Source: Gemmatimonadota bacterium (GTDB taxonomy: Bacteria; Gemmatimonadota; Gemmatimonadetes; Longimicrobiales; Gaopeijiaceae). From it: a stretch of DNA of 64,000 nucleotides. The notes under the pieces were generated by a model. The model was not told the DNA's origin and did no database searches. It saw nothing but the letters and a program-made list of their open reading frames with translations. The stretch's first letter is position 1. Each line of letters opens with the position of its first letter. This document shows positions 1-64,000 of this stretch, piece after piece. The DNA is taken from assembly GCA_039587535.1 (NCBI GenBank), contig JBDHIF010000011.1, positions 1-64,000 on the forward strand, read 5' to 3'. A program made the position numbers and the translations under genes.

Positions 1-37
1 TCTGGTCGAGCATTACGAGGGGCTCAAGACGGTGTGA
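1..37 (+). CDS. 3' end (partial) of a paralogue of the 2TM/RCK channel gene found at 20730-22016; the last 12 codons (..LVEHYEGLKTV*) match
   Basis: nt 1-37 align at ~90% with 21980-22016 including the stop codon; the gene body lies upstream of the window. Confidence 0.5.
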   Translation, partial: LVEHYEGLKTV

Positions 38-262
38 CATTGGGCCCGATTCTGGGCCCATTGGACCCGGCAGCTTCCGACATCCATTCCTGGCAAGAAC
101 GGCAGATCGTGCGCTCCGCCTTGGATTTACACGGTTTCTTGCCGGATTTCGGCTAGGCTGCTGTCGGCCTGATAAGCGTGAGGTCGGTAGTTCAAATCTA
201 CCCAGGCCCACTTTGGGAAACGGAAGCCCCGCTTGGTCTTAGGTGACTGAGCGGGGCTTCTT
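38..262 (+). ncRNA. Copy 1 of a conserved structured 3'-UTR/tRNA-like RNA element (T-arm GGTAG-TTCAAAT-CTACC plus 6-bp acceptor-like helix GGCCTG/CAGGCC), ending in an intrinsic terminator hairpin (224-262)
   Basis: About 90% identical to 22017-22245. The internal stem GGCAAGAA...TTCTTGCC, the T-loop-like hairpin and the AAGCCCCGCTT..AAGCGGGGCTT terminator are visible directly. It is not foldable as a canonical cloverleaf. Confidence 0.5.
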
Positions 263-281
263 CGTGTTCGGTTGGCAGCGG

Positions 282-310
282 ATTCCCGCTGTTCATTCCC
301 GCTGTTCACG
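282..310. repeat. Tandem 13-bp direct repeat TTCCCGCTGTTCA x2, a candidate integrase arm-type site next to the att-like repeat
   Basis: Direct repeat seen in sequence. The same motif recurs at 4617-4646 and related ATTCCCGCCGTT units at 4153-4200. Confidence 0.4.
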
Positions 311-560
311 TTCCGCCCGCCGCCGTGCGCGCCAAGAGTGCGGCCCGGAGGCGCTCCTGATCGGGTCTCTGGTAGCACTCAACAATCGTCTGGGTGTTCT
401 TCCAACCGCCTAGGTCGGCCAACACCTTCAGCGGTTCATCCACCAGATCCGACGCGAACTTGCGGCGCAGTGAGTGCCAGCCCCGACCCTTCTTCGGCTC
501 CAGCCCAGCCTTCTCCTCGGCCCGCTCCCACCAGTCCCGTGCCAGGTGCCGAGAGACGCT
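306..560 (-). pseudogene. Truncated tyrosine recombinase/phage integrase, C-terminal catalytic fragment only (..GWHSLRRKFAS..LGGWKNTQTIVECYQ..)
   Basis: Only the last ~80 aa (the H-x-x-R and catalytic Tyr region) is integrase-like. The upstream part of the ORF is non-homologous and overlaps a comEA-like gene. It is paralogous to the fragment at 4642-4900. Confidence 0.6.
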
Positions 561-573
561 GTCAGACGGCTTC

Positions 574-846
574 TTAGGGGCAGGGAAGACCCTGAGCCTT
601 AATGTCCCGCAGACGGGCCGCCGCGATTCCGCGCACTCGGACGAGTTCGTCCACTGAGGCGAACCGGCGTTGCCTTCTCGGGGTGATGATTTGTCGAGCG
701 CGCTCAGGGCCGATGTGGATGATCCTGTCGAATTGGGCGGCAGACGCCGTGTTGATGTCCACGCACGCTTGAGCACTCCCTAATGAGGGCGAGAGCAGGA
801 CAAGCGTGAGGACTATGAACAGGGCCTCTTGCAGTCTCTGCCTCAT
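574..846 (-). CDS. comEA: ComEA-like helix-hairpin-helix DNA-binding protein with signal peptide
   Basis: ..VDINTASAAQFDRIIHIGPERARQIITPRRQRRFASVDELVRVRGIAAARLRDIKAQ.. matches the ComEA HhH motif pattern (NTAS..L..LPGIG...A..I...R..G.F.S.EEL..V.GIG). Confidence 0.55.
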   Translation of the reverse strand: MRQRLQEALFIVLTLVLLSPSLGSAQACVDINTASAAQFDRIIHIGPERARQIITPRRQRRFASVDELVRVRGIAAARLRDIKAQGLPCP

Positions 847-996
847 CAGCCTTTCCTCGCCCGGGAGAGGGTCACACGCTGCACCATAGACGCTTCCGCC
901 AGTGGAGGGGCCGGCCAACGCCTTCCCGGCGCAGAGCAGTTGGCTTACGCATGCCCAACGTCCTGGAAATCTGCTGCCGCAGCGGACTGGCTACCA

Positions 997-1383
997 TCAC
1001 CGACACCCGTCTCCGCAGGTGAGGATGAGGCCACCAAGGAAGACGAGTACACCCACCGCGGCGAGTCCAAGGGTACGCACCACCGCAACCCCTCTCCACT
1101 CTACGAGCCGAAGGTTCGCAAGAGCGAAGCTTACTGGCCGCGAATCCACAATACCGTGAAGCGTGTCACCTTCGACGCGAGGGGCGTCAAGGACAACCCC
1201 GGGGCCGTCCGAGGGAAGAACTCGAACGCGGTTCGGTAGGATCTGACGACCGTTGTCCAGGGCCACAACAACCGGCTCGTTCTGCCCGGAAGTCGGAGAG
1301 ACCACGGTGACCGGCTCCCAAGTCGAGCAGCCTGTGATGACGACTGTCAGCGCTATGACGCTGAACCGAAGCCTTGCGCACAT
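997..1383 (-). CDS. Hypothetical lipoprotein (lipobox ..VITGC|S) with C-terminal hydrophobic segment
   Basis: Signal peptide plus Cys lipobox after the M at 'MCARLRFSVIALTVVITGCS'. No recognisable family. Confidence 0.35.
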   Translation of the reverse strand: MCARLRFSVIALTVVITGCSTWEPVTVVSPTSGQNEPVVVALDNGRQILPNRVRVLPSDGPGVVLDAPRVEGDTLHGIVDSRPVSFALANLRLVEWRGVAVVRTLGLAAVGVLVFLGGLILTCGDGCR

Positions 1384-1403
1384 CCAGGACCTCCTTCGGA
1401 GTG

Positions 1404-1496
1404 TCCTAACGGATTGGAATTCTGCTGCGCGGCCCGTTAGATGACCAGCGCAGCGTATCAACTAGTCCTTCCGCGACTGCAGCAATTCCTTGTTAG
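1404..1496. repeat. MITE-like ~90-bp repeat (copy R1) with terminal inverted repeats CCTAAC..GGAATTCTGCTGC / GCAGCAATTCC..GTTAGG, 20 nt upstream of the lipoprotein start
   Basis: Sequence family is shared with 2172-2258 and 3012-3102. There is a partial copy at 953-990. Confidence 0.5.
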
Positions 1497-1879
1497 GGGG
1501 CGTGCCGCTTCGCTCTGAAGTTCACCGACTCGAGCCCCTCGAAATCTGCGTCCTGAGTCCATAGCTCAGCGTCGCTCGCCAGAGTGGTCGCATAGATGAC
1601 ACTGTCGGCCAGTGGGAGCTTGAGCGAGGCTCCCAACTCAGCAGCCTCAATTGCCAAGCCTTCATCCAGGTCCACCACTCGTCCCTGACGCATGGCCGCC
1701 GCCGCCTGAAGTGCGTCTTGTCTGCCACGCTGCCGCAGGACATACCGATAGACCTCGAGGACAGTGATTGACGGGACGATGAGGACACTGGCTTCGTTGA
1801 TCACCCGCCCAAACCACTTCGCGTTGGGGCCGTCGGCGAAGAACTCGATCCAGCCTGACGAGTCGATGACGACCTTCAA
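1493..1879 (-). CDS. vapC: Type II toxin VapC (PIN-domain ribonuclease)
   Basis: MKVVIDSSGWIEFF.. has the N-terminal Asp and the distal ..TQDADF acidic motif typical of PIN. There is a 4-nt overlap with the upstream antitoxin. Confidence 0.8.
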   Translation of the reverse strand: MKVVIDSSGWIEFFADGPNAKWFGRVINEASVLIVPSITVLEVYRYVLRQRGRQDALQAAAAMRQGRVVDLDEGLAIEAAELGASLKLPLADSVIYATTLASDAELWTQDADFEGLESVNFRAKRHAP

Positions 1880-2085
1880 AACTCGCGATCCGGCTCTCGT
1901 TCGAAGTTAGGGTCCATTCCCCTGAGGAATCCCCGCATCTCCGAGATCGGGCGGACCGGGACGAGCTCGATGCGGTCCCCGATCGCGAAGGCTTCGACCT
2001 TCTGGCCCGGCTTGATCTTCAACCGCTCACGGACGGCCTTTGGGATCACCACCTGGTATTTGCTGGAGATCGTAACTGTTGACAA
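1876..2085 (-). CDS. vapB: Antitoxin VapB (AbrB/MazE/SpoVT-type swapped-hairpin)
   Basis: MSTVTISSKYQVVIPKAVRERLKIKPGQKV.. is the classic AbrB/MazE-like N-terminus. It is 69 aa and is coupled to vapC. Confidence 0.75.
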   Translation of the reverse strand: MSTVTISSKYQVVIPKAVRERLKIKPGQKVEAFAIGDRIELVPVRPISEMRGFLRGMDPNFEREPDREF

Positions 2086-2171
2086 GACTATTCCTCCATC
2101 GATGTCCTATACGTCTTACGATAGAGGTACGTGGCCGCGGGCTCAAGAGTTCCGGGGTGGGCTCCTACGCC

Positions 2172-2258
2172 CCCTAACGTCTCGGAACTCTGCTGCCGCA
2201 CCGGCGCGTTACCAGACATACCGAACAGCCTACGCGGACAGCAGCAATTCCTTGTTAG
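2172..2258. repeat. MITE-like repeat copy R2 (more divergent core), upstream of vapB
   Basis: It shares the TIRs CCTAACGTCTCGGAACTCTGCTGC ... GCAGCAATTCCTTGTTAGG. Confidence 0.45.
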
Positions 2259-2992
2259 GTGGAACCCGCTTCCGACGCCACGTCGCCAGTCAGAAGCTCC
2301 AAGGCCCGGTCTATCTCTCCCATGGCCTCCTCCGCCATCGCTCTCAGCGCCGGAAGACTCTGCTGGCGGATCCGAAACGCTGTGGCTGCGTCATCGGTCA
2401 TCAGCCGAGTCAGGACCCTCTCGGCGGCCTCGTCGGGAAGGTCAACCGGCTGACAGATCAGTTCGGCCGCGCTGATGTTTGGGCACGCCTCACGAATCTG
2501 AAGAATGAGTTCTTGAGGAATCGCGCCGCGGACCCCCTTCAGGTACTCGTCACGATAAGGCGCCTGCTGGCTCTCCAAGTTCGACAAAGCCGCATATGCA
2601 CGCTGGATCGCTTCCCTCAGCGCGACAGGCGCAATGAGGTTGAGTCTTCCGGTGGAGATGACGTCGTCGTAGGTAGTGCGGTCAGGCTTCCGTGGATTGT
2701 CTCTTCCCATGTTGTACAACGCGACAATCAGCTCATCCGTACCTTCGGCTGGCGATCCGGTCTCGAAGTAACTCGAGGAAGCAGCCGCATACTCGATCGC
2801 TCTCAAGGCCGATCGGTGAACGCCCTCCACAAAGTCACGCGACTCGCGAAGCTCCGCCAACAGGCGGATTTCGTATTCGGAGCCCAGTGCACGGTCTCGT
2901 CGGTCAGCGCTCCAGGAGTCAACGCCAAGGGCGGCGAGCACACCGACCACGATGATGAGGAACTCGGAGGAGAGCCTCTTTGCCTGCCGCAT
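2255..2992 (-). CDS. Membrane-anchored hypothetical protein, paralogue A (N-terminal TM, ~220-aa extracytoplasmic domain)
   Basis: Start corrected to MRQAKRLSSEFLIIVVGVLAALGVDSW. It is paralogous to 3117-3839 (EFLLIFVGIVAALAVDRW). Confidence 0.5.
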   Translation of the reverse strand: MRQAKRLSSEFLIIVVGVLAALGVDSWSADRRDRALGSEYEIRLLAELRESRDFVEGVHRSALRAIEYAAASSSYFETGSPAEGTDELIVALYNMGRDNPRKPDRTTYDDVISTGRLNLIAPVALREAIQRAYAALSNLESQQAPYRDEYLKGVRGAIPQELILQIREACPNISAAELICQPVDLPDEAAERVLTRLMTDDAATAFRIRQQSLPALRAMAEEAMGEIDRALELLTGDVASEAGST

Positions 2993-3011
2993 GTTCCACC
3001 TCTCGGTTCCA

Positions 3012-3102
3012 CCTAACGTCCCGGAATTCTGCTGCACGGCCCGCCTCCGCACCAGCGCAGCGTATCAACTTGCTCTTCCGCGTCTGCAGCAATTCCTGGT
3101 TA
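3012..3102. repeat. MITE-like repeat copy R3, 20 nt upstream of the start of paralogue A
   Basis: CCTAACGTCCCGGAATTCTGCTGC...CCAGCGCAGCGTATCAACTTGCTCTTCCGCG...CTGCAGCAATTCCTGGTTAG. The core is near-identical to R1. Confidence 0.5.
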
Positions 3103-3116
3103 GACCGACTTCTACC

Positions 3117-3839
3117 CTACTGGTCAAGCGCTTCCCGCACCTCGGTCAGCAACCGTTCCGTGCGCTCACTCCATCGCCGAGCGATACCCTCCGCGGCGAT
3201 CGCATATTTTTCTTGGGAGTTGAGCATCCGCGCGATCTCAGGATCTTCGGTCAAGGTGGACCAGAGAGCGGTTGCATCGGGGGAAGAGGCCCGTTCACAG
3301 TCGAACGCCGGAATCTCCCTGGGACACGCGCGTCCTCGATACAGCTCCGCCGGGACGTACGCTTCACGGAAGGCCCTGAAGCCGAAATAGCTCGGATCCT
3401 CCAAGCGTCGCCGACCGTCAGGGAGGTCTTGAGTGAAGTAGGCCACGATGTGACCCCTGAGCGCGTGGTCCGAGATCAACCGGAGGTTTCCCGTCGCCTC
3501 CAAGTCCCTGAAGCTCGCCTCGCGAGTCGGCTGCTCGAAGCGCCAGCCCGCACGGGTCACGGCCACCATCAAGCCAAAATCTGACGGTCTCGTGTCCTCG
3601 CGGATAGCACTTTGGAGCGCTGCGGCGGCTTCCTGCGCGCGGACGGAGGCCGCGAGCATCTCGTCGAAGATGGCGGCGTTGGCCTCCAGGTCGCTCAGTA
3701 CGAAAGCGAGGTACTCCTCTTCAGCGCGCGACTCGTCGAGGCCTTGCACCCATCGATCCACCGCCAGGGCCGCGACAATCCCAACGAAGATAAGGAGGAA
3801 CTCCGCTACGACCCGCCTGCGGTTGGGCGATTCACTCAC
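3117..3839 (-). CDS. Membrane-anchored hypothetical protein, paralogue B
   Basis: N-terminal TM anchor. Paralogous to 2255-2992. No known family recognised. Confidence 0.5.
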   Translation of the reverse strand: MSESPNRRRVVAEFLLIFVGIVAALAVDRWVQGLDESRAEEEYLAFVLSDLEANAAIFDEMLAASVRAQEAAAALQSAIREDTRPSDFGLMVAVTRAGWRFEQPTREASFRDLEATGNLRLISDHALRGHIVAYFTQDLPDGRRRLEDPSYFGFRAFREAYVPAELYRGRACPREIPAFDCERASSPDATALWSTLTEDPEIARMLNSQEKYAIAAEGIARRWSERTERLLTEVREALDQ

Positions 3840-4152
3840 GAAAGCTCCTTCAGAAGTCGGTGTAACTCTACTTCTACGGACCCGCCGTAAGCCCTTACGG
3901 CGTCTTACGCGGATCCGAGTATGCGCCGCACTTTCCAGCCTGGCAACGCGAACTCCCGGAAGTGTGCGCTGGGGTCCTCAGCATACGCCGGTCCGCGTAA
4001 GTCCCTCGACGCACGAAGACCCCGACGGCGCACCGCCAAGAGGAACACTTTAAAAGTCTCTTTTCGATCCCCTCCCGAACGCTCGCGGAGGAGTCCCACC
4101 TCCTCCTATCGAAGGGGGCCCCTTGGGGGGGTCGTCGTCTCGGGCGGAGAGC

Positions 4153-4200
4153 GATTCCCGCTCTAATTCCCGCCGTTCCCTCCGTTATTCCCGCCGTTCG
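4153..4200. repeat. Cluster of ATTCCCGC(C/T)GTT-like direct repeats (candidate arm-type sites) immediately upstream of RNA-element copy 2
   Basis: gcgATTCCCGCTCTaATTCCCGCCGTTccctccgttATTCCCGCCGTTcgg. Confidence 0.35.
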
Positions 4201-4228
4201 GAGGCGGCATCTTCCGGCACCGTGAATT

Positions 4229-4388
4229 GGCAAGAGTGGCAGATCGTGCAGCCCATCAATGGTTTAGACGATTTCTTGCCGTGATTCGCGCGAAGCGCGA
4301 GGCGCCTGATAAGCGTGAGGTCGGTAGTTCAAATCTACCCAGGCCCACTGAGGCTCCTCGGTCGAGTGACCGAGGAGCCTCTTTCGTT
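4229..4388 (+). ncRNA. Copy 2 of the structured tRNA-like RNA element (diverged 5' half, identical 3' T-arm/acceptor end) with its own terminator hairpin (4351-4388)
   Basis: GGCAAGAG..TTCTTGCC stem, conserved GGCAGATCGTGC, CCTGATAAGCGTGAGGTCGGTAGTTCAAATCTACCCAGGCCCAC, then GAGGCTCCTCGG..CCGAGGAGCCTC-TTTCGTTC. Confidence 0.45.
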
Positions 4389-4523
4389 CAGGTTGGTCGA
4401 GAACTAACGACCTCACGGTCCCACTCAGCTGACTCGGTAGTTCACCCGGAGCGCGCGGTCAGCGCGCGGAGGGGAGCGAGGGCCGGTCAGGTACTGGCGA
4501 CAGCGCCAGCCCGGGAAGCCCGC

Positions 4524-4597
4524 AGCTCAAATCTACCCAGGCCCACTTTTTGGAAGTAGATGCCCCGCTTGGTCTTAGGTGACTGAGCGGGGCTTTT
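4524..4597 (+). repeat. Partial copy 3 of the RNA element (3' ~22 nt att-like core GCTCAAATCTACCCAGGCCCAC) plus a terminator hairpin identical to that of copy 1
   Basis: 4524-4650 is near-identical to 196-312 (core, terminator, 13-bp direct repeats). Confidence 0.5.
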
Positions 4598-4616
4598 GCG
4601 TGTCCGGGTGGCAACG

Positions 4617-4646
4617 GATTCCCGCTGTTCATTCCCGCTGTTCACC
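4617..4646. repeat. Tandem TTCCCGCTGTTCA x2 direct repeat (second copy of the 282-310 arm-type-like repeat)
   Basis: Identical motif and position relative to the integrase fragment. Confidence 0.4.
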
Positions 4647-4900
4647 CTCCACCTGCCGCCTCTCGTGCCGATAGTGCGGCCCTAGGGCGCTCCTGATCGG
4701 GTGTGTGATAGCACTCGACGATCGTCTGGGTGTTCTTCCAGCCACCAAGGTCGGCCGACACCTTCGACGGTTCATCCACCAGATTCGACGCGAACTTTCG
4801 TCGCAGGGAGTGCCAGCCCCCACCCCGCTTCGGCTCCACGCCAGCCGGGTCCTCGGCCTTGCGCCACCAGTCCCTGACCAGGTGCCTGGAACAAGGCCTA
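4642..4900 (-). pseudogene. Second truncated tyrosine integrase C-terminal fragment (..GGGWHSLRRKFASNLVDEPSKVSADLGGWKNTQTIVECYHTPDQE..)
   Basis: Paralogous to 306-560. The upstream part of the 277-aa ORF is low-complexity and non-homologous. Confidence 0.6.
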
Positions 4901-5637
4901 GTAGATGGGGCGCCGGGGGGATGTAGGAGTCCCCGATTCCAGGCGCGTGTCTCGCTACGGGCCTCCAGGGCCTCGTAAGCTCCCTCGGTGAGAGGCGTCA
5001 CACGCTCGAGACCAAGTTTGTCACTCTCAGTGCGCCAGCGGACGCTTCTCGCCCTCAAGTCCGCGTCCATTTCGGTCGTTGAGGCCGAAGGCGGCTGCTT
5101 TGTCGACTGGCGCGCAAGCTTCGAGGTGGCTGAGGGGCCGGCTGATGAGGCCTGCGGAATGATGAAGGGTGTGTATGAGGAAGGCATGTCTGCCCTGCGG
5201 GAGGCCCACGCCGGATGGGTACACCGGTCGACGTATGCGGGCGGGGCGGTAGGTACTGGATAGGTGGTGTCCGGTGCCCTCCCGTTCCCTTTGGCATGCA
5301 CCCCGACCCGCGTCTCACACATCTGTCCGCCACGTCTCACTCGGCTCGATCTGAAGGGCTTGGCGCGTTGGGATTGGACACGACAACCCGGGCACGGCCA
5401 GGACGACCGGTAGCCCAATGCCAATCCCAGCAACCGCGGCGTGAATCGGTCCGGACCCCGCTGTCTGACGGCCAAGCTGCGTCAGCAGCCATGCCGTTAT
5501 GGGGATTCCCAGGAAGGCACCCGTGCCCAGCTGAGCGATGGAGCGGCGACCACAGGTAAAGGCCAGACTGGAGTTGCGCGCTCCCACCACGGTTCGAACA
5601 CCGATCTCTCGGGTCCGCTCCGAAACCGAGAAGGAAG

Positions 5638-5669
5638 GGGTCTAGACGAGTTCTTGCCGTGATCCGCGA
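5638..5669 (+). repeat. Fragment of the RNA element 5' half (GGTCTAGACGAGTTCTTGCCGTGATCCGCG versus copy 2 GGTTTAGACGATTTCTTGCCGTGATTCGCG) upstream of amtB
   Basis: 28/30 nt match to 4261-4290, so this is an integration scar. Confidence 0.4.
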
Positions 5670-5775
5670 TATTACCGCTCGTTGATCAAGTGGACATAAT
5701 CGACGGGGCGCCGTAAGATCTTCCGCTCACGTATCAGCATGACTCCACCTCAACCCCGAGAAGGAACTGCTGCCC

Positions 5776-7077
5776 ATGGGCCTTGTTTCCTTTCTGGCCG
5801 CGGTGCAAGCCGAAGCGCCGATCCAGGATGCTCCCGCCTGGGACGCACTTAGCACGCTTTGGATCCTGATCGCGGCGATCCTTGTCTTCTTCATGCAGGC
5901 GGGGTTCAGCGTACTCGAGGCCGGACTGGTGCGAGCGAAGAACGCCGGGAATGTGCTGATGAAGAATCTCCTCGATTTTTCGTCGGCCACGCTGGGCTAC
6001 TTCGTCTTCGGGTACGCGATCATGTACGGCTCGGAGGGGCTTCTGTTCGGGACCGAGGGGTGGTTCCTCGCGGGTGTCGAGTCTCCGGTCGATGGTTTGC
6101 CTGTCGAAGTCTTTTGGCTCTTCCAAGCCATGTTCGCGGGTGCCGCTGCGACGATCGTCGCGGGTGCGGTCGCGGAGAGGATGAAGTTCACGTCCTACCT
6201 GGCCTACTCGTTCATCCTCTCGGCTTTCATTTACCCGATCGTCGGTCACTGGGTGTGGGGTGGCGGTTGGCTCGCCGGCCTCGGCTTCCACGATTTCGCC
6301 GGCTCGACGGTGGTGCATGCTGTGGGGGGCGTAACCGGGCTCGTGGCCGCATGGGTACTGGGTCCACGTTTCGGGAAGTTCAATAAGGACGGCTCGCCCA
6401 ATGCGATCGGGGGGCATAGCCTCCCGTTGGCCTCGCTCGGCGTCTTCATCCTCTGGTTTGGCTGGTATGGCTTCAACGCCGGATCGACCCTCGGAATGGG
6501 TGAGCCCGACGTCGTCGCCCGGATCGCCATCAACACGACGCTAGCTCCTGCCATCGGCGCGGTAATGGGCATGATCACGAGTTGGGTTCGCTATGGGAAG
6601 CCGGACCTTCTGTTGGCCCTGAACGGAGCTCTCGCAGGGCTGGTAGGGATTACCGCAGGTTGCGCCGCCGTGACTCCGGGAGCGGCGCTTTGGATCGGAG
6701 CGATCGCCGGGGTACTCTGTGTCTACGGAATCGCGTGGATCGACGCGATTCGAGTGGACGATCCGGTCGGGGCCGTGGCGGTACACGGGATCTGCGGCAT
6801 CTGGGGCACGCTGGCTGTCGGCCTCTGGGGCCGGGAGACGTTCGGCGCGACCGGCGACGGCCTCTTCATGGGCGGGGGCTTCGGCGCGTTGGGCATTCAG
6901 ATGCTGGGTGTGATCGCGTGCCTCGGGTTCACGGCGATCGCGATGTGGATCGTGTTCACGGCGATCGACTCGGTCCTCGGCCTGCGCGTCTCGCACGAGA
7001 CGGAGCTGCGCGGCCTCGACATCGATGAGCACGGGATCGAGTCGTACGCCGGGTTCCAGATCTTCACCACCGACTGA
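5776..7077 (+). CDS. amtB: Ammonium transporter (Amt/MEP family)
   Basis: 433 aa. It has 11-12 TM helices and an Amt signature region (..FFMQAGFSVLEAGLVRAKN..), followed by a P-II gene. Confidence 0.9.
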   Translation: MGLVSFLAAVQAEAPIQDAPAWDALSTLWILIAAILVFFMQAGFSVLEAGLVRAKNAGNVLMKNLLDFSSATLGYFVFGYAIMYGSEGLLFGTEGWFLAGVESPVDGLPVEVFWLFQAMFAGAAATIVAGAVAERMKFTSYLAYSFILSAFIYPIVGHWVWGGGWLAGLGFHDFAGSTVVHAVGGVTGLVAAWVLGPRFGKFNKDGSPNAIGGHSLPLASLGVFILWFGWYGFNAGSTLGMGEPDVVARIAINTTLAPAIGAVMGMITSWVRYGKPDLLLALNGALAGLVGITAGCAAVTPGAALWIGAIAGVLCVYGIAWIDAIRVDDPVGAVAVHGICGIWGTLAVGLWGRETFGATGDGLFMGGGFGALGIQMLGVIACLGFTAIAMWIVFTAIDSVLGLRVSHETELRGLDIDEHGIESYAGFQIFTTD

Positions 7078-7091
7078 GGCGAGTTCTTGCC

Positions 7092-7427
7092 ATGAAGATG
7101 ATCATCGCGGTGATCAAGGCGGAGCAGCTACCTGCCGTGAAACAGGCGCTGTTTGACGCCGAGATCAGACACATGACGGCCACATCCGTCCTGGGAACTG
7201 CGCCGCGTACAGAGCAGCAGATGTACCGTGGTGTGAAGAAGGAGGTTTCGCTCTTCAAGCGGGTTCGCCTGGAGGTGGCGGTCAATGACGCCAACGTGGA
7301 GCGCGCCATCGAGGCCATATCCCGCGGATGTATGGAGTCGGGCGGCGCCGGGAAGATCTTCGTGACCGAGCTGCACGACGTCGTCACTGTGTGGACCGGC
7401 GAGCGCGGTTCGCGAGCACTGTACTGA
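7092..7427 (+). CDS. glnK: Nitrogen regulatory protein P-II (GlnK-type, divergent T-loop)
   Basis: MKMIIAVIKAEQLPAVKQAL.. is a P-II fold of 111 aa. The T-loop reads GTAPRTEQQMYRGVKKE (Tyr retained, RQKGH replaced). Confidence 0.8.
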   Translation: MKMIIAVIKAEQLPAVKQALFDAEIRHMTATSVLGTAPRTEQQMYRGVKKEVSLFKRVRLEVAVNDANVERAIEAISRGCMESGGAGKIFVTELHDVVTVWTGERGSRALY

Positions 7428-7434
7428 GGGCGTC

Positions 7435-8871
7435 ATGTCGAAACGACCTACCAGCCCTCGCGACGTCGTCGGGATGATCAAGGATCGCGACATTGCATTT
7501 CTCGATCTGAAGTTCGTCGACCTGTTCGGAACGCTGCAGCACCTGACGTTGCCCGCCGAGCTGGTCGACGAGGCGCTCTTCCGGAATGGGATGGCGTTCG
7601 ACGGTTCCTCGGTGCGCGGATTCACCCGGATCAACCAGAGCGACATGCTCCTGATCCCGGATGCATCGTCGGTTTTCCAGGACCCATTCTTCGACGACCC
7701 TGCGTTGTCGGTCTTCTGCGACATCGTCGATCCGAACGGACGTTACACCTTCTCCCGTGATCCCCGTTCGGTCGCTCGGCGGGCCGAGCAGCTCGTCCGT
7801 TCGCTGGGGATTGCGGACACGGCGTTCTTCGGTCCGGAGATCGAGTTCTTCATCTTCGACGACGTGCGCTTCGACCAGGCCACGCAGCACGGCTATTACT
7901 TCCTGAACAGCGCGGCGGCGTCGTGGGCCACGGGTGAGACGGGAGAAGGTTCGAACCTCGGCCACCGAGCGGCGCAGAAGGGCGCCTACTTCTCGGCGCC
8001 GCCCGTGGACCAATACAACAATCTTCGATCGAAGATCTCCCATGTGCTGCGGAGCGTTGGATTACAGCCAGAACTGCACCATCACGAGGTCGGGGCGGCG
8101 GGCCAGTCCGAGATCGGGTTCCGTTTTGGACCACTCCTCCATCAGGCGGACGCGTCGATCAAATACAAGTACGTCGTCAAGAACGTCGTAAACCGCTACG
8201 GGAAGACCGCCACCTTCATGCCCAAGCCGCTTCTCCAGGAGAACGGCTCCGGAATGCACCACAACATCAGTCTGGCGAAGGATGGTAAGAACGTCTTCTA
8301 CGAACCCGGGACCTATGGAGACTTGAGCGCCCTCGCGGTGCACTTCATCGGTGGGTTGCTCGAGCACGCAGCGGCGCTCTGCGCGATCTGCTGTCCGACG
8401 ACGAACTCCTATCGGCGCCTCGTGCCGGGATACGAGGCACCGATGAACCTTCTTTACTCTGGTCGAAATCGAAGCGCCTGTGTGCGCATACCAACCATGA
8501 CCGGGGGACCCAAGTCGAAGCGGATCGAGTTCCGCACACCGGACCCCTCGTGCAACCCGTATCTCAGCTTCGCCGCCATCATGTGTGCCGGTATCGACGG
8601 CATTCGGCGGAAGATCGTGCCGGCGGATCCCGTCGATGAGGACATCTACGAGCTCGCGGCATCTGAGAGCGGTCGAGAAATCGAGCGGACACCGGGCACG
8701 CTCGACGAGGCGATCAGTGCGCTCGAGCAGGATCACGACTTCCTCGTTCAGGACGGGGTCTTCACACCCGACTTCGTCGAGACCTGGGTCGATCTGAAGA
8801 GAACGAAGGAAATCGACTTTGTCCGGCTTCGCCCGCACCCGGGCGAGTTCTCCCTTTACTTCAACGCGTAG
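7435..8871 (+). CDS. glnA: Glutamine synthetase type I
   Basis: 478 aa with the GS beta-grasp and catalytic domain motifs. It sits in an amtB-glnK-glnA arrangement. Confidence 0.9.
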   Translation: MSKRPTSPRDVVGMIKDRDIAFLDLKFVDLFGTLQHLTLPAELVDEALFRNGMAFDGSSVRGFTRINQSDMLLIPDASSVFQDPFFDDPALSVFCDIVDPNGRYTFSRDPRSVARRAEQLVRSLGIADTAFFGPEIEFFIFDDVRFDQATQHGYYFLNSAAASWATGETGEGSNLGHRAAQKGAYFSAPPVDQYNNLRSKISHVLRSVGLQPELHHHEVGAAGQSEIGFRFGPLLHQADASIKYKYVVKNVVNRYGKTATFMPKPLLQENGSGMHHNISLAKDGKNVFYEPGTYGDLSALAVHFIGGLLEHAAALCAICCPTTNSYRRLVPGYEAPMNLLYSGRNRSACVRIPTMTGGPKSKRIEFRTPDPSCNPYLSFAAIMCAGIDGIRRKIVPADPVDEDIYELAASESGREIERTPGTLDEAISALEQDHDFLVQDGVFTPDFVETWVDLKRTKEIDFVRLRPHPGEFSLYFNA

Positions 8872-8891
8872 CGGCTGCAGAAGGATCGATC

Positions 8892-10196
8892 ATGGACCAA
8901 GCACAGCTCATTGGGATCTACCTGGGCGTCGGCGCACTCGCGATCCTCGCGCTCGTGATCTTCGTCAAGGCGAACATCGTGATCTGCGCCCCGAACGAGG
9001 TGGTGATCATCTCGGGCCGGAAGCGGAAGACGAAGGACGGAACCGTCGTCGGCTACCGGCTGATTCGAGGCGGCAGGGGCTTCAAGTGGCCTCTCCTGGA
9101 ATCGGCGCGCCGTCTGCCGCTCACGACGCGCACCGTAGAGATTCGGCCGCACAGGGCCTTGTGCCAGGGAATGATTCCTGTGGATATCGAGGGGCGCGCC
9201 AATGTCAAGCTCGCGGGGCGTGAAGAGGATGGCCTCGAAGCGGGGATCGAGCGATTCCTCGGAAAGGGTGTGGAGGCGATCGACAAGACGGCTCAGCAAG
9301 TGCTCGAGGGTGCGCTACGGGGAGTGATCGCGGGTGTTCGCCCGGAAGAAGCAAACGAGCGCCGGCTCGAGCTGGCGCAGGACGTCGCTCAAAGGGCGCG
9401 TTCCGAGCTGTCTGGTCTGGGCATCGTCCTGGACTTCTTCCAGATCCAAGACCTCTCCGACGGGGCTGGCTATCTGGAGGCGATCGGACGCCGGCGAAAT
9501 GCCGAGGTTCAGCGTGATGCGCAAATCGCCGAGGCAGAGGCCGATGCCGAGGCACGGCAGGTTTCGGCCGAACAGAAGCGGCTCGGCCGTGAGGCCGAGA
9601 TCGCGGCCGAGCAGCTGGTCATCCAGAAAGAGAACGCGCTCGAAGTGCAGCGCGCGAATCTCGCTGCGCTCGAGAACGAGGCCAAGGAGCGGGCGTCGGT
9701 CGCCGGTCACATCGCCCGTGTCGATCGTGAGGTCGAGCTGGAGACGAGAAGGGCTGAGCTCAGCGAGAAGAAGCATGCCGCCGACACCGTCATACCGGCG
9801 CGCGCGCGCTCCGAGGCGGACCGACTGGAGGCGGAGGGGCGAGCCGCCCGGATCCGAGAGGAGGGACGGGCGACCGCCGAGGCCGTGCATGTGATGCGCG
9901 AAGAATGGGATGGCGGCGCAGCGCAGGATCTCTTCATGATTCGTATGTTCCCGGAACTGGTCGACAAAGTGACTCGAGTGGTGGCTGAGAACCTTCGTGT
10001 CGACAAGCTGACGATCCTCGATGGTGGTGGTGACGGTGGTGGAGACGGGTTGCCCAATTACGTCCGAAATCTCACGGGCAGCGCGGTAGCGATGATGGAG
10101 CAGATGAAGAACGCCACGGGGGTCGATCTCGCACGGATTGCGGAACGGGGCCGAGAGGGGCAGTCTCGGGCGGATGTGCCGAGCGAGCTGGACTGA
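8892..10196 (+). CDS. Flotillin-like SPFH/band-7 domain protein (FloT/YqiK family)
   Basis: N-terminal TM, an SPFH domain, a long EA-rich coiled coil (flotillin repeats) and a Gly-rich tail. Confidence 0.75.
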   Translation: MDQAQLIGIYLGVGALAILALVIFVKANIVICAPNEVVIISGRKRKTKDGTVVGYRLIRGGRGFKWPLLESARRLPLTTRTVEIRPHRALCQGMIPVDIEGRANVKLAGREEDGLEAGIERFLGKGVEAIDKTAQQVLEGALRGVIAGVRPEEANERRLELAQDVAQRARSELSGLGIVLDFFQIQDLSDGAGYLEAIGRRRNAEVQRDAQIAEAEADAEARQVSAEQKRLGREAEIAAEQLVIQKENALEVQRANLAALENEAKERASVAGHIARVDREVELETRRAELSEKKHAADTVIPARARSEADRLEAEGRAARIREEGRATAEAVHVMREEWDGGAAQDLFMIRMFPELVDKVTRVVAENLRVDKLTILDGGGDGGGDGLPNYVRNLTGSAVAMMEQMKNATGVDLARIAERGREGQSRADVPSELD

Positions 10197-10220
10197 ACCT
10201 CAAGGTCCTGGAGGCTGCGG

Positions 10221-10628
10221 GTGCATGACATGACGGAAAGCGATTCGGCGGCGCGCAAGGTCGAGGAGGTCCTCAGGCACCACGGACTGTCGCGGGACAG
10301 TGTGCTGTATCGGGAATCTCTTGAGACCTTCGTCGAACGGGATGACGACGGGCATGAGACGGTCACGGCCAATGCTGATCCGTCGGAGGCGGTCGTGAAC
10401 GTCTACGAGGGCGGTCATGTCGCGCTTGCGGCTCAGATCGGAGCGGGGCTCGCGTTCAATGAGCGACGAGACAACCAGTGGCGTGAGGAAGGTCGGGTGA
10501 CCGTGGCCGTGCGGCTCGGAGACGTGCTTGACCAGGGGGGGATGCTGTACCCGGTCGAGTCGGTGATCACTGAGCCCGTCTGGTACGTGACGTTGCCGGC
10601 AGGACGAGTCCGCGTGACACGAACCTAG
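10221..10628 (+). CDS. Hypothetical protein (135 aa), abutting the downstream sensor gene
   Basis: Stop at 10628 and GTG start of the next gene at 10629. No family recognised. Confidence 0.4.
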   Translation: MHDMTESDSAARKVEEVLRHHGLSRDSVLYRESLETFVERDDDGHETVTANADPSEAVVNVYEGGHVALAAQIGAGLAFNERRDNQWREEGRVTVAVRLGDVLDQGGMLYPVESVITEPVWYVTLPAGRVRVTRT

Positions 10629-12497
10629 GTGGCGCTCTCTTTGATACAGGATCGGTCGATCCGAGTCCGCGTCTTCGTCGTCCTCGCCGCCGTCGCGGTT
10701 CTATCCATTGGTGTGGTGGCGGCGGTGTCCTACCGCCTGGGATTGGCCACCCTCGAGCAGCAGGCGTTCGACCGCCTCACCTCGGTGCGTGAGTTGAAGG
10801 GGCGTCAGGTCGAGGGATATTTCCGCACGATCCGAGACCAGGTCGTCACGCACGCCGAGAATCGTATGACCATCGACGCGGTGCGTGAGTTCACGGCCGC
10901 CGCCACGACCCTGGAAGCAGAGCTGGGGGTGCCCGACGCGAGCGAGCGCGAGCTCTCTCTGCGGCTCTACTACCAGGATGAGTTTCTCCCCCGTCTCGGG
11001 GAGCGCGCTGCAGATGCCGGTGCTCTGTCCGCCTACTGGCCCGAGGACGCTCTGGCGCGCTCACTCCAGTACCTGTTCATCAGCGCCAGCCCGTTCGCCG
11101 TCGGTTCGAAGCAACTTCTGGACGATTCGGGTGCCGGGGTCCGGTACGATGACGTTCACGGGCGCTATCACCCCCTTTTCCGGAGTTTTCTCGAGCGGTT
11201 CGGCTACTATGACATCTTCCTCGTGGACGCGGCGACCGACCGAATCGTGTACTCGGTGTTCAAGGAGATCGACTTCGGCACGTCCCTCGAACGGGGTCCG
11301 CATCGAAGCTCGAACCTCGCGGCAGCATACCGAGCGGCACGAGATTCGGGGGTAGACTCATTCACCCACCTGGAGGACTTCGAACCGTATGCGCCATCGT
11401 ATGGTGCTCAAGCTTCCTTCATCGCATCTCCGATCTTCGACGGGGACGAAATCCTGGGCATTCTCGTCTTCCAGCTCCCGCTGGACCGTATCAACGAGTT
11501 GATGACGAGCGAGCGCGCCTGGCGGGACGTGGGGTTGGGGGCGTCGGGCGAAACGTACGTGGTCGGTTCGGACCAGAGGCTTCGAACCGAATCTCGCTTT
11601 CTCATAGAAGATCGCGAGGAGTACCTGGGTGCGATCGAGAGGGGTGGCCTCGACGAGCGTATCGTGCGGTCGATCGAGGCGCAGGGCAGCGCCATCGGGC
11701 TTCAACCGGTCCAGACAAACGGGGTGGAACGAGCGCTTGGGGGTGAAACGGGAACCGACCGCTTCCCCGACTATCGGGGCGCCGAGGTGTTCTCCAGCTA
11801 CCGACCTCTCACGATCCCAGATCTCGAGTGGGTGCTCATGAGCGAGATCGATTCGAGCGAAGCCCTCGCGCCGCTCGTTGCGCAGCGGAACCGTATGCTC
11901 GTGGCGCTGGCCATATTCCTGCCGCTGATCGGCGGACTGGCACTGTGGTTCGCCGGGAATCTCGTTCGCCCCATCGAGGCCCTGTCTCGGAGGGCCGAGG
12001 AACTCGCCAGGGGAGAGCTCGATCACGAGGTCGACATCTCGCGTGGCGACGAGATCGGTGAGCTCGCGCGCAGCTTCGAAGCGATGCGCGTGGCGTTGCG
12101 CGATCAAATCGATCGACAGAATCGTTCGATCGACGCCTTGTCCACGCCCCTGATCCCGATCCATGACGACGTCGTGGTCATGCCGCTCGTGGGTGAGCTC
12201 GACGAGGCGCGATGCGAGAGGGTTCGAGAGTCGCTCACGGCTCAGCTCCACAGCAATGGAGCGCGGTCGGTGATCCTGGATCTTACTGGAGTCTTGCGAC
12301 TGGATGACGATGTGGCGCGCGGGCTGATTCGGATTGCGCGAACTGCCCGTCTCGTGGGCGCGCAGGCCATCGTGTCGGGCGTCCGACCCGAACTCGCTGC
12401 TCAGCTGGCGGACGGCGACGTCGATACACAGGGCATCGTGACGGTGCGCACATTGAGAGACGCGATCGAGAGCGCCACGATGCACCGTGACGGGTGA
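10629..12497 (+). CDS. Membrane sensor with a periplasmic Cache-like domain, HAMP and C-terminal STAS (RsbR-like) domain
   Basis: TM1 and a ~380-aa periplasmic region are followed by TM2, a HAMP helix (..IEALSRRAEELARGELDHEVDISRGDEIGELARSFEAMRVAL..) and STAS (..VVVMPLVGELDEARCERV..ILDLTGV..VSGVRPELA..). Confidence 0.65.
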   Translation: MALSLIQDRSIRVRVFVVLAAVAVLSIGVVAAVSYRLGLATLEQQAFDRLTSVRELKGRQVEGYFRTIRDQVVTHAENRMTIDAVREFTAAATTLEAELGVPDASERELSLRLYYQDEFLPRLGERAADAGALSAYWPEDALARSLQYLFISASPFAVGSKQLLDDSGAGVRYDDVHGRYHPLFRSFLERFGYYDIFLVDAATDRIVYSVFKEIDFGTSLERGPHRSSNLAAAYRAARDSGVDSFTHLEDFEPYAPSYGAQASFIASPIFDGDEILGILVFQLPLDRINELMTSERAWRDVGLGASGETYVVGSDQRLRTESRFLIEDREEYLGAIERGGLDERIVRSIEAQGSAIGLQPVQTNGVERALGGETGTDRFPDYRGAEVFSSYRPLTIPDLEWVLMSEIDSSEALAPLVAQRNRMLVALAIFLPLIGGLALWFAGNLVRPIEALSRRAEELARGELDHEVDISRGDEIGELARSFEAMRVALRDQIDRQNRSIDALSTPLIPIHDDVVVMPLVGELDEARCERVRESLTAQLHSNGARSVILDLTGVLRLDDDVARGLIRIARTARLVGAQAIVSGVRPELAAQLADGDVDTQGIVTVRTLRDAIESATMHRDG

Positions 12498-12559
12498 GGG
12501 ACGGGCCGGCGCTGCGTTGGGGATTCGCGACAGACTGACTTAACACTTCGTAGAGGCGC

Positions 12560-13444
12560 ATGATGCACACCAATCACATCGACTATCGAGAGCTGCTGAC
12601 GCTCTATCGTATCACCGACGCTGATCTTCGGCGCATCGAGGCGTTCGGGGTTCAGGCCGTGAAACGGATGGATGAGCTGGTGGAGCGCTGGTACGCCTGG
12701 CTCGAGGTGTTGCCCGACTACGAAGACTTCTTCAGCGACCCCGAGACTCTGGCCCGAGTCCAGAAACTCCAGGACGGTTACTGGGATTTCTTCATGAAGG
12801 CCGCGGTCGACGACGAGTACGTGTCACGGCGGGTGCTCGTCGGTGAGGCGCACGCTCGAATCGGGCTATCGCTGAACACCTACTTCGCGGGCATGAACAT
12901 GTTTCAGGAGCTCTTCAGCGAGGTCGTACGCGACGGCGATTTCGAGGAAGGCGAGCGTCAGGCCACGATCGATTCCGTCTCCAAACTCCTCCACTTCGAC
13001 ACCGCCATCGTCGTCGATACCTACAACCGGCTGGTGGAGCAGACACTCACGGCTCAGTCGCGGGCGCTCATGGAGATGTCGACACCGGTCACGGAGATAT
13101 GGGAGGGCCTCCTGTTCCTGCCCATCGTCGGGATCATCGACTCGCGCCGGTCGCGCGACATCATGAACGCGACCTTGAGCAAGATCGCGGACACACAGGC
13201 ACGGGTATTCATTCTCGACATCAGCGGGGTCGGTGTGGTGGACACGGCAGTGGCGAACCACCTCATCAAGATTACCCGGGCGACCAAGCTCATGGGTTGT
13301 GAGACCACGATCTCGGGGGTCTCGCCGGCCATCGCTCAGACGATTGTCGATCTGGGTATCGACGTCGGCGAAGTGAAGACGACCGCGACCATGCGCGACG
13401 CTCTGGCCGACGCGGTCGAGCTCGTCCGGCAGGGCCGTCGGTGA
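12560..13444 (+). CDS. rsbR: Stressosome sensor RsbR-like (N-terminal non-haem globin-like domain plus STAS)
   Basis: N-terminal helical sensor domain, then STAS with ..LLFLPIVGIIDSRRSRD..ILDISGVGVVDTAVANHL..ISGVSPAIAQ.. Confidence 0.7.
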   Translation: MMHTNHIDYRELLTLYRITDADLRRIEAFGVQAVKRMDELVERWYAWLEVLPDYEDFFSDPETLARVQKLQDGYWDFFMKAAVDDEYVSRRVLVGEAHARIGLSLNTYFAGMNMFQELFSEVVRDGDFEEGERQATIDSVSKLLHFDTAIVVDTYNRLVEQTLTAQSRALMEMSTPVTEIWEGLLFLPIVGIIDSRRSRDIMNATLSKIADTQARVFILDISGVGVVDTAVANHLIKITRATKLMGCETTISGVSPAIAQTIVDLGIDVGEVKTTATMRDALADAVELVRQGRR

Positions 13445-13458
13445 GTGTGGCGTAGGCG

Positions 13459-13953
13459 ATGACGGATCGCGGCGCCCGGATTCCGCTCCAGCTTGCGCAG
13501 CAGTGCGTGGTGGCGTCGATCCAGGTGGACCTGGACGACCGAGTGCTGGCTGCGTTTCGGGCGGAACTCCTGGAGTTCCTGCGACGCTCCGGCGCGCGCG
13601 GAGTCATTCTCGACTTGTCGGGGGCTGCGGTGATGGACAGAGAGGAGTTCGGCGCTCTCCGAGACACGATGCGCATGGCGCTCCTAATGGGCGCAACGAC
13701 CATCGTTTCGGGGATGCGGCCGGGCGTGGTGTCCGCTCTGATCGACCTCGAGGCCGACACCGACGGGGTGCTGGCGACGGCGACACTCGACGATGCGTTC
13801 GACTTGATGCGAGAGACTCAGTCCGACAGGCACAGAGACGAGGAAGATGAGGTCGGGGAGGTCGACGAACCCCTCGAGGGTACCGGCGCGGAGGCCGTCC
13901 AACGCGATGAGACCGGACCCCACGCGCAGGTGAGTGCGTCGCCCGAACCATGA
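13459..13953 (+). CDS. rsbS: Stressosome scaffold RsbS-like (single STAS domain with acidic tail)
   Basis: ..VVASIQVDLDDRVLAAFRAELLEF..VILDLSGAAVMD..VSGMRPGVV.. Confidence 0.7.
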   Translation: MTDRGARIPLQLAQQCVVASIQVDLDDRVLAAFRAELLEFLRRSGARGVILDLSGAAVMDREEFGALRDTMRMALLMGATTIVSGMRPGVVSALIDLEADTDGVLATATLDDAFDLMRETQSDRHRDEEDEVGEVDEPLEGTGAEAVQRDETGPHAQVSASPEP

Positions 13954-15053
13954 GTCCTCGGTCGGTCAAGCGAATCCGGAGCGATCCGGACGTGAGTCAT
14001 GCGGTGATCGCGGCGTCGGATTTCGCGCGTCGACTCGACTTCAGTGAACTCGACAGTCGCTCCATCGGCACCGTCGTGTCGGAGCTAGCCACCAACATCA
14101 TCAAGTACGCGGTGGACGGCCGAGTAGTGATCGAAGAGGTGACCGCAGGCGACCGTCATGGGATTCAGGTCACCGTAGCCGATCGCGGCCCCGGGATCCC
14201 TAACATTCGTGAGGCACTTCAGGATCACTTCAGTTCGAGCGGGACGCTCGGCCTCGGCCTGCCTGGCGTCAGGCGCATGGTGGACGACTTCGACATCCAA
14301 TCGGAAGTGGGCCGAGGGACCACGGTGGTCGTCCGCAAGTGGCTGGGCGGGCCCTCACCGCGTGCTCGTAGGGCAGAGCTCTTGCAAGGCTCGTCGGCGA
14401 GCGCCGCATTCGCCGAGCGAGGCACCGATCGGGGGAGGGAAAGCTACGAGGCACCGAACGAGCCGGGGAGGCGGTTGCAGATCGGGTACGTGAACCGACC
14501 TTGCAGAGGTGAGCTGCTGAGCGGCGACGGTGTGCTCGTGACCGAGCTCGATGGTGCGGCGCTGATTGTGGTGGTCGATGGGTTGGGGCATGGCCGGGAC
14601 GCGCACGAGGCAGCGAAGGCGGCGACCCGGCTTGTTCGCAAGGAGCCGAACCTCGACCTTTCGGACCTGATGAGGCGGTTGGACGTCCGGTTGCAGGGAA
14701 CCGTCGGCGCGGCACTGTCGTTGTGCTCCATCGATCTCGATTCCGGCCTCGTTCGATACGTTGCGGTCGGGAACACCGTGTTGCGCATCGAGGGTGAGCG
14801 ATCGCGACGAGTCGGAGCCATGACAGGCACTGTCGGTAGTCGGCTCAAGGCGCCGAGGGTCGAGACCGCCGAGCTCTCATCGGAGGATGTGCTCCTGATT
14901 CACACGGATGGGATCTCGGAGCGCCTCACGCTGGAAGACTATCCGCAACTCCGATATCAGAGCCCCCAGACCGTGGCCGAGACGATCTTGTCCCGCTACG
15001 GAAAGAAGCACGACGACGCGACGGTGCTCGCCGCCAGATTCGAAGACTCATGA
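13950..15053 (+). CDS. Fusion of an RsbT-like GHKL serine kinase (HATPase_c) and a PP2C/SpoIIE phosphatase (RsbX-like)
   Basis: The N-terminal ..VSELATNIIKYA..VADRGPGIP..GLGLPGV.. is an anti-sigma-type kinase. The C-terminal PP2C has ..SGDGVL..VVVDGLGHG.. Its start shares ATGA with the rsbS stop. Confidence 0.65.
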   Translation: MSPRSVKRIRSDPDVSHAVIAASDFARRLDFSELDSRSIGTVVSELATNIIKYAVDGRVVIEEVTAGDRHGIQVTVADRGPGIPNIREALQDHFSSSGTLGLGLPGVRRMVDDFDIQSEVGRGTTVVVRKWLGGPSPRARRAELLQGSSASAAFAERGTDRGRESYEAPNEPGRRLQIGYVNRPCRGELLSGDGVLVTELDGAALIVVVDGLGHGRDAHEAAKAATRLVRKEPNLDLSDLMRRLDVRLQGTVGAALSLCSIDLDSGLVRYVAVGNTVLRIEGERSRRVGAMTGTVGSRLKAPRVETAELSSEDVLLIHTDGISERLTLEDYPQLRYQSPQTVAETILSRYGKKHDDATVLAARFEDS

Positions 15054-16729
15054 TCGAGCTCGGCACGATCACGGGGGGAGCGGAGGGTGCCGTTCGGGAC
15101 GCGCGCAGGAAGGTTCACGCGGCTCTCGAGCGGTTGACGGCGGATGACATGCTGGCCAGTCGGATCGCTTCGGTCACCTCCCAGATCTTTCGGGCGATCG
15201 AGCGCGGTGCGAATCCAGGCAGGATCATCGTTCGCTTCGATGAGGCGGGAGCCCAGCCTACGTTCGTTCTCGACCTGATCGGTGTCGGCGGTGAGGTCGA
15301 CGAGGCGACGGCCGCATCGTTCTTCGATCAGGTCGTTTGGGTTCGGGTCGGCGATGTACCGTGCCTGCGGCTTGGTCTCTACATCCACATCGCCCCGGGA
15401 TTGGAGCTTACCGAGCGCCGCGTCGCGGAATTGCGCGGCGTGATCGAGCAGAAGGGGAGGGATGCGCTGATGCAGGAGCTCACCCTGAAGAACCGGGAGC
15501 TCCAGGATTCGTTCGACAACCTCCGTCGGACCACCACGGCCAAAGAGCGGATGGAGAGCGAGCTCAACATCGGTCGGGACATCCAGATGAGCATGCTGCC
15601 GCTCGAATTTCCGGCGTTCCCGCACCGCACCGACTTTACGGTATTCGCTACCCTCGAGCCTGCGCGGGAGGTCGGAGGGGATTTCTACGACTTCTTCCTC
15701 CTCGACGAGGATCGCTTCTGTTTCTGTGTTGGAGATGTCTCCGGCAAAGGGGTGCCTGCGGCACTCTTCATGGCCGTCACCAAGACGCTTATCAAGTCGC
15801 GCGCGACCAACGATTTCTCACCAGCCAGCATTCTCACGCACGTCAACGACGAGATCTCGACCAACAACGACTCGGCGATGTTTGTGACGCTCTGGCTGGG
15901 CATCCTGGACGTGACGTCCGGAGCGCTGGAGTACACGAACGCCGGACATAACCCGCCTTATCTCCTGCGCCACACGGGGGAGGTGGTGCGGTTGGACGAG
16001 CGGCACGGTCCCGTGCTCGGTGCTGTGGACGGACTCGTCTATTCCGAGGGCTCCGGTCAGTTGGAGCGCGGTGACGTCGTCTTCGTGTACACCGACGGTG
16101 TCACCGAGGCGATGGACCCGGACGGGCAGCTCTACGAGGAGGACCGCCTCGTTGAGGTCCTTCGGGCGAGCGATATCGATTCGGTGGAGTCTTTGGTTCG
16201 TGCATCGACCGACGACGTGTGGCGTTTTCAGGCCGACGCGGAACAGGCCGACGACGTCACCGTGCTGGCGGTCGAGTTCTCCGGCCGGCCCGGTGGCTCC
16301 GAAGGCGTCCACATTCTCGAGCTGTCAGTTGCGAATCGACTCGAAGAGATCGACTCCGTCAACGAATCCTTCGAGGCGTTCGCAGCCGAGCACGGGCTCC
16401 CGGAGAAGGTCCGGAGAAGTATGAAGCTCGTTTTCGACGACTTGTTGAACAACGTGATCTCGTACGCATACGAGGACGAAGAGGAGCATCGCATCGGCGT
16501 GCGCGTCGAGTTGTCCTCCGATCGGGTCGCCGTACGCATCAGTGACGACGGGCACCCGTTCAATCCTTTCGGCCGGAATGCGCCGGACACGGCGCTGGCC
16601 CTGGGTGCGAGGGAGATTGGAGGTCTCGGTATCCACCTCGTGCAGAACCTGATGGACGAGGTCTCGTACACGCGGCGAACCGATGAAAACGTCGTTCTGC
16701 TGGTGAAATACCTATCAAATTCGGAATGA
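15050..16729 (+). CDS. RsbU-like PP2C phosphatase fused to a C-terminal RsbW-like GHKL kinase domain (N-terminal regulatory domain plus coiled coil)
   Basis: The PP2C has ..GGDFYDFF..CVGDVSGKGVPAALFMA..YTDGVTEA.. The C-terminal HATPase_c has ..DDLLNNVISYAY..ISDDGHPFNPF..GLGIHLV.. Confidence 0.65.
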   Translation: MIELGTITGGAEGAVRDARRKVHAALERLTADDMLASRIASVTSQIFRAIERGANPGRIIVRFDEAGAQPTFVLDLIGVGGEVDEATAASFFDQVVWVRVGDVPCLRLGLYIHIAPGLELTERRVAELRGVIEQKGRDALMQELTLKNRELQDSFDNLRRTTTAKERMESELNIGRDIQMSMLPLEFPAFPHRTDFTVFATLEPAREVGGDFYDFFLLDEDRFCFCVGDVSGKGVPAALFMAVTKTLIKSRATNDFSPASILTHVNDEISTNNDSAMFVTLWLGILDVTSGALEYTNAGHNPPYLLRHTGEVVRLDERHGPVLGAVDGLVYSEGSGQLERGDVVFVYTDGVTEAMDPDGQLYEEDRLVEVLRASDIDSVESLVRASTDDVWRFQADAEQADDVTVLAVEFSGRPGGSEGVHILELSVANRLEEIDSVNESFEAFAAEHGLPEKVRRSMKLVFDDLLNNVISYAYEDEEEHRIGVRVELSSDRVAVRISDDGHPFNPFGRNAPDTALALGAREIGGLGIHLVQNLMDEVSYTRRTDENVVLLVKYLSNSE

Positions 16730-16745
16730 AGGAGTATTACGGATC

Positions 16746-17078
16746 ATGAACATCTCGGTCAGCGTCAACGGAGACGTCACTGTCGTCGGCTTCGAGGGGA
16801 ATCTCGACACGAACACGGCGCCCGAAGCGGAAGCGCGCCTGGATGAGCTGGCGAGTGGGGGGGGCGGCAAGATCCTGATCGACTTCGCCGATCTCGACTA
16901 CATCTCTAGCGCCGGGCTTCGAGTGCTTCTGGCGACCGCGAAGAAGCTGCGTGGTGCAGGAGGCAACCTTCGACTGTGCAGCCTCAACGAGATGGTTTCG
17001 GAGGTATTCGAGATCTCGGGCTTCAGCACGATCTTCGCGGTGTTCCCAACGGAAGCGGAGGCGCTGGAGGGCTTCTGA
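16746..17078 (+). CDS. Anti-sigma-factor antagonist-like STAS protein (RsbV/SpoIIAA family)
   Basis: 110 aa with ..KILIDFADLDYISSAGLRVLL.. and a conserved Ser in DYISS. Confidence 0.75.
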   Translation: MNISVSVNGDVTVVGFEGNLDTNTAPEAEARLDELASGGGGKILIDFADLDYISSAGLRVLLATAKKLRGAGGNLRLCSLNEMVSEVFEISGFSTIFAVFPTEAEALEGF

Positions 17079-17197
17079 TGGTCGATGCTCATTTGGGTTC
17101 GCATAGTGCATCGCCGGGTGTCGTCTCCGAGGAATCGCGCACTCTGTGACATCGTAGTCGTGTCTAGTCGGACGGCTGCATTTTTCGGGAGTCTGCT

Positions 17198-19786
17198 GTG
17201 AATATCGTTATTGCGGACAGCGTCGTTCGTGGAACGCTGAGCCCGGAGCGGCAGTTCCACGGCATTCCCTCGAACCTCGGTGCCCGCGAGATCGCCCGGC
17301 TCATGGGCCGGGGTCGAGCATATGGCGAAGGCCCCCTGCCGTCGATTATCCGAGCAGCGGCGGCATCAGGCGGGCGCACGGGTCTCGTGCTGCTCCGTGA
17401 GGTGGCACCGCAGGACGAGGCAGGCGCGTCGAACGGTGTATCGGGAGCTCGTGAGGCGCTCGCGGAATGGGTCGACCCGGTTCGATCCGTAGCCGCTGCG
17501 GCATCGGCGCTCGATTGCGCTCCCGGGCGAATTCCCTGGCGCACGCTGATCAAAAGGATCGCCGGCGTGGCGGGTGTCGAAGAGAGTTCCGTAGCCGACG
17601 GTATCGCCGACCTCGGCTTCCTCGTGGTGGGATGCCAAACGGAGGAGCGGATCCAGGCGATCGCGACATTCCTGAGGACTGTCCTCGGTTTCGAGCGCGT
17701 CGCTGTAAGTCCCCACCTCGTAGGGAGTGCCACGGCCGAAGCGCACTACGCGGTGCTACGCCACAACCTGCCTCGGTCCGGCGTGAACGTACTTCTCGAT
17801 CTGGGTGAGGCAGCCAGGTGGGTCGACATCGATCCCGATCGTGCCGGGCTCGCGGGAGGTGCGCCTTGCGTGATCGGGCCGCGTGAAGCTCGCGAGCAGA
17901 TGGAGGCCGACGCCCAGCGCATCGTCCAATTGATCTGCATGCACTGGACGAGGGCGAAACTGCGCGCTCTGGCAGGAGGGTTCAGCGGGAGTCTGCTTTT
18001 CCTCGCCGAGGGCTTGAAGGGCGAGGCGCGGACTGAGCCGATGGTGATCAAGATCGACGCCTTCGCTCAGATGCGACGTGAGCTCGACGGCTACCATCAG
18101 GTGAAGGACCTCTTTGGCAAGCACGTGCCCACGTTCGGGTACCCGGTCCGTCAGGGCAGCCTGCTCGGTGTCGGGATGGAGCTGGCAGCGATGAAGGGCG
18201 ACCCAACTACGCTGCAGGACGACTTCGAGAAGGCGGACTCAGAGTCTCTGCTGGTACGCTTTCTCACCCGGCTCGAGAAATCTCTGGACCTCCTGTCTGA
18301 AAAGCTCTACGGCAACACGCTAGAGCGTGGCAGCGTCGCCCCGTTCCGGATTTTCGGGCTGCACTCGGCTCAACAGATCGTGTGGCTGAGGGAGAACGCT
18401 ACGATCATTCAAGGCTATTTCGATGAGTCCAGCCACTCCGTTGAAAACGTCGATCTGGACCAGCTCGAGAATGTGGCACGCTTGATAACGCGGAATCCCG
18501 ATGCGGTCCAGTCCGAGCTCTGTCTGCAGCACGGCGACCTGAATCTCGCCAACGTCATCTGCGACGAAGGCGACAACGTGTGGTTCATCGACTGGACGCA
18601 CAGTGGAATCCACCCGCTGGAACTCGACTTCGCGAAGCTCGAGAACGACGTGAAGTTCGTGATGAGCAAGGACTTCGATGTCGATGATCTACCCCGGCTG
18701 CACGCATTCGAAGAGTACCTTCTCAACCAGAGGATCCCGGGTTCCGCAGAAGAGCTTCCGGACGCGTTGAAGTTCGCGAAGTGGGATCTGCGCTTCCGGA
18801 AGATCCTCGCCGCCGTGCGTCTGATTCGTCAGCGCTGTGACCGGCTCAAAGAGGGTGATGATTGGCTGGTCTATCGGGTGGCCTTGCTGCGATATGCCAT
18901 GCACACGCTCAGCTTCGATCAGCGCAGGGGAGGGGGTGAGTGTGACGAGACTCAGCTCATGTATGCCCTGTACTCGTGCGAGTCGCTCTCGCTTTCGCTC
19001 GTTGCCGACGATTTTCACCTCAAAATTCGCGCCGAGCGGCCCGCGTCGTACCCCGAACGCCAGCGCATCTCGATCGACGAGTCGCTGTGGCTTCTGGATT
19101 GCGAAGATTACGCCCCTCCCTACCACGTCGATCAGACCGTGTTGGAAGCGGCGGGTGATCGCGGCGACAAGGGGTGGGCGGATCCGGAAGAGGTGGACTC
19201 TGCCGTGCTGGCCGAGCGACCGGCACGCTTCCGGGACGATGAGGGACGGCCGCTGAACCCGCGTGGCCGCACGGGGATCGCTGGCCGGGGACTTCTGGGC
19301 CTATGGGGCGCCAACGCGTCGGTCGTGGGTGTCGTGCTGCGTACCAGCGCGGTGACGGGTGAACTCCAGATCCTGCTCGGTTCCAGCGAGGACGACCCGA
19401 CGCTCCAGGTGCCGAAGGGGTTCCTCTTCCCGGACGAACAACCAGAAGACGGTCTTCTCCGCGTCATGCAGGTGGAAGCCGGTTGGCGACCTCAGGGGGC
19501 GCCGATCCCGTTGAGTGACGGCTACGCGTACGACGCCCGCCAGACGGACCACGCCTGGGTCGAGCAGCGAGCGTATCTGTTCGACCCTGCGGAGGAGGAC
19601 GTTCCGGATCTCTTCGACCCGGCGGGTGATCTCGACGAGGTCTCGTGGTGGCCCCTGGATGTGGAGACGATGACCCGGATTCCGGCGGGTCAGGCTCCGG
19701 TGATCAACGAGGCGCTGGAAGCCGCACGCGGGGCGGGGCGGCTCGACGAAGAGCTGGCGGGGCGACTGATCCGCAGGGCCGTCTGA
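17198..19786 (+). CDS. Three-domain protein combining an N-terminal isochorismatase-like domain, a choline/ethanolamine-kinase (APH-fold) domain and a C-terminal NUDT9-like Nudix domain with a degenerate Nudix box
   Basis: The kinase region has HGDLNLANVICDEGDNVWFIDWTHSG (Brenner motif plus DxE/W). The Nudix region has ..NPRGRTGIAGRGLLGLWGANASVVGVV.. (NUDT9 signature) and the box GFLFPDE-x7-RVMQVEAGW (REx2EE degraded to RVMQVE). The N-terminal region has ..LVVGCQTEERIQAI.. resembling the G-x-C/T-D motif region of cysteine hydrolases but lacking the Cys. Confidence 0.5.
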   Translation: MNIVIADSVVRGTLSPERQFHGIPSNLGAREIARLMGRGRAYGEGPLPSIIRAAAASGGRTGLVLLREVAPQDEAGASNGVSGAREALAEWVDPVRSVAAAASALDCAPGRIPWRTLIKRIAGVAGVEESSVADGIADLGFLVVGCQTEERIQAIATFLRTVLGFERVAVSPHLVGSATAEAHYAVLRHNLPRSGVNVLLDLGEAARWVDIDPDRAGLAGGAPCVIGPREAREQMEADAQRIVQLICMHWTRAKLRALAGGFSGSLLFLAEGLKGEARTEPMVIKIDAFAQMRRELDGYHQVKDLFGKHVPTFGYPVRQGSLLGVGMELAAMKGDPTTLQDDFEKADSESLLVRFLTRLEKSLDLLSEKLYGNTLERGSVAPFRIFGLHSAQQIVWLRENATIIQGYFDESSHSVENVDLDQLENVARLITRNPDAVQSELCLQHGDLNLANVICDEGDNVWFIDWTHSGIHPLELDFAKLENDVKFVMSKDFDVDDLPRLHAFEEYLLNQRIPGSAEELPDALKFAKWDLRFRKILAAVRLIRQRCDRLKEGDDWLVYRVALLRYAMHTLSFDQRRGGGECDETQLMYALYSCESLSLSLVADDFHLKIRAERPASYPERQRISIDESLWLLDCEDYAPPYHVDQTVLEAAGDRGDKGWADPEEVDSAVLAERPARFRDDEGRPLNPRGRTGIAGRGLLGLWGANASVVGVVLRTSAVTGELQILLGSSEDDPTLQVPKGFLFPDEQPEDGLLRVMQVEAGWRPQGAPIPLSDGYAYDARQTDHAWVEQRAYLFDPAEEDVPDLFDPAGDLDEVSWWPLDVETMTRIPAGQAPVINEALEAARGAGRLDEELAGRLIRRAV

Positions 19787-19788
19787 TC

Positions 19789-20733
19789 GTGTCTCTCCTG
19801 AACCAAGAACGCGCCGCGCTCGACGGATTCCGCTCCGCGCGGCCTCTGGTGACGAGGTCCGACGCCCTCGAGGAGGCTGCAGCGAATCGAGCTGATACGG
19901 ATCGACCGGTGGAGGAGCTCGTGTGGACGACGTTCCTCCTGCGTACGGTGCTCGAGGCGGGTCGGACCGTCCGCGCCGTACCTCCGTCCGTGTTGGAGCT
20001 CAAGCGAGACGGGTCACCGGTGACCGCGCTCGAGCGTGACATCGAGCTCGAAATCAAAGAGGCTCTCGAGGTGTTCGAACCCGAGGCGGTCTTCGTAGGT
20101 GAGGAAAGTGGCGGGTGGCTGCACGACGCGGGTTGGACACTCAGCATCGATCCCATCGATGGCACGTGGGCGTTCCTCTCGCACACGGAGACATTCTCCG
20201 TGGTGATGAACCTCTTTCTAGAAGGCCAGCCCTTCATGGGCGTCGTGGCGAGTCCGTTGACCGGTGAGATCGGTTACGCGGCAGCGGGTGGAGGGACCCG
20301 GCTCGTGCGCCTCGACGTCCTCGGCGAAGGCGACCAGGGGTTCGCGCTACCGTTGGGCGATCGAGACTCCAAGAAGACCCTCGTGAACTTGCACCCGGCC
20401 GAACGAGGCTCGCGGCTGGTGTCGGCCTTCTACGAAGCATGGGAACGACGGGACGTCCGTATGGTCCGTGCGCCCGGTGGATCCCCGTCGTGGGCCATGC
20501 TCGAGGCGGCGCGGGGACACTTCACTTATGTGAACGAGTGGGCCAAGTCCGCAGCGGATCCGTGGGATCTGGCTGCAGGCGTCCTCCTCGTGAACGGAGC
20601 GGGCGGCGTGGTCGTGGATCTCGACGGCCAACCGATCGATCCCGTGGGCCACATCGGCCCATTCGTCGCCAGCGTGTCCGAGCAGCAGTGCTCACGCGTC
20701 TTGTCGATCGTACGCGAGGCCTTAAGCCCATGA
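19789..20733 (+). CDS. Inositol monophosphatase / CysQ-family phosphatase (3'(2'),5'-bisphosphate nucleotidase-like)
   Basis: It has ..FVGEESG.., DPIDGT and WDLAAG motifs. The start was moved to GTG 19789, just after the upstream stop, because the upstream part of the 19645 ORF overlaps the previous gene. Confidence 0.65.
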   Translation: MSLLNQERAALDGFRSARPLVTRSDALEEAAANRADTDRPVEELVWTTFLLRTVLEAGRTVRAVPPSVLELKRDGSPVTALERDIELEIKEALEVFEPEAVFVGEESGGWLHDAGWTLSIDPIDGTWAFLSHTETFSVVMNLFLEGQPFMGVVASPLTGEIGYAAAGGGTRLVRLDVLGEGDQGFALPLGDRDSKKTLVNLHPAERGSRLVSAFYEAWERRDVRMVRAPGGSPSWAMLEAARGHFTYVNEWAKSAADPWDLAAGVLLVNGAGGVVVDLDGQPIDPVGHIGPFVASVSEQQCSRVLSIVREALSP

Positions 20734-22016
20734 GTTTTTGGCGGACCTCCGAGACGCCACCGGTGTCGACCGGCGCCAGACTGAGAATCGTCGGCGTCGT
20801 CCTCGTCTTTGTCCTCGTTGCAGGGTCCTTCCTCGCCGGAGTCGAAACCTCGGGCCTCGAAGCGACGGAGGCGGGCTCGATTCTCGCGTGGATCTACTAC
20901 GCAGCGGGGCTGTTCGTCTTCGGTGGATTGGATCTCGGCACTCCGATCGGTGGGCCAATCGCTGCGCGAGGGATGCTGTGGGTTGCGTACTTCTTGGCGC
21001 CCGCGATCACGACGACCACGGTTGTGGAAGCAGTCATTAGGCTCGTCCGCCCGGCTCGGTCGCCGGCAGCATCGGTCACGGGCCACCTGATCCTGGTCGG
21101 GGCCGGCCCGATCGGCCTGGCGTACCTCAAGGCCGTTCGTCGGGTCGATCCTGATGTCCCAGTGCTCATCGTGGATCGCTTCGAGGGTGAGGTGACACTT
21201 GCCGAGGTCGAGCGCTTGGGTGGGGTTCATCCCGTTTCCGTGGATCCACGGCGGCCGGCGGCCCTCGAAGTCGTGGGGTTGGAGCGTGCCGATCGGATGG
21301 TCGTGGTGACGGACGACGACCTCACCAATCTCGAGGTGGCATGGGCGGCGCGGGCAGCTCGGGCGGACCTCCCCATCGCCGTGCATGTGGCCGACCTCAC
21401 CCTGCTTCGGCCCGTCAATCGGCTCGTGCGGGACCAAGCCCGAGCCGCGGATCCGGGCGGAGCACCGCCCCTGGTGTTCAACACCCACAGGATCGGAGCA
21501 CTGCACCTGTACGAGCGCTTCCTCCACCCGCATTTCGAGGGTACACGGTACGAGGACGTTGTCGTGCTCGGCGGATTCGGGCGCTTCTCGCAGACCATCC
21601 TGGAGCTCTTGAGGGTGACGGCTGCGGATGAAATCGAGCGATTGGTCGTGGTCGACCCCGATGCATCGAGGAAGGTACGTCAATTCGCGGTGGACGTACC
21701 CCTGGAAGTCCTGAGTTTCACGACGGTGGACGGCGACCTCGAAGACCCCGGGACGTGGGCACGGGTCGACGATGAGGTCGCGGGGCTCGAGGCCACTCCG
21801 GTGTATCTGCTCGCCTCGTCCGACGAGGTCGTGAACTTCCGGGCTGCCATGCTCCTGCGGGCCCGCTCGAGGGAGCCGCGGGTCTTCGCTCGGTGCTTCC
21901 ACCGCGGCCAGTTTGCAGAGTCACTCGCGGAGCAGCGTGATTTCGAACTGCTCGCGTTCGAGGACGTTCTTCGCGATGCCCTGGTCGAACACTACGAGGG
22001 GCTCAAGACGGTGTGA
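20730..22016 (+). CDS. 2TM pore-loop ion channel with two C-terminal RCK/TrkA-N (NAD-binding Rossmann) domains and a non-canonical filter (..FVFGGLDLG..)
   Basis: TM1, a pore-helix-like AWIYYAAGLFVFGG and TM2 are followed by two GxGxxG Rossmann domains (LILVGAGPIGLAY.., VVVLGGFGRFS..). The start overlaps the IMPase stop (ATGA). The 3' end is duplicated at window start. Confidence 0.6.
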   Translation: MSFWRTSETPPVSTGARLRIVGVVLVFVLVAGSFLAGVETSGLEATEAGSILAWIYYAAGLFVFGGLDLGTPIGGPIAARGMLWVAYFLAPAITTTTVVEAVIRLVRPARSPAASVTGHLILVGAGPIGLAYLKAVRRVDPDVPVLIVDRFEGEVTLAEVERLGGVHPVSVDPRRPAALEVVGLERADRMVVVTDDDLTNLEVAWAARAARADLPIAVHVADLTLLRPVNRLVRDQARAADPGGAPPLVFNTHRIGALHLYERFLHPHFEGTRYEDVVVLGGFGRFSQTILELLRVTAADEIERLVVVDPDASRKVRQFAVDVPLEVLSFTTVDGDLEDPGTWARVDDEVAGLEATPVYLLASSDEVVNFRAAMLLRARSREPRVFARCFHRGQFAESLAEQRDFELLAFEDVLRDALVEHYEGLKTV

Positions 22017-22245
22017 CATTGGGCCGGTTCTTGGGCCCACTCGACCCGGTAGCTTCCGACGTCACATTCCGGCAAGAACGGCAGATCGTGCGCCCCGCCT
22101 TGGGTTTACACGGTTTCTTGCCGGAATTCGGCTAAGCTGCTATCGGCCTGATGAGCGTGAGGTCGGTAGTTCAAATCTACCCAGGCCCACTTTTGGAAGT
22201 GATGGCCCCGCTTGGCTTTGGATGGCCAAGCGGGGCTTCTTCGTT
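22017..22245 (+). ncRNA. Copy 4 (best-context copy) of the structured tRNA-like 3'-UTR RNA element with terminator (22204-22244), immediately downstream of the channel gene
   Basis: Same architecture as copy 1 with ~90% identity over ~225 nt. Confidence 0.5.
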
Positions 22246-22320
22246 GCTCGTCGGGACGTCGGTCCCGTCCTCCCGGGCGGTTCGCGGCCGGAGGCATCCG
22301 CGCGCTCGCGACCCGGCGTC

Positions 22321-23629
22321 TCAGTCCGCCCCAGGGCGCAGGGTCAGGCGATGCATGAGCACCGCGGCGCGCTTGGTCTGCACCGCAAGAGTCGGGAGAT
22401 CGATCCACTCGTCGACGGTGTGGTCGCTGCCGCCGCCGGGTCCGAGCCCGTCGATCGCGGTATCTACGTACCCCGCGGTGAACGATACGTCCGCCGCTCC
22501 GGCGTTTCGGGGGTCGACGGCCGTCACTTCGCCAAACCCGAGGTCCTGGCTGGCCTGGCTGAACATGGCCAGGAGCCGGTGGTTCCCGTCGGTGGGCGCG
22601 AGCGGCGGGTAGCCTTCAGCGAAGGAGAGGGTCGCGGAGGTGCCCGGGCGGTTCTGCCCGGCTACGAATCGCATGACCGCCTGGGTCCGCTCCACCTGCT
22701 CCAGGGAAATGGCCCGCAGGTCGCCCGTGACGACAGCGCTCTGCGCCACGACGTTGTTCTTCCCGAATGCCGAGCCCCCGGCGGAGACTTCGTCGTAGGT
22801 GACGTCCGTCCCTCCCAGGATCAAGCCAGGGTTGAAAGTCAGTAGCGGCTCGCCGGCCAACCCATCGTAGAATTCGTGGAGGATTCGCGATGCCTCGTAG
22901 ATGGCTCCGGCCCCGATCTCCGGCTGGAAGATCTGCGAGGAGTGTGCAGGCGTGCCGGTCACGTCGAGCCGCCAGCCCAGCGAGCCTCTGCGCGCCACCA
23001 CGGCCGTCGCCGGGTTGCTGTCCCCGTTCTCGAACGCGAGGACGACATCCGCCTGTTCCGCCGCCTGCACGAGGGCCGCGCGGGCCAGCTCCAGGGGACG
23101 GCCACTCCGTTCCTCGTCGCCCGTCATCACGACCGTGATGCTCATCTCGTCGAGGCGACCGGCCGCCTCGAGGGCCTGGAGCGCGTGCACGATGGCCACG
23201 TCTCCGCCCTTCATGTCCACGACCCCGGGGCCGCCAGCCCGGTCGCCTTCCCGGGCGAAGCGCTGCAGGGGGCTGCTGGGCTCGAACACCGTGTCCAGAT
23301 GGCCGATCAAGAGCAGACGGGGGCCCACCCCGTTCCGCCGGGCGACCAGGTGTCCGGCCCGTTCCCATGCGGCACCGTCGATCCACTCGGTGTCGAAGCC
23401 CAGCGCGTCGAACTCCGCGCGGAACAGGGTCCCGACCTCGCGCACCCCCTCGAAGTTCATCGTGCCGCTGTTGATGTTCACGGCGCGCTCCAGGAGCGCG
23501 ATGGCGTCGTCGGCGCCGGCGTCCACCGCGCTTGCGATCCGCTGCTCGACGGTCGAGAGGGACTGGGCCTGGACGAGCGTGGGTGCGAAAGCGCCGAGCA
23601 CTACGAATAGGGCGGCGATGCGGTTCATC
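22321..23629 (-). CDS. M20 family metallopeptidase (carboxypeptidase G2-like), secreted
   Basis: Signal peptide MNRIAALFVVLGAFAPTLVQA. M20 motifs ..LIGHLDTV.., ..VVDMKGG.., ..GDEE.. The start was trimmed from the ORF track. Confidence 0.75.
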
Positions 23630-23839
23630 GGTCGAGCTTTCCTGAGCAGGAGTCGTTTGGCGGGGTCGTTGGGTGTCCCACAATGACCGTCCCCGCCCCC
23701 GCGCGCCACGTCTTCGGTCAATTCCGGCGCGGTTCACTCCGCGACCTCCGAACGTGTTGGCTCCGGTACAAAACAAGAGGCCCTGGGCCGCGGCCCAGGG
23801 CCTCTTCTGTATTCGATGAGCCAAACAGCCCGGCCCGGG

Positions 23840-25639
23840 TCAGCGGAAATCGATGGTCACTTCCATACACGTAGAGGGGGTGTCCTCGTAGGTATCACTG
23901 GTGGTGCTGGCTGCACACACCTTGACGTCGTAGGTGGCCCTGCCCTTGCCGCCCGTGTAGAGCGCAGATGTCGACCCGGTCGCGGTGGTGTAGTGCGACC
24001 AAACCTGCTGTGACGCGGTATCCGTCACTTGCATGAAGACCCGCTCAGAACTCTTGCTGGCAAGCCCGATCCCGTGCTCGCCCTGGCGCTTGAAGAGGGC
24101 AAGTGTAGCCGAGAACTCGCCCGACGGAGATGCGATAACGGTGACTGACTGGGAGGAGGTGGCGGTCGCAGCGCCGTCGTACACGGTCAGGGTCACCGTG
24201 TAGGTGTCGGGTGCGCCGTAGGTGTACCCGGGATCTTCCAAATCCGACGACCCTTGCCCGTCCCCGAAGTCCCACGAGTAGGTCAACGCGGCAGGGCCGT
24301 CAGCATCTTCGCTGGTGGACGTGAACGTGCATGTGAGACCGGAGCAGTCAAAAGTGAAGCCAGCCTCGGGTGCGTTGTTGCCACCACCAACGTCACCACC
24401 TGTCAGGGTCTCGTCGACGTAAAGAAGAAGGTTGGGGCTGGAATCCATTGCCCCGCAGACGGTTCTCGGTGGCCCTCCCCCCGTGATCCGAGAACATTCG
24501 GTGATCGCATCGAACGTTGCATCGCCCGTGAGCGCGTTCGCGACCTGCGTGGGCGTCATGGTGTCATCAACGTCCAACCACAGCGCTGCCGCCCCAGCGA
24601 CGTGCGGCGATGCCATCGATGTGCCGCTGATCGTGTTGGTCGCCGAGGTGCTCGTATACCAGGCCGAGGTGATGCCACTCCCGGGTGCGAAGATGTCCAC
24701 GCACGAACCAAAGTTCGAGTACGAGGCGCGCTCATCATTCGAGGTGGTCGCGCCTACCGTGATGGCCTCGGGAGCGGCGGCAGGGCTGGCACCGCAAGCA
24801 TTCGCGTTGGAGTTTCCGGCAGCCACCACGACGGTGACCCCGGCCGTGTGCATCCGCTCTACCGCGTCATCCACCGGGTCGTACTGCCCACCGCCCAGCG
24901 ACATGTTGGCGACAGAGGGGCCGAAGGCATTCCCGGCAACATGGTCCATTCCTGCGATAACGCCGGAAAAGGTACCCGAGCCTGAGCAGTCCAGGACTCG
25001 GACGGGGATCAGGGTGACGCCTTTGGCAACACCCCACTCAGAGCCGCCCACAGTCCCCGCGACGTGTGTTCCATGACCGTCGCAATCTTCCGTGCCGTTA
25101 CCGTCCTTGATGGCGTCGAACCCACGCGTGAAGTCGACTCTACCACCGAAATCAAGGTGGCCCGAAAGAATCCCGGTATCGAGGATCCACGCATCCACTC
25201 CGGCACCGGTGGCACCGTACGAGTAGGCACCGTTCAGAGGCAGAGAAGGCTGGTCGATCCGGTCCAGGCCCCATGTCGCGCCCGTCTGGGTGGCGGCGCT
25301 CTTCGTCACGACGCCATCCTGTTCGATCGAGGCGACGAGCGGGTTGCGCTGGATGGCCGTCAGGGTCTCGGCCGGGAGCGTGGCCGCGAAGCCCTTGAAG
25401 ACGTTCTCGTACGTGAAGTGGACCTCACCGCGAAGCCCCCGCATCATCGTCGCCGAAGCCGCGGCCGCGCTCGGCACATCGTCATTCAATCTAACGACGT
25501 AGCGATTCGGGATCGGCGCATCCACGGAGGAGACGGCCGCGAAGTTCGGCGAAGACTCTACGCCCAAAGGGGTCTCGACGTCGCAGGCAGCAACGGAGAC
25601 CAGGGCAAGCAGCGCAAGGAGTCTCGTACTCTGATTCAT
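23840..25639 (-). CDS. Secreted subtilisin-like serine protease (S8, proteinase-K-like) with I9 propeptide and C-terminal PKD domain
   Basis: Asp/His/Ser triad context (DTGI.., HGTHVAGT.., GTSMASPH..) and a PKD-like ..YSWDFGDG..YTVTLTVYD.. Confidence 0.8.
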   Translation of the reverse strand: MNQSTRLLALLALVSVAACDVETPLGVESSPNFAAVSSVDAPIPNRYVVRLNDDVPSAAAASATMMRGLRGEVHFTYENVFKGFAATLPAETLTAIQRNPLVASIEQDGVVTKSAATQTGATWGLDRIDQPSLPLNGAYSYGATGAGVDAWILDTGILSGHLDFGGRVDFTRGFDAIKDGNGTEDCDGHGTHVAGTVGGSEWGVAKGVTLIPVRVLDCSGSGTFSGVIAGMDHVAGNAFGPSVANMSLGGGQYDPVDDAVERMHTAGVTVVVAAGNSNANACGASPAAAPEAITVGATTSNDERASYSNFGSCVDIFAPGSGITSAWYTSTSATNTISGTSMASPHVAGAAALWLDVDDTMTPTQVANALTGDATFDAITECSRITGGGPPRTVCGAMDSSPNLLLYVDETLTGGDVGGGNNAPEAGFTFDCSGLTCTFTSTSEDADGPAALTYSWDFGDGQGSSDLEDPGYTYGAPDTYTVTLTVYDGAATATSSQSVTVIASPSGEFSATLALFKRQGEHGIGLASKSSERVFMQVTDTASQQVWSHYTTATGSTSALYTGGKGRATYDVKVCAASTTSDTYEDTPSTCMEVTIDFR

Positions 25640-26180
25640 GCGAATGGGCCAGTGGAAGACTTGTGTGACAACCCTTAATTGATGCTACAGGCCACGAGCC
25701 TGTCCTGTCCAGAAGAAAATTTGGTTGATCGCGCCGCATCGGTGACGTACGGCGTGCGTGCGGAGTGCGAGCGTTCGCTCAGCACGCTCTGCGACGGCAT
25801 CTCTTAGCAGGAGGGCCGACAACGCCGCTGGGCCGGTGCCGTTCATCTCGGGTGTCGGCGTCCACCGTGAGGGTGGGCTTGGGAGGAGCTCGGCAGGCGT
25901 GGCTTGCCGCTCTGATTCAGGCCGAGTTCGAAGAGCAGTACCGAAGCCGTCTGACCGTTCGCACCGAGATGGTCAGACTCACACACACCGGTCTCCGATG
26001 GACCCGGCGCGGTTCACTCCGACGGAGTCGTCGGCGTCGGAGGTCCGCGACCGTGCCTCGCGTCGCACGGTTGTGTTGACAACCGCATCCGACCGGCCTC
26101 CTATGCGATGTCGGCCACGACCGACCCTTCCGAGCCGGGTCACCGCCGGAAACAGCCCTTCACCAAGGAGCCCTGCTCAA

Positions 26181-28466
26181 ATGAACCGCGCCGCGACCTA
26201 CACGATCTCTTTCGCGCTCGCCATGTTGCTGGCCGTCCCGCTCACCGCACAGCAGTTCGGTGGATCGGTCGCCGTGAGCGGCGACCTCGTCTTCGTCGGG
26301 GAGGCTGGAAATCAAACTCTGTCGGGTATCGTCTACGTGTTCGGCGAGACGAACGGCGCATGGAGTGAGATCGACCAGATTCGGGTGACCGACGTGACTC
26401 GCGCGCCGGACGGGTTCGGCCGGGCGATCGCGGCGGACGCCGCGACGCTCCTGGCCGGGGCACCCATCGAGGGCACCGCGTACGTATTCGAGCGGACCGG
26501 CGAGGACGCGTGGAGCGAATCGGCGCGGCTCGCGGGGCCACCCGACTCGGACTTCGGAGCCGCGGTCGCCCTGACCGACCGCTTCGTGATCGTCGCGGCA
26601 CCGTCCGAGGGTAGGGGCGTGGTCTACGTGTACGATCGCTCCTCGTTGAATGCCCCTAGCAGGTTGGCCGCACCGGCGGATGTGGGCGAGACCTTCGGCG
26701 CCACGCTGGCCACCGACGGTGTTCATCTGCTCGTCGGGGCTGCCACCTCTGGGAGGACGACCGGTTCGGTCCATGCGTACAGGATGGACGGTCTGGAGCC
26801 GCTCGGTGAGCTCTCGGCCGAAGGCCTTCCGGAGCGTTCCGGGTATGGAAGCGCTCTGGCCGTGCACGACGGCCTCGCTTACGTCGGCGTCCCGGGTTTC
26901 GACAATGGCGTCGGTGCCGTCTTCGTGTTCGAGCTCGGTGACGACGGGTGGACGGCGGGCGCTCCGCTTCGGCCAACCCTCGCTGCCCGGAATACACAGT
27001 TCGGCGCGTCGATCGCGGCAAGCGCCGGCGGGCTTCTCGTCGGCGCCCCGGGGGCCGACGGGGGAGCTGGCGCCCTGTACCAGCTGGACGCGACGGATGG
27101 CGTGACGCAGGTGACCATCACGGGGAGCGAGACGGCGGGCGAAGGCGCGGGATTCGGCGGGTCGGTGGCAGCCGTAGAAGGCGTCCTGGCGGTGGGGGCG
27201 CTCAGTGTGGACGAGGGCGCGGGGGCCACCGTGATCTTCGATGAATGGACCGAGCAGACCACGGTCGTCAACGAGGCCCGGGGCTTCCCAGCCATCACGG
27301 GCGGCGAGATCGAGTGCGCCGAGGGGCAAGCCGACATCTTCGAATGCGAGGGCGTCAACATCATCTCCTTCGTGCCCATCAACGAGATCGGTGGCGTTCG
27401 CGGCACGCGGGTGAACGACATCTGGGGATGGACCGACCCGGAGACGGGCACGGAGTACGCCATCGTGGGTCGCACGAACGGAACGTCGTTCATCGACCTC
27501 AGCGATCCGTCCCGCCCGGTCTACGTCGGTGATCTCCCGAAGACCCCAGGCTCGCGCAGCGCCATCTGGCGAGACATGAAGGTCTACCGGGATCACGTGT
27601 ACGTCGTGGCCGACGGAGCCGGCGCCCACGGCGTCCAGGTCCTCGACCTCCGGGAGCTGCGCCGCTTCCAGGGGGAGCCCATCACGTTCGAGGAGACCTT
27701 CCACTACGACGGGATCTACAGCGCGCACAACATCGTGATCAACGAGGAGACCGGGTTCGCCTACACGGTGGGGAACAGTGCGGGGGGTGAGACGTGCGGC
27801 GGCGGACTCCACATGCTCAACCTCGAGGACCCCGCGCGCCCCACGTTCGACGGCTGTTACGCGGATACCGCCACGGGCCGTAGCCTGACCGGGTATGCGC
27901 ACGATGCCCAGTGCGTGATCTACCGTGGTCCGGACGCCGAGCACGTGGGCAGGGAGATCTGTCTCGGATCCAACGAGACCGCGTTGAGCATCGCGGACGT
28001 CACGGACAAGAGTGCGCCCGTCACCCTGGCGAGCGCGAGCTACCCGAACGTCGCCTACGCGCATCAGGGCTGGCTCACCGAGGACCACCGCTACTTCTAC
28101 ATGAACGATGAAGGTGACGAGCCCAGCGGTCTGGTCGAGGGAACGCGGACGCTCGTGTGGGACGTGCAGGATCTCGACGACCCGATCCTCGTGCACGAGT
28201 ACATCGCGGAGACCAGCGCCACCGACCACAACCTCTATATCGTCGGCGACGTCATGTACCAGTCGAACTACGACGCCGGCTTCCGGGTCATCGACATCTC
28301 CGAGCCCGAGCGTCCGGTTGAGATCGGATACTTCGACACCTCCCCGTACCGTGGAGGGGCCTCGTGGAGCAATTACCCGTTCTTCGAGAGCGGCATCATC
28401 GCGGTCACCGGCACGGGCGACGGGCTCTTCATCCTCAGAGACGTGTCGAGGCGGTTGATCAGCTGA
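26181..28466 (+). CDS. Secreted FG-GAP-repeat (integrin-alpha-like beta-propeller) protein with a C-terminal LVIVD-repeat / choice-of-anchor-B-like propeller
   Basis: The start was moved to the signal peptide MNRAATYTISFALAMLLAVPLTAQQ, because the upstream 141 codons are Arg/Ser-rich GC artefact. There are repeated FG..A..GD...VGAP..G.VYVF units. Confidence 0.6.
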   Translation: MNRAATYTISFALAMLLAVPLTAQQFGGSVAVSGDLVFVGEAGNQTLSGIVYVFGETNGAWSEIDQIRVTDVTRAPDGFGRAIAADAATLLAGAPIEGTAYVFERTGEDAWSESARLAGPPDSDFGAAVALTDRFVIVAAPSEGRGVVYVYDRSSLNAPSRLAAPADVGETFGATLATDGVHLLVGAATSGRTTGSVHAYRMDGLEPLGELSAEGLPERSGYGSALAVHDGLAYVGVPGFDNGVGAVFVFELGDDGWTAGAPLRPTLAARNTQFGASIAASAGGLLVGAPGADGGAGALYQLDATDGVTQVTITGSETAGEGAGFGGSVAAVEGVLAVGALSVDEGAGATVIFDEWTEQTTVVNEARGFPAITGGEIECAEGQADIFECEGVNIISFVPINEIGGVRGTRVNDIWGWTDPETGTEYAIVGRTNGTSFIDLSDPSRPVYVGDLPKTPGSRSAIWRDMKVYRDHVYVVADGAGAHGVQVLDLRELRRFQGEPITFEETFHYDGIYSAHNIVINEETGFAYTVGNSAGGETCGGGLHMLNLEDPARPTFDGCYADTATGRSLTGYAHDAQCVIYRGPDAEHVGREICLGSNETALSIADVTDKSAPVTLASASYPNVAYAHQGWLTEDHRYFYMNDEGDEPSGLVEGTRTLVWDVQDLDDPILVHEYIAETSATDHNLYIVGDVMYQSNYDAGFRVIDISEPERPVEIGYFDTSPYRGGASWSNYPFFESGIIAVTGTGDGLFILRDVSRRLIS

Positions 28467-28618
28467 GGAGGGGGGGCGGGGCAGCGCGGGAGAAGTCTCG
28501 GAGAATGGGGGATCGCGACCTATTGGATCCCGGCCGCTTGTGACTCGCATCCCGTCTTCCTAGCGTGCACGGCGAAAAGCGCCGCCTTACGAACGTCCCC
28601 CACTCCGACAGCCCCTCC

Positions 28619-29515
28619 ATGGTATCCGAGATCTTTGACGCGTCCGCCTGGCAGGAAGTCCCCGGCTTCGAGGACCTGAGCGACATCACGTATCACCGCA
28701 CCCTGGACGGGAAGACGGTCCGGGTCGCCTTCGACCGCCCCGACTGCCGCAACGCATTCCGCCCTCGGACCGTCGACGAGTTGTTCCGCACTTTGGAGCA
28801 TGCCCGGACCTCCTCGCAGGTCGGGTGCGTTCTCCTGACCGGGAACGGACCGTCACCGAAGGACGGTGGCTGGGCGTTCTCGTCCGGGGGCGATCAGCGC
28901 ATTCGCGGCGCGGACGGCTACAAGTACGAAGGAGAGGAAGGCGCGGTTGATCCCGCGAGGCTCGGGCGCCTCCACATCCTGGAGGTCCAGCGCCTCATCC
29001 GGTTCATGCCGAAGATCGTCATCGCGGTCGTCCCTGGCTGGGCCGCGGGCGGTGGGCACAGCCTCCACGTCGTCTGCGACCTCACGCTCGCGAGCAGGGA
29101 ACACGCGCGGTTCAAGCAGACGGATCCCGATGTCGCGAGCTTCGACAGCGGATTCGGATCGGCGTATCTCGCTCGCATGGTCGGCCAGAAGCGAGCCCGT
29201 GAGATCTTCTTCCTCGGGTTCGACTACTCCGCCGACGAAGCGCTGGCGATGGGAATGGTGAATGCCTCGATCCCACATGCGGAGCTCGAGCAGACCGCCT
29301 TGAGCTGGGCGAAGACGATCAACGAGAAGAGCCCGACCGCGATGCGCATGCTCAAGTACGGGTTCAACCTCATCGACGACGGCCTGGTCGGGCAGCAGCT
29401 GTTCGCCGGCGAGGCCACCCGCCTTGCCTACGGGACGGAGGAAGCTCGGGAAGGACGGGACGCGTTCGTCGAAAAGCGTGACAAGGACTTCTCCCGCTTT
29501 CCCTGGCACTACTGA
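28619..29515 (+). CDS. menB: 1,4-dihydroxy-2-naphthoyl-CoA synthase (crotonase superfamily)
   Basis: ..VLLTGNGPSPKDGGWAFSSGGDQR.., ..AVVPGWAAGGGHSLHVVCDLTLAS.. and a C-terminal ..FVEKRDKDFSRFPW.. typical of MenB. Confidence 0.8.
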   Translation: MVSEIFDASAWQEVPGFEDLSDITYHRTLDGKTVRVAFDRPDCRNAFRPRTVDELFRTLEHARTSSQVGCVLLTGNGPSPKDGGWAFSSGGDQRIRGADGYKYEGEEGAVDPARLGRLHILEVQRLIRFMPKIVIAVVPGWAAGGGHSLHVVCDLTLASREHARFKQTDPDVASFDSGFGSAYLARMVGQKRAREIFFLGFDYSADEALAMGMVNASIPHAELEQTALSWAKTINEKSPTAMRMLKYGFNLIDDGLVGQQLFAGEATRLAYGTEEAREGRDAFVEKRDKDFSRFPWHY

Positions 29516-29982
29516 GACGACGCTCAGCCGTCGTGCGGCAGCCCCCTCGGTGATGACGCTCATCATGCCGTGGGGGAGGTTCGCGATTCCACCCATGACG
29601 ACCGTGCCCCCGCAACGAGGGTCGGCCGGGGCAACGTGGTCGGCCCGGGCCTGCTCGATGAATGCCTCCACCTGCGGCAAGACCTCACCACAAAACGGAT
29701 CGTCTGTCGCTGCCACGCTCCGGCCGTCGCCTCCGCAGGCCGCGATGGCCATCGCCGCCAGGACGAGCATTCGCCTTGGGTGGAGGGAGGGTTGGATGCT
29801 GGGTAGGTGGCGGTTGACGAGGGAGCAGGGCATGGCGCGTGTCGTTGGGAGGGAGGGGCATGTCGGGTCGCACCTCTCCCACCCCGCAAGCACTGCCCGT
29901 GAAGCCGGTTGGCTGGAGGGAGATGCGGAGCGTAGGATTGCTGGTGTTTCGTCCGATCAGCGCCTCCAGCGAGTAGCCACGC

Positions 29983-31173
29983 ATGGACATCGACCCGCCC
30001 CCTCCAAGAGGATCCTCCGGCCCGCTCGCGGGCCTACGCGTGCTCGAGCTGGGACACATCGCCGCCGGCCCGTTCGCCGGGTCACTCTTCGCAGACCTGG
30101 GCGCGGACGTCGTGAAGGTCGAGCGCCCGGGCGTCGGGGACGGCATGCGTGGCTGGCCGCCGCTCTCCGAGAATGAGGACGGGGTGGAGTTCAGTGAGAA
30201 CTTTGCGTCGTTGAACCGAAACAAGCGCAGCGTCGTCGTCGACCTCGGAGATGCTGCCGAAGTCGAGCGACTTCGGGCGCTGTGTGCTCGCGCCGACGTG
30301 CTCGTGGAGAACTTCCGGCCGGGTGCGCTCGAGCGAGCGGGTCTCGGATACGCGGAGCTGTCCAAGACGAATCCGGCACTCGTGTACCTGTCCATCTCGG
30401 GGTACGGGCAGACCGGGCCGTATGCCGAAAAGGGCGCGTTCGACGTCACGGTTCAGGCGCTCAGCGGCGTGATGAGCGTGACCGGTGAGGACGGAGCCCC
30501 TCCCGTGAAGTGTGGGGTGCCGGTTGGCGACTTCTGTGCCGGGCTTTACGGGGCGTTCACTGCGTTGGCCCTGGTGTGGGAGCGCCAGCGGACCGGACGC
30601 GGCGGGTACGTCGATTGCTCGATGCTCGGTAGCCTCCTCGGCATCTCGGCGCTGCAGACGAGCGAGTTCTTCGGAACCGGCGTGACACCGAGAGCTCTCG
30701 GATCGGCTCATCCGCGAAACGCCCCCTATCAGGCGTTTCGGGCGCGCGATGCCCACTTCGCCATGGCCGCGGGGAACGACAAGCTCTGGGGCGCGGTGTG
30801 CGCGGCGGTCGAGCGCCCGGATCTCGTGGACGATGAACGCTTCAGGACCCAAGGGGCGCGTGCCCGGAACCAGAACGAGCTCCTGAGCCTGCTGGAGCCG
30901 ATCTTCAGGGGACGGGACGTGGCCTTCTGGCTCCGGGAGCTTGACGCCCTGGGGGTGCCGTGCGCACCCATCAACGACTACGCGAGCGTGCTCTCCGATC
31001 CCCAGGTGGAGCATCTGGGCCACGTTCAGCCACTTGAGCTACCGAATGGCGTCCAAACCCGGACCGTGGCGTTCCCGGTCAGGGTCTCCGGTCAGACACC
31101 GGGCGTTCGTTCGGGCCCGCCCGAGCTCGGACAGCATACCGAGGACGTCATGACCGAGTGGCTCGCCGATTAG
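29983..31173 (+). CDS. CoA-transferase family III (CaiB/BaiF-type)
   Basis: ..LRVLELGHIAAGPFAGSLFADLGADVVKVERPGVGD.. and a conserved Asp region, 396 aa. Confidence 0.75.
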   Translation: MDIDPPPPRGSSGPLAGLRVLELGHIAAGPFAGSLFADLGADVVKVERPGVGDGMRGWPPLSENEDGVEFSENFASLNRNKRSVVVDLGDAAEVERLRALCARADVLVENFRPGALERAGLGYAELSKTNPALVYLSISGYGQTGPYAEKGAFDVTVQALSGVMSVTGEDGAPPVKCGVPVGDFCAGLYGAFTALALVWERQRTGRGGYVDCSMLGSLLGISALQTSEFFGTGVTPRALGSAHPRNAPYQAFRARDAHFAMAAGNDKLWGAVCAAVERPDLVDDERFRTQGARARNQNELLSLLEPIFRGRDVAFWLRELDALGVPCAPINDYASVLSDPQVEHLGHVQPLELPNGVQTRTVAFPVRVSGQTPGVRSGPPELGQHTEDVMTEWLAD

Positions 31174-31180
31174 GGGCGGG

Positions 31181-31765
31181 TTAGCCCTTCCAGAGATTCG
31201 GGATCGTCTCATTCGAGTACCCCGACACGAAAGCCTTTTTCTCGCCCGTGTCAGGGTCGTAGACGTGTCGAGCGACCCGGCCGATGTTCGCTCCGTAGAC
31301 GTGGATGCTGATGGAGGGGTCGTCCGGGTCGGCGTTCGCCACTTCGTGAATGTCCCCGACCGTCGGTGACACTCGATCCACCTCGCCGGGGGTGCACACG
31401 TGCTCGTCCTCCTGGACGGGTGGCTCACCCTCCCCGCCGAGCCGGAGCGTCCTTACCCGCTCCCGGCCCCGGAGTATCCCGACGAGACCCCAAACCGTGT
31501 GATCGTGGATCGGGGTCGTATGTCCGGGTCCCCAGACGAAGCTCACCACGCTGAAACGCTCCTGAGGATCGCAGTGGAGCAGATACTGTTGATAGTGATC
31601 GGGGTGAGTCGCGGCGTAGGCGTCGGGCAGCCAATCGTCGTGGGCGACAAGGTCCGAGAGTAGGCGTCCCCCCCGTTCCAAGATGCGAGGCTCGTCCTCT
31701 CCGACCTCGTCGACCAGGGCCGTGAAGTCCTGCACGAACTGGGTCAGTCTGCGCAACGTGCTCAT
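31181..31765 (-). CDS. Cupin-fold protein, cysteine dioxygenase type I-like
   Basis: ..RFSVVSFVWGPGHTTPIHDHTVWGLVGIL.. plus downstream His. The start was trimmed to MSTLRRL. Confidence 0.5.
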   Translation of the reverse strand: MSTLRRLTQFVQDFTALVDEVGEDEPRILERGGRLLSDLVAHDDWLPDAYAATHPDHYQQYLLHCDPQERFSVVSFVWGPGHTTPIHDHTVWGLVGILRGRERVRTLRLGGEGEPPVQEDEHVCTPGEVDRVSPTVGDIHEVANADPDDPSISIHVYGANIGRVARHVYDPDTGEKKAFVSGYSNETIPNLWKG

Positions 31766-31853
31766 CGTCTGGCGGTCTGTCTGGGGTGGTCGAACGGGCT
31801 GCGGTAGGATGGGCTTTTGGACTCGCCCAGGCCAGCCGGCGCCCATTCCGGTA

Positions 31854-33296
31854 TCAGTCGCCGAAGTAGGGTTCGAGCGCGCTCGGCGGTGGCGGGGCGG
31901 TCAGTAGGCTCACGAGAATGAAGAGGACGGCGCTGGCGACGAACCCGGGTAGCACCGGCTCGATGGAAGGCGATCCGAACACCTCCCAGGCAAACGTGAC
32001 GGCCACACCTCCGATCATCGCAGCAGCAGCGCCTTCCTTGGTCGCACGACGCCACACGACCCCGCCCACGACCGGCATCACGAACGCCGTGGCCATCAGC
32101 GCCGTGAAGAGCAGCACGATGAACTGGACGAGCTCGCCCTGACCGACTCCGCTCAGCAGCAGCATGACCGGCACGGAGCCTACGACCAGGATGCCGATCC
32201 GGTCCACCCACAACCTTCGACGCTGCGTCACCTCGGGGTGGATGAGGTTTTGGTAGATGTCCACCGAGAGTGCCGAGCCTGCGACGATCAGAAGCGAATC
32301 GACGGTCGACATCATCGCGGCCGTGATGGCGGCGAGCATCACGGCGCCGAGCGTGGCAGGGAGCACGGCGCTCGCGACCATGGGCATCGCGAGGTCGCCC
32401 GTGGGAAGCTGAGGGAACAGCACGACCGCGGAGAGCGCGAGCACGAACACGAGCAAGTTCAGTCCGAGAATCATGATGATGGCGAACAGGATCCCACGCC
32501 GGACCGTCCGCATGTCTTTCATGGCGTAGAGCCGGATCAGCTTCTCCGGGGTGGCGATGCCTCCGAGGAAGAACGAAAGCCCCATGGTGAGGAGAAGCAC
32601 GCCGGGCATCGTCTCCCATGTGAACACGAGGGGATGAGCCGATTCGGCCAGGCTCAGCAGTCCACCCATTCCGTCCACCTGCCGGAGCGCCAAGGGGACC
32701 GCGAACACCGCGCCGAGTCCCATCACCACGAGCTGGAACGCGTCGGTGTAGACGACGGCGACCATTCCGCCCACGACCGTATAGATCAGCAGGATCGCGG
32801 TGAACCCGACCATCCCGACGGTCGTCGGGACCCCGAAGACCGTGTTGGCGATGAGTCCTCCCGCCACGATCTGCGCCTGGATGTACACGATGGTCGCAAT
32901 CAGGATGATGCCTGCGGCCAGGCCCCGGATTCCCTTGCCGTAATAGCGGGTCTCCATGAAGGCCGGGAGCGTAAGCTCCTTTTGGCGAGTGAACCGTGGG
33001 GCCAGGACCGCGACCATGAACCAGTAGGAGAGTGGGATGGCCAACAGGACCCACCCGAAGGACCAGCCGGCCGTATACATGACCCCGATGGTGCCGACGA
33101 ACGTCCCGGCCGATGTGTGTGTGGCGGCCATGGTGGCGCCGCCGGTGAACCAGCCCAGGTTCCCGCCCGCGATCCAGTAATCGGTCTCGCTGTGCGTGGC
33201 CCGAAGGCTGTACCAGCCGATGGCGAAGACGACGAGGAAGTAACCGATGAAGACCCACATCTGCGCGGTCATCGGCGCTCCTCCCACCACATCCAC
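31854..33296 (-). CDS. Sodium:solute symporter family (SSS) transporter
   Basis: 13 TM, 480 aa, SSS N-terminal pattern ..YWIAGGNLGWFTGGATMAATHTSAGTFVG.. Confidence 0.8.
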   Translation of the reverse strand: MDVVGGAPMTAQMWVFIGYFLVVFAIGWYSLRATHSETDYWIAGGNLGWFTGGATMAATHTSAGTFVGTIGVMYTAGWSFGWVLLAIPLSYWFMVAVLAPRFTRQKELTLPAFMETRYYGKGIRGLAAGIILIATIVYIQAQIVAGGLIANTVFGVPTTVGMVGFTAILLIYTVVGGMVAVVYTDAFQLVVMGLGAVFAVPLALRQVDGMGGLLSLAESAHPLVFTWETMPGVLLLTMGLSFFLGGIATPEKLIRLYAMKDMRTVRRGILFAIIMILGLNLLVFVLALSAVVLFPQLPTGDLAMPMVASAVLPATLGAVMLAAITAAMMSTVDSLLIVAGSALSVDIYQNLIHPEVTQRRRLWVDRIGILVVGSVPVMLLLSGVGQGELVQFIVLLFTALMATAFVMPVVGGVVWRRATKEGAAAAMIGGVAVTFAWEVFGSPSIEPVLPGFVASAVLFILVSLLTAPPPPSALEPYFGD

Positions 33297-33370
33297 AGGG
33301 CGAAGAGGAGCACGATCACGCCGCAGGCGAGGAATAGCCCCCAGAAAATGAACCCAGGTCCTTCGCTCAT
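33269..33370 (-). CDS. Small membrane protein (33 aa) coupled upstream of the SSS transporter (DUF3311-like arrangement)
   Basis: MSEGPGFIFWGLFLACGVIVLLFALWMWWEERR. It overlaps the SSS start. Confidence 0.35.
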   Translation of the reverse strand: MSEGPGFIFWGLFLACGVIVLLFALWMWWEERR

Positions 33371-34062
33371 GCCGCCACCTTGCGGAGGTGGATCCAGCCC
33401 TGATAGCCGAAGGCGAGGAGGACCACCATGGCGAGAAGGTCGAGTCCGAGGGGCAAGCCCGGGCGCCACACGCCGTCCGCCCGCGCTCGCACGCTCACGA
33501 GTGCGGGAACGACGGCGAGCGTCGTGCCGTAGGTTCCGTCTTCGAGGCGGCGAAGGCCCGTCGGGAATCCCTCCGAGACCGCCCAGTCGGGAGGGACGCT
33601 GAGCTCGGCGCTGAAGAGGTCGGAGACGGCCTCCGTGGGCGGTAGCGAAACCGATAGCACCGGGATTCGGGCGTGCAGCGCGCCTTCGTCGTCTTCCACC
33701 GCGTTCCGGACAAGGTAGGTCAGCCGGACGACATCCGCGGTCAGGAGGCTCGAGGCGGGGATGGTGGCGCTCCGGCGCGAGCCGGATAGGGTGACGAGCT
33801 CGGTCGCGCCTCCGATTCCGTCGATTTCGAACTCCGATACGGTCGCATCGGCGAAGCCCAGGACCTGAACGTCGACGTCGATAGGGGCTTCCAGGGAGAG
33901 CCGGTACTCGATGCGTACCAGGGCGGTCCGGTCCTGCGCGGAGAACTCCGCGCTCAGGTGGGCCGACTCCACCACGCCCTGCGCGAGCGCGGCCCCCGGG
34001 TGCAGGCCGGCACTCCAAGCCGTAAGGGCCGCCGTCACTACGAGCGCACGATTCAGGCCCAC
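33367..34062 (-). CDS. Hypothetical exported protein with C-terminal TM anchor (start uncertain, probably non-ATG)
   Basis: Signal-like ..LNRALVVTAALTAWSAGLHPGAALAQG, C-terminal ..LDLLAMVVLLAFGYQGW. Confidence 0.35.
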   Translation of the reverse strand: MGLNRALVVTAALTAWSAGLHPGAALAQGVVESAHLSAEFSAQDRTALVRIEYRLSLEAPIDVDVQVLGFADATVSEFEIDGIGGATELVTLSGSRRSATIPASSLLTADVVRLTYLVRNAVEDDEGALHARIPVLSVSLPPTEAVSDLFSAELSVPPDWAVSEGFPTGLRRLEDGTYGTTLAVVPALVSVRARADGVWRPGLPLGLDLLAMVVLLAFGYQGWIHLRKVAA

Positions 34063-35267
34063 GCCTCCTTCATCACGCGTAGCGCGTTCCCTCCCATCAC
34101 CTTCTCGATGTCCTCGTCGGCGTAACCCTCCTTGACGAGCCATCGGACGATGTTGTGGGACCCTTCCGTCGGATTCTCGAGGCCCTCTACGTACTCGACC
34201 TCGTCGAACTGTTGGTCGGGCTTTCCTTTCCCTCGTGACTCCTTGATCGAGAGATTGGCCATGTACGTGTGGTGAAGCCCGACGTGATCGCCGTAGACCG
34301 TGTCGGGTCCGAACCCCACGTGATCAATGCCGACCAGCCCCTTCACGTATTCGAAATGCTCCATGAAGGCGGCGATGTCGTGGACGCGCCGGTTTTTCGT
34401 CAGCGTCGTATGCGGGGCGCACTCGATCCCGATCACGCCGCCCTTGGCCGCGACCGCTTCGAGCACTTCGTCTGGCGCAAGCCGGTTCGAGTCCCAAAGC
34501 GCTCGGGCTCCGATGTGGGAGAGCACGATCGGCTTCTCGCTGTGCTCCACCGTGTCGAGGGTCGTCTGGTCACCGCAGTGGGAGCAGTCGATCAGCAGCC
34601 CGACCTTGTTCATGCGTCGGACAGCCTTCTGGCCGAATTTCGTCAGGCCGCCGTCCCGGTCCTCCTTCAGTCCGTTGCCGAGCGCGTTCGACTCCGAGTA
34701 CGTGACTCCGAGCGCCCGGACTCCGAATCCATGCAGCAGGTCGATCCGGTCGAGATCGTGCTCGATCATGGCCGCGCCCTCCATCGATGCGATCCACGCC
34801 ACCCGGCCCTCGTCATGGGCTCGCTGCACGTCCTCGACGCGACGGCAGTGGATGAGGAAGTCCTGGTGCGCGAGGTCGCAGAGTCTCATCCCGAGGTCGT
34901 GGAGCACGTCGTCCCACTGCCAGCCCGATCTCGAATGGATCGTGCAGATGCCGTCCATGAGATTGTCGAAGACCGCATCCCAGTGCGAGGCGGCGAGTCC
35001 CTCGAAGGCGGTGGCCATACGCCCATGGCGCACATACTCGGGCGTCTCCTCGATGCGGTCCGGGAAGACACCCAGGTGCTCGTGCATCGAGACGAACAGA
35101 CAGTCGTCGACGAGTCTCGATACGCGCTCCTCTTCCTGCTCGGTCAGGGGCACGACGAAGGCAGGAACCCGTTCGACCTGCCGGGCAAGCCTGAACGGCT
35201 TGTAGTCGGTGTCGGGCTCCAGGTAGGAGAAGGACTCGTAGCCGTCCCAGTTCTTCTGGCGTCCCAT
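34053..35267 (-). CDS. Membrane dipeptidase (peptidase family M19, renal dipeptidase-like)
   Basis: ..HEHLGVFPD.., ..GLTKFGQKAVRRMNKVGLLIDCSHCGDQT.., ..VGFGPD.. are M19 metal-binding motifs. Confidence 0.75.
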   Translation of the reverse strand: MGRQKNWDGYESFSYLEPDTDYKPFRLARQVERVPAFVVPLTEQEEERVSRLVDDCLFVSMHEHLGVFPDRIEETPEYVRHGRMATAFEGLAASHWDAVFDNLMDGICTIHSRSGWQWDDVLHDLGMRLCDLAHQDFLIHCRRVEDVQRAHDEGRVAWIASMEGAAMIEHDLDRIDLLHGFGVRALGVTYSESNALGNGLKEDRDGGLTKFGQKAVRRMNKVGLLIDCSHCGDQTTLDTVEHSEKPIVLSHIGARALWDSNRLAPDEVLEAVAAKGGVIGIECAPHTTLTKNRRVHDIAAFMEHFEYVKGLVGIDHVGFGPDTVYGDHVGLHHTYMANLSIKESRGKGKPDQQFDEVEYVEGLENPTEGSHNIVRWLVKEGYADEDIEKVMGGNALRVMKEAWA

Positions 35268-35446
35268 CGAGTAGGCTCCGTGCCGTGGATATGGGTGCTA
35301 AAAAGTCAGGAGGCTAAGGGAGCGACCCGCGTGCTCCTGCGCCAGGGGTGCGTAGTCCACAGGGAGAGAGATCGGAGTTGGATCTTCCTGGCCCGGGATG
35401 TCGACCCCGTCGAGGAGGGTCTGGTCTCACACCGCTTCGCGGTGAC

Positions 35447-36127
35447 TCAACGCCCGACCGCCAGCTCCCACCCCAGGCGGATGAACCAGGGGCGCGGGCG
35501 AAGCCGAACGACCTCGCTACTCTGCAGCTCGTCGTCGTCGGTCTCCCGGTAGATCCAGGTTTCGCGGGTCACGTCGTAGGCGAGGTTCCAGAGCTCGACG
35601 TCGAGGACCACGGCCTGCCGTCCGAGCCCGTAGCGAAGCCCGGCGCCCACGGTCCATGTCCAAAGGTCCTTGGTCCAGAGCCGGCCGCCTGTCACCCGCA
35701 CGAGCGGGCTCACGGGTCCTGCCGTCCAAGGGGTCAGCACCGCTCCGATCCGGCCTGCCCAGAACGTCTCTCCCGGGATCCTCGGCCCCACCGATGTACG
35801 TCGGTAGGTCGCACCATCCATCGGAGCGGGGAGGCTGAGGGCGTCGTTCGCCTCCGTACAGGAGGAGGCGAACGAGCCCGTCCAGGTCAGGCTGCCCTCG
35901 ATGGCCACGAGGTTGGACCAGGACCGACCCGCGCCGACGTTGAACCCGACGTAGCGACCCTCGCAGCCCCCACTCTCGAACTCGTCCGGATAAGCCGTGA
36001 TCGGGCCGACCCCGATCCCGACCGTCGTGCCGGAGGGTTGAGCAGACAGGGAAGGGGCAGCGACCGTCGCGAGGACGAGAAGCGCGATCGCTGCAGGAAG
36101 GAAGCGAAGGTGGTGACGCCGGGTCAT
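35447..36127 (-). CDS. Outer-membrane beta-barrel protein (OmpW/OmpA-beta-barrel-like), signal peptide
   Basis: Signal MTRRHHLRFLPAAIALLVLATVAAPSLSAQ, alternating amphipathic strands, C-terminal ..WFIRLGWELAVGR. Confidence 0.45.
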   Translation of the reverse strand: MTRRHHLRFLPAAIALLVLATVAAPSLSAQPSGTTVGIGVGPITAYPDEFESGGCEGRYVGFNVGAGRSWSNLVAIEGSLTWTGSFASSCTEANDALSLPAPMDGATYRRTSVGPRIPGETFWAGRIGAVLTPWTAGPVSPLVRVTGGRLWTKDLWTWTVGAGLRYGLGRQAVVLDVELWNLAYDVTRETWIYRETDDDELQSSEVVRLRPRPWFIRLGWELAVGR

Positions 36128-36336
36128 AGGGGCTCCTTCTGGCATGAACCGAAAGCGGATCGGCTGGAGGTCGAGCGTGCCTCAAGAAACGATCCGCAGG
36201 GTGGAGACGTGACCTTCGAGCGGTCGTCATGCGCCCCTCCACGTATGGCGCCCGAGCGGCTTAGGCGCTATCTCGTAGCGCACTTACTGAGGCGGCTGAT
36301 GCTGTCTGAAAGCCATTCTGCATCCCGGAGGATCCC

Positions 36337-37758
36337 GTGCCAGACTTCACGACACTCGATGGCGACATCGTCACCCTTGCGGACGTCTCGGTGGCTTCCC
36401 TCTCGGAGTCACTCGACGGCGAGGTCATGACACCCTCCAGCGCGGGCTATGACGAGGCGCGATCGATCTGGAACGACATGATCGATCGGCGGCCCGGCCT
36501 GATCGTCATGTGTGAGAGCGCGGAGGATGTGGCCAGGGGGGTGCGCTTCGCAGCCGAGCACCGCGTCCTCCTGTCCATACACGGCGCCGGCCACAACATC
36601 GCGGGCAACGCCGTGTGTGACGGAGGTGTCGTGATCTCCTTCGCGCGAATGAAGGACGTCGCGGTCGATCCAGCGTCGCGCACCGTACGTGTCCAGCCTG
36701 GGGCGACGCTCGGGGACCTCGATGCGGCGACGCAAGTCCACGGCCTTGCCGTGCCCACCGGGATCAACTCGACGACCGGCATCGCGGGGCTGACGCTCGG
36801 TGGAGGATTCGGATGGCTGAGTCGGAAGCACGGGATGACGGTCGACAACCTGCTGTCCGCCGACGTCGTTCTCGCGGATGGGTCTTCGGTGGTGGCGAGC
36901 GAGACGGAACACACGGACCTCTTCTGGGGACTCCGCGGTGGGGGCGGCAACTTCGGTGTCGTGACGTCGTTCGAGTTCCAGGCGCATCCCATCGGGCCCG
37001 AGGTTCTGTCTGGGCTGATCGTCCACCCGTTCTCGGACGCCCCATCCGTGCTCCGGGCCTACCGTGACTACCTGAAGGGCGTGTCCGACGAGGTCACCGT
37101 GTGGGTCGTTTTGCGGAAGGCCCCGCCGCTGCCGTTCCTGCCGGAAGAAGTCCACGGGACGCCGGTCGTCGTCCTGGCGGCGATGTACGCGGGAGACATG
37201 GCTGAGGGCGAGGCCGCGCTCGCGCCCTTGCGCGCGATCGGAAATCCCATCGCAGACGTCATCGGACCGCACCCGTTCGCCGGGTGGCAACAGGCGTTCG
37301 ACCCGCTGTTGGAGCCGGGCGCGCGCAACTACTGGAAGACCCACGATTTCACCGAGATGAGCGACGAGGTGATCGACGCCGCCCTCGAGTTCGTTCCCAC
37401 GCTGCCTGATCCACAGTCAGAGGTCTTCTTCGCTCAACTGGGGGGAGCACAGGGACGTGTCGCCGACGACGCGACCGCATATCAGGGCCGGAGCGCAGGG
37501 TTCCTGATGAACGTCCACGGCCGGTGGAGCGACCCGGAGGCGGACGAACGCTGCATCGCGTGGTGTCGAGATCTCTACGAGCGGATGACTCCACTCGCGA
37601 CCGGCGAGGCGTACGTGAACTTCATGACCGAGGATGAGGGCGAACGGGTCGAAACGGCCTACGGGTCCAGCTACGCTCGCTTGGTCGACGTGAAGAACAC
37701 GTATGATCCGACCAATCTCTTCCGGATGAATCAGAACGTGGCTCCGACGGTCGGATAG
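36337..37758 (+). CDS. FAD-linked oxidase, berberine-bridge-enzyme-like (VAO family)
   Basis: FAD_binding_4 region (..RVLLSIHGAGHNIAGNAV..) and a C-terminal BBE motif ..YVNFMTEDEGERVETAYGSSYARLVDVKNTYDPTNLFRMNQNV. Confidence 0.75.
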   Translation: MPDFTTLDGDIVTLADVSVASLSESLDGEVMTPSSAGYDEARSIWNDMIDRRPGLIVMCESAEDVARGVRFAAEHRVLLSIHGAGHNIAGNAVCDGGVVISFARMKDVAVDPASRTVRVQPGATLGDLDAATQVHGLAVPTGINSTTGIAGLTLGGGFGWLSRKHGMTVDNLLSADVVLADGSSVVASETEHTDLFWGLRGGGGNFGVVTSFEFQAHPIGPEVLSGLIVHPFSDAPSVLRAYRDYLKGVSDEVTVWVVLRKAPPLPFLPEEVHGTPVVVLAAMYAGDMAEGEAALAPLRAIGNPIADVIGPHPFAGWQQAFDPLLEPGARNYWKTHDFTEMSDEVIDAALEFVPTLPDPQSEVFFAQLGGAQGRVADDATAYQGRSAGFLMNVHGRWSDPEADERCIAWCRDLYERMTPLATGEAYVNFMTEDEGERVETAYGSSYARLVDVKNTYDPTNLFRMNQNVAPTVG

Positions 37759-37803
37759 ACCGGGGAGCGTTTCGGGGGACCTGAGGCCCCGCCATGGAAC
37801 GCG

Positions 37804-37843
37804 GAAGCCCCGCTCGAGTCGACTGCCTCGAGCGGGGCTTGCT
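37804..37843. terminator. Bidirectional intrinsic terminator hairpin between the BBE oxidase (+) and HU (-)
   Basis: GAAGCCCCGCTCGAGTCGACTGCCTCGAGCGGGGCTTGC. Confidence 0.55.
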
Positions 37844-37956
37844 GCGTTCGTCCTCTGGCGGACTCCCGTGGGTCAAACCGGGACTCGCCTCAGGCGTTCA
37901 TGCCTGGGCGGTCGTTCCGATTATCTCGCGAGCCGGTCGGGTCGAAGGTCCTTGGG

Positions 37957-38250
37957 TCAGGTGCGGACGCGATCCTTGAGCCCCTTGCCGGCCTTGAAGG
38001 TCGGGACGGTCATGGCGGGGATCTGAATCGTCTCGCCCGTGCGGGGGTTACGGCCCTCACGCGCCTTCCGGCGCCGCGTGCCGAACGTGCCGAAGCCCGA
38101 GATCGTGAAGTCACGGCCGCCGTCCAACTCGACCGCGATGATCCCTTCCCTCGGCTCCGTCGAGAAGATGTGGTCGATCACCTCGCGAGCCTTGGCTTTG
38201 CTGAGGTCCGCCTTCTTGGCGAGCTTCGCCGAAAATTCGTCCTTGGTCAT
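37957..38250 (-). CDS. hup: Nucleoid-associated DNA-binding protein HU
   Basis: MTKDEFSAKLAKKADLSKAKAREVIDHIF...GFGTFGTRRRKAREGRNPRTGETIQIPA.. Confidence 0.85.
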   Translation of the reverse strand: MTKDEFSAKLAKKADLSKAKAREVIDHIFSTEPREGIIAVELDGGRDFTISGFGTFGTRRRKAREGRNPRTGETIQIPAMTVPTFKAGKGLKDRVRT

Positions 38251-38460
38251 CCTCGATCCTCCCCCTGCAATGGTGATAAACACAACGAATCCGAATGCTA
38301 GCAATTACGCACGATTCGGGGGGCTCGCAAGGGCTTGCACTTCATTGCCCGGCCAGAAGAGACGCGGGTTTCGTCGATTTCGACCCCAACCGGCGTGCTC
38401 GTGACGGGGTCGCCAGGAATGAATCCCGGCCCCGCTCGCATCACGAACGCTGACCTTTCC

Positions 38461-39015
38461 TCACTCGGCGGGGACAACCCCGCAGCTCTCATCGACCGCT
38501 CTCGAAATCTCGCTCGCGGTCACGCTGCCGTCGTCGAAGTATTCGTCCCGCAGCCTCTGGACGGTCCAGTCGCGGAGGCGCTCAGGGTCCGCCCCACGAC
38601 GCATGAGAACCGCCGATTCCGCGCATAGGGCTTGGGTTTCCAGCCTCAGGCGGCCCCGAGGCGTCACGGCCTGGCGGGCAAACTCCGTCGCCCCGAGAAG
38701 GTCGCATTGGTCGGCGTGGGCGGCTTCGTGGATGAAGGTGAGCTCTTCCTGTGAAGGGTGGAGCTCCTCGTCGAAACGCTGCAGCGGGCCGACGCCGGGC
38801 AGACACAGCGTGAGGGCCTCGGCCCCCTCGGGGATGGGCATGACATAGAACACCGACGGGATGAGCAGGACCAGGCTGGCGGCGGCGAGCAATATCACCG
38901 TAGCTCCGGCGGTGACGACTCCGGAGACCGTGGGCGGCGCCAGGCGCGCGGGGACTCCGGTTGCCGGCGCCTCCGTGGTGCTTTGACGCCCGTCAGGGGG
39001 GTGGGGCCGTCGCAT
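38461..39015 (-). CDS. Hypothetical membrane-anchored protein with an HExxH zinc-metallopeptidase-like motif (HEAAH)
   Basis: N-terminal TM, ..TFIHEAAHADQCDLLG.. Confidence 0.35.
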   Translation of the reverse strand: MRRPHPPDGRQSTTEAPATGVPARLAPPTVSGVVTAGATVILLAAASLVLLIPSVFYVMPIPEGAEALTLCLPGVGPLQRFDEELHPSQEELTFIHEAAHADQCDLLGATEFARQAVTPRGRLRLETQALCAESAVLMRRGADPERLRDWTVQRLRDEYFDDGSVTASEISRAVDESCGVVPAE

Positions 39016-39288
39016 CTGCGTCTCCGGGATTCCATGAACCGTCTGCCAGTCGGTTGATGGAAATTCCGGACCAGGGAGTCACGAAAGTCATAACTCATTG
39101 GCAATACGCGTCATGAGGCCACAGATGGGTATCCGGAGGTGTGGCGCATCCGGACCACCCTGATGTTTACGTGCTACAGTGGGCGACGGGACGCACGAGC
39201 CCACCCGAAAGATGTCGTGAATCCCTGAGGGATGTGCACTCGTAGGGGGAGTCAGCGAGGCTTCGTGGTCGTAGACGATTAGGGGGGC

Positions 39289-40206
39289 GTGATGCACGAC
39301 GAGTTCGAGAAGGCGGTGACGGGCGGCGCGACGAGGCGCGGGCTCTCTCCGATGGGATGGATCGTCCTTGCGGTGGCCTTCTTCGGGCTGGTGGGCACGC
39401 TGGGGGTCGGCTTCGTGGCCTACCGAGTCGCCAGTGGAGTAGGTGACGAGATCAGGAGCGCGGTGACCCGCGAGCTCGGCGCGACGCCCGGTGTGGTCGC
39501 GGCGAGAATGGCGTCACGCCTGGCCGGCGCCGACGAGCTTGTCTCGTTGGATCCCGAGGCCGGCTTGGCCCTCCTGTCGGACATGGACGGTGAAGACGCG
39601 CCGATGGACGTCCTGCGGACGATGGCCTCGCCGCTGGGGATGCCTGACGGATCTGCCCACCCCGACGCCCCGGAGGATGGGGGCGGGGCTTCCTTGCGTA
39701 TCAGATCCGGGGACAGCCGGGTTGCCTTCGATCTGAGCCGCACGGAAGACGGGGGCCTGCTCACCATCGACTCTGACGAGGGACGCGTAAACCTGCAGCT
39801 GGTGGAAGGCGACGGCGGGGGTCATCTCCGAATCCAGGCCGACCACAGAGACGTCGTAGTCTCGTTCGGCGGCGAGGCGGAGGGTGCGCCTCGGTGGGTC
39901 GATCGAGTGCGAGAGATTCCCGGACGAGCCCAACCGGTGGCATCCATCCGATCGGACCGGGGCCGTCTCGGCGCCGTGGCCTGGGAATCGTCCGAGGACC
40001 CATCCGAGCTCCTCGCGTCATGGGCCGAAGCGGTGGAGGCGGAAGGATACGAGGTGAAGGTCGAGCACCGTGTCCGTGATGGAGCGGAGGCGCACGGATC
40101 ACTCTGGGGCCGGCACGCGGTCGACGAGCGGATGATCTTCGTTGTCGCGCATCGAGACCACCGTGGGCGGTCGGGCGTGCTCGTGGGGTACGGCGAGAAG
40201 CGCTAG
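39289..40206 (+). CDS. Hypothetical membrane-anchored protein
   Basis: N-terminal TM (GWIVLAVAFFGLVGTLGVGFVAY). No family recognised. Confidence 0.35.
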   Translation: MMHDEFEKAVTGGATRRGLSPMGWIVLAVAFFGLVGTLGVGFVAYRVASGVGDEIRSAVTRELGATPGVVAARMASRLAGADELVSLDPEAGLALLSDMDGEDAPMDVLRTMASPLGMPDGSAHPDAPEDGGGASLRIRSGDSRVAFDLSRTEDGGLLTIDSDEGRVNLQLVEGDGGGHLRIQADHRDVVVSFGGEAEGAPRWVDRVREIPGRAQPVASIRSDRGRLGAVAWESSEDPSELLASWAEAVEAEGYEVKVEHRVRDGAEAHGSLWGRHAVDERMIFVVAHRDHRGRSGVLVGYGEKR

Positions 40207-40391
40207 CCAGGGTTCGTTCGGAGCACCGCTTCCCGCATCCTGGGGGCGATCCCGTCTCGAGTCCCGCGTCGGCTCGTGGCGCCGACCGAATCGCGACCCC
40301 TGTTTGTGTATCTTGGCGCGGGCCCCCACCGTGAGCGAAGCTTCCCGACGAGGGTGCCTCTCCTTGAACGCCCTGGAGGCTGGCGCCCCCC

Positions 40392-41087
40392 ATGCAGGTT
40401 ACGACAGCCTTTCAGGACGATCCGATGAATCTCCTCCGCTCCCGCGATTTCTGGTGGGACATGGGTCGGCTGCAGGTGGGCCTCTTCCTGTTCGGTTTGG
40501 CCGTCGCGCTGATGCTCGAAGCCCGGATCGGCCTGGATCCTTGGTCCGCGTTCCACGAGATCGTGAGCATACGCTCCGGATTGAGTTTCGGTCGTATCTC
40601 GCAGGGCGTGGGGCTGATGCTGATCGTGTTCAGCAGGCTCGTGTTGGCGGTTCGTCCGGGGGTCGCGACGATCTGCAACATGCTGATCATCGGGCCGTGG
40701 GTGGACGTCCTCCGCCCGTGGGTGGCGTTCGGGGTCGAGGGCCTGCCTGGGACCATCCAGTTCGTATGCGGCATCCTGGTCTTGGGCATGGGAACCGCCG
40801 TCTACATCGGTGCGCGGCTCGGCGCTGGTCCTCGGGACGGGTTGGCCATGGGACTCGCCCGCCGCATCGGACGGAGTCTGCGTGCGGCGAGAATCGGCGT
40901 CGAGGTGACGGTGTTGGGTGTTGCGGCCCTCCTGGGAGGATTCATCGGGTGGGGCACCTTGATCTTCGCCGTGCTCATGGGTCCGACGATGCAAGCGAGC
41001 CTGAGATTGTTCGCGGTCTCGCACGACCCCTCGCCACAATACCGACGGTACGGAGTGCGTTCTCCTCACACGGGCGGCATCGGGTGA
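40392..41087 (+). CDS. YczE/YitT-like integral membrane protein
   Basis: Multi-TM, ..LGLDPWSAFHE.., ..GAGPRDGLAMGL.. Confidence 0.4.
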   Translation: MQVTTAFQDDPMNLLRSRDFWWDMGRLQVGLFLFGLAVALMLEARIGLDPWSAFHEIVSIRSGLSFGRISQGVGLMLIVFSRLVLAVRPGVATICNMLIIGPWVDVLRPWVAFGVEGLPGTIQFVCGILVLGMGTAVYIGARLGAGPRDGLAMGLARRIGRSLRAARIGVEVTVLGVAALLGGFIGWGTLIFAVLMGPTMQASLRLFAVSHDPSPQYRRYGVRSPHTGGIG

Positions 41088-41189
41088 GCTCCTGGCTTGC
41101 TGGCCGATACCGCGCATGGAGCCGCCTCAGGTATCGGGGGTGACCCTCCAGCGCGGGTGCGCCGCTTCCCGATCCGTCTGGCAAAGAAA

Positions 41190-41220
41190 GGGGTGGCGCC
41201 CCCGTACGGGGACGCCACCC
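41190..41220. terminator. Bidirectional terminator hairpin between the convergent YczE-like gene and katG
   Basis: GGGGTGGCGCCCCCGTACGGGGACGCCACCC. Confidence 0.45.
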
Positions 41221-41271
41221 TGAGCGCTCGAACCCGGTAGCCTTCTTCGCCGGACCGACCGTCGGCTCAGG

Positions 41272-43770
<2,499 letters not shown>

Positions 43771-44049
43771 TCAGGCCCGGGGGTCCGGGCTCTCGGAGGG
43801 GGGGGATGGGAGGGCGGCATCGGACCCTCCCTTTGGTGCGTCTTCCCCCGGCTCCAGGAGTGCTCGATAGAAATCCCGCTCCTCCTCGAGCCTCAGGACG
43901 CGCTGGTGGAGCTGTTCGACGGTCTCCGTCAGGCGCGAGGAGCCTTGATCCGACGGCGGCGTGGGCGCGGGACGCCCGACGCGAGCCTTGATCACCTCTC
44001 CGGCCGTGGCGACGATCACGATAACGATGACGAACTCGAAGATGCCCAC
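43771..44049 (-). CDS. Small membrane protein, PspB-like (TM plus coiled-coil LxxRVLRLEEERDFYRALL)
   Basis: MGIFEFVIVIVIVATAG.. TM followed by a heptad helix. Family assignment is tentative. Confidence 0.3.
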   Translation of the reverse strand: MGIFEFVIVIVIVATAGEVIKARVGRPAPTPPSDQGSSRLTETVEQLHQRVLRLEEERDFYRALLEPGEDAPKGGSDAALPSPPSESPDPRA

Positions 44050-44223
44050 CGAACCTCCTGCACCCTTTCACGGGTCGACCCCGTCCTCTGCTCGCTCCGA
44101 GACTAACCTGTCCTGCGGCTCCGGCCAACCGAGAAGTCGGCCTCCCTTTCTCTGCTTACGCGGGAACCCATGCCGGTTGGATGGGTGAGAGAACGCTCCA
44201 GCCCGGCTCGAACCACGGCCGCC

Positions 44224-45270
44224 ATGATACCCACATCCCGCTCGTCCGGATTCCTCTCGGCGGTGCTCGCCCTGACGGTCAGTGCAACGTGTGTGGCCGC
44301 TCAATCCATGAGCACGAAGGAGCAGGTCCGCTATCTGAACCCGCGCGATGGTACGGAACTCACGGCTTGGCTCGCCTTACCGGGAGGGCCGGGACCTCAC
44401 CCGGCGGTGGTGCTCCTGTCCGTGGCGGGCACAGACCCCCTCGTGCGTCGACTGATGGACGAAGGCTATGCCGTGCTCGAGCCCGCTCTACGAGGCTTCG
44501 TGGAGGTGGAGCCGCTCTTGCGGGCCAGCTATGAAGATCTGTCGGGTGACGTGTCGGCCAGCGTGGCCTATCTGAGATCCTTGTCCGCTGTCGACGGGGA
44601 GGCGGTGGCGCTCGTCGCTCAGGGAGACAACAGCCCGCAGGCCATGCTCCACGCAGCCGGTGCCGATCCCCCACTCCCCCTTGTCCTGCTGGCGCCTCCA
44701 GCGTTCCCCGGCATTGACGCGTTCGCGCTGGAGCAGCGCTGGATCGCGGAGAATCAGGGGGCCGGACCCGAGGATCTCGAAGCCTTGGATGCCTATGTTC
44801 GGGAGATCGGCGAGATCGCGACCGGCGTGAGCGATCCGTTCCGGCGCCAGGTCGCGCTGGAGGGGCTGCGGTCGCGCTCGGCGGTGCAGCTGCCCCGGAA
44901 CGCGGCGTTTCCGATGGATGAGGGACAGATGCGATTCCTGGCCAGCCGCATCTGGCACGACCGCTTGGCCTTCGAGCCCGAGCGGGCGCTGGCGGGCTTG
45001 ACGTCTCCGGTGCTGCTCCTGGTCGGAGCCGATGACGCGAACACGCCCACGGACCGCTACCTGGAAGCAGTCAGGCGCGGATTGGAGGGTGCCCGCACCG
45101 ACGACGCGACGGTATGCCGCGTGCCCGGCAGGACTCGGCACGCCTTCTCCAGAGCAGCGCTGGACGCCCTTGTCCATTGGCTCGTGGCGCAGGGGGATCC
45201 CGGTCGGGACTCCGTGCCCGCTTCGAGGTTGGGCTGTCTGGAGGACGAAGCCGAGCGATCGGCTGGCTGA
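44224..45270 (+). CDS. Secreted alpha/beta-hydrolase fold protein
   Basis: Signal peptide MIPTSRSSGFLSAVLALTVSATCVAAQS, ..LVAQGDNS.. nucleophile-elbow-like. Confidence 0.45.
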   Translation: MIPTSRSSGFLSAVLALTVSATCVAAQSMSTKEQVRYLNPRDGTELTAWLALPGGPGPHPAVVLLSVAGTDPLVRRLMDEGYAVLEPALRGFVEVEPLLRASYEDLSGDVSASVAYLRSLSAVDGEAVALVAQGDNSPQAMLHAAGADPPLPLVLLAPPAFPGIDAFALEQRWIAENQGAGPEDLEALDAYVREIGEIATGVSDPFRRQVALEGLRSRSAVQLPRNAAFPMDEGQMRFLASRIWHDRLAFEPERALAGLTSPVLLLVGADDANTPTDRYLEAVRRGLEGARTDDATVCRVPGRTRHAFSRAALDALVHWLVAQGDPGRDSVPASRLGCLEDEAERSAG

Positions 45271-45334
45271 CCATGCGCCCGTCCAGTGAGATATCTTCCA
45301 GGCACCCACGGGCCCATTTCCCAGGAGGTGCTGT

Positions 45335-45787
45335 GTGAAGGATGTCTTCGATCCCGGCGTAGCCCACGAGATCACGGAGCGGATCCGTGCGCTTCGACCC
45401 GGCACACAGCCCGCTTGGGGCAAGATGGACGTCGGCAAGATGTTGGCGCATTGCTGCGTGCCCTACGAGATGGCGCTGGAGGGCAAGCACCCCACGGCGG
45501 GCCGTGTCGCCAGGTTCTTCCTGAAGACTTTCGTGAAACGGGGCGTCGTCGGAGAGAAGCCCTACAGGAAGAACTCCCCGACGGCACCGGCCTTCAAGAT
45601 CACGGACGAGCGTGACTTCGAGCGGGAGCGGGACCGGCTCATCGAGTACGTGGAGCGTACCGCGGAGCTCGGAGGGGAGCATTTCGACGGTCTGGAGTCT
45701 CCCTCGTTCGGGCCCCTGACGCGGCTGGAGTGGAACAACCTGTTCTACAAGCACATCGACCACCACCTGACCCAGTTCGGGGTCTGA
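45335..45787 (+). CDS. DinB-like / DUF1569-family four-helix-bundle protein
   Basis: ..KMLAHCCVPYEMAL.. and C-terminal ..YKHIDHHLTQFG. Confidence 0.4.
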   Translation: MKDVFDPGVAHEITERIRALRPGTQPAWGKMDVGKMLAHCCVPYEMALEGKHPTAGRVARFFLKTFVKRGVVGEKPYRKNSPTAPAFKITDERDFERERDRLIEYVERTAELGGEHFDGLESPSFGPLTRLEWNNLFYKHIDHHLTQFGV

Positions 45788-45792
45788 GCGAC

Positions 45793-46419
45793 ATGCAGGC
45801 GTGGGTCGACCACCTGATCATCGCTGGTCCGAGCCTCGAGGCAGCCGTGGACCACGTACGAACGACGCTGGGCATCGACGCGTCGCCCGGAGGGGCGCAT
45901 CCGGGAGTCGGGACTAGGAACGCACTCGCCCGTCTCGGGCCGGGGGTCTACCTCGAGATCATCGGGCCGGACCCCGAACAACCGACCCCTGAGCTGCCGA
46001 GGTGGTTCGGGATCGATGAGCTCCGGGCTCCGCGGTTGGTCACCTGGTCCGCGCGAACCGACGACCTGGAGGGCGCGCGCTCGGCCATGCTCGGGGCCGG
46101 GGTGGATCCCGGCCCGATCTCGGGTGGAGGGCGTCGCCGCCCCGACGGTGTACATCTGACCTGGCGCGCCACCGATCCCAGAGCGGACCGACTGGGGGGT
46201 GTCGTTCCGTTCCTGATGGATTGGGGTGAGAGTGAGCACCCATCGGATGCGCTTTCTGGTGGGCTGGAGTTGCTCGGCGTCCGCTTGTACCACCCTCGGC
46301 CGGAGGCCGTGCGAGCCGTGACCGCCGCCCTCTCGCTTCCCGTGGACGTCGTCGGCCGGGGGGTGCCCGGGCTCGAATCGGACGTGCGCGCTCCTCACGG
46401 TGTAGTGACGCTTCGCTGA
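45793..46419 (+). CDS. VOC-family protein (Glyoxalase_3-like)
   Basis: MQAWVDHLIIAGPSLEAAVDHVRTTLGIDASPGGAHPGVGTRNALARLGPGVYLEIIGPD. Confidence 0.45.
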   Translation: MQAWVDHLIIAGPSLEAAVDHVRTTLGIDASPGGAHPGVGTRNALARLGPGVYLEIIGPDPEQPTPELPRWFGIDELRAPRLVTWSARTDDLEGARSAMLGAGVDPGPISGGGRRRPDGVHLTWRATDPRADRLGGVVPFLMDWGESEHPSDALSGGLELLGVRLYHPRPEAVRAVTAALSLPVDVVGRGVPGLESDVRAPHGVVTLR

Positions 46420-46778
46420 GGCCCGGCGGGTCGGGTCGCGAGCGCCCGGAAGTCCCGTATTCGTTTCCGGAGTCGGGACCTCGCTGCCGGACCGCGGGGC
46501 CCGAATCGCGTCACAGTTTTCCGGGATCTCTACCTGGGTGCTGTCCGGCGAAGTCCGCGAGCCACCATCCGTGGCCCCTTCGTGGCCGGCACGGGGTGGT
46601 TGTACATGTCTCTACCGTGTTCTACAGCAACATGTTGCGGGGGCACGGCTAGTCCGATGCGGCCGCCCGGGCGAGCGTCGGGGCACGCTTCCTGCGCTTT
46701 CCCGAAGCCGGAAACGCATGTGTGGCCCCCTCTCCAGGGATGGGGCCCGAAGGCAAGATCGACGCAAGGAGGACGAAC

Positions 46779-47135
46779 ATGTCCCGTATGCTTCTTATCG
46801 CGGCTTTCATGGCGGCGCCTATCGTGATGATCCCCTCCCAGGCCGATGCGCAGCAGCGTGGATCGGACAGAGCGAGGGCAGCCACGGTCAATGGAAATCC
46901 GGGTGCGGAGACGACCTCGAAGGGACGCGAAACGGCCCCCGAGGGGTTGAGAAGGGCGTGGGAAGGGCGTACGCCCCCACCGGCACTCCAGCGGCGCTTC
47001 CCGGGTCTGGCTACGCAGACGGTCCCTGAGCCCCCGTCAGAACCCGGCGACGACTGCCCGACGACGTTCGTGCTGGCACCGGACGGTACGTTGGTAGAGG
47101 TGGATTGCCACGGGATCGTGATCGGAGCCGATTAA
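46779..47135 (+). CDS. Small secreted hypothetical protein
   Basis: Strong RBS AAGGAGG 7 nt upstream of the ATG. Signal peptide MSRMLLIAAFMAAPIVMIPSQADA. Confidence 0.45.
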   Translation: MSRMLLIAAFMAAPIVMIPSQADAQQRGSDRARAATVNGNPGAETTSKGRETAPEGLRRAWEGRTPPPALQRRFPGLATQTVPEPPSEPGDDCPTTFVLAPDGTLVEVDCHGIVIGAD

Positions 47136-47152
47136 CGGCCCGGGCACGGTCG

Positions 47153-48058
47153 CTACCGACCGGTCACGGTGGGTCCCCGTCGGGGCAGGGCCGGGACCAG
47201 CGTGGTTCCACCGTTCCACCCGCGCACGTGGAAGCGGCGCGCCTTCGAGGTGGTCTCGCCGGTCTCGTCGTTGCGGACGGTCACGATGAGCCGATACGGG
47301 CCCTCGGGGAGTGCCGACTCGACCCGACGGAGCTCCGAGACAGTGCCGTCCGGGCCCGCCCCCGATTGGTCCGAGAAGATGGCCCGCACGGCGGGGGCTC
47401 GGGGTAGGGATTCCTGCTCAGCCCCCTCGAGCGAGACGATCGAGATCTCGGTCGAGTAGGGATCGCTCGTCGGCAGGTTGTAGATCTCGTAATAGACCTC
47501 GAACGCGCTCTCCGGAAATTGACTCGTGGGTAGCAGCGCGAGGGAGGCTCCACCTCGAGCCCATCCGTGGGCGCGGTCCGGGAGTCCCAGTGCGAGATCA
47601 CTGAGCATCAGGTCGGTACCGGAGTAGTCAGGCACGGGGTAAGGCGACTGATACATTTGGCCGACACCCGGTGTGCTGGCGTCGGTCATGATGACCCTCT
47701 GGTGGGTGGCCGATGTGGGCTCGGCGTCGAGCTCCACCCATGTATGCAGGAGGTGGTCCCCGTCCAGAGGGGCGCCGGAGGCCACGAACACCGAGTCGTC
47801 GCTCCGGGTGACGAGATGGCGCACGGTGTCCGTGAGCATGAACGTCACATCGAAGCGATAGCGGGAGGTCCCGTCCTCCGACGTCCGATGCAGCTCCCTG
47901 ACCGGGACCGCGAAAGACGCGACGACCCGCGTGGCCCCCTCTTCCCCTCGGAACGTGTAGAGGTCGTAGGCGAAGGGGAGCGGTCCCAGTCCCGACGCCG
48001 TACCTGCCGAGAGGAACAGAGCCAGCGCAGCGCCAACGGCCAGGGTCTTGCCGCTCAT
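47153..48058 (-). CDS. Secreted hypothetical protein
   Basis: Signal MSGKTLAVGAALALFLSAGTASG. Coupled to an upstream small lipoprotein gene. Confidence 0.4.
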   Translation of the reverse strand: MSGKTLAVGAALALFLSAGTASGLGPLPFAYDLYTFRGEEGATRVVASFAVPVRELHRTSEDGTSRYRFDVTFMLTDTVRHLVTRSDDSVFVASGAPLDGDHLLHTWVELDAEPTSATHQRVIMTDASTPGVGQMYQSPYPVPDYSGTDLMLSDLALGLPDRAHGWARGGASLALLPTSQFPESAFEVYYEIYNLPTSDPYSTEISIVSLEGAEQESLPRAPAVRAIFSDQSGAGPDGTVSELRRVESALPEGPYRLIVTVRNDETGETTSKARRFHVRGWNGGTTLVPALPRRGPTVTGR

Positions 48059-48063
48059 CGCTC

Positions 48064-48294
48064 TTAGCCTCCGATGCTGTCGTGAGCCTCGGCCCTGGCG
48101 GCCGCGGCGTCCCCGGCCCTCAGGGCGGCACCCACGGCGCCGGCGCCGGGGATCGGGAGGCTCGCCGTGATGCTGTCCCTTTGAGCGCGGCTGAGCGTGT
48201 CGGCGCCCGTGGACCGCTCGGGTTCGGGCGACCCGCAGGCCTGCATGCCTGCGGCGAGGATGGCGACTGTGAGACCGCGGGTCAGCGTCCGCAT
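48064..48294 (-). CDS. Small lipoprotein (76 aa)
   Basis: MRTLTRGLTVAILAAGMQAC|GS lipobox. Confidence 0.35.
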   Translation of the reverse strand: MRTLTRGLTVAILAAGMQACGSPEPERSTGADTLSRAQRDSITASLPIPGAGAVGAALRAGDAAAARAEAHDSIGG

Positions 48295-48295
48295 G

Positions 48296-49147
48296 TCACG
48301 ATCCCTCCCCCTGTGCGGCCTTCCAGGCGTCGTATCTCATCCTCAGCGTCCGCACGGGATTCGCGTCCTCGTGGGACTGGGTGTTCGCCGGCCAAACCGC
48401 GAGGTAGAGATGGTAGTCGCCGTTGTTGTAGGGCGCCCGAAGATCCTCCGGGTGGTTCACGTGGAAACGACCCATGGGATCCTCGGGATCCGCGGCGAGG
48501 ATGTACGCGACGTGAGAAGTCTTTCCAGTGCACTGCGCGCCAGGAAGCGGCTCGGTCTCGCAGGTGCAGCGGGCATCGCCCCCCAGCTCATCAGCCTTTT
48601 CCATCGCCACCATCACCCGCTCGACCATCTCGAGGTCGCTCTCCTGCATGATGCGGGCGGCTTCGGTCAGCGCTTCGGTCGTGGCGATGATGTTGCCCTG
48701 CACGGACCAGATGATTCCGGTTTCCGTCTCTCCGGACATATGCAGCGCCACTTCACGGTTGCTCTCCCCGGTATGGCCCGCGGACCGCCCGAGCATGTCC
48801 ACGATGCCGAACTGCCGCCGCTCGATGCTGGGATCCGACTCGAGCATCCGGATGATCTGCTCGGGATGGGTGCGTTTCGACATCTCTTCGAAGATGAGGC
48901 GATGGTTGGCCTGCGTCCGATCGACCCCCGCCTGGGCCGCCGCTACGCCGATTCCGGGAATCACGATGGCCTGGAGCAGCTTCAGCTGGTCGGGTCCCTG
49001 AGCTGCGCAGGTGGCCGACGCGATGACCACGCGCCCGGTGCTCCGGTCCATCGCCACGATGGACCAGGTGGCCGAAGCCGGGGTGGGTGGCGCCAGGGCC
49101 GTCAGGGTCAGAACACCCGTGAGCAGGATTCGGCTGACGATCTTCAT
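48296..49147 (-). CDS. DUF1028-family (Ntn-hydrolase-like) secreted protein
   Basis: After the signal peptide ..ATWSIVAMDRSTGRV.. matches the (T/S)FSIVA.D N-terminal nucleophile signature of DUF1028. Confidence 0.5.
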   Translation of the reverse strand: MKIVSRILLTGVLTLTALAPPTPASATWSIVAMDRSTGRVVIASATCAAQGPDQLKLLQAIVIPGIGVAAAQAGVDRTQANHRLIFEEMSKRTHPEQIIRMLESDPSIERRQFGIVDMLGRSAGHTGESNREVALHMSGETETGIIWSVQGNIIATTEALTEAARIMQESDLEMVERVMVAMEKADELGGDARCTCETEPLPGAQCTGKTSHVAYILAADPEDPMGRFHVNHPEDLRAPYNNGDYHLYLAVWPANTQSHEDANPVRTLRMRYDAWKAAQGEGS

Positions 49148-49258
49148 GGGTGTCTCGGGGATCGGGGAGCAAGCGGCGAAGCTCCGTGATGGTGCTCCGC
49201 GCAGGGCCGCTCTGTCAATCGGACGAGCGCCCCCGGAAATCTTGCACAGGCAGGGACC

Positions 49259-49735
49259 CTACCTACGGGACCGCAGCATACGGGTCAGCGTGCGGTCCAG
49301 AGTCCCCGCGAAGGCCTGCTTCTCCTTCTGCCCCCAAGCGCTGGGACCACCTGTATCCACCCCGGTGGCACGTAATCCGTCCATGAAGTCTCGAATGGAG
49401 AGGCGCTCGCCGATGTTCTCGCGCGTGTATTCCTCGCCCCTGGGGTCCAGCGTCACGACGCCCTTCTCGACGAGCCGGGCCGCCAGCGGTATGTCCGCCG
49501 TGACCGCCAGATCGCCGGGGGCTGCCTGCTCGGCAATGTGGTCGTCCGCGACGTCGGGGCCGCCGGCCACCCGGATTGCGGTGACAAAGGGATTGTTGGC
49601 CGGTGTCTGAAGCCGCTGGTTAGCCACGAGGTATGTCGTGAGCTCGAGGCGCAGGGCCGCGCGCGCCACGACGGTCTTCACGTCACCGGGTGCCGCGTCG
49701 GCGTCGATCCAGAGAGTGGGTGCGGTGTCCGTCAT
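49259..49735 (-). CDS. yaiI: UPF0178/YaiI (DUF188) family protein
   Basis: MTDTAPTLWIDADAAPGDVK..YLVANQ..AGDLAVTADIPLAARLVEKG..LDPRGEEYT..IRDFMDGLRATGVDTGGPS.. Confidence 0.8.
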   Translation of the reverse strand: MTDTAPTLWIDADAAPGDVKTVVARAALRLELTTYLVANQRLQTPANNPFVTAIRVAGGPDVADDHIAEQAAPGDLAVTADIPLAARLVEKGVVTLDPRGEEYTRENIGERLSIRDFMDGLRATGVDTGGPSAWGQKEKQAFAGTLDRTLTRMLRSRR

Positions 49736-49966
49736 GAAAGAATTCTCACGGGAGAGGGGGCTTTACGCTATCTTTCATTCCTGTGGGTCATCCCACTATG
49801 CGCCCGTGGGGTCGTGAGTTCACCGACCTGCACGGCGCCGTGAGGGTCGCCATCGCGATCCTCCGGAGCTTCTCCCCAGGGCGGCGCTCCGCCACCCGAC
49901 CTCGTGCTCGCGGATTCGCGCCGGATACTCCGGCCGGCCAGCTGAGCGCTCTTCAACGGACACTTC

Positions 49967-51277
49967 TTGGCTTTTTCTAAACTCCAGTTGCACCCGACGC
50001 TTCTCCGAGGCGTCGAGGACCTGGGCTTCAACAGCCCTACCCCAATTCAATCCGAAGCAATCCCCCACGCCCTGGAAGGGCGTGACCTGCTGGCCTGCGC
50101 GGCCACCGGGAGCGGCAAGACGGCCGCTTTCCTCCTGCCGATCCTGCACCACCTGCTGAGCGAGCCGCGGGGGACGACCCGTGCCCTTGTCATGGCCCCT
50201 ACGCGAGAGCTCGCCCTTCAGATCGTGGCTGATTTCGACGACCTGGCGCGCCACACGCCCTTGCGCGCCGCCACCATCTATGGTGGTGTCGGCATGAAGC
50301 CCCAGGAGCGAGCCTTCCGTGACGGCGTAGCCCTGATCGCGGCGACACCCGGCCGGTTGCTCGACCACTTCCAATACCCGTACGCGAAGCTGTCCGGACT
50401 CGAGTTCCTGGTGCTCGACGAGGCAGATCGAATGCTCGACATGGGATTCCTCCCGGATATCCGGAGGGTGCTGAAGCATGTCCCGCGGCCGAAGCAGACC
50501 TTTTTCTTCAGCGCGACCATGCCGCCGCCCATCGAGGCGCTCACGCGGGAGATATTGAGGGATCCGGCGACCATCGCCCTCCAGCGGAAAGCCCAGCCGG
50601 CCGAGGGGGTGGAGCAGTCCATCTACCCGGTTCCGGCCGACCTGAAGAGCGAGCTGTTGGTGTCGCTTCTGCAGCAGCGGGTGATTGACGACGCATTGGT
50701 CTTCACGCGGACCAAGCACCGGGCTAATCGACTCACCAAGGTGTTGGAGCGGAACGGCATCCCCGCGGAGCGAATCCACGGGAATCGCTCGCAGAAGCAG
50801 CGAACCAAGGCCCTCGCCGGCTTCAAAGAGGGCGCGTTCCGCGTGCTCGTGGCCACTGATGTCGCGGCAAGGGGCATCGACGTGGAGGCCCTGGGTCACG
50901 TAGTGAACTTCGATTTGCCGGGAGTCCCGGAGGACTACATTCACCGAGTCGGCCGGACGGGCCGAGCTGCCGCGACGGGCAGCGCGTTCAGCTTCGTTTC
51001 GCCACAGGAGGAGACCGATCTGGCGCGTATCGAGCGCGCCGTCGGCCAGAAGATCAAGCGCGTGAAGATGGATGGATTCGCCTACGGGGCCTCCGCGGAC
51101 GAACCTCTCGAGATTCCACGGGGCGAGCGTATCGCGGCGATCCGTGCCCGTAAGGCCGCGGACCGAGCGCGCGGGGCCGTGAAGGGTGGAAATGGTGCCG
51201 GCGGATCGCCGGGGCGGGGTGGGAGCGGGCGGTCGAAAGGCCGTCGGAGGCGGCGAAGGGGCGGCGGGGGCCGCTGA
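49967..51277 (+). CDS. DEAD-box ATP-dependent RNA helicase (RhlE-like) with RGG-rich C-terminal tail; probable TTG start
   Basis: Q-motif ..FNSPTPIQSEAIP.., AATGSGKT, DEAD, SAT, HRVGRTGRA. The N-terminal MAFSKLQLHPTLLRGVEDLGF matches family N-termini and begins at TTG. Confidence 0.85.
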   Translation: MAFSKLQLHPTLLRGVEDLGFNSPTPIQSEAIPHALEGRDLLACAATGSGKTAAFLLPILHHLLSEPRGTTRALVMAPTRELALQIVADFDDLARHTPLRAATIYGGVGMKPQERAFRDGVALIAATPGRLLDHFQYPYAKLSGLEFLVLDEADRMLDMGFLPDIRRVLKHVPRPKQTFFFSATMPPPIEALTREILRDPATIALQRKAQPAEGVEQSIYPVPADLKSELLVSLLQQRVIDDALVFTRTKHRANRLTKVLERNGIPAERIHGNRSQKQRTKALAGFKEGAFRVLVATDVAARGIDVEALGHVVNFDLPGVPEDYIHRVGRTGRAAATGSAFSFVSPQEETDLARIERAVGQKIKRVKMDGFAYGASADEPLEIPRGERIAAIRARKAADRARGAVKGGNGAGGSPGRGGSGRSKGRRRRRRGGGGR

Positions 51278-51312
51278 AGCAAAACCCCGGAGGGACGCGG
51301 AGTACGCCGTGC

Positions 51313-51341
51313 TTGACAGCAACGGCGCCCACGTGTCTAAT
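51313..51341 (+). promoter_or_regulatory. Candidate sigma70-type promoter (TTGACA-17-TCTAAT) driving a ~190-nt structured leader/sRNA
   Basis: cTTGACAgcaacggcgcccacgtgTCTAATcg. Confidence 0.35.
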
Positions 51342-51502
51342 CGTCATCATGCGCCCCGCGATCGACACCCGGCTTGCTGGCGTAACTCGCGACCTGTACC
51401 CCCCACGGGTCGAGCTTCCGGTTCGGAAGCTCGTCCGCGGGGGAGCGGGTCGCCGAGAGAGTGCGCCAGTGTAGGCTGCGACTCCCCTCGATTCGCGACA
51501 CC

Positions 51503-51535
51503 GGGACCCCTCTTCGGCGGAGGGGTCCTTTTTTT
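51503..51535 (+). terminator. Intrinsic terminator / attenuator hairpin with U-tract 22 nt upstream of the aminotransferase start
   Basis: GGGACCCCTCTTCGGCGGAGGGGTCC-TTTTTTT. Confidence 0.55.
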
Positions 51536-51557
51536 CACCCTTGGGAGAGCCTGAGAA

Positions 51558-52406
51558 ATGAGTGCAGCCTGGACCTACTTCGACGGTGCGTGGCAACCGG
51601 GGAACGTTCCCCTCATCGGATCCACGACCCAGGCCGTGTGGCTCGCCTCCATCGTATTCGACGGCGCCAGGGCCTTTGACGGTCTGGTGCCCGATCTCGA
51701 CCTCCACTCGGCGCGTGCCATCGAGTCCGCCCGCAAGATCGGTCTCGAGCCCAAGCAACAGGTCGACGAGATCGTGACGCTGGCACGGGAAGGCGTGAGG
51801 AAGTTCCCGGAGGGCACGGCGCTCTACATCCGGCCCATGTTCTTCGGAGAGGGTGGCTTCATCGTCCCGGAGCCGGAGAGCGCCCGGTTCGCCTTGGTGG
51901 TGCACGAGCTGCCGATGCCGGATGCCAGCGGGTTCAGCGCCTGCTTGTCCACGTTCCGGAGACCCTCTCCGGAGACGGCGGTGACGGACGCCAAGGCTTC
52001 GGCCCTCTACCCCAACGTGGCGCGCGCGCTGTCGGAGGCTCGCGACCGAGGATTCGAGAACGCCGTCAAGCTCGATCTGAACGGGAACGTGGCCGAGTTC
52101 TGCACGTCCAACCTGTTCATGGTGAAGGACGGCATCGTTCGGACGCCGGCGCCCAACGGGACCTTCCTGAACGGGATCACCAAGCAGCGAGTCCATCAGC
52201 TTCTGGCCGACGACGGGTACGAGGTGGTGGAGTGTCGCATCACCTGGAGCGAGCTGCTCGAAGCCGACGAGATATTCAGCACCGGCAACTACGGGAAGGT
52301 CGTACCGTGCGTGAAGCTCGAGGACCGGGCGATCGGCCGAGGGCCCGTAGGGGATCGGGCCCGTGCGCTCTACTTCGAGTTCGCGAAGGATCATCCGGTG
52401 GGCTGA
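51558..52406 (+). CDS. PLP fold-type IV aminotransferase (branched-chain / D-amino-acid aminotransferase family)
   Basis: 282 aa, ..AVKLDLNGNVAEFCTSNLFMVKDGIVRTPAPNGTFLNGITKQ.. (E..T.N.F class IV pattern). Confidence 0.7.
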   Translation: MSAAWTYFDGAWQPGNVPLIGSTTQAVWLASIVFDGARAFDGLVPDLDLHSARAIESARKIGLEPKQQVDEIVTLAREGVRKFPEGTALYIRPMFFGEGGFIVPEPESARFALVVHELPMPDASGFSACLSTFRRPSPETAVTDAKASALYPNVARALSEARDRGFENAVKLDLNGNVAEFCTSNLFMVKDGIVRTPAPNGTFLNGITKQRVHQLLADDGYEVVECRITWSELLEADEIFSTGNYGKVVPCVKLEDRAIGRGPVGDRARALYFEFAKDHPVG

Positions 52407-52579
52407 CGCCCTGCGGAGGTGCAGGGGGGCCTTTGGCTGAGGCCGAAGGTGCCCTGCGGCCGGGTCGGTCGGATCTCTGGTCCGGCCCCGGGCGTATGCG
52501 GAGATTCGAGAAGACTCCCCCCGGTCGCGGCCTGAGGGGGGGAGGCTGGACGTCACCGGGCCGAAGGGGGACGAGCGGG

Positions 52580-53188
52580 ATGTTCGATTGGCTTGCCTGG
52601 CGCCGTACCGCGGGCTTTTTGACCCTGGCGGTCGTCATGACGGGGCTCCCCCGATCCGCCGAGGCCCAGCGCCGGATCCAGCCCGTGGACTCGCTCCGCG
52701 AGATCCAGTCGATCTCCCCTCGGAGCGGGCCGATCGGAACGAGAGTCGAGATCTATTCCGACAACATGCCATTGGAGGCCACGTACCACGTCGGGGTCGG
52801 TGCCACACGGTCCGGGTTCGAATCCCTGTACGAGGCGACCCAGCTCGACCTCGGGACCATCTCCGTGACGCTTCCGATTCCTGAGGAGGTCGGCTGGGAC
52901 CGCGCCATCGTCTTCGTCGCGTTCAACGCGATCTTCAGCCCCATCGCGATGTCCAAGCCCTTCCACGTCACGGACGGGGACGGGCGAATCCAGCGCACGG
53001 GGACGGTGACCCGCACCGCGGGCCCTTGTGCGACGTTCCGCGACCTGGACCGTTTCGACTACGAGCTTACGGGTGAGACCGGCGGGCTCGAGATCGGTCA
53101 GGAGGCTGTGATCTCGGCGGAGTACCTGGGGGAGAGCGACTGCGTCGACGGGGCCGTGATCCGGGTCCTCGGGGTGAGCTCGCCCTGA
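52580..53188 (+). CDS. Secreted hypothetical protein
   Basis: Start trimmed to MFDWLAWRRTAGFLTLAVVMTGLPRSAEAQ. No family. Confidence 0.35.
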   Translation: MFDWLAWRRTAGFLTLAVVMTGLPRSAEAQRRIQPVDSLREIQSISPRSGPIGTRVEIYSDNMPLEATYHVGVGATRSGFESLYEATQLDLGTISVTLPIPEEVGWDRAIVFVAFNAIFSPIAMSKPFHVTDGDGRIQRTGTVTRTAGPCATFRDLDRFDYELTGETGGLEIGQEAVISAEYLGESDCVDGAVIRVLGVSSP

Positions 53189-53232
53189 GGCCGTAGCGAG
53201 TCGTTGCTCGCGCCCGGCGATGCCCGGGCCCC

Positions 53233-53272
53233 GAAGAGGCCGGTATCCGTCGAAAGGGTACCGGCCTCTTCG
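53233..53272. terminator. Strong bidirectional terminator hairpin between convergent genes
   Basis: GAAGAGGCCGGTATCCGTCGAAAGGGTACCGGCCTCTTC. Confidence 0.55.
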
Positions 53273-53297
53273 CTGCGCAGGACCCGCAAGGGGCGTC

Positions 53298-55058
53298 TCA
53301 GTTCATGCCGCCCATGGACGCGCGGATGGCGTCCGCGGTGACGCCGGCACGGAAGGCCACGATCTCACTCGCGAGATCGACGGCTCGACGGCGGTCGGCG
53401 ATGGAGACCCCGTTGATGTGCGCCTGTCGGGTGCGCAGTCGCTCCTCGTAGCGAACCGACGACGGATCCTGAACGAACATGTTCAACGTGATCACCGGAT
53501 CGTCGTGCAGGTTGTCGCTCTCACCAGGGACGAGGCCGCGCTCCCGCATGTGGGCTCTGACGCTGCGGTAGTCGTAGTACTCCGGAATGAAGTGCGCCGC
53601 CGCGCTCCCGGACCACGATGCGTTCAACCGCTGCGCCACCGCGTCCATGCCACGCTGGTTCCCGCCGCTGTCACCGATGAAGACCACGTGCTCGAAGCCG
53701 TGGGCCCGGAGGCTGTTCGCCATGTCCGTAAGTATGCCCTCGAAGGTCTCCTGCCGGACGCTGATCGTGCCGGGGCTGGTCATGTGTCCCGAGGGCGGCT
53801 CGATGCTTCCTTCCGGGACGAAGGGGATGACCGGCGCACAGAGGGCGTTCCCGAGCTCCCGGGCGATGGCGTCGCAGTTCGCAGTGAGGACGTAGTTGTG
53901 CTTCCCGGTGACGAGCCAGGGCCCGTTGGGCTCTAGGCCCCCCGTGGGGATGATGGCGGTCGTCTTGCCGTCCGCGAGGGCGTCGCGGACGTCCATCCAC
54001 GTCATCTCCTCGAGCCAGACGGTAGTGGCTGCCGGGAGCGGGTTCGGCGTATCCACGCAGTTGTACGCGTTGTCACGGCAATCCCCCCCGCCCATGGAGC
54101 GCGGGTCGGGTTCACGGCGTTGGAAGTTGCCACCCCCCGAGGGGCGCTCGCGAACGGGTGGTGGGAACGTGCCGCGATACGCGATCGCGTTGCGAATATG
54201 ACGCGCCGTTTCTCGGGCCCGGAAGTCGACGATCTCCCGGCCCCATTCCAGGGCCTGGGCTCGGTCGGCCAGCGAGACCCCGTTGATGGTGGCCAGCCCC
54301 GCTTCCACGCGCTCGTCATACCGGACGGAGTACGGGTCCGCCACGAACATGTTCAGAGTGATGATCGCATCGTCGTGGAGCTGGTCGCCATCGCCCTCTT
54401 CGAGGCCCCGGAAGGCCATGTAGTCCCGCACGGTACCGTAGTCGTAGTATCCCTGGACGTGGGCCACCACGGTGCCGTCCCAAATCTCGTTCAGCCGCTC
54501 GGCCACGGAACGCTGTCCGCCCTGGTTTCCACCGCTGTCCCCGATGAAGATGATGTTCCGGAACCCGTGGATCTTCAGGCTGTGGGCGATGTCCGTGAGA
54601 AGGGCCTCGTACGTATCCTGGGTCGCAGAGAGGGTCCCCGGACTCATCATATGTCCGCTGGGGGGATCGATCGAGCCCTCCGGCACGAGCTTCACGATGG
54701 GTGCGCACAGGGCGTCTCCGAGCTCGCGGGCGATGGCGTCACAGTTGGCGCGGAGCACATAGTTGTGCTTTCCCGTGGCAAGCCAGGGGCCGTTGGGCTC
54801 CACACCCCCTGTGGCGATGATGGCCGTGGTCTTGCCGTCCGCGAGGGCGTCGCGGACATCCATCCAGGTCATCTCCTCGATCCACACGGTGTTCGCCGGG
54901 GGAAGGGGATTCGGCGTGTCCGCACAGTTGTAGACGTTCTCGGCGCATTCCCCGCCACCCATCGAGCGGTTCGGCTCCTGGGCCCGCGCGTCCATGGGGG
55001 CCGGGGTGAGGAGAGCTCCGGTGAGGATCAGGGCAGCGACGTCACAGCGGGTCCGCAT
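53298..55058 (-). CDS. Secreted tandem-duplicated creatininase-family (creatinine-amidohydrolase-like) protein with substituted metal-ligand motifs
   Basis: Two ~290-aa repeats with ~70% identity (TVWIEEMTWMDVRDALADGKTTAIIATGGVEPNGPW.. / TVWLEEMTWMDVRDALADGKTTAIIPTGGLEPNGPW..). G.VEPNGPWL corresponds to family G.xEQHGPHLP, and IGDSGGN corresponds to NGHGGN. Confidence 0.45.
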   Translation of the reverse strand: MRTRCDVAALILTGALLTPAPMDARAQEPNRSMGGGECAENVYNCADTPNPLPPANTVWIEEMTWMDVRDALADGKTTAIIATGGVEPNGPWLATGKHNYVLRANCDAIARELGDALCAPIVKLVPEGSIDPPSGHMMSPGTLSATQDTYEALLTDIAHSLKIHGFRNIIFIGDSGGNQGGQRSVAERLNEIWDGTVVAHVQGYYDYGTVRDYMAFRGLEEGDGDQLHDDAIITLNMFVADPYSVRYDERVEAGLATINGVSLADRAQALEWGREIVDFRARETARHIRNAIAYRGTFPPPVRERPSGGGNFQRREPDPRSMGGGDCRDNAYNCVDTPNPLPAATTVWLEEMTWMDVRDALADGKTTAIIPTGGLEPNGPWLVTGKHNYVLTANCDAIARELGNALCAPVIPFVPEGSIEPPSGHMTSPGTISVRQETFEGILTDMANSLRAHGFEHVVFIGDSGGNQRGMDAVAQRLNASWSGSAAAHFIPEYYDYRSVRAHMRERGLVPGESDNLHDDPVITLNMFVQDPSSVRYEERLRTRQAHINGVSIADRRRAVDLASEIVAFRAGVTADAIRASMGGMN

Positions 55059-55130
55059 TCGATTCTCCAGCGAGCAGGGTGGGGGTCGAGGCGCACAGCA
55101 GAGTCGCGAGGCCGACGTACCGACGCCAGG

Positions 55131-57338
55131 TCAGAACGCCTTCAGGAAGGTCACCTTCACAACGCCGGTCCGCCGCTGCCACCTGGACGCGCGTGGGTCC
55201 AAGAGGTCTCCGGTCAGGTAGCCGGTGTCGAGCACCAGGAACAGATCCGAGCCGGGGGTATGGATCCAGTTGATGCGTATGCTCGCCTGGAGGGACTCCG
55301 AGACGTCGTCCCACTGGATGAGCGCGTTGGCGAACAGTGAGCGGGAGACCGCCCCGAGCACGTCGAGGCTGAGCACGTTGGTGTTGAACCTCCCGTCCGG
55401 GACAGGTAGGTCGATCTCGTTGCGGCTGGCGGAGCCCGAGAGCGTCAGGTGCGGGCCCGTTTTCCACATCAGTCCGCCGCCGTACTGCGTTCGCGTGCCG
55501 TTCCAGAAGTCACCGACCTGCAGGGAGATGTTGCCCGACAGGGTCCGACTCTGGTCCGTACGGATCGAGCCGTCCACCGAGGCGAACGTGTAGTCTCCGG
55601 CCGGTAGCGTCCGACTCTGGATGGTCGCGGCATCGGCCAGACGCTCCGAGCTCCGCCGCAGGTTCACCATGGCGAAGCCCCCGGCCTGGAAGGACAACAT
55701 GTTGTGGAGCAGCAGGCTCGACGACTGGCGGACACCGTCTTGCCCGTCGATCACGTCGCCGCCCAGGGAAGTCACCAGAGATCGAGCCCAGCCGCTGCCC
55801 TCGAACCGGGGGGTCCAGGCGACATTTCCGCCGAGCTTCACCATGTCCCTGCGGCGAACGAATCCCAGCTCGGGTCGGAAGTCCGCTCCGACGCTGAGGA
55901 AATCCGCGCTGGCGGACCACGATGATCTGGGCCGGATCTGAAGCGCGATGCTGCCGGCCCCGGCGGCGTTGCGCTCCGCGTCCCAAACGCCTGCGACCCA
56001 GGCGTCCAGAGCGCTGCTCCCCCAGAAACGGATCTGTGCGTCGACGCCTGCCGCTCGATTGTAGCTTCCGCCCCCCTGGAGGTTGGTGACGATGCCACCC
56101 ACGGTGCTCCTGGGTAGCACGTCCGCCTTCATGCGGACCACCGAGTGGTTCGCGCCGGGGATCGTGACGTCACCCAGGACGGTCTCTTCCGTCTGGAGGC
56201 TCAACGCGCCGATGGAAAACTTGCCCAATTGGCCCGTTACGCGCCCCCCACCCACGATCTGGCTGGTGAGCCCGATACGGCGGCTGAAGAAGAGCTCCGT
56301 ATCCCGCGCGTTCCCGAATCCGAACAGGCCCGCGCGCTCGAGGAAGAACTCGCGCTTCTCCGGAAAGAACAGATTGAAGCGCGTCAGGTTGACCTGAACG
56401 TTGTCCGACTCGACCTGGGCGAAATCCGTATTCCAGGTGAGGTCCATCGTGAGGTTCGACGTGATCGCGTACTTGAAGTCCACGCCTATGTCGCGTAGCA
56501 CGTCGGTCTCGGCACCTGACGAACCCTGGGCCCGCTGGGCACCCCCGATGGCGAAGGGCTTCAGCTCCATGTGTCGACCCCGTCGAAGCCCCTGGAGGCC
56601 GCTCAGGGCAGCGAACTGCGACACCTGGGTGATGCCAGCCCGGTACCGCTGCGGGATATGGGGCCAGAAGACCTGCTCGTTCTTTCGCCGGATCGCTCGT
56701 CGGATGGCGATCCCCATGGTCGGTGCGTCGGCGTCCGAGAAACGGATCGTGGTGAACGGGATGGCCACCTCAGCCGTCCATCCGTCCTCGTCGATACGCG
56801 CTTCGCTCTCGTAGACCCCCTCCCAGTTCCAGTCGTCCAAGACCAGGCTCTCGTCCGTGAAGAGCGCGTCACCCTGGGTGCCGAAGGGGTTGATCTCGAA
56901 GATGTAGGCGTTACGGCGGTCGTGGTACGTGTCCAGGACGATCCAGAAATGGTCGTCCTGATCGATGCGCCCTTCGCGATGGAGGATGCTCTTTCGGATG
57001 GCGGTTGGGTCGGAGTCGTGTAGGCGGAGGCCGAAATAGAGATGATCGGCGTCGTAGGCGATCCGGACCTCAGTGCGCTCCGTCGGGGTGCCGCCGTCCA
57101 CGGGATCCCGCTGACGGAACTCGGTGATGGGCTCGACGAGCTGCCAAGCGTCATCGTCGAGCACGCCGTCTACGACCGGTGGCGTGGTGACATGGGTCGC
57201 GGTCGCGGCCCGGTCGGTTACCCCGGCTTCCTGGGCGGCGACCGGGGCAGCCGCCAGGCATGCCAGCTGGAGGACAGTCACGCCCAGCGCCGCGCCGGGG
57301 CGCAGATCGGTTCGGCGTGTCTCTTGCTCCCCCATCAT
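55131..57338 (-). CDS. DUF5916 / CBM9-like-domain outer-membrane-associated protein
   Basis: Signal peptide. The N-terminal CBM9-like domain has ..IDGVLDDDAWQLVEPITEFRQRDPVDG..DHLYFGLRLHD.. and is followed by a large beta-rich C-terminal domain. Confidence 0.55.
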   Translation of the reverse strand: MMGEQETRRTDLRPGAALGVTVLQLACLAAAPVAAQEAGVTDRAATATHVTTPPVVDGVLDDDAWQLVEPITEFRQRDPVDGGTPTERTEVRIAYDADHLYFGLRLHDSDPTAIRKSILHREGRIDQDDHFWIVLDTYHDRRNAYIFEINPFGTQGDALFTDESLVLDDWNWEGVYESEARIDEDGWTAEVAIPFTTIRFSDADAPTMGIAIRRAIRRKNEQVFWPHIPQRYRAGITQVSQFAALSGLQGLRRGRHMELKPFAIGGAQRAQGSSGAETDVLRDIGVDFKYAITSNLTMDLTWNTDFAQVESDNVQVNLTRFNLFFPEKREFFLERAGLFGFGNARDTELFFSRRIGLTSQIVGGGRVTGQLGKFSIGALSLQTEETVLGDVTIPGANHSVVRMKADVLPRSTVGGIVTNLQGGGSYNRAAGVDAQIRFWGSSALDAWVAGVWDAERNAAGAGSIALQIRPRSSWSASADFLSVGADFRPELGFVRRRDMVKLGGNVAWTPRFEGSGWARSLVTSLGGDVIDGQDGVRQSSSLLLHNMLSFQAGGFAMVNLRRSSERLADAATIQSRTLPAGDYTFASVDGSIRTDQSRTLSGNISLQVGDFWNGTRTQYGGGLMWKTGPHLTLSGSASRNEIDLPVPDGRFNTNVLSLDVLGAVSRSLFANALIQWDDVSESLQASIRINWIHTPGSDLFLVLDTGYLTGDLLDPRASRWQRRTGVVKVTFLKAF

Positions 57339-57615
57339 CCCTCTCCCTGTTCATTTGCTGTGCGCGGTGGCGACGTCCGTTGACGGTTATCGCGCAACGT
57401 CACGATCACCGCTCCCGGGTCGTACGTCCATAGCAGATCCCTCGGGAAGGGGCGTACGTCACCCGTGCGTGTCCAGACACGGTGTCGCTCCCGGGCATCC
57501 GTGCGGGGGCAAGGAGCCGAGGGATCCGCCGTGCTCAGCCGCCGGTCAGGCACTCCGGGCGGCCCAGTCGGGTACGACGTCGAGCGCGCACGCCCAGCTT
57601 CCACCCATCATCCAG

Positions 57616-58806
57616 ATGACTCCCTCACTCGGCACCCGAATCCGACCGGGCCTCGTGGCTCTGACGCTCGTCCTCGGGATGCTGTCGACTTCCAAGCAGG
57701 ACGTCACGGCCCAGGCCCCGACGGCCGCGGACTCGGCGGCTGTCCTGCTACAGACCGCACGTGACTTCGAAGCCTCCGGCCGGGGTGAGGTCGCGGAGGC
57801 CCTGTATGCCTATATCGCCGAGCGCTTCAGCCAGACCTCGGCGGCGGCGGGTGCCCGTGCGGCCCTGGAGCGGTGGCAGGCGCAGCGCCCCCGTGAGAGT
57901 GGTCGGGTGGAGCTTCAGGTCTGGGGCACGCTCTACGGGCTCTGGCTCGGTCTGGCCGTGCCCACGGCGCTCGGTGCCGACGACACAGAGGCATACGGTG
58001 CGGGTATCCTACTCGGCGCTCCGGCTGGATTCCTCGCGGCGCGAGCCATGACGCGGACTCGAAGGCTCACGGAAGGCCAAACGCGGGCGATCACATGGGG
58101 CGGGACCTGGGGCACGTTCCAGGGGCTGGGATGGAGCCAGGTCCTGGACCTCGGCGAGGACCTCGTGTGCGTGGAGGACTTCTGCTACACGCAGGGTGAC
58201 CAAACGGAGGAGCAATTCGCTTCCATGGTCATCGGTGGGCTGGCCGGGGTCGTGGTCGGAGGTCTTCTTTCCCGTCGAGGGATCGATCCTGGCGTGGCGA
58301 CCGGTGCTCACTACGGATCGGTGCTCGGCACTTGGTTGGGCGTCGCCGGCGCGATCGTGGGTGGCATGGAGGACGACGACGACGTCTGGACGTCGACCCT
58401 GCTCGTGGGGAACGCGGGGCTGGTCGGCGGCGCGTGGGCGGCCGACCATTTCGGTTGGAGCCGGAACCGCGTGCGACTGATGGGGCTGGGCGCTCTCTTG
58501 GGTGGCCTGGCAGGTGTCGGCATCGATCTCCTGGTCCAACCCGATGATGAGGAGGCCGTGTTCGGGATCCCCCTTGCCACGAGCGTCGCGGGTCTCGGGG
58601 CCGGGATCTACCTGACCAGGAACTACGATCAGGGCCCGGGAACGGGGCCAGGCGGGATGGACGCACTCCTGAGCTTCCGCCGAGGGGGAGGGTGGGGCAG
58701 CGGAATCCCGGTGCCGGTGCCCACGCTCCTCCGGGTGCCCGACGGGACCGGTCGGGATCGGTTGAGCCCGGGTCTGCGCTTCACGCTGTTCACGGGGCGC
58801 TTCTGA
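57616..58806 (+). CDS. Hypothetical membrane protein with glycine-zipper TM segments
   Basis: Start trimmed to MTPSLGTRIR (the 57124 ORF overlaps the convergent gene). Repeated GxxxG-rich helices. Confidence 0.4.
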   Translation: MTPSLGTRIRPGLVALTLVLGMLSTSKQDVTAQAPTAADSAAVLLQTARDFEASGRGEVAEALYAYIAERFSQTSAAAGARAALERWQAQRPRESGRVELQVWGTLYGLWLGLAVPTALGADDTEAYGAGILLGAPAGFLAARAMTRTRRLTEGQTRAITWGGTWGTFQGLGWSQVLDLGEDLVCVEDFCYTQGDQTEEQFASMVIGGLAGVVVGGLLSRRGIDPGVATGAHYGSVLGTWLGVAGAIVGGMEDDDDVWTSTLLVGNAGLVGGAWAADHFGWSRNRVRLMGLGALLGGLAGVGIDLLVQPDDEEAVFGIPLATSVAGLGAGIYLTRNYDQGPGTGPGGMDALLSFRRGGGWGSGIPVPVPTLLRVPDGTGRDRLSPGLRFTLFTGRF

Positions 58807-58859
58807 GCGCTCCCCGGAGCGGGGGATCGCTCAAGGAAGCGGAGTCACTCGGCGACCGC

Positions 58860-59762
58860 TCAAAGGTCCTGCGACAAGGCTTCGATGAGGGGGCGGTATC
58901 CCTCGCGGAAGGTCGGAAACGCGAACCGGAACCCCGACGCTACCAGGCGATCGCTGGAACACCGTTTGTTGGATCGGCTCTTGGATCCAGTCGGTCGGCT
59001 GTCCGGGGCCCCTGCGTTTTCTGAGCCGGCGCAGGGATCCGGCGCACCCAACTGCTCGGCCACCCAGCCGTAAACCTCCCTCAACTGTGCCGGATCACGG
59101 TCCACTCCGAGGTAGAGTCGAGCGGGGTCCTCGAGGTTGAGGAGGTGCCGCGTCGCGCCGGCAGCGTCGTCTCGATGAATGCGGTTTCCGTATCGGTCCG
59201 GCTCCGGGCACCGGGCCGATCCGTCCGCGATCCGTCGCACTGTGCGGTCCCGGCCGGGTCCATAGATTCCGCCGAGTCGCAGGACTACACCGGTGCCCTC
59301 GAAGGCGTGGACCAGGGATTCACCCGCCAGCAGGGCGGCCCCTGTCTCGCCGGCGGGCTCCGGCGGTGTGCCCTCGTCGACGCGCGCTCCGTCGGTTTGG
59401 CCGAACGCCCCCGTGCTGGAGACGAGAACGAGGCGGCCGCGGAACGGATCTTCACCGGAGCCGGTGGCTCGGATGACGTTACGCAGCCCGTCTACGTACG
59501 CGTTTCGATATGCCGTGCCGCTCCGCTCCGCCGGTGAGACGGCGTAGACGACGGCATCGACCCGGGGAGGTAGTCGATCGAGGGTCGCCTGAACCAGGAC
59601 GTCACCGGCCAGCGGCTCGACGCCCTCGGGCAGCCCGGTCGGATGACGCTTGAGCCCTGTGACCCGGTGGCCATCGGCCACGAGCAGGCGTGCGAGGGCC
59701 TGTCCCACGTACCCGCAGCCCACCACGAGCACGTGGCCACGATATCGGTCCTTCGGCGTCAT
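58860..59762 (-). CDS. NAD-dependent epimerase/dehydratase (SDR-fold) protein
   Basis: ..HVLVVGCGYVGQALARLL.. Rossmann motif. Start trimmed from the 430-aa ORF. ATGA overlap with the upstream Usp gene. Confidence 0.65.
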   Translation of the reverse strand: MTPKDRYRGHVLVVGCGYVGQALARLLVADGHRVTGLKRHPTGLPEGVEPLAGDVLVQATLDRLPPRVDAVVYAVSPAERSGTAYRNAYVDGLRNVIRATGSGEDPFRGRLVLVSSTGAFGQTDGARVDEGTPPEPAGETGAALLAGESLVHAFEGTGVVLRLGGIYGPGRDRTVRRIADGSARCPEPDRYGNRIHRDDAAGATRHLLNLEDPARLYLGVDRDPAQLREVYGWVAEQLGAPDPCAGSENAGAPDSRPTGSKSRSNKRCSSDRLVASGFRFAFPTFREGYRPLIEALSQDL

Positions 59763-60645
59763 TCCTGCTTCGGCGGAGGGATCACGAAGACCGGGCACTT
59801 CGAAGCCTCGATGACCCGGCGGGAGACGCTGCCCACCATCATGGCCTGTCCGTGGGTCGTGCCGCGGCTGCCGATGACGATGAGCTCTGGCTCGAGAGCC
59901 TCCGCTGCTCCTACGATCACCTCCTCGGCCCGGCCGTATTCGGTGCGCGCGTCGAAACGCGACGAGGACAGTCCGGCTTTCTCCATGGCTCCGCGGACCC
60001 GCTCTCCGGCGCGCTCTTCCACCTTCGCCCGGGCACGCTCGTACTCCTCGGAAGAGCCGAAGAGGGCCTGGTCGACCGGGATACCTGGTGGCTCCACCGC
60101 GTGGACGACACGACCGGTGGCGCCGAAGTGCTCGGCCAGCGCGCGGGCCCATGACAGGACTTCCGGAGCGCTATCGGATTCGTCCACCGCCGCGAGGATC
60201 TTTCTCGGCGGGTGGTCCCTGAGCTCGTGTGCGATCAGCACCGGGATCGAGGCTTGTCCGAGGAGCGTCGAGTTCACGCGCCCCAGGAGCCCTCCCGCCA
60301 CAACCTCTTGATGGGCGCCCACGGCGATCGCGTCGACATTCAGCTCGGACGCCAGCCGGGCAAGCTCGACGCCAGCCGGGCCGTCCGAGAAGCGCACCTC
60401 CACCCGGTCCGGGCCATACGCATTCCTGAGCTCTGCCAGCCGCGCTCCGATCTCTCTCCGAATCTCCTCGGTTTTCCGCTCTGCCAGCGAAGGCGAGAAG
60501 AAGTTCAGGATCCGCCGGGTGTCCAGAGCATGAGCCAGGATGAGACGAGCTTCCGGAGCGAAGGCTCGGGCCGTCCAGGCTGCGCCCGCCACCGACGAAG
60601 GCGTCAGGTCGATGCCGATGAGGATCGTGTCGAGCTTGTGCGTCA
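59759..60645 (-). CDS. Universal stress protein, tandem UspA domains
   Basis: Two Usp modules (..ILIGIDLTPSS.., ..ILAAVDESDSA..G.HG....GSVS..V......PVLV). Confidence 0.7.
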
Positions 60646-60742
60646 TGGCGGGTACTCGGAGAAGGGGCGGGTGCAACGTGCTCACTACCGGGCCTGGAGG
60701 CACGGGTTCCTACGTCCAACGATATTGGCGGGCTGCCCCACG

Positions 60743-61588
60743 TCAGGGGGCTCCCACGAGGAGCTCCGTCAGGCGAGGTAGCGCCCGCCCGAGCTGCTCT
60801 TCGATCTTGCACGTGGCGTCCTCGTCGCCACGCGTCGGCCCCACGTTTACGATCGCCACCGGCTTTCCTTCGTCCCGGGCTCGGAGCACGAACCGGCGTC
60901 CGGAAAAGACCGTCAGTGAGGACCCGACCACCAGCAGTAGCTCACCTCGGTCGAAGATGGACCAGGCCCTCGTGAGTCGATTTTTCGGAACGTTCTCACC
61001 GAAGAATACCACGTGGGGCTTCAAGATGCCGCCGCAGGATCGGCATGGCGCCACGCGGAATCCCTCCTCGCTGCCGTCGGGGAGCTCGGCGTCACCGTCG
61101 GCGACGTAGTGGCCGGCGGTCGCGGCGAAGTCGGGGTTGAGCTTACGGAGCCGGTCCTGGACGAGGTCTCGCTCCTCGATGCGACCACAGGACATGCACA
61201 CGACCTTGGAGAGGCGGCCGTGGAGGTCCACCACGGAGCGACTCCCGGCCGCCTGATGGAGCTCGTCGACGTTCTGGGTGATGACGCCCTTGACGACGCC
61301 AGCGCGTTCCAGGCTGGCCAGTGCGTTGTGGGCCGCATTGGGTCGCGAGCGTGCGAAGCGGGGCCATCCGACCATGCTGCGTGCCCAGTACCTGGCCCGG
61401 GACGCCTCGCTCGCCATGAATTCCTGAAAGCGGATCGGCTCTCGTCCCTTGCGCAGCGATCCGCCGGGCCCCCGATAGTCGGGGATCCCCGACTCGGTGC
61501 TGCATCCCGCCCCCGACAGCACCACCGCCGTGTGTCGACGTAGGAGCTCTACCAGCTGCTCCGGCGTCCGCTTGGTATGGGTGGTCAT
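60743..61588 (-). CDS. NAD-dependent protein deacylase, Sir2 family (CobB-like) with Zn ribbon
   Basis: ..GAGCSTESGIPDYRG.., ..ITQNVDELH.., CMSCG...CRSCGG, ..VVGSSLTV.. Confidence 0.8.
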   Translation of the reverse strand: MTTHTKRTPEQLVELLRRHTAVVLSGAGCSTESGIPDYRGPGGSLRKGREPIRFQEFMASEASRARYWARSMVGWPRFARSRPNAAHNALASLERAGVVKGVITQNVDELHQAAGSRSVVDLHGRLSKVVCMSCGRIEERDLVQDRLRKLNPDFAATAGHYVADGDAELPDGSEEGFRVAPCRSCGGILKPHVVFFGENVPKNRLTRAWSIFDRGELLLVVGSSLTVFSGRRFVLRARDEGKPVAIVNVGPTRGDEDATCKIEEQLGRALPRLTELLVGAP

Positions 61589-61925
61589 GACTCTCCCCGG
61601 GCGTTCCATGTGCGTAGGACCGTGAGCCGGCGCCCCTGTCTCGCGGCCCCCGGTCGTACGGGGAGCCCGCGATCGAGCAAGTCGTCCAGCTCCAACCTGG
61701 CCGTCATACCCCGCGGGGATCCACGCCCGCCCGCCACTCAGAGCCCCGATCCGGTTGCTGGACCCGGGCTGCCGACCGTCCGGCGGACGCCCTCACGAGC
61801 GTCGCGACGACCAGGAGGTCGAGGGGCGACATCGCCGCCGATCGGCCTCCCCGTTGAATTCGGTGGGATTGAAGGTGAGCTTGAGCATCTCCGGAGCCTG
61901 AACGGCGAGTCACGAGAGCAAACGA

Positions 61926-63224
61926 ATGCGTCGGAATATTCTGCACGTCGGTGCAGCCAATCTGAAGTATGAGATCCGCGAGATCGTCACCGCGGCCCAT
62001 GAAGTCGAGGCCCTCGGACTCGAGATGACCTGGGAGAACATCGGGGATCCTGTGCACAAGGGCGAGATCCCTCCCCAGTGGATTCGCAACATCGTTTCGG
62101 ACCTCGTGCACGAGCAGGAGTCCTGGGGCTACTGTGACACGCAGGGCGTTCCCGAAGTCCGAGCCTTCCTGGCCGACGAGGTGAATCGTCGTGACGGGGT
62201 CCAGGTCACGGCCGATGAGATCATGTTCTTCAACGGCCTCGGCGACGCGATCGCCAAGGTCTACGGGTTCATGCGGCGTGAGGCACGGATCCTCGGACCC
62301 TCGCCGGCTTACTCCACGCACTCATCAGCGGAAGCCGCCCACTCCGGCTACAACCACGTCACCTATTCGCTGGACCCGGAGACGGGTTGGATGCCCGATG
62401 TCGAGGACATCCGGAACAAGGTCCGGTACAACGATTCCATCGCCGGAATCCTGCTCCTGTCGCCTGACAATCCGACGGGGGCCGTTTATCCCCGCGAGAT
62501 CCTGGAGGAGATCGCAGCCATCGCGGAAGAGCACGACATCTTCATCATCACCGACGAGATCTACGCGAACATCGTCTACAACGGACAGCCCGTGCTCCAC
62601 ATGAGTGAGTGGATCGGGAATGTGCCCGGCATCGCCATGAGGGGGATCAGCAAGGAGTACCCCTGGCCAGGCGCCCGTTGCGGTTGGCTCGAGATACTCA
62701 ACAAGAATAGCGATCCGGTGTTCGCGCAGTATGTGGACAGCCTCCTGGCGGCGAAGCGGCTCGAGGTCTCCTCGACCACGCTGCCTCAGCTCTCCATCCC
62801 CCGGGTCATGGGCGATCCCCGCTATCAGGAGCACCTCGAGCGTCGTCGTCTCATGTTCTCAGATCGAGCCGATGAGATGATGGCGGCGTTCGAGGGGTGT
62901 AGCCACGTGACCGTGAACAAGCCCGGTGGGGCGTTCTACTTCACCGTGCGGTTCGACGACGGCGTGCTCAACGGCGCTCAGACCCTACCCATCGATGACC
63001 CGCAGATCCGACGCGCGGTAGAGCGCCTGGTGGAAGGGGTCGAGCCGGACAAGCGGTTCGTCTACTACCTGATGGGTGCCACCGGGATCGTCGTGGTACC
63101 GCTCACGGGCTTCCAGAGCGATCACCACGGGTTCCGGGCCACGCTGCTCGAGACGGATGACGATCGTCGCTCCTGGGTGTTCCGTTCCCTTCGCGAGGCC
63201 GTCGACCAGTACGTCGGGAGCTGA
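61926..63224 (+). CDS. PLP-dependent aminotransferase class I/II (alanine-aminotransferase-like subfamily)
   Basis: 432 aa, ..SPDNPTGAVY.., ..SKEYPWPGARCGWL.. Lys-containing region. Confidence 0.7.
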   Translation: MRRNILHVGAANLKYEIREIVTAAHEVEALGLEMTWENIGDPVHKGEIPPQWIRNIVSDLVHEQESWGYCDTQGVPEVRAFLADEVNRRDGVQVTADEIMFFNGLGDAIAKVYGFMRREARILGPSPAYSTHSSAEAAHSGYNHVTYSLDPETGWMPDVEDIRNKVRYNDSIAGILLLSPDNPTGAVYPREILEEIAAIAEEHDIFIITDEIYANIVYNGQPVLHMSEWIGNVPGIAMRGISKEYPWPGARCGWLEILNKNSDPVFAQYVDSLLAAKRLEVSSTTLPQLSIPRVMGDPRYQEHLERRRLMFSDRADEMMAAFEGCSHVTVNKPGGAFYFTVRFDDGVLNGAQTLPIDDPQIRRAVERLVEGVEPDKRFVYYLMGATGIVVVPLTGFQSDHHGFRATLLETDDDRRSWVFRSLREAVDQYVGS

Positions 63225-63257
63225 CATCCCGACCGACCGAGCTCGGACCGCTGGGTT

Positions 63258-63689
63258 TCAGCGCTCTGCCGCGATGGTGAGCTTGAACCCGTCCGGATCG
63301 ATGACGGTGAAGGCCCTGGCGCCCCAGGGCATGTCGGTGGGGCCCTCGTGGAGCTCCACGCCACGTTCTCGGACGTACCCCGCCAGGACATCCACGTCTT
63401 GCGCGGTGCTCAGGTGCAGCCGGAAGCCCCGGCCTTTGATCCTGTCGGAGCCGGCCTTGCCGTCGTCCTCGGACAGAAGGAGCGTGACCGACCCGGCGAC
63501 CAGCGCGGCTCCTACGCGGCGCCCCTCATGTTCCCAGATCTCGTCGACGACGAAGCCCATGACGTCGCGGTAGAACTTCAGGCTCTCGTCTACGTCGCTC
63601 ACCGTGAAGGAGGGCGTGACGCGGCGCAGCCGGAGGGTCTCCGGAGAGCTCCGCTGCTTTAGCTCATGGGCCGGAACCTGGTCGGACAT
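63258..63689 (-). CDS. VOC-family (glyoxalase/bleomycin-resistance fold) protein
   Basis: ..FTVSDVDESLKFYRDVMGF..HLSTAQDVD.. Confidence 0.5.
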   Translation of the reverse strand: MSDQVPAHELKQRSSPETLRLRRVTPSFTVSDVDESLKFYRDVMGFVVDEIWEHEGRRVGAALVAGSVTLLLSEDDGKAGSDRIKGRGFRLHLSTAQDVDVLAGYVRERGVELHEGPTDMPWGARAFTVIDPDGFKLTIAAER

Positions 63690-63797
63690 GCTAACCTCCT
63701 CGGTTGGATCGGGCCGGTTCCCGAGCGAAACATACGGCGCAGCGTCTGTTCGTGCTCCTGGCCGCATCCACCCAGCTGTGGTCGCGCGTCCACGGGG

Positions 63798-64000
63798 TCA
63801 GGGAAGGGGACGGACTTCGGCGCCATGGCTGAGCGTCGCGGGAGGGAAGAGCACGACCTGGTCTCCCTCGACGAGGCCTTCGACGACCTCGGCGCGTTCG
63901 GCGTTTCGCAACCCGAGTGTGACCTCCCGGCGCACGGCCCGGCCGTTCACCACCGCGTAGACGGCCCATGCTCCGTCCGAGCGGAACAGGCCGGACGTGG
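63798..64000 (-). CDS. C-terminal fragment (partial; continues past window end) of an RND/efflux membrane-fusion (HlyD-family) periplasmic adaptor
   Basis: Minus-strand frame reads ..GAWAVYAVVNGRAVRREVTLGLRNAERAEVVEGLVEGDQVVLFPPATLSHG*. Confidence 0.5.
   Translation of the reverse strand, partial: TSGLFRSDGAWAVYAVVNGRAVRREVTLGLRNAERAEVVEGLVEGDQVVLFPPATLSHGAEVRPLP

What the first reader, a model, noticed from the sequence alone, without database searches (positions are those of the whole stretch)
1..5700. Graveyard of tandem integrative elements bounded by repeats of a structured RNA 3' end
Within 5.7 kb there are two paralogous integrase fragments that keep only the catalytic C-terminus (306-560, 4642-4900). 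Each is followed in the same relative position by the att-like core GCTCAAATCTACCCAGGCCCAC, a terminator and a 2x TTCCCGCTGTTCA arm-type repeat, so 196-312 is essentially identical to 4524-4650. A further full element copy lies at 4229-4388 with ATTCCCGCCGTT repeats at 4153-4200, and a 30-nt scar lies at 5638-5669. This is the signature of repeated site-specific integration into one RNA gene followed by decay. The cargo between the repeats (lipoprotein, vapBC, comEA-like, two paralogous membrane proteins) is accessory.
Basis: seen in the sequence. Interest (0 to 1): 0.6.

Follow-up and report, generated by a model that had tools for sequence, protein, structure and literature searches.

The report
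Decayed tRNA-Ile islands holding integron cassettes
This 5.7 kb stretch holds the worn-down remains of mobile elements that insert into the isoleucine tRNA gene, and the "cargo" of one of them is a short array of integron gene cassettes; both are well-known kinds of bacterial junk, so the finding is real but ordinary.

Summary

**What the repeat is.** The repeated "structured RNA 3' end" is the 3' half of tRNA-Ile(GAU), from the anticodon stem to the discriminator base. The window has four copies: 167-212, 4304-4349, 4526-4547 and 22146-22191. No intact tRNA lies in the window or in the 5.3 kb upstream.

**The integrases.** The two fragments are truncated genes of a roughly 390-aa tyrosine integrase family. 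Relatives of this family sit beside real tRNA-Ile or tRNA-Ala genes.

**The attachment site.** The copy at 4153-4349 is an attR-type junction, not a whole element. It carries the element's P arm: ATTCCCGC arm-type sites, a conserved 52-nt hairpin, and then the core. The same ATTCCCGC sites follow cores 1 and 3, so element 1 spans 167-4349. Element 2 spans about 4526-5668.

- The "cargo" at 953-3866 is an integron cassette cluster without its own integrase (a CALIN). It has three complete attC sites and one half site, from an attC family abundant in Gemmatimonadota arrays that lie next to IntI genes.
- A fifth att copy lies at 21933-22244.
- Two arm-site types are present.

**Verdict.** A new member of known kinds, of low to moderate interest.

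The parts
1..37 (+). 3' end fragment (…LVEHYEGLKTV*) of a TrkA_N-type ORF, paralogous to the end of the intact ORF 20439-22016. About 48 nt more of it lies upstream of the window.
   Evidence: tblastn 96% over 27 aa; Pfam TrkA_N for the intact copy.
38..166 (+). P arm of a type-2 element: two TTGGGCC arm-type repeats (about 41-62), the motif CCCGGCAGCTTCCGAC, hairpin H (92-143), and a spacer.
   Evidence: 87-92% identical to 22017-22145. The same architecture is seen in metagenome loci L134, L152 and L160.
167..212 (+). Core copy 1: tRNA-Ile(GAU) 3' half, from the anticodon stem through the discriminator base.
   Evidence: 100% identical to 4304-4349; 93% identical to positions 31-74 of an ARAGORN-called tRNA-Ile in L003.
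223..260 (+). Hairpin after core 1 (terminator-like with a weak T tail), the start of the P' arm of element 1.
   Evidence: Inverted repeat I16; homologous to the terminator at 4562-4593.
282..306 (+). P' arm-type sites of element 1: 2 x ATTCCCGCTGTT.
   Evidence: six exact copies in the window, all beside cores, plus one 1-mismatch match elsewhere (5941-5952); 0.43 expected by chance.
306..605 (-). Integrase fragment A, equivalent to residues about 295-389 of a 389-aa tyrosine integrase. The first 294 codons are lost.
   Evidence: Pfam PF00589 C-terminal part only; tblastn with P0024.
574..918 (-). ComEA-like (HHH_3) cassette gene, the last cassette. It has no attC of its own, and its last ~10 codons overlap the integrase remnant in another reading frame, which marks a deletion scar.
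   Evidence: Pfam HHH_3; the ORF and the integrase match overlap at 574-605. Window 590-694 is deleted in the near-identical contig L001.
953..985 (-). Half attC site: only the L'-R' arm, with R' = GTTGGGC.
   Evidence: Member of repeat family D3. The model R1 did not call it as a full site.
997..1383 (-). Cassette ORF of 128 aa, a putative lipoprotein with no Pfam family.
   Evidence: gene call in L001.
1404..1499 (-). attC site 1: R'' CCCTAAC … R' GTTAGGA on the minus strand. The vapC stop codon lies inside R''.
   Evidence: 115 bits.
1493..2085 (-). vapBC toxin-antitoxin cassette (PIN toxin plus a MazE/AbrB-type antitoxin).
   Evidence: Pfam. Homologues 87-90% (VapB) and 69-71% (VapC) identical lie inside Gemmatimonadota cassette arrays L050 and L072.
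2172..2260 (-). attC site 2 (ACCTAAC … GTTAGGG).
   Evidence: 87 bits.
2255..2992 (-). Cassette ORF, a membrane protein with no Pfam family, paralogous to 3117-3839.
   Evidence: The family recurs in many Gemmatimonadota arrays.
3011..3105 (-). attC site 3 (GTCTAAC … GTTAGGT).
   Evidence: 112 bits.
3117..3866 (-). First cassette: a 240-aa membrane protein (3117-3839). The cassette starts at G|TTACAC (3866/3865), and that start is complementary to the cassette's own R'' region.
   Evidence: Inverted repeat I21, 3099-3113 / 3852-3866, 93% complementary; a 54% identical homologue lies in array L042.
4153..4198 (+). P-arm arm-type sites of element 1: ATTCCCGCTCTA, then ATTCCCGCCGTT x 2.
4229..4280 (+). 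Hairpin H of element 1's P arm (GGCAAGAG … GCAGATCGTGC … TTCTTGCC).
   Evidence: conserved in 16 distinct family members.
4304..4349 (+). Core copy 2 (tRNA-Ile 3' half), the attR-type end of element 1.
4350..4381 (+). Intrinsic terminator after core 2. It is unrelated to the hairpins that follow cores 1 and 3.
4434..4547 (+). Core copy 3, split into TCGGTAGTTCA (4434-4444), an 81-nt insert with two small hairpins (4445-4525), and CTCAAATCTACCCAGGCCCAC plus one following T (4526-4547).
   Evidence: Read from the sequence. The left junction is shared with L247; core match.
4562..4642 (+). P' arm of element 2: terminator 4562-4593 and 2 x ATTCCCGCTGTT (4618-4642).
   Evidence: 87% identical to the P' arm of element 1.
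4642..5067 (-). Integrase fragment D, equivalent to residues 247-389. The box I arginine and the whole N-terminal half are missing.
5315..5590 (-). Fragment of an FtsX-type permease C-terminus (weak match).
   Evidence: Pfam PF02687, E = 0.026. FtsX/MacB genes lie downstream of the orthologous Rce1 gene in L248.
5639..5668 (+). Remnant of the 3' half of hairpin H: the decayed P arm of element 2, with no core after it.
   Evidence: 90% identical to 4261-4290.
21933..22244 (+). No integrase follows it.

Best explanation
Window 1-5700 is a decayed integration hot spot for tyrosine-integrase elements that target tRNA-Ile(GAU).

**How these elements work.** Their attP consists of, in order:
- 2-3 arm-type sites;
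- a conserved 52-nt hairpin (H);
- a spacer of about 25 nt;
- a copy of the tRNA's 3' half, starting in the anticodon stem;
- a hairpin/terminator;
- more arm-type sites;
- the integrase gene, reading toward the core.

Integration by crossover in the tRNA-derived core leaves one core at each end of the element.

**What is present here.**
- Element 1 runs from core 1 (167-212) to core 2 (4304-4349).
- Element 2 runs from the split core 3 (4434-4547) to the hairpin scar at 5639-5668.
- The P arm to the left of core 1, and the copy at 21933-22244, belong to a second element type with different arm sites.
- Both integrases are dead, having lost 294 and 246 N-terminal codons.
- No intact tRNA-Ile remains at the locus.

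**The interior of element 1.** It is not ordinary cargo. It is a cluster of five integron gene cassettes on the minus strand, with three complete attC sites and one half site. No integron integrase is nearby, so it is a CALIN. A deletion fused it to the integrase remnant.

**Shown versus inferred.**
- Shown: the repeats, the truncations, the homology to tRNA-Ile, the attC family and its link to IntI elsewhere.
- Inferred: the order of events, which repeats delimited which insertion, and the binding role of the arm sites and of H.
For: - **Integrase truncation.**
- **Relatives next to real tRNAs.** Integrase relatives lie next to ARAGORN-called tRNA-Ile(GAT) in L003 and L004 and tRNA-Ala in L006.
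- **Identity of the core.** The core matches tRNA-Ile positions 30/31-74 at 93% identity.
- **Intact attP.** L007 carries an intact integrase with the same attP layout: arm sites, H, tRNA-Ile half, terminator, integrase.
- **Arm sites.** ATTCCCGC arm sites occur on both the P arm (4153-4198) and the P' arms (282-306, 4618-4642), and at only one other place in 64 kb, a one-mismatch match at 5941-5952.
- **Swappable core.** The same P arm and H precede 3' halves of tRNA-Ile, tRNA-Pro and tRNA-Arg in metagenome loci.
- **attC sites in the window.** Three intergenic repeats of 89-96 nt have the form RYYYAAC…GTTRRRY. Each follows a minus-strand ORF, and for the vapC cassette the TAA stop codon can be seen to lie inside R''.
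- **attC family elsewhere.** An exact-pattern scan found 79 loci, almost all in Gemmatimonadota MAGs. The covariance model found 279 co-oriented sites in them, spaced 0.6-1.5 kb apart.
- **Link to IntI.** IntI homologues lie upstream of such arrays in L038, L047, L057, L059 and L079.
- **Cassette genes.** The window's cassette proteins recur inside those arrays.
- **No IntI here.** None was found in the window.
- **Variable locus.** Related genomes share the NmrA-Rce1 flank but have different DNA after it. L247 holds an inverted, decayed att copy there.
Against: - No intact tRNA-Ile gene lies at either end of the array, nor anywhere in the window or the 5.3 kb upstream. The defining "regenerated target" of a tDNA island is therefore missing.
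- No clean empty site was found in a relative.
- Cores 2 and 3 are separated by 176 nt of unrelated DNA, and core 3 is interrupted. Simple serial integration does not explain the layout.
- Elements 1 and 2 could be an old in-situ duplication (85% identity) rather than two separate arrivals.
- The attC assignment rests on my own covariance model and on an IntI1 sequence recalled from memory, not on IntegronFinder.
- GC content in the region (0.60-0.65) is only slightly below the window mean of 0.654.
Confidence: 0.85

Rival explanations
1. The repeated unit (hairpin H plus a tRNA-like 3' domain with its own terminator) is a functional, multi-copy structured RNA gene with a tRNA-like end, analogous to tmRNA or Y-RNA-like molecules. 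On this view the integrases simply target it.
For: Copies A and C fold better than shuffled controls (z = -3.3 and -4.6). They carry a 5' GGGCCNG that could pair with the 3' CAGGCCC. One helix shows a C-G to U-A change between copies A and C (read from the sequences). Copy C has its own terminator and no integrase after it.
Against: ARAGORN and Rfam find nothing, even at E <= 1. The anticodon stem does not pair in copies A and C. The same hairpin H and arm sites precede 3' halves of four different tRNAs and sit beside an intact integrase in L007, which is what an attP P arm does. Across 16 family members only a 9-bp stem is supported, with a single covarying pair, while the loop motif GCAGATCGTGC is invariant; that pattern suits a protein-binding site better.
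Confidence: 0.04
2. Only one integration happened. Elements 1 and 2, with their cores, P' arms and integrase fragments, arose by duplication and rearrangement of a single island inside the chromosome, not by repeated site-specific integration.
For: The two P'-arm-plus-integrase segments are co-oriented, only 4.3 kb apart and 85% identical over 300 nt, with the same arm sites. The locus shows other signs of homologous rearrangement: a duplicated unit made of 45 nt plus the TrkA fragment, an inverted copy in L247, and a 105-bp deletion polymorphism.
Against: The two integrase fragments differ at dS about 0.65 with dN/dS 0.38, which is a lot for paralogues born in place. They are truncated at different points (residues 295 and 247). 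The sequences upstream of cores 1 and 3 are unrelated. Two element types with different arm sites are present, so at least two arrivals are needed anyway.
Confidence: 0.12
3. The cassette cluster was never cargo of the tRNA-Ile element. An integron integrase encoded elsewhere in the genome inserted it later into the decaying island, at a non-att site.
For: CALINs are proposed to arise partly by off-target cassette insertion (Cury et al. 2016, as summarised in PMC8618304; a preprint on insertion outside att sites was listed). The cluster lies exactly between the integrase remnant and the P arm, and it replaces the integrase N-terminus.
Against: The downstream end is not a site-specific junction. 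The last cassette lacks its attC, and its ORF reads into integrase DNA, which points to a deletion. The 287 nt upstream of the first cassette match nothing. The data cannot separate "cargo from the start" from "inserted later".
Confidence: 0.3

Closest known systems
Genomic islands and integrative elements in tRNA genes, including tandem arrays (Islander framework; anticodon-centred attP class of Williams 2002)
   Same: There is a tyrosine integrase next to the att site. Direct repeats of the tRNA's 3' fragment mark the element ends. The identity block starts in the anticodon stem and runs to the 3' end. Several elements lie side by side. Islander lists 125 tandems of two or more islands and 2083 anticodon-centred sites (PMC4383910).
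   Different: No regenerated intact tRNA is present. Both integrases are truncated. One core is interrupted by an 81-nt insert. One junction is attP-like and joins two element types.
[quoted passage not shown] 2016, IntegronFinder)
   Same: At least two co-oriented attC sites are separated by single promoterless-looking ORFs or a toxin-antitoxin pair. No intI lies nearby. The same attC family is found next to intI in other genomes. Integrons are already reported in Gemmatimonadota (PMC8618304).
   Different: It sits inside the remnant of a tRNA-targeting island and is fused by deletion to that island's dead integrase. It was not checked with IntegronFinder's own attC model.
Chromosomal integrons with intI in the same orientation as the cassettes (Treponema denticola type; recalled from memory)
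   Same: In the five related Gemmatimonadota loci that have IntI, the gene lies upstream of the array and on the same strand as it.
   Different: This applies to the relatives only. The window has no intI.
Lambda-type attP with arm-type integrase sites (established knowledge)
   Same: Short direct repeats lie on both sides of the core and are absent elsewhere in the window apart from one 1-mismatch match at 5941-5952. The integrase gene is adjacent and reads toward the core.
   Different: Binding has not been tested. A conserved 52-nt hairpin lies between the P-arm sites and the core, and I know of no counterpart in described attP sites.

Membership tests
tDNA-targeting integrative element / genomic island | Tyrosine integrase gene adjacent to the att site | tested here: met
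   PF00589 matches at 306-605(-) and 4642-5067(-), each 90-95 nt from a core. Both are truncated.
tDNA-targeting integrative element / genomic island | Direct repeats of a tRNA 3' fragment delimiting the element | tested here: met
   Cores at 167-212, 4304-4349 and 4526-4547, all on the + strand; 93% identical to tRNA-Ile positions 31-74.
tDNA-targeting integrative element / genomic island | Intact (regenerated) target tRNA gene at one end | tested here: not met
   ARAGORN finds no tRNA in the 64-kb window or in L001/L002, which cover 5.3 kb upstream. Rfam finds none either.
tDNA-targeting integrative element / genomic island | Integrase relatives found beside the same tRNA species in other genomes | tested here: met
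   L003 and L004 have tRNA-Ile(GAT) 35-50 nt from the integrase stop codon. L007 has an intact integrase beside a tRNA-Ile half.
tDNA-targeting integrative element / genomic island | Empty site in a related genome | tested here: inconclusive
   L247 and L248 share the NmrA-Rce1 flank at 86-89% nt identity but carry other DNA downstream. L247 has an inverted, decayed att copy. No amtB junction was seen.
Integron cassette array / CALIN | Two or more attC sites: imperfect inverted repeats with R'' RYYYAAC and R' GTTRRRY, 55-140 nt long | tested here: met
   1404-1499, 2172-2260 and 3011-3105 (89-96 nt), with AAC…GTT invariant and paired arms.
Integron cassette array / CALIN | Sites co-oriented, each following one ORF or a toxin-antitoxin pair | tested here: met
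   All are on the minus strand, spaced 762-845 nt apart. The vapC stop codon lies inside R'', and the next ORFs start within about 20-30 nt after R'.
Integron cassette array / CALIN | Same attC family associated with an integron integrase (IntI with its extra domain) elsewhere | tested here: met
   L038 encodes a protein 41% identical to IntI1 over 318 aa, including the IntI-specific insertion. Partial IntI genes lie in L047, L057, L059 and L079, all upstream of co-oriented attC arrays.
Integron cassette array / CALIN | intI within a few kb (a complete integron) versus absent (a CALIN) | tested here: not met
   No IntI-like match in the window with IntI1 or with the L038 IntI. It is therefore filed as a CALIN, not a complete integron.
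Integron cassette array / CALIN | Recognition by IntegronFinder's curated attC covariance model | not testable with these tools
   That model is not available here. My own model R1 was used instead.
tmRNA or other described structured RNA as the repeated target | Match to a curated RNA family, or a tmRNA call with G3:U70 and a tag ORF | tested here: not met
   No ARAGORN tmRNA. No Rfam match at the gathering threshold in 64 kb or at E <= 1 in 1-8000. The candidate acceptor pair 3:70 would be G-C.
Integron integrase (IntI) as the identity of the two fragments | Similarity to IntI | tested here: not met
   tblastn with IntI1 and with the L038 IntI does not hit 306-605 or 4642-5067. Both fragments group with a distinct family of about 390 aa.

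The most novel reading that the evidence does not exclude
The integrase family seen here may have an unusual, possibly programmed, break point.

- In L003/L004 (tRNA-Ile) and L006 (tRNA-Ala), the P arm with hairpin H is fused, in the sense orientation, to the integrase at codon about 240.
- The remaining 140-aa ORF there stays intact and evolves under purifying selection (dN/dS 0.2 at dS 0.94).
- At least eight 50%-identity cluster representatives start at the same position.
- Window fragment D breaks 3-4 codons away from it.

The short C-terminal Int' could therefore be either a functional product, such as an inhibitor of incoming relatives or an excision regulator, or the recurrent outcome of site-specific recombination between the element's P arm and its own integrase gene. 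Together with the swappable tRNA core behind a constant arm-sites-plus-hairpin module, this would define a previously undescribed attP architecture and a self-inactivation mechanism.
Probability: 0.12. Interest if true: 0.55.

Novelty: new member of a known kind. Interest (0 to 1): 0.28.

Why it matters
Mostly it matters as correct annotation.

- **Annotation.** The region should be labelled as tRNA-Ile-derived att remnants, two integrase pseudogenes and a CALIN. It should not be labelled as a novel RNA or as an active island.
- **Integron cassettes in Gemmatimonadota.** The cassettes, including a vapBC pair and a recurrent membrane-protein family, end up inside other mobile-element wrecks. 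This is one way cassette clusters become separated from their integrase.
- **A definable attP layout.** The integrase family has a conserved and easily searched attP layout: arm sites, a 52-nt hairpin, then the 3' half of any of several tRNAs. That layout could help island-mapping tools and integrase bioprospecting.

Tried and rejected
- **tmRNA or novel tRNA-like RNA.** ARAGORN and Rfam were negative. A cloverleaf is impossible because the tRNA's 5' half is absent. The folds of copies A and C are stable, but the upstream part turned out to be the element's P arm.
- **Integrase fragments as IntI remnants.** Rejected.
- **attC-like repeats as a genome-wide REP or MITE family.** Rejected. Only three sites occur in 64 kb, and elsewhere they form co-oriented arrays next to IntI.
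- **IntI or attI remnant in 3867-4152.** Nothing was found.
- **Empty-site search through Rce1-like neighbour homologues.** No clean empty site; the locus is variable.
- **Inversion between attR and a pseudo-site in the integrase gene, to explain the P-arm-integrase fusion in L003.** Not supported. A normal attR copy is still present 7.5 kb away, and no integrase N-terminal half lies within 10 kb.
- **A nested element targeting the integrase gene.** Also unsupported, for the same reason.
- **Covariation in hairpin H.** Only one covarying pair was found.
- **The hairpin search pattern.** It also returned many chance or unrelated matches, including 53 with a 58-nt span, mostly in gut and viral contigs. 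These were set aside.
- **First literature search** (Gemmatimonadetes + attC + integron). It returned nothing; a reworded search did return results.

Full report
**1. The observation**

- A 46-nt block is identical at 167-212 and 4304-4349. Its last 21-22 nt recur at 4526-4547.
- Allowing up to 3 mismatches, TTCAAATCTACCCAGGCCCAC occurs four times in the 64-kb window and never in shuffled sequence. The fourth copy, at 22170, was not in the finding.
- ORFs 306-776(-) and 4642-5475(-) match only the C-terminal part of the Pfam phage-integrase model.
- ATTCCCGCYGTT occurs six times exactly, always beside a core and always on the + strand, plus once with one mismatch at 5941-5952. 0.43 matches are expected by chance.
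- Hairpins follow the cores, and two of them pass a terminator scan.
- The 30-nt scar at 5639-5668 is 90% identical to 4261-4290.
- "Essentially identical" is too strong: 191-312 versus 4526-4650 is 87% identical.

**2. What the repeated RNA 3' end is**

- ARAGORN finds no tRNA or tmRNA in the window. Rfam finds nothing either.
- The block reads as the 3' half of tRNA-Ile(GAU): anticodon loop CTGATAA, 3' anticodon stem GCGTG, variable loop AGGTC, T arm GGTAG-TTCAAAT-CTACC, acceptor strand CAGGCCC, and discriminator A.
- This was tested through the integrase. Homologues of the fragment were traced to their contigs. In L003 and L004 the gene ends 35-50 nt from an ARAGORN-called tRNA-Ile(GAT). 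In L006 it ends next to tRNA-Ala(TGC).
- The window's block is 93% identical to positions 30/31-74 of that tRNA-Ile.
- An identity block running from the anticodon stem to the 3' end is the anticodon-centred class of tRNA attachment sites. That class is the commoner of the two in the Islander survey (PMC4383910).

**3. The integrases**

- A profile search of 1.8 billion representative proteins gave 10,885 hits. Many are full-length proteins of 380-400 aa whose catalytic domain lies at residues about 219-386 (sequences).
- Against the 389-aa P0024, fragment D covers residues 247-382 and fragment A covers 295-373.
- Both fragments lack the first catalytic arginine and the whole N-terminal half (alignment).

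**4. The attachment site architecture**

L007, which carries the intact P0024 gene, has this layout:

- two ATTCCCGCTATTT repeats;
- a 52-nt hairpin (GGCAAGAA-CG-GCAGATCGTGC … TTCTTGCC, called H here);
- a 25-nt spacer;
- the tRNA-Ile 3' half;
- a hairpin;
- the integrase gene, reading toward the core.

There is no full tRNA there, so this is an attP-type arrangement.

The window's 4153-4349 has the same left side: three ATTCCCGC sites, H at 4229-4280, and then the core. The ATTCCCGCTGTT pairs after cores 1 and 3 form the right side. Because the P arm at 4153-4198 and the P' arm at 282-306 use the same arm-site motif, they belong to one element, spanning 167-4349.

A metagenome scan for H found the same module 20-30 nt upstream of the 3' halves of tRNA-Ile (L117, L130), tRNA-Pro (L096) and tRNA-Arg-CCT (L129, L176). 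The module consists of the arm sites, the motif CCGGCAGMTTCCGRCATC, and H. The family thus keeps the P arm and swaps the core.

Two arm-site types exist:

- TTCCCGC: window copy B, both window P' arms, L007 and others.
- TTGGGCC: the P arm left of core 1, the copy at 22 kb, and L134, L152 and L160.

Copy 1 is therefore an attP-like junction between a type-2 P arm and a type-1 P' arm. That is the arrangement expected where two elements abut.

Only the 9-bp outer stem of H is supported across 16 distinct sequences. It has one covarying pair (A-U in 10, G-C in 6), while GCAGATCGTGC never varies (counts). I therefore read H as a recombination-site module, probably protein-bound, rather than as an RNA.

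**5. The cargo**

The intergenic repeats that the repeat finder reported as D3, D5 and D6 are imperfect inverted repeats of 89-96 nt with CTAAC…GTTAG ends. Each lies directly after a minus-strand ORF, and the vapC stop codon sits inside the CCTAAC. This is the anatomy of integron attC sites.

- A covariance model built from the three sites finds only those three in the 64-kb window.
- An exact-pattern scan of one genome per species returned 79 loci, almost all in Gemmatimonadota MAGs.
- The model finds 279 sites in those loci. They are co-oriented within each locus and spaced 0.6-1.5 kb apart.
- Five loci also carry IntI homologues upstream of the arrays and on the same strand. One is full-length, 41% identical to IntI1 over 318 aa, and contains the IntI-specific insertion.
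- The window's VapB, VapC and membrane-protein cassettes have homologues inside those arrays.
- No IntI is present in the window.

Region 953-3866 is therefore a CALIN, with five cassettes, three complete attC sites and one half site. Integrons in Gemmatimonadota and the CALIN concept are both already described (PMC8618304; PMC4889954, listed).

The last cassette (ComEA-like, 574-918) has no attC. Its ORF runs about 30 nt into integrase DNA in another reading frame, so a deletion joined the array to fragment A. The near-identical contig L001 lacks window 590-694, a strain-level deletion across this very junction.

**6. Surroundings and history**

- Two near-identical MAG contigs extend the window leftward. 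No tRNA occurs in the 5.3 kb upstream.
- Window 1-37 is the end of a TrkA_N-type ORF fragment. The same ORF end plus a type-2 P arm, core and hairpin recurs at 21933-22244 behind an intact gene.
- The genes to the left of that copy include a TCAD9-kinase-NUDIX protein, which is typical island cargo.
- Upstream of window position 1, a 45-nt piece of the P arm is duplicated around the ORF fragment.
- Core 3 is split: TCGGTAGTTCA, then an 81-nt insert, then CTCAAATC…. The left junction is shared with L247. In L247 the type-2 P arm, H and core lie inverted relative to the conserved NmrA-Rce1 flank.
- L248 shares the flank but has other genes downstream.
- The locus is thus a variable hot spot, reshaped by deletion, duplication and inversion as well as by integration. 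I found no clean empty site.
- Base composition is only mildly atypical: GC 0.60-0.65 against a window mean of 0.654.

**7. An unexplained side observation**

- In L003, L004 and L006 the P arm and H lie on the integrase's coding strand and are fused to the gene at codon about 240, with the same junction sequence in all three.
- The remaining ORFs there are intact. L003 and L006 are 74% identical, with dN/dS 0.20 at dS 0.94.
- Several 50%-identity cluster representatives begin at the same profile position.
- Window fragment D breaks 3-4 codons away, but without H.
- A normal attR is still present 7.5 kb from the L003 fusion, and no N-terminal half lies within 10 kb. My inversion model and my nested-integration model therefore both fail.
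- This may be a recombination hot spot or a functional short protein. It is the basis of the "novel case".

**8. Verdict**

New details are:

- the identity of the RNA, tRNA-Ile(GAU);
- the absence of any live target gene;
- the attP architecture with a conserved hairpin and swappable tRNA core;
- the two arm-site types;
- the integron nature of the cargo;
- the fifth copy at 22 kb.

Noticed in passing
window 21933-22244: A fifth att copy lies 22 kb from the finding, directly behind an intact TrkA_N gene and with no integrase after it. It holds a type-2 P arm, hairpin H, a tRNA-Ile half with anticodon loop CTGATGA, and a terminator-like hairpin.
   Followed up: partly
window 17198-19786: An 862-aa ORF combines a TCAD9 domain, an APH/choline-kinase-like kinase and NUDIX. 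This is a conflict-system type protein, next to an inositol-monophosphatase-like ORF, and probably cargo of the island that ends at 22191.
   Followed up: no
window 590-694 versus L001 7497-7499: A 105-bp deletion polymorphism separates near-identical MAG contigs (99.8% identical elsewhere). It removes the junction between the ComEA-like cassette and integrase fragment A.
   Followed up: partly
L003 5920-6501, L004 5920-6501, L006 7860-8417: The P arm and hairpin H are fused in the sense orientation to the integrase at codon about 240, with the same junction in all three loci. The remaining 138-166 aa ORFs are intact and show dN/dS 0.20. Many cluster representatives start at the same position.
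   Followed up: partly
L096 4775-4900; L129 4269-4400; L176 171-300; L117; L130: The same arm-site-plus-hairpin module precedes the 3' halves of tRNA-Pro, tRNA-Arg(CCT) and tRNA-Ile. Target specificity in this element family therefore changes by swapping the core behind a constant P arm.
   Followed up: partly
window 4445-4525 and L247 5945-6000: An 81-nt insert with two small hairpins interrupts the T loop of core 3. Its left junction (GGTAGTTCA|CYCGGAGC) is shared with a related genome. It could be a small mobile insert or old flanking DNA.
   Followed up: partly
window 4368-4417: A degenerate inverted copy of the tRNA half lies just after the terminator of core 2 (CGTGAGGTCGTTAGTTC matches 16 of 17 nt, 64% over 36 nt). 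It may be a trace of an inversion.
   Followed up: no
window 3904-4001: A 21-nt inverted repeat (86% complementary, arms 56 nt apart) lies in the unassigned 287-nt stretch between the first cassette and the P arm. It does not resemble the attC family and matches nothing in the fetched loci.
   Followed up: partly
L038 3788-4897; L047, L057, L059, L079: In Gemmatimonadota integrons, intI lies upstream of the cassette array and on the same strand as it. This differs from the divergent arrangement of classical integrons.
   Followed up: partly
metagenome and viral loci (e.g. L087, L093, L207-L211): The hairpin search pattern also hit 53 sites with an identical 58-nt span, many in human-gut and viral contigs. 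This is evidently another conserved sequence family unrelated to the window.
   Followed up: no
window 10629-16729: A partner-switching signalling cluster lies between glnA and the 22-kb island: HAMP-STAS, protoglobin-STAS, STAS, and two HATPase/SpoIIE proteins.
   Followed up: no

What the first reader, a model, noticed from the sequence alone, without database searches (positions are those of the whole stretch)
1..22245. Duplicated channel-gene tail plus RNA element at both ends of a 22-kb segment
The first 260 nt of the window (gene tail ..LVEHYEGLKTV* plus 3'-UTR RNA plus terminator) are ~90% identical to 21980-22245. Either a second channel paralogue with the same 3'-UTR element lies upstream of the window, or the whole 22-kb block (island remnants plus the nitrogen, stressosome and channel genes) is flanked by direct repeats and was once mobilised as a unit.
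Basis: seen in the sequence. Interest (0 to 1): 0.55.

Follow-up and report, generated by a model that had tools for sequence, protein, structure and literature searches.

The report
tRNA-Ile integration-site scars, not an RNA element
The repeated "gene tail plus RNA element" is the right-hand attachment site (integrase-binding arm plus the 3' half of tRNA-Ile) left by mobile islands that insert into the tRNA-Ile gene of Gemmatimonadota. The first 22 kb of the window is a decayed pile-up of such islands, which is an ordinary kind of genome feature.

Summary
The repeat is real: window 1-265 matches 21980-22245 at about 88-89% identity, and contigs from the same population extend it to about 312 nt. 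Upstream of the window there is no channel paralogue, only an 88-nt tail fragment. The "3'-UTR RNA" is not an RNA family. Its last 46 nt are the 3' half of tRNA-Ile(GAU), from the anticodon loop to the discriminator. The roughly 130 nt before it form the P arm of an attP-type site, with two arm-type direct repeats and a conserved module. The same layout occurs in 70 loci, nearly all from Gemmatimonadota. Some lie downstream of an intact tRNA-Ile and some are followed directly by a tyrosine integrase gene.

The window holds five such remnants, labelled A to E. Island 1 (213-4303) is bounded by perfect 46-bp repeats and has matching arm sites on both sides. Window 4350-4547 is native flank of tRNA-Ile. 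It is followed by a second integrase remnant and then the 16-kb amtB-to-channel block, which ends in copy E.

A and E are both right ends (attR type), not the two ends of one element. The whole 22 kb has atypical composition and sits between backbone genes that lie next to tRNA-Ile or its remnants in relatives. It is an array of islands, not one unit.

The parts
1..37 (+). Last 37 nt of an 88-nt fragment of a TrkA_N channel gene (..LVEHYEGLKTV*). It is a dead remnant, not the end of a full gene.
   Evidence: L001/L002 show the fragment starts 47 nt left of the window and abuts a P-arm fragment. tblastn matches only channel residues 499-525.
38..166 (+). Copy A, P arm of E type: arm-type repeats TGGGCCCRTT x2 (about 41-63) and a conserved module (about 92-144).
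   Evidence: Same layout in 70 Gemmatimonadota loci. 88% identical to 22017-22145.
167..212 (+). Core A: 3' half of tRNA-Ile(GAU), from the anticodon loop CTGATAA to the discriminator. It is attL of island 1 fused to attR of an older element.
   Evidence: 100% identical to 4304-4349 (D3). 95.7% identical to nt 31-75 of the intact tRNA-Ile genes of L084 and L085.
213..310 (+). P' arm of island 1: terminator hairpin (about 225-262) and two arm-type sites ATTCCCGCTGTT (282-306).
   Evidence: 85% copy at 4548-4847 (D1).
306..776 (-). C-terminal fragment of the island 1 tyrosine integrase (pseudogene).
   Evidence: Pfam PF00589 positions 101-171 only.
213..4303 (.). Island 1 (4.1 kb, decayed): integrase fragment, HHH_3 ORF, MazE/PIN toxin-antitoxin pair, unknown ORFs.
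   Evidence: Perfect 46-bp direct repeats at both ends and the same arm-type motif on both arms. GC 0.618, tetranucleotide r 0.872.
4152..4303 (+). Copy B, P arm of island 1: arm-type sites ATTCCCGCCGTT (4166-4198) and the module (4229-4288).
   Evidence: (D4, D8).
4304..4349 (+). Core B (attR of island 1).
4350..4547 (+). Native downstream flank of tRNA-Ile: terminator (4350-4385), an inverted piece of the tRNA (4400-4417), and a T arm split by an 88-nt insert (4437-4524). It ends in copy C (4525-4547, the last 23 nt of the tRNA).
   Evidence: 77% identical to the tandem units that follow intact tRNA-Ile in L084, and 72% to those in L085.
4548..5668 (.). Island 2 remnant: P' terminator, arm sites 4618-4642, truncated integrase 4642-5475 (-), and P-arm module remnant D (5639-5668).
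5776..22016 (+). 16-kb cargo block: amtB, glnB, glnA, SPFH, dCache-HAMP-STAS, protoglobin-STAS, STAS, RsbT-PP2C, PP2C-kinase, STAS, TCAD9 kinase-NUDIX, IMPase, TrkA_N channel. No integrase of its own.
   Evidence: GC 0.635 against 0.666 +/- 0.004 and tetranucleotide r 0.937 against 0.983 +/- 0.004 in 300 length-matched backbone controls.
22017..22145 (+). Copy E, P arm of E type (arm repeats 22020-22042, module 22071-22123).
22146..22191 (+). Core E: tRNA-Ile 3' half with one substitution (CTGATGA).
   Evidence: D3, 98%.
22192..22245 (+). Terminator of the island P' type. Homology to A ends here, and the M20 peptidase gene (22321-23640, -) follows.

Best explanation
The repeated unit is an attR-type attachment site of a family of tyrosine-integrase islands that insert into the tRNA-Ile(GAU) gene of Gemmatimonadota. 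Each site has three parts.

- A P arm of roughly 130-180 nt, carrying two or three arm-type direct repeats whose sequence differs between island subfamilies, and a conserved module of about 75 nt.
- The 45-46-nt 3' half of tRNA-Ile, which is the identity block shared by attP and attB.
- Often a terminator supplied by the next element's P' arm.

Repeated integrations built a tandem array at the tRNA-Ile locus, and deletions then eroded it. The inferred order along the window is as follows.

1. A P-arm fragment lies just left of the window.
2. Copy A is the right end of a lost island that ended in a channel gene; only 88 nt of that gene survive.
3. Island 1 follows.
4. Copy B follows.
5. The native tRNA flank follows, ending in copy C.
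6. The island 2 remnant follows, ending in D.
7. The 16-kb amtB-to-channel block follows. It is the rest of an island, or island-trapped DNA, whose integrase end was deleted.
8. Copy E is its right end.
9. The chromosomal backbone follows.

A and E resemble each other over gene tail, P arm, core and terminator because they are the same (right) end of two related elements that both carried a channel gene next to the P arm. The two copies are about 12% diverged.

Shown directly: the repeat anatomy, the identity of the core with real tRNA-Ile, the attL/attR geometry in relatives, the arm-site pairing for island 1, the absence of an upstream paralogue, and the atypical composition.

Inferred: the order of events, the position of the crossover point, and that the 16-kb block arrived as island cargo.
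For: - Core identity. Core A, B and E (46 nt) match nt 31-75 of the intact tRNA-Ile(gat) genes of L084, L085 and L086 at 93-96%. The weak Rfam tRNA hit covers only the acceptor and T arm.
- Distribution. The pattern TTCTTGCC-N16-41-CTGATRAGCGTGAGGTCGG found 72 loci in the genome collection. Seventy carry the element and nearly all are Gemmatimonadota; the other two are real tRNA-Ile genes. The same order of parts is seen throughout: arm repeats, module, tRNA half.
- Geometry in relatives. An intact tRNA-Ile lies upstream on the same strand in L011, L046 and L055, with the element 0.9-4.2 kb downstream.
- Integrases. An integrase gene on the opposite strand follows the core directly in L014 (full-length, 400 aa, PF00589), L040, L048, L058 and L061, as it does at window A and C.
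- Island 1. It has perfect 46-bp direct repeats and the motif ATTCCCGCYGTT twice on each arm. The window has 6 exact sites against 0.43 expected.
- No paralogue upstream.
- Native flank. Window 4303-4547 matches the units that follow intact tRNA-Ile in L084 and L085.
- Backbone position. Relatives place tRNA-Ile 357 nt from the M20 gene (L085, L086) or just before ECH (L084, which is collinear with window 28.5-43.5 kb). L088 carries an E-type site 330 nt from the Rce1-like gene.
- Composition. Window 1-22245 has GC 0.62-0.65, against 0.666 for the right backbone and 0.67 for the left backbone, and it lies outside all 300 length-matched controls.
- Channel homologues. The cluster is conserved at 64-69% channel identity in L077, L079 and L082 without any att site downstream; L075 (88%) and L078 (69%) also lack one. 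Only the 93% relative L076 has one.
- General principle. Islands regenerate the tRNA and leave a displaced 3' fragment, and they form tandem arrays (PMC4383910).
Against: - No intact tRNA-Ile gene is present in the window or in the 5.3 kb upstream, so the array is orphaned and its left end is unexplained.
- The 16-kb block has no integrase and no P' arm of the E type.
- Its stressosome-to-channel part is a conserved cluster in relatives, where it is not next to an att site. The cargo status of the block therefore rests on position and composition only.
- Copy C has only the last 23 nt of the tRNA yet is followed by an island P' arm. This fits poorly with a crossover in the anticodon loop.
- The P-arm module is unusually well conserved for an att arm, and its role is unknown.
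- All comparison sequences come from metagenome assemblies, where repeats can be misassembled.
Confidence: 0.85

Rival explanations
1. The roughly 170 nt after the channel gene is a functional structured RNA (a 3'-UTR element or tRNA-like small RNA). It is duplicated because it belongs with the channel gene, and islands merely use its tRNA-like end as a target.
For: Both copies fold well below shuffled controls (z = -6.1 and -5.0). The module before the tRNA half is strongly conserved across the phylum. By eye, a small hairpin inside the module changes on both sides between lineages. A terminator follows.
Against: There is no Rfam family at gathering or permissive thresholds. RNAalifold on 40 sequences finds only the T arm plus one invariant pairing, with a covariation term of -0.44. 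The 8-bp outer stem is lost without compensation in the Gemmatimonadaceae type, where only 3-5 of 8 pairs remain. The element is not linked to channel genes: none of the 70 loci carrying it has one, and five channel homologues lack it. The low folding energy is explained by the terminator, the T arm and the palindromic GGGCCC arm repeats.
Confidence: 0.05
2. The 22-kb segment is one mobile element, and A and E are its own terminal direct repeats (attL and attR).
For: Direct repeats lie at both ends. Integrase remnants sit near the left end. The whole segment has atypical composition and is flanked by backbone on both sides.
Against: The attL and attR of one element share only the core. A and E also share about 130 nt of P arm and 88 nt of gene tail to the left of the core, so both are right ends. 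Inside the segment there are a complete internal pair of 46-bp repeats (A and B), a stretch of native tRNA flank (4350-4547) and a second P'-integrase end. The integrase-side arms are of the ATTCCCGC type, whereas the E arm is of the TGGGCCC type.
Confidence: 0.05
3. A is a scar of an ordinary segmental duplication or gene conversion of the channel 3' end and its downstream region within this genome, unrelated to island integration.
For: Only 88 nt of the gene survive. The junction with the preceding P-arm fragment is illegitimate rather than a site-specific crossover. The region is rearrangement-prone, since the M20 gene has different neighbours in every relative.
Against: A and E differ by about 12%, while cores A and B are identical. 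A is slightly closer to the copy in another lineage (L076, 90.2-90.7%) than to E (87-89%), which argues for separate acquisitions. A lies inside an array of att sites and is followed directly by an island P' arm.
Confidence: 0.05

Closest known systems
Genomic islands or prophages integrated in tRNA genes by tyrosine integrases, including tandem arrays (Islander-type islands; lambda- or P4-like heterobivalent integrases with arm-type sites)
   Same: The target is the 3' part of a tRNA gene. A displaced 3' tRNA fragment marks the far end. The integrase gene lies next to the regenerated tRNA end and is read towards it. Arm-type direct repeats occur on both arms. Several elements are stacked at one tRNA (PMC4383910).
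   Different: This is a tRNA-Ile(GAU) target in Gemmatimonadota, for which I found no description. The P arm carries an unusually conserved 75-nt module shared by subfamilies whose arm repeats differ. In this window the intact tRNA is missing and both integrases are dead.
Phage or island attP sites that carry the 3' end of a protein-coding target gene to restore it
   Same: The repeat includes the last codons and the stop codon of a gene.
   Different: Here the channel gene is not the target. Integration is in the tRNA-Ile half about 130 nt downstream. The channel tail is island-side DNA next to the P arm, and the other lineages checked have channel genes without the site.
tRNA-like or 3'-UTR structured RNAs (Rfam families, tmRNA, bacterial Y RNA)
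   Same: A T arm and an acceptor 3' strand are present, and the predicted folding is strong.
   Different: Only half a tRNA is present. There is no acceptor 5' strand, no D arm, no Rfam match and no covariation.

Membership tests
tRNA-targeting tyrosine-integrase genomic island (Islander definition) | An intact tRNA gene at one end and a displaced fragment of the same tRNA, in direct orientation, at the other end | tested here: inconclusive
   Met in relatives L011, L046, L055, L084 and L085. In the window only fragments are present (cores A, B, C, E). No intact tRNA-Ile is found in the window or in the 5.3 kb upstream.
tRNA-targeting tyrosine-integrase genomic island (Islander definition) | A tyrosine integrase gene inside the island next to the tRNA-proximal end | tested here: met
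   PF00589 fragments at 306-776(-) and 4642-5475(-), directly after cores A and C. A full-length homologue occupies the same position in L014. Both window copies are truncated.
tRNA-targeting tyrosine-integrase genomic island (Islander definition) | Identical core repeats bounding the element | tested here: met
   Island 1: 167-212 equals 4304-4349, 46 of 46 nt.
Heterobivalent (lambda-type) integrase att site | Arm-type repeats of one motif on both the P and P' arms | tested here: met
   ATTCCCGCYGTT at 282, 295 (P') and at 4166, 4187 (P). The window has 6 exact sites against 0.43 expected. This is not met for the E-type arm, which has no P' partner in the window.
Heterobivalent (lambda-type) integrase att site | Integrase-catalysed integration and excision at the core | not testable with these tools
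   This needs recombination assays or detection of circular junctions.
Single mobile element spanning 1-22245 | The two terminal repeats share only the crossover/identity block, with one cognate integrase | tested here: not met
   A and E share the P arm and the gene tail to the left of the core. Internal att sites and native flank are present. The arm types are mismatched.
Structured RNA family / 3'-UTR element | A match to a curated family, or a conserved secondary structure with covariation | tested here: not met
   Rfam gives 0 hits at gathering thresholds and only a 16-bit partial tRNA hit at permissive settings. The RNAalifold covariation term is -0.44. The stem is not conserved.
tRNA gene | A complete cloverleaf (acceptor, D, anticodon and T arms) | tested here: not met
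   ARAGORN finds none. Only nt 31-75 of tRNA-Ile are present.

The most novel reading that the evidence does not exclude
The conserved 75-nt module joined to the tRNA-Ile 3' half, always followed by a terminator, could be an island-encoded tRNA-half-like small RNA expressed from attP and attR. Separately, the roughly 200-nt unit that splits the T loop and repeats in tandem after native tRNA-Ile (L084, L085, L076, L088, window 4350-4547) could be a new miniature integrative element that uses the tRNA T loop. Neither idea is excluded by my tests.
Probability: 0.1. Interest if true: 0.55.

Novelty: new member of a known kind. Interest (0 to 1): 0.3.

Why it matters
The result removes a false lead, because there is no new 3'-UTR RNA and no hidden channel paralogue. 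It gives correct boundaries for foreign DNA in this genome. It defines a phylum-wide attachment-site architecture for tRNA-Ile-specific islands in Gemmatimonadota, a poorly studied phylum. That architecture can be used to map islands in their genomes. It also suggests that a 16-kb nitrogen-assimilation, stressosome and channel block sits in horizontally acquired DNA.

Tried and rejected
- ARAGORN and Rfam (gathering and permissive) gave no tRNA, tmRNA or RNA family on the window.
- I considered tmRNA, two-piece tmRNA, Y RNA and tRNA-Sec from the T-arm-like end. I rejected them because only half a tRNA is present and it matches tRNA-Ile.
- A consensus fold of 40 homologous sites showed no structure beyond the T arm.
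- Searches for a channel gene next to the element in the 70 loci carrying it found none.
- Contexts of eight channel homologues show the cluster conserved but with no att site, except in L076.
- A viral-contig scan with the module-plus-core pattern gave 0 hits, so there is no evidence that the islands are phages.
- I tried to find the left end of the array and the intact tRNA-Ile through contigs carrying the Rce1-like gene. These yielded backbone and an inverted att remnant in L088, but no tRNA.
- I could not reconstruct the exact order of deletions and inversions, or the crossover position.
- The metagenome scan was not used.
Full report
**Observation.** Window 1-265 and 21980-22245 are homologous, with 89% mean column identity. 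Similarity stops at about 265/22245. The ungapped repeat finder gives 87% over 264 nt. Two contigs from the same population, L001 and L002 (GCA_039585135 and GCA_039585055), are 99.5-100% identical to the left end of the window. They show that the homology continues 47 nt beyond the window edge, for about 312 nt in all (87.9%). A 30-nt piece of the repeat occurs three times exactly in the window, against none expected.

**What lies upstream.** L002 supplies 5.27 kb to the left of the window. It contains no channel gene. Only the last 27 codons (88 nt) are present (tblastn and blastn). Directly to their left is a second copy of the first 44-65 nt of the "RNA element". Then come about 400 nt of spacer and the genes Rce1-like, NmrA and a P-type ATPase.

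**What the element is.** ARAGORN and Rfam find nothing. A permissive scan gives only a 16-bit tRNA match covering an acceptor stem and a T arm. The last 46 nt read GCCTGATAAGCGTGAGGTCGGTAGTTCAAATCTACCCAGGCCCACT. This sequence contains an anticodon loop CTGATAA (anticodon GAT), a variable loop, a T arm, the acceptor 3' strand and a discriminator. They match nt 31-75 of the intact tRNA-Ile(gat) genes found in relatives L084, L085 and L086 at 93-96%.

A scan of one genome per species, using a piece of the upstream module plus the start of the tRNA half, returned 72 loci. Two were real tRNA-Ile genes hit by chance. The other 70 were nearly all Gemmatimonadota (Gemmatimonadaceae and Longimicrobiales), often with two or three copies within a few kb. 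All share one layout:

- two or three short direct repeats that differ between groups (TGCTGTCGATT, CCCGCCATTTGA, TGGGCCCGTTC or TTCCCGCCGTT);
- a conserved module of about 75 nt (CGGCAGATCRYGC...ACGATTTCTTGCCGG);
- about 24 variable nt;
- the tRNA-Ile 3' half.

In L011, L046 and L055 an intact tRNA-Ile lies 0.9-4.2 kb upstream on the same strand. In L014, L040, L048, L058 and L061 an integrase gene on the opposite strand follows the core directly. The L014 integrase is a full-length 400-aa tyrosine recombinase.

This is the textbook geometry of islands integrated in tRNA genes, as described in PMC4383910. The regenerated tRNA forms attL, followed by the P' arm, the integrase and the cargo. 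The far end is attR, made of the P arm and the displaced 3' fragment of the tRNA. The "RNA element" is thus the P arm plus core of such a site.

**Anatomy of the window.**

- Island 1 runs from 213 to 4303. It is bounded by perfect 46-bp repeats (167-212 and 4304-4349).
- Island 1 has the arm motif ATTCCCGCYGTT twice just inside each end. The same motif occurs twice more at 4618-4642. That gives six exact sites against 0.43 expected.
- Island 1 holds an integrase C-terminal fragment, an HHH_3 ORF, a MazE/PIN pair and unknown ORFs.
- After core B comes 4350-4547. This stretch is 77% identical to the units that follow intact tRNA-Ile in L084 and also matches L085. It is native chromosomal flank, and it ends in a 23-nt copy of the tRNA 3' end (copy C).
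- Directly after C there is an 85% copy of island 1's P' arm and a second integrase.
- That second integrase aligns only to residues 259-399 of the L014 enzyme and is dead.
- Next comes D, a 30-nt remnant of a P-arm module fused to the amtB upstream region.
- The 16-kb block 5776-22016 encodes amtB, glnB, glnA, an SPFH protein, a stressosome-like set, a TCAD9 kinase-NUDIX protein, an inositol monophosphatase and the TrkA_N channel.
- The block ends in copy E (P arm, core with one substitution, terminator). The M20 peptidase gene follows in convergent orientation.

**Why A and E look alike.** The attL and attR of one element share only the identity block. A and E also share the P arm and 88 nt of channel gene to the left of the core. 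Both are therefore right ends. The arm repeats of A and E (TGGGCCCRTT) differ from those next to the two integrases (ATTCCCGC). The integrases therefore do not belong with E.

A is best read as the right end of an older island that also ended in a channel gene. Nearly all of that island was deleted, and the left deletion endpoint lies in yet another P arm. A differs from E by about 12%. It is marginally closer (90.2-90.7%) to the copy in another lineage, L076, which argues for separate acquisitions. The terminator is shared because it belongs to the P' arm type of this island family. In A and C the terminator is followed by arm sites and an integrase, whereas in E the P' arm stops after the terminator.

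**Is the block foreign?** Three lines of evidence say yes.

1. Position. The block lies between native tRNA flank (B to C) and an attR (E).
2. Comparative context. In L085 and L086 (M20 92% identical) an intact tRNA-Ile sits 357 nt from the M20 gene. In L084 (94%) the tRNA-Ile and its units sit just before ECH, and that contig is collinear with window 28.5-43.5 kb. On the left, NmrA and Rce1-like are backbone shared with L088 and L089 at 89% nt identity. L088 has an E-type site, inverted, 330 nt from the Rce1-like gene.
3. Composition. The block has GC 0.635 and tetranucleotide r 0.937. Three hundred length-matched pieces of the right backbone give 0.666 +/- 0.004 (minimum 0.658) and 0.983 +/- 0.004 (minimum 0.975). 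Island 1 is more extreme still, and the left backbone has GC 0.67.

Three points argue against a single mobile unit. The block has no integrase. Internal att sites and native flank interrupt the 22 kb. The stressosome-to-channel cluster is conserved in three other lineages (64-69% channel identity) with a different downstream neighbour each time and no att site. Only the 93% relative L076 has channel-P arm-core.

The channel stop codon overlaps the conserved left edge of the P arm (GGTGTGAC against a consensus of CGTGTGTC). This suggests that the junction arose once by a microhomology-mediated event and was then inherited or transferred. That last point is inference.

**RNA reading.** Both copies fold with z-scores of -6.1 and -5.0. 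This is explained by the terminator, the T arm and the palindromic GGGCCC repeats. A consensus fold of 40 sites finds only the T arm and one invariant pairing, with a covariation term of -0.44. The 8-bp stem GGCAAGAA/TTCTTGCC is lost without compensation in the Gemmatimonadaceae type, although my search pattern fixed the 3' strand. By eye, a small inner hairpin varies on both sides between lineages; I did not test this formally. I rate a functional RNA at about 5%.

**Open points.**

- No intact tRNA-Ile is present in the window or in the 5.3 kb upstream.
- The crossover position is uncertain. The identity block starts at the anticodon loop, but an island P' arm follows copy C, which holds only the last 23 nt of the tRNA.
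- The role of the conserved module is unknown.
- A viral-contig scan gave no hits, so the nature of the islands (phage, ICE or other) is open.
- I found no paper describing tRNA-Ile islands in Gemmatimonadota.

**Verdict.** This is an ordinary kind of feature: a decayed tandem array of islands at a tRNA gene, in a little-studied phylum, with a well-defined and reusable att architecture.

Noticed in passing
window 4350-4547; L084 20383-20918 (- strand); L085 247-520; L076 2694-2746; L088 5945-6010: A unit of about 200 nt follows native tRNA-Ile in Longimicrobiales relatives, in tandem (x3 in L084, x2 in L085). Its parts are a terminator, an inverted copy of tRNA nt ~41-56, and a T arm split after GGWAGTTCA by a 51-90-nt insert (CCCGGAGCC...CCCGCAGC) with TCA on both sides. 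It then continues with the rest of the tRNA 3' end. In L076 the bare insert sits in the T loop of an otherwise intact core. Its origin is unexplained; it could be a miniature element or a second att type.
   Followed up: partly
window 954-985, 1405-1436, 2173-2204, 3012-3043; 1444-1496 and 3051-3103: Island 1 carries families of 26-53-nt repeats (72-92% identical) in what look like intergenic spots (D6, D7, D9, D10). They may be operators or a small repeat element.
   Followed up: no
window 10629-22016; L077, L079-L083: A gene cluster is conserved in four lineages. It comprises dCache-HAMP-STAS, protoglobin-STAS (RsbR-like), STAS, RsbT-PP2C, PP2C-kinase, STAS, TCAD9 kinase-NUDIX, inositol monophosphatase and a TrkA_N channel. 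Some lineages have an extra cNMP-gated ion channel. This hints at a stressosome-controlled ion or nucleotide signalling module.
   Followed up: partly
window 22321-23640 (-): The M20 peptidase gene is highly conserved (70-94% identity across the phylum) but has different neighbours on both sides in every relative examined (L084, L085, L087). In the window it is inverted relative to tRNA-Ile compared with L085. It looks like a local rearrangement hotspot.
   Followed up: partly
window 587-694: Contig L001 from the same population lacks these 108 nt inside the integrase/HHH_3 region of island 1. This is ongoing decay or an assembly difference.
   Followed up: no
window 22008-22025 and 29-46: The channel gene's last codons and stop (ACGGTGTGAC) overlap the conserved left edge of the P arm, which reads CGTGTGTC in other genomes. 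This suggests that a microhomology junction created the channel-P arm fusion.
   Followed up: no
L088 6001-6174: In a relative with NmrA and Rce1-like at 89% nt identity, an E-type P arm plus core lies in inverted orientation 330 nt downstream of the Rce1-like gene. This implies an inversion with an endpoint at the att array in one of the two lineages.
   Followed up: no

What the first reader, a model, noticed from the sequence alone, without database searches (positions are those of the whole stretch)
38..22245. Recurrent ~220-nt structured RNA with a tRNA-like T-arm/acceptor minihelix that is not a tRNA
Full copies at 38-262, 4229-4388 and 22017-22245 share a stem GGCAAGAA..TTCTTGCC (GGCAAGAG..TTTCTTGCC in copy 2, a G-U-compatible change), a conserved GGCAGATCGTGC and an invariant 3' end. 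That 3' end is GGCCTG-ATAAGCGTGAGGTC-GGTAG-TTCAAAT-CTACC-CAGGCC-CAC, a 6-bp acceptor-like helix stacked on a T-arm with no D or anticodon arms, and each copy is followed by a terminator. The two variable internal segments are of equal length and each can form its own hairpin. Copies 1 and 4 lie directly after the stop codon of paralogous RCK-channel genes, so it is a 3'-UTR element or 3'-derived sRNA, and it is the target for integrases. It could also be the acceptor piece of a two-piece (permuted) tmRNA or an unknown tRNA-like sRNA class.
Basis: partly seen in the sequence, partly recalled or inferred. Interest (0 to 1): 0.65.

Follow-up and report, generated by a model that had tools for sequence, protein, structure and literature searches.

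The report
tRNA-Ile fragments at integrase attachment sites
The repeated "tRNA-like RNA" is not a new RNA gene: it is the scar that integrating mobile elements leave, made of the 3' half of a tRNA-Ile gene joined to a conserved element-end module, which is an ordinary kind of feature.

Summary
The repeats are real: 38-262, 4229-4388, 22017-22245, plus a partial copy at 4526-4593.

- **3' end.** The "acceptor/T-arm minihelix" is the 3' half of a tRNA-Ile(GAU) gene, running from the anticodon loop CTGATAA to the discriminator base.
- **5' part.** I call the conserved 5' part (GGCAAGAAC-GGCAGATCGTGC...TTCTTGCC) X. In about 70 metagenome contigs X sits exactly 25 nt upstream of the anticodon loop of many different tRNA halves: Ile, Pro, Arg, Val, Ala, Lys. 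It is sometimes joined to a reversed 5' half. Integrase-arm-like direct repeats precede it.
- **Integrases.** Homologues of the window's tyrosine integrases lie, in 6 of 6 informative loci, right after an intact tRNA plus terminator plus two arm repeats. That is the canonical attL arrangement.
- **What the copies are.** They are att junctions (attR-type or tandem-array) of a decayed array of anticodon-loop-targeting integrative elements in a Gemmatimonadota genome.
- **What was excluded.** There is no tRNA, tmRNA or Rfam hit and no convincing covariation. "Copy 1" follows only an 84-nt gene fragment, and the closest RCK orthologue lacks the element.

The one open point is why X is so well conserved. 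Interest is low.

The parts
1..37 (+). Last 37 nt of an 84-nt 3' fragment of the RCK (TrkA_N) gene. It is a remnant, not a paralogous gene.
   Evidence: L001 and L002 extend the window leftward. Homology to 21933-22016 stops after 84 nt and is preceded by another arm-repeat block.
38..91 (+). Class-b arm-type direct repeats (TGGGCCC twice) followed by the conserved box CCCGGCAGCTTCCGACAT. This is the P-arm of an element end.
   Evidence: The same architecture lies upstream of X in dozens of metagenome loci.
92..143 (+). X1: conserved imperfect inverted repeat GGCAAGAAC GGCAGATCGTGC ... TTCTTGCC.
   Evidence: Covariance model hit of 78.7 bits.
144..168 (+). 25-nt spacer between X and the anticodon loop. 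Its length is constant across the family and its sequence is variable.
169..210 (+). tRNA-Ile(GAU) 3' half, from anticodon loop CTGATAA to discriminator A. This is the att identity block, copy 1, and the left junction of island 1.
   Evidence: 88.6% identity over 44 nt to E. coli tRNA-Ile genes. Aligned to an intact tRNA-Ile in L057. 100% identical to 4304-4349 (family D4).
223..260 (+). Element-borne terminator hairpin GAAGCCCCGCTTGG..GAGCGGGGCTTC.
   Evidence: Homologous hairpins follow the intact tRNAs next to family integrases.
279..306 (+). P' arm: two direct TTCCCGCTGTT repeats 13 nt apart, just before the integrase stop codon.
   Evidence: 11 matches against 2.3 expected, clustered at the att sites. 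An identical block follows the intact tRNA-Arg in L130.
306..990 (-). int1: frameshifted remnant of a tyrosine integrase gene.
   Evidence: Pfam Phage_integrase hit. tblastn with the L057 integrase, 58% identity.
991..4149 (.). Island 1 cargo: PIN toxin (1493-1879, minus strand) with its antitoxin, three unknown ORFs, and 3-4 copies of a palindromic intergenic repeat.
4150..4228 (+). P arm of island 1: TTCCCGCCGTT-type repeats, three to four of them, plus the box GGCGGCATCTTCCGGCAC.
4229..4305 (+). X2 (4229-4280) plus its 25-nt spacer (4281-4305).
   Evidence: Covariance model hit of 81.7 bits.
4306..4347 (+). tRNA-Ile 3' half, copy 2. This is the attR of island 1.
4350..4381 (+). Terminator after copy 2. 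Its sequence differs from the other three terminators.
4526..4545 (+). Partial copy 3: T-loop to discriminator of tRNA-Ile only.
4562..4642 (+). Terminator (4562-4593) and P' arm repeats (4619-4642) of a second class-a element remnant.
   Evidence: Repeat D1: 212-511 matches 4548-4847 at 85%.
4642..5475 (-). int2: tyrosine integrase ORF. Only its C-terminal half is homologous to full-length (about 385 aa) family members.
5639..5668 (+). Orphan fragment of X (..GACGAGTTCTTGCCGTGATCCG) with no tRNA half after it.
   Evidence: (family D7).
20439..22016 (+). Full-length RCK/TrkA_N gene. Its stop codon abuts the arm repeats of copy 4.
22017..22147 (+). Class-b arm repeats, conserved box, X4 (22071-22122) and 25-nt spacer (22123-22147).
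   Evidence: Covariance model hit of 82.6 bits.
22148..22189 (+). tRNA-Ile 3' half, copy 4, with A->G at 22153 in the anticodon loop.
22204..22237 (+). Terminator after copy 4. The G+C content rises to the level of the flanks beyond this point.

Best explanation
Each 'copy' is a recombination junction of tyrosine-integrase integrative elements that insert into the anticodon loop of tRNA genes.

**Anatomy of the unit**
- Three to four arm-type direct repeats.
- A conserved segment of about 115 bp, holding the box CCGGCAGnTyCCGrCAT and the inverted repeat X.
- A 25-bp spacer ending in a partial copy of the 5' strand of the anticodon stem (the left core site).
- The tRNA-Ile(GAU) sequence from the anticodon loop to the 3' end.
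- An element-type terminator.

**How it works**
- The element's attP carries the tRNA 3' half and a terminator, so integration rebuilds the target tRNA.
- The rebuilt side is attL: intact tRNA, terminator, two P' repeats, then the integrase gene reading toward the tRNA.
- At the other end (attR), or at the joint between two elements stacked in tandem, the arm repeats and X are left fused to a tRNA 3' half.

**The window** holds a decayed array:
- an orphan class-b element end (X1);
- a 4.1-kb class-a island (212-4348: dead integrase, PIN toxin-antitoxin pair) bounded by identical 46-bp tRNA-Ile halves;
- a second class-a integrase remnant (4526-5668);
- a second class-b element end (X4) at 22017-22189.

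**Shown:** the tRNA identity of the 3' end, the break at the anticodon loop, the integrases, the arm repeats, X joined to many tRNAs, and the canonical attL in relatives.

**Inferred:** that X acts as DNA, as a platform for the integrase or for accessory or bending proteins within the P arm; also the order of events in the array.
For: **tRNA identity of the 3' end**
- 168-211 matches E. coli tRNA-Ile genes at 88.6% over 44 nt.
- It aligns with an intact tRNA-Ile(GAU) in L057 from the anticodon loop through the terminator, with a compensatory T-stem difference.

**Integrases and arm repeats**
- Tyrosine integrase genes lie immediately after copies 1 and 3.
- TTCCCGCYGTT repeats cluster only at 283-306, 4167-4198 and 4619-4642. 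These sites flank the att cores.
- Island 1 is flanked by 100%-identical 46-bp repeats (family D4).

**X across other loci**
- About 68 distinct X junctions were found. At least 47 continue, after exactly 25 nt, into 3' halves of Pro-UGG (12), Ile-GAU (10), Pro-GGG (8), Ala-UGC, Arg-CCU, Val-UAC, Arg-CCG or Lys tRNAs.
- A few continue into reverse-complemented 5' halves.
- Two classes of arm repeats lie upstream of X.

**Integrase homologues (mostly Gemmatimonadota)**
- In 6 of 6 loci with sequence downstream, the integrase sits 45-100 nt from an intact tRNA (Arg-CCG, Val-UAC or Pro-UGG), with a terminator and two direct repeats in between.
- One such locus, L138, is from the same assembly as L001.

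**Tandem joints**
- At the X-half-terminator-integrase joints the P and P' repeat classes differ (window copy 1, L106, L115, L133). This is what a joint between two different elements in a tandem array should look like.

**Composition**
- G+C is 0.62-0.635 between the outer repeats and 0.67 on both flanks.

**Literature**
- attP of about 250 bp carrying a tRNA gene fragment, anticodon-centred crossover sites, 3' and 5' fragments, and tandem arrays are all described (PMC4383910).
Against: - No intact tRNA-Ile, and not even a 5' half, lies in the window or in the 5.2 kb to its left. The regenerated target is therefore missing.
- No related locus captured both ends of one element with cognate tRNA pieces.
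- In L057 an intact tRNA-Ile plus integrase plus X is followed by an Arg-CCG half, not an Ile half.
- Both class-b ends in the window lack a class-b integrase.
- The RCK gene is followed by arm repeats and X in two genomes whose upstream genes are syntenic and look chromosomal.
- X is better conserved than the arm repeats, the spacer or the core. This is not a standard property of att arms.
- A few divergent copies show symmetric or compensatory changes in the inverted repeat.
Confidence: 0.82

Rival explanations
1. X is a functional structured nucleic acid belonging to the element. It would be either an RNA read from X through the tRNA half to the terminator, or a single-stranded DNA hairpin, and it would take part in or regulate recombination, for example in target choice. 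The tRNA half would still be an att block.
For: - X is strongly conserved among elements whose arm repeats, spacers and target tRNAs all differ.
- The spacing to the crossover site is a constant 25 nt.
- A hairpin of about 52 nt is predicted in every copy.
- G-U-compatible changes occur on the + strand (pairs 21-44 and 22-43).
- One pair switches UA<->CG.
- L012:10676 shows a GC->AU double change, and L133:17913 an AT->TA swap.
- A terminator always follows the unit.
Against: - RNAalifold finds no covariation (term 0.06).
- The named structure pairs 88.8% of cells against 88.3% in shuffles.
- Most of the helix is invariant, in part because the search pattern fixed those bases.
- Several divergent copies break the outer helix without any compensating change (L025:750, L081, L133:11325).
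- No sigma-70-like promoter lies upstream.
- No Rfam family matches.
- Palindromic protein-binding sites would show the same symmetric changes.
Confidence: 0.12
2. One reading: a 3'-UTR element or 3'-derived small RNA of the RCK channel gene, ending in a tRNA-like acceptor/T-arm minihelix. This would be a new class of tRNA-like sRNA that integrases happen to target.
For: - Copy 4 starts at the RCK stop codon.
- A 60%-identical RCK gene in L004 is also followed by X.
- A terminator follows each copy.
Against: - The closest RCK orthologue (82% identity, L003) has no X (no covariance model hit).
- Copy 1 follows only an 84-nt gene fragment.
- Copy 2 follows no such gene.
- Among about 70 X loci, only L004 has RCK upstream, and no gene is conserved to the left of X.
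- In L004 the 3' part is an Ala-type tRNA half, and no acceptor-like pairing partner lies next to its anticodon loop.
- The proposed minihelix is not the minimum-free-energy fold in any copy.
Confidence: 0.04
3. The acceptor piece of a two-piece (permuted) tmRNA, or a degenerate functional tRNA.
For: The T arm and 3' acceptor strand are intact.
Against: - ARAGORN, which detects permuted tmRNA, finds nothing, and Rfam tmRNA and tRNA models do not reach threshold.
- The sequence is Ile-GAU, not Ala-like.
- There is no coding piece, no tag reading frame and no 5' half.
Confidence: 0.01

Closest known systems
tRNA-gene fragments marking the ends of genomic islands and prophages integrated by tyrosine integrases (the Islander signature; anticodon-loop 'A' sublocation of Williams 2002)
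   Same: - A 3' tRNA fragment that begins at the anticodon loop and runs to the discriminator base.
- A tyrosine integrase gene next to it, reading toward the tRNA.
- Direct repeats that bound an island.
- Tandem arrays and decayed remnants.
- A few cases with 5' fragments in the opposite orientation (PMC4383910).
   Different: - The intact cognate tRNA-Ile is missing from the window and its left flank.
- The junctions carry an unusually conserved module of about 115 bp (X) at a fixed 25-bp distance from the crossover site. X is shared by elements that target at least 8-10 different tRNAs.
Complex attP sites of lambda-type integrases (arm-type sites, core, accessory-factor sites)
   Same: - Direct repeats on both sides of the core (P and P' arms) that differ between integrase subgroups.
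- About 100 bp between the P-arm repeats and the core, where lambda has its IHF, Xis and Fis sites.
- The integrase gene lies next to P'.
- An HTH excisionase-like small gene is coupled to the integrase in several relatives.
   Different: No binding has been shown. The integrase is very divergent, with only weak NCBIfam hits and no PDB sequence hit. The segment between arm and core is an inverted repeat conserved across subfamilies.
Actinomycete integrative and conjugative elements of the pSAM2/pMEA type, whose att identity segments run from the anticodon loop to the 3' end of various tRNAs (from my own knowledge)
   Same: One integrase family is spread over many tRNA targets, all at the anticodon-loop sublocation. 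Some relatives here carry conjugation genes (VirB8, a T4CP-like protein and VirB11-like ATPase in L136).
   Different: The hosts here are a different phylum (Gemmatimonadota MAGs). Sequence relatedness to those elements was not tested.
Two-piece tmRNA and tRNA-like small RNAs (bacterial Y RNA/YrlA type)
   Same: Only the presence of a T arm and a 3' acceptor strand.
   Different: - There is no paired 5' acceptor strand that is conserved across the family.
- The tRNA identity varies with the element's target.
- No model matches.

Membership tests
tRNA-gene fragment at an integrative-element att site | The sequence is an end fragment of a real tRNA gene, running to its 3' end | tested here: met
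   88.6% identity over 44 nt to E. coli tRNA-Ile. Alignment to the intact tRNA-Ile of L057.
tRNA-gene fragment at an integrative-element att site | The fragment starts at a canonical crossover sublocation (anticodon loop, T loop or T/acceptor junction) | tested here: met
   Homology starts 0-5 nt before the anticodon loop in the window and in at least 47 related junctions. Copy 3 starts at the T loop.
tRNA-gene fragment at an integrative-element att site | A tyrosine integrase gene lies inside the bounded segment, next to one end | tested here: met
   int1 at 306-990 and int2 at 4642-5475.
tRNA-gene fragment at an integrative-element att site | An intact cognate tRNA gene lies at the other end, in the same orientation | tested here: not met
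   There is no tRNA in the window, L001 or L002, and no tRNA-Ile 5' half. Integrase homologues in 6 of 6 other loci do abut intact tRNAs, but their distal ends were outside the fetched sequence.
tRNA-gene fragment at an integrative-element att site | Direct repeats of the fragment bound an integrase-containing segment | tested here: met
   167-212 equals 4304-4349 at 100% identity.
tRNA-gene fragment at an integrative-element att site | The element excises and integrates at this site | not testable with these tools
   This needs junction-spanning reads or an experiment.
Lambda-type complex attP | Arm-type direct repeats on both sides of the core, matched within one element | tested here: met
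   Island 1 has TTCCCGCYGTT on both arms. L057 has GTGTCC/GGGCCC-type repeats on both arms. All six attL loci have two direct repeats before the integrase stop codon.
Lambda-type complex attP | Integrase and accessory proteins bind the arm and inter-arm DNA | not testable with these tools
   No binding data are available.
Functional tRNA | A complete cloverleaf detected by tRNA models | tested here: not met
   ARAGORN finds 0 genes. Rfam tRNA scores 16.3 bits against a cutoff of 29, with the D and anticodon arms deleted.
tmRNA (one- or two-piece) | A tRNA-Ala-like domain plus a tag reading frame, detected by ARAGORN or Rfam | tested here: not met
Structured non-coding RNA (known or new) | A match to a curated family | tested here: not met
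   No Rfam hit in the window or in 7 related loci, apart from one true tRNA.
Structured non-coding RNA (known or new) | A common structure supported by covariation | tested here: inconclusive
   - RNAalifold covariation term is 0.06, with 0 compensatory pairs.
- The named 14-pair structure has 1 pair with changes on both sides and is 88.8% paired against 88.3% in shuffles.
- The sequence set is biased because the search pattern fixed 21 nt.
- Divergent copies give mixed signals.

The most novel reading that the evidence does not exclude
X is the signature of an undescribed, widespread family of integrative elements, mainly in Gemmatimonadota. The family keeps one arm module while retargeting among at least 8-10 tRNA genes. 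In the most novel reading, X acts as a folded RNA or single-stranded DNA element in recombination or its control, rather than as a passive protein-binding arm.
Probability: 0.1. Interest if true: 0.6.

Novelty: new member of a known kind. Interest (0 to 1): 0.22.

Why it matters
The result removes a false candidate for a new class of tRNA-like RNA. It also shows how tRNA 3' halves at island junctions can mimic "minihelix" RNAs.

As a by-product it defines a compact sequence signature: arm repeats, then X, then 25 nt, then an anticodon loop. This signature marks the ends of one family of tRNA-targeting integrative elements in poorly studied Gemmatimonadota and in many marine, sediment and soil metagenomes. 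It could be used to delimit their islands. The unexplained conservation of X is a small question worth passing to people who study integrase attP architecture.

Tried and rejected
- **tmRNA or permuted tmRNA, tRNA, any Rfam family:** nothing.
- **An intact tRNA-Ile just left of the window:** contigs L001 and L002 reach 1.4 and 5.2 kb further left. They show an 84-nt RCK fragment, a third arm block and ordinary genes, but no tRNA.
- **A tRNA-Ile 5' half anywhere in the window:** none.
- **A conserved 3'-UTR element of RCK:** rejected. L003 lacks it, and RCK is upstream of X in only one of about 70 loci.
- **X in viral contigs:** only 3 chance matches, none of them the X family.
- **X as coding sequence:** unlikely, because 1-nt length differences occur inside it.
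- **A conserved gene to the left of X:** none.
- **A second copy of the cognate tRNA half in related loci, to capture a whole island:** found only in the window and as a remnant in L048.
- **A group I intron in a tRNA:** considered and rejected. There is no 5' exon and no Rfam intron hit.
- **oriT or a promoter in X:** no supporting feature.
- **Literature search for the X sequence:** only chance matches.


Full report
**1. The observation**

The window holds three full copies of the unit (38-262, 4229-4388, 22017-22245) and a partial fourth (4526-4593). The 21-mer TTCAAATCTACCCAGGCCCAC occurs four times against none expected by chance. The repeat finder groups the copies into families D3, D4 and D6. 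G+C-rich hairpins with T tails follow copies 2, 3 and 4, and copy 1 has the homologous hairpin. ARAGORN finds no tRNA or tmRNA anywhere in the 64 kb. Rfam at gathering score finds nothing.

**2. What the 3' end is**

The "invariant 3' end" is the 3' half of a tRNA-Ile(GAU) gene. Window 168-211 matches the annotated tRNA-Ile genes of E. coli at 88.6% over 44 nt. It aligns base for base with an intact tRNA-Ile(GAU) found in a related metagenome contig (L057). The match runs from the last bases of the anticodon stem through the loop CTGATAA, the variable loop, the T arm and the acceptor strand, and on into the terminator. The only T-stem difference is compensatory, GGAAG/CTTCC against GGTAG/CTACC.

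In the permissive Rfam search, the hit that bears on this region is the tRNA model with its D and anticodon arms deleted, at 16.3 bits against a cutoff of 29. Copy 4 carries an A->G change at 22153 in the loop, so the end is not strictly invariant.

**3. Surroundings in the window**

- Tyrosine integrase genes lie on the minus strand right after copy 1 (306-990, frameshifted) and after the partial copy (4642-5475).
- The motif TTCCCGCYGTT occurs 11 times against 2.3 expected. It is clustered at 283-306, 4167-4198 and 4619-4642. These positions lie between terminator and integrase stop codon, and just upstream of copy 2.
- The segment 212-4348 is thus bounded by identical 46-bp tRNA halves (family D4). 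It has matching repeats on both arms and holds a dead integrase and a PIN/antitoxin pair. It is a small integrated island.
- Two contigs from public assemblies (L001, L002) are 99.5-100% identical to the left end of the window and extend beyond it.
  - Copy 1 is preceded by only 84 nt of the RCK gene's 3' end.
  - That fragment is itself preceded by a further arm-repeat block, then by ordinary genes. No tRNA is present.
- G+C is 0.62-0.635 between the outermost repeats and 0.67 on both sides.

**4. The 5' part (X) elsewhere**

RCK orthologues were fetched from species-representative genomes.
- The closest (82% identity, a Longimicrobiales MAG) has no X and no tRNA half after the stop codon.
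- A 60%-identical one (Gemmatimonadota MAG, L004) is followed by X, but there X is joined to an Ala-UGC-type tRNA half.

After removing an unrelated coding-sequence match, about 68 distinct X junctions remain.
- At least 47 run, after a spacer of exactly 25 nt, into the anticodon loop and 3' half of a tRNA: Pro-UGG 12, Ile-GAU 10, Pro-GGG 8, Ala-UGC 4, Arg-CCU 4, Val-UAC 3, Arg-CCG 2, Lys 2.
- In four loci X is joined, at the same spacing, to the reverse complement of a tRNA 5' half.
- Upstream of X there are always three to four short direct repeats, mostly of two sequence classes (a third in a few loci), and a conserved box CCGGCAGnTyCCGrCAT.
- No gene is conserved to the left of X.

So X is tied to the anticodon-loop crossover site and to the integrase arm repeats. 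It is not tied to RCK or to tRNA-Ile.

**5. The integrase side**

Homologues of the window's integrase are about 385-aa proteins, and the few that carry a name are mostly labelled Gemmatimonadota. Ten contigs were fetched around seven of them. In six of the six loci where an intact tRNA was found (four other loci had none or too little flank), the integrase stop codon is 45-100 nt from that tRNA, in convergent orientation. The tRNAs are Arg-CCG in four loci, Val-UAC in one and Pro-UGG in one. In between lie a terminator (in four of the six) and two direct repeats 13 nt apart.

In L130 the repeat block is identical to window 279-306. One of these loci (L138) comes from the same assembly as L001. 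One relative (L136) carries type IV secretion genes, so some family members are conjugative.

This is the canonical attL. The tRNA species are the same set that is seen fused to X.

**6. Synthesis**

The free element would carry, in order: arm repeats, X, spacer, core, tRNA 3' half, terminator, arm repeats, integrase gene. Integration in the anticodon loop rebuilds the tRNA next to the integrase. It leaves the arm repeats and X fused to the displaced tRNA half at the far end.

Where X, tRNA half and terminator are followed directly by an integrase, the two arms belong to different repeat classes. This is seen at window copy 1, L106, L115 and L133. It is the expected signature of a joint between two different elements in a tandem array. 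All of this is described behaviour of tRNA-targeting islands: attP of about 250 bp with a tRNA gene fragment, anticodon-centred sites, 3' and 5' fragments, and tandem arrays (PMC4383910).

**7. Is X an RNA?**

- Single sequences fold into a hairpin of about 52 nt, with modest z-scores of -0.8 to -2.8.
- On 51 distinct X sequences RNAalifold keeps only an invariant 6-bp helix and an invariant 3-bp one, with a covariation term of 0.06.
- A hand-drawn 14-pair structure is 88.8% paired against 88.3% in shuffles, and has one pair that switches UA<->CG.
- The set is biased because 21 nt were fixed by the search pattern. I therefore built a covariance model and collected divergent copies.
  - Several break the outer helix without compensation.
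  - Two show a symmetric or compensatory change.
- No promoter-like site precedes X.
- A direct repeat of CGGCAGAT about 31 nt apart (read from the sequences) hints at protein binding to DNA. So does an excisionase-like HTH gene coupled to the integrase in relatives.

I conclude that an RNA role is not supported, though it is not excluded.

**8. What remains unexplained**

- The regenerated tRNA-Ile is absent.
- The two class-b ends in the window have no class-b integrase.
- RCK is followed by X in two genomes although its upstream neighbours are syntenic and look chromosomal.
- L057 pairs an intact tRNA-Ile with an Arg half. This could be an assembly chimera or recombination between elements.
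- X is better conserved than any other part of the site.

**9. Verdict**

The feature belongs to a known kind, tRNA-gene fragments at integrase att sites. It represents a previously uncharacterised element family with a conserved arm module. Interest is low.

Noticed in passing
window 954-985, 1405-1500, 2173-2262, 3012-3107: Three to four copies of a palindromic intergenic repeat of about 95 nt (CCTAACG-N3-GGAAtTCTGCTGC ... GCAGCAATTCC-N2-GTTAGG). Each lies just upstream of a minus-strand gene of island 1. It could be a shared operator/promoter or a small mobile repeat.
   Followed up: partly
window 1493-2085 (minus strand): A PIN-domain toxin with an upstream MazE/AbrB-type antitoxin inside the small island.
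   Followed up: partly
L056 ~6150, L078 ~340, L103 ~500, L033 ~3470: X is joined, at the same 25-nt spacing, to the reverse complement of a tRNA 5' half (Ile, Ile, Ala, Val). Some family members therefore sit in the opposite orientation or displace the 5' fragment.
   Followed up: partly
L059, L104, L121 (about 60 nt after X): tRNA halves of different identity (Pro-GGG, Pro-GGG, Arg-CCG) are all cut after the T-loop GGTTCGAG and continue with the same sequence CCGAG(C/G)GGCC. This looks like a second, unrelated element family that uses the T loop.
   Followed up: no
L130 9627-10001, L132/L133 9630-9998, L136 9609-10004: A conserved protein of 122-131 aa abuts or overlaps the integrase start. 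It carries an excisionase-like HTH motif (AAEESGYSxDHLxRLxREGxIxNAGRxGAPRIA) and is a candidate directionality factor for this element family.
   Followed up: partly
L136 1-9235: One integrase-family element carries VirB8, a T4CP-like protein, a VirB11-like ATPase, ArdC and a DUF5906 primase-like gene, so it is a conjugative element integrated at tRNA-Pro(UGG).
   Followed up: no
L134 3320-10464: Next to another family integrase (but across the intact tRNA-Val from it, so not shown to be element cargo) lie a UvrD-like helicase/PD-(D/E)XK protein, BilA/BilB/BilD-like ubiquitin-like conjugation genes and a TIR-domain protein. This is probably an anti-phage defence cluster.
   Followed up: no
window 10629-17078 and 17198-19786: A partner-switching (stressosome-like) cluster: HAMP-STAS, protoglobin-STAS, STAS, and HATPase/SpoIIE phosphatase-kinase proteins. 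It is followed by an 862-aa TCAD9-kinase-NUDIX fusion. The last STAS gene, the fusion and its downstream genes are syntenic with L004.
   Followed up: no
window 53767-54066 and 54634-54933: A 300-nt direct repeat at 78% identity, 867 nt apart (family D2). Not examined.
   Followed up: no
window 4430-4470 and L120 (about 90 nt after its X): The stretch between copy 2's terminator and the partial copy 3 (..CTCGGTAGTTCACCCGGAGCGCGCGGTCAG..) resembles the sequence that follows X in L120. It may be the end of yet another element.
   Followed up: no
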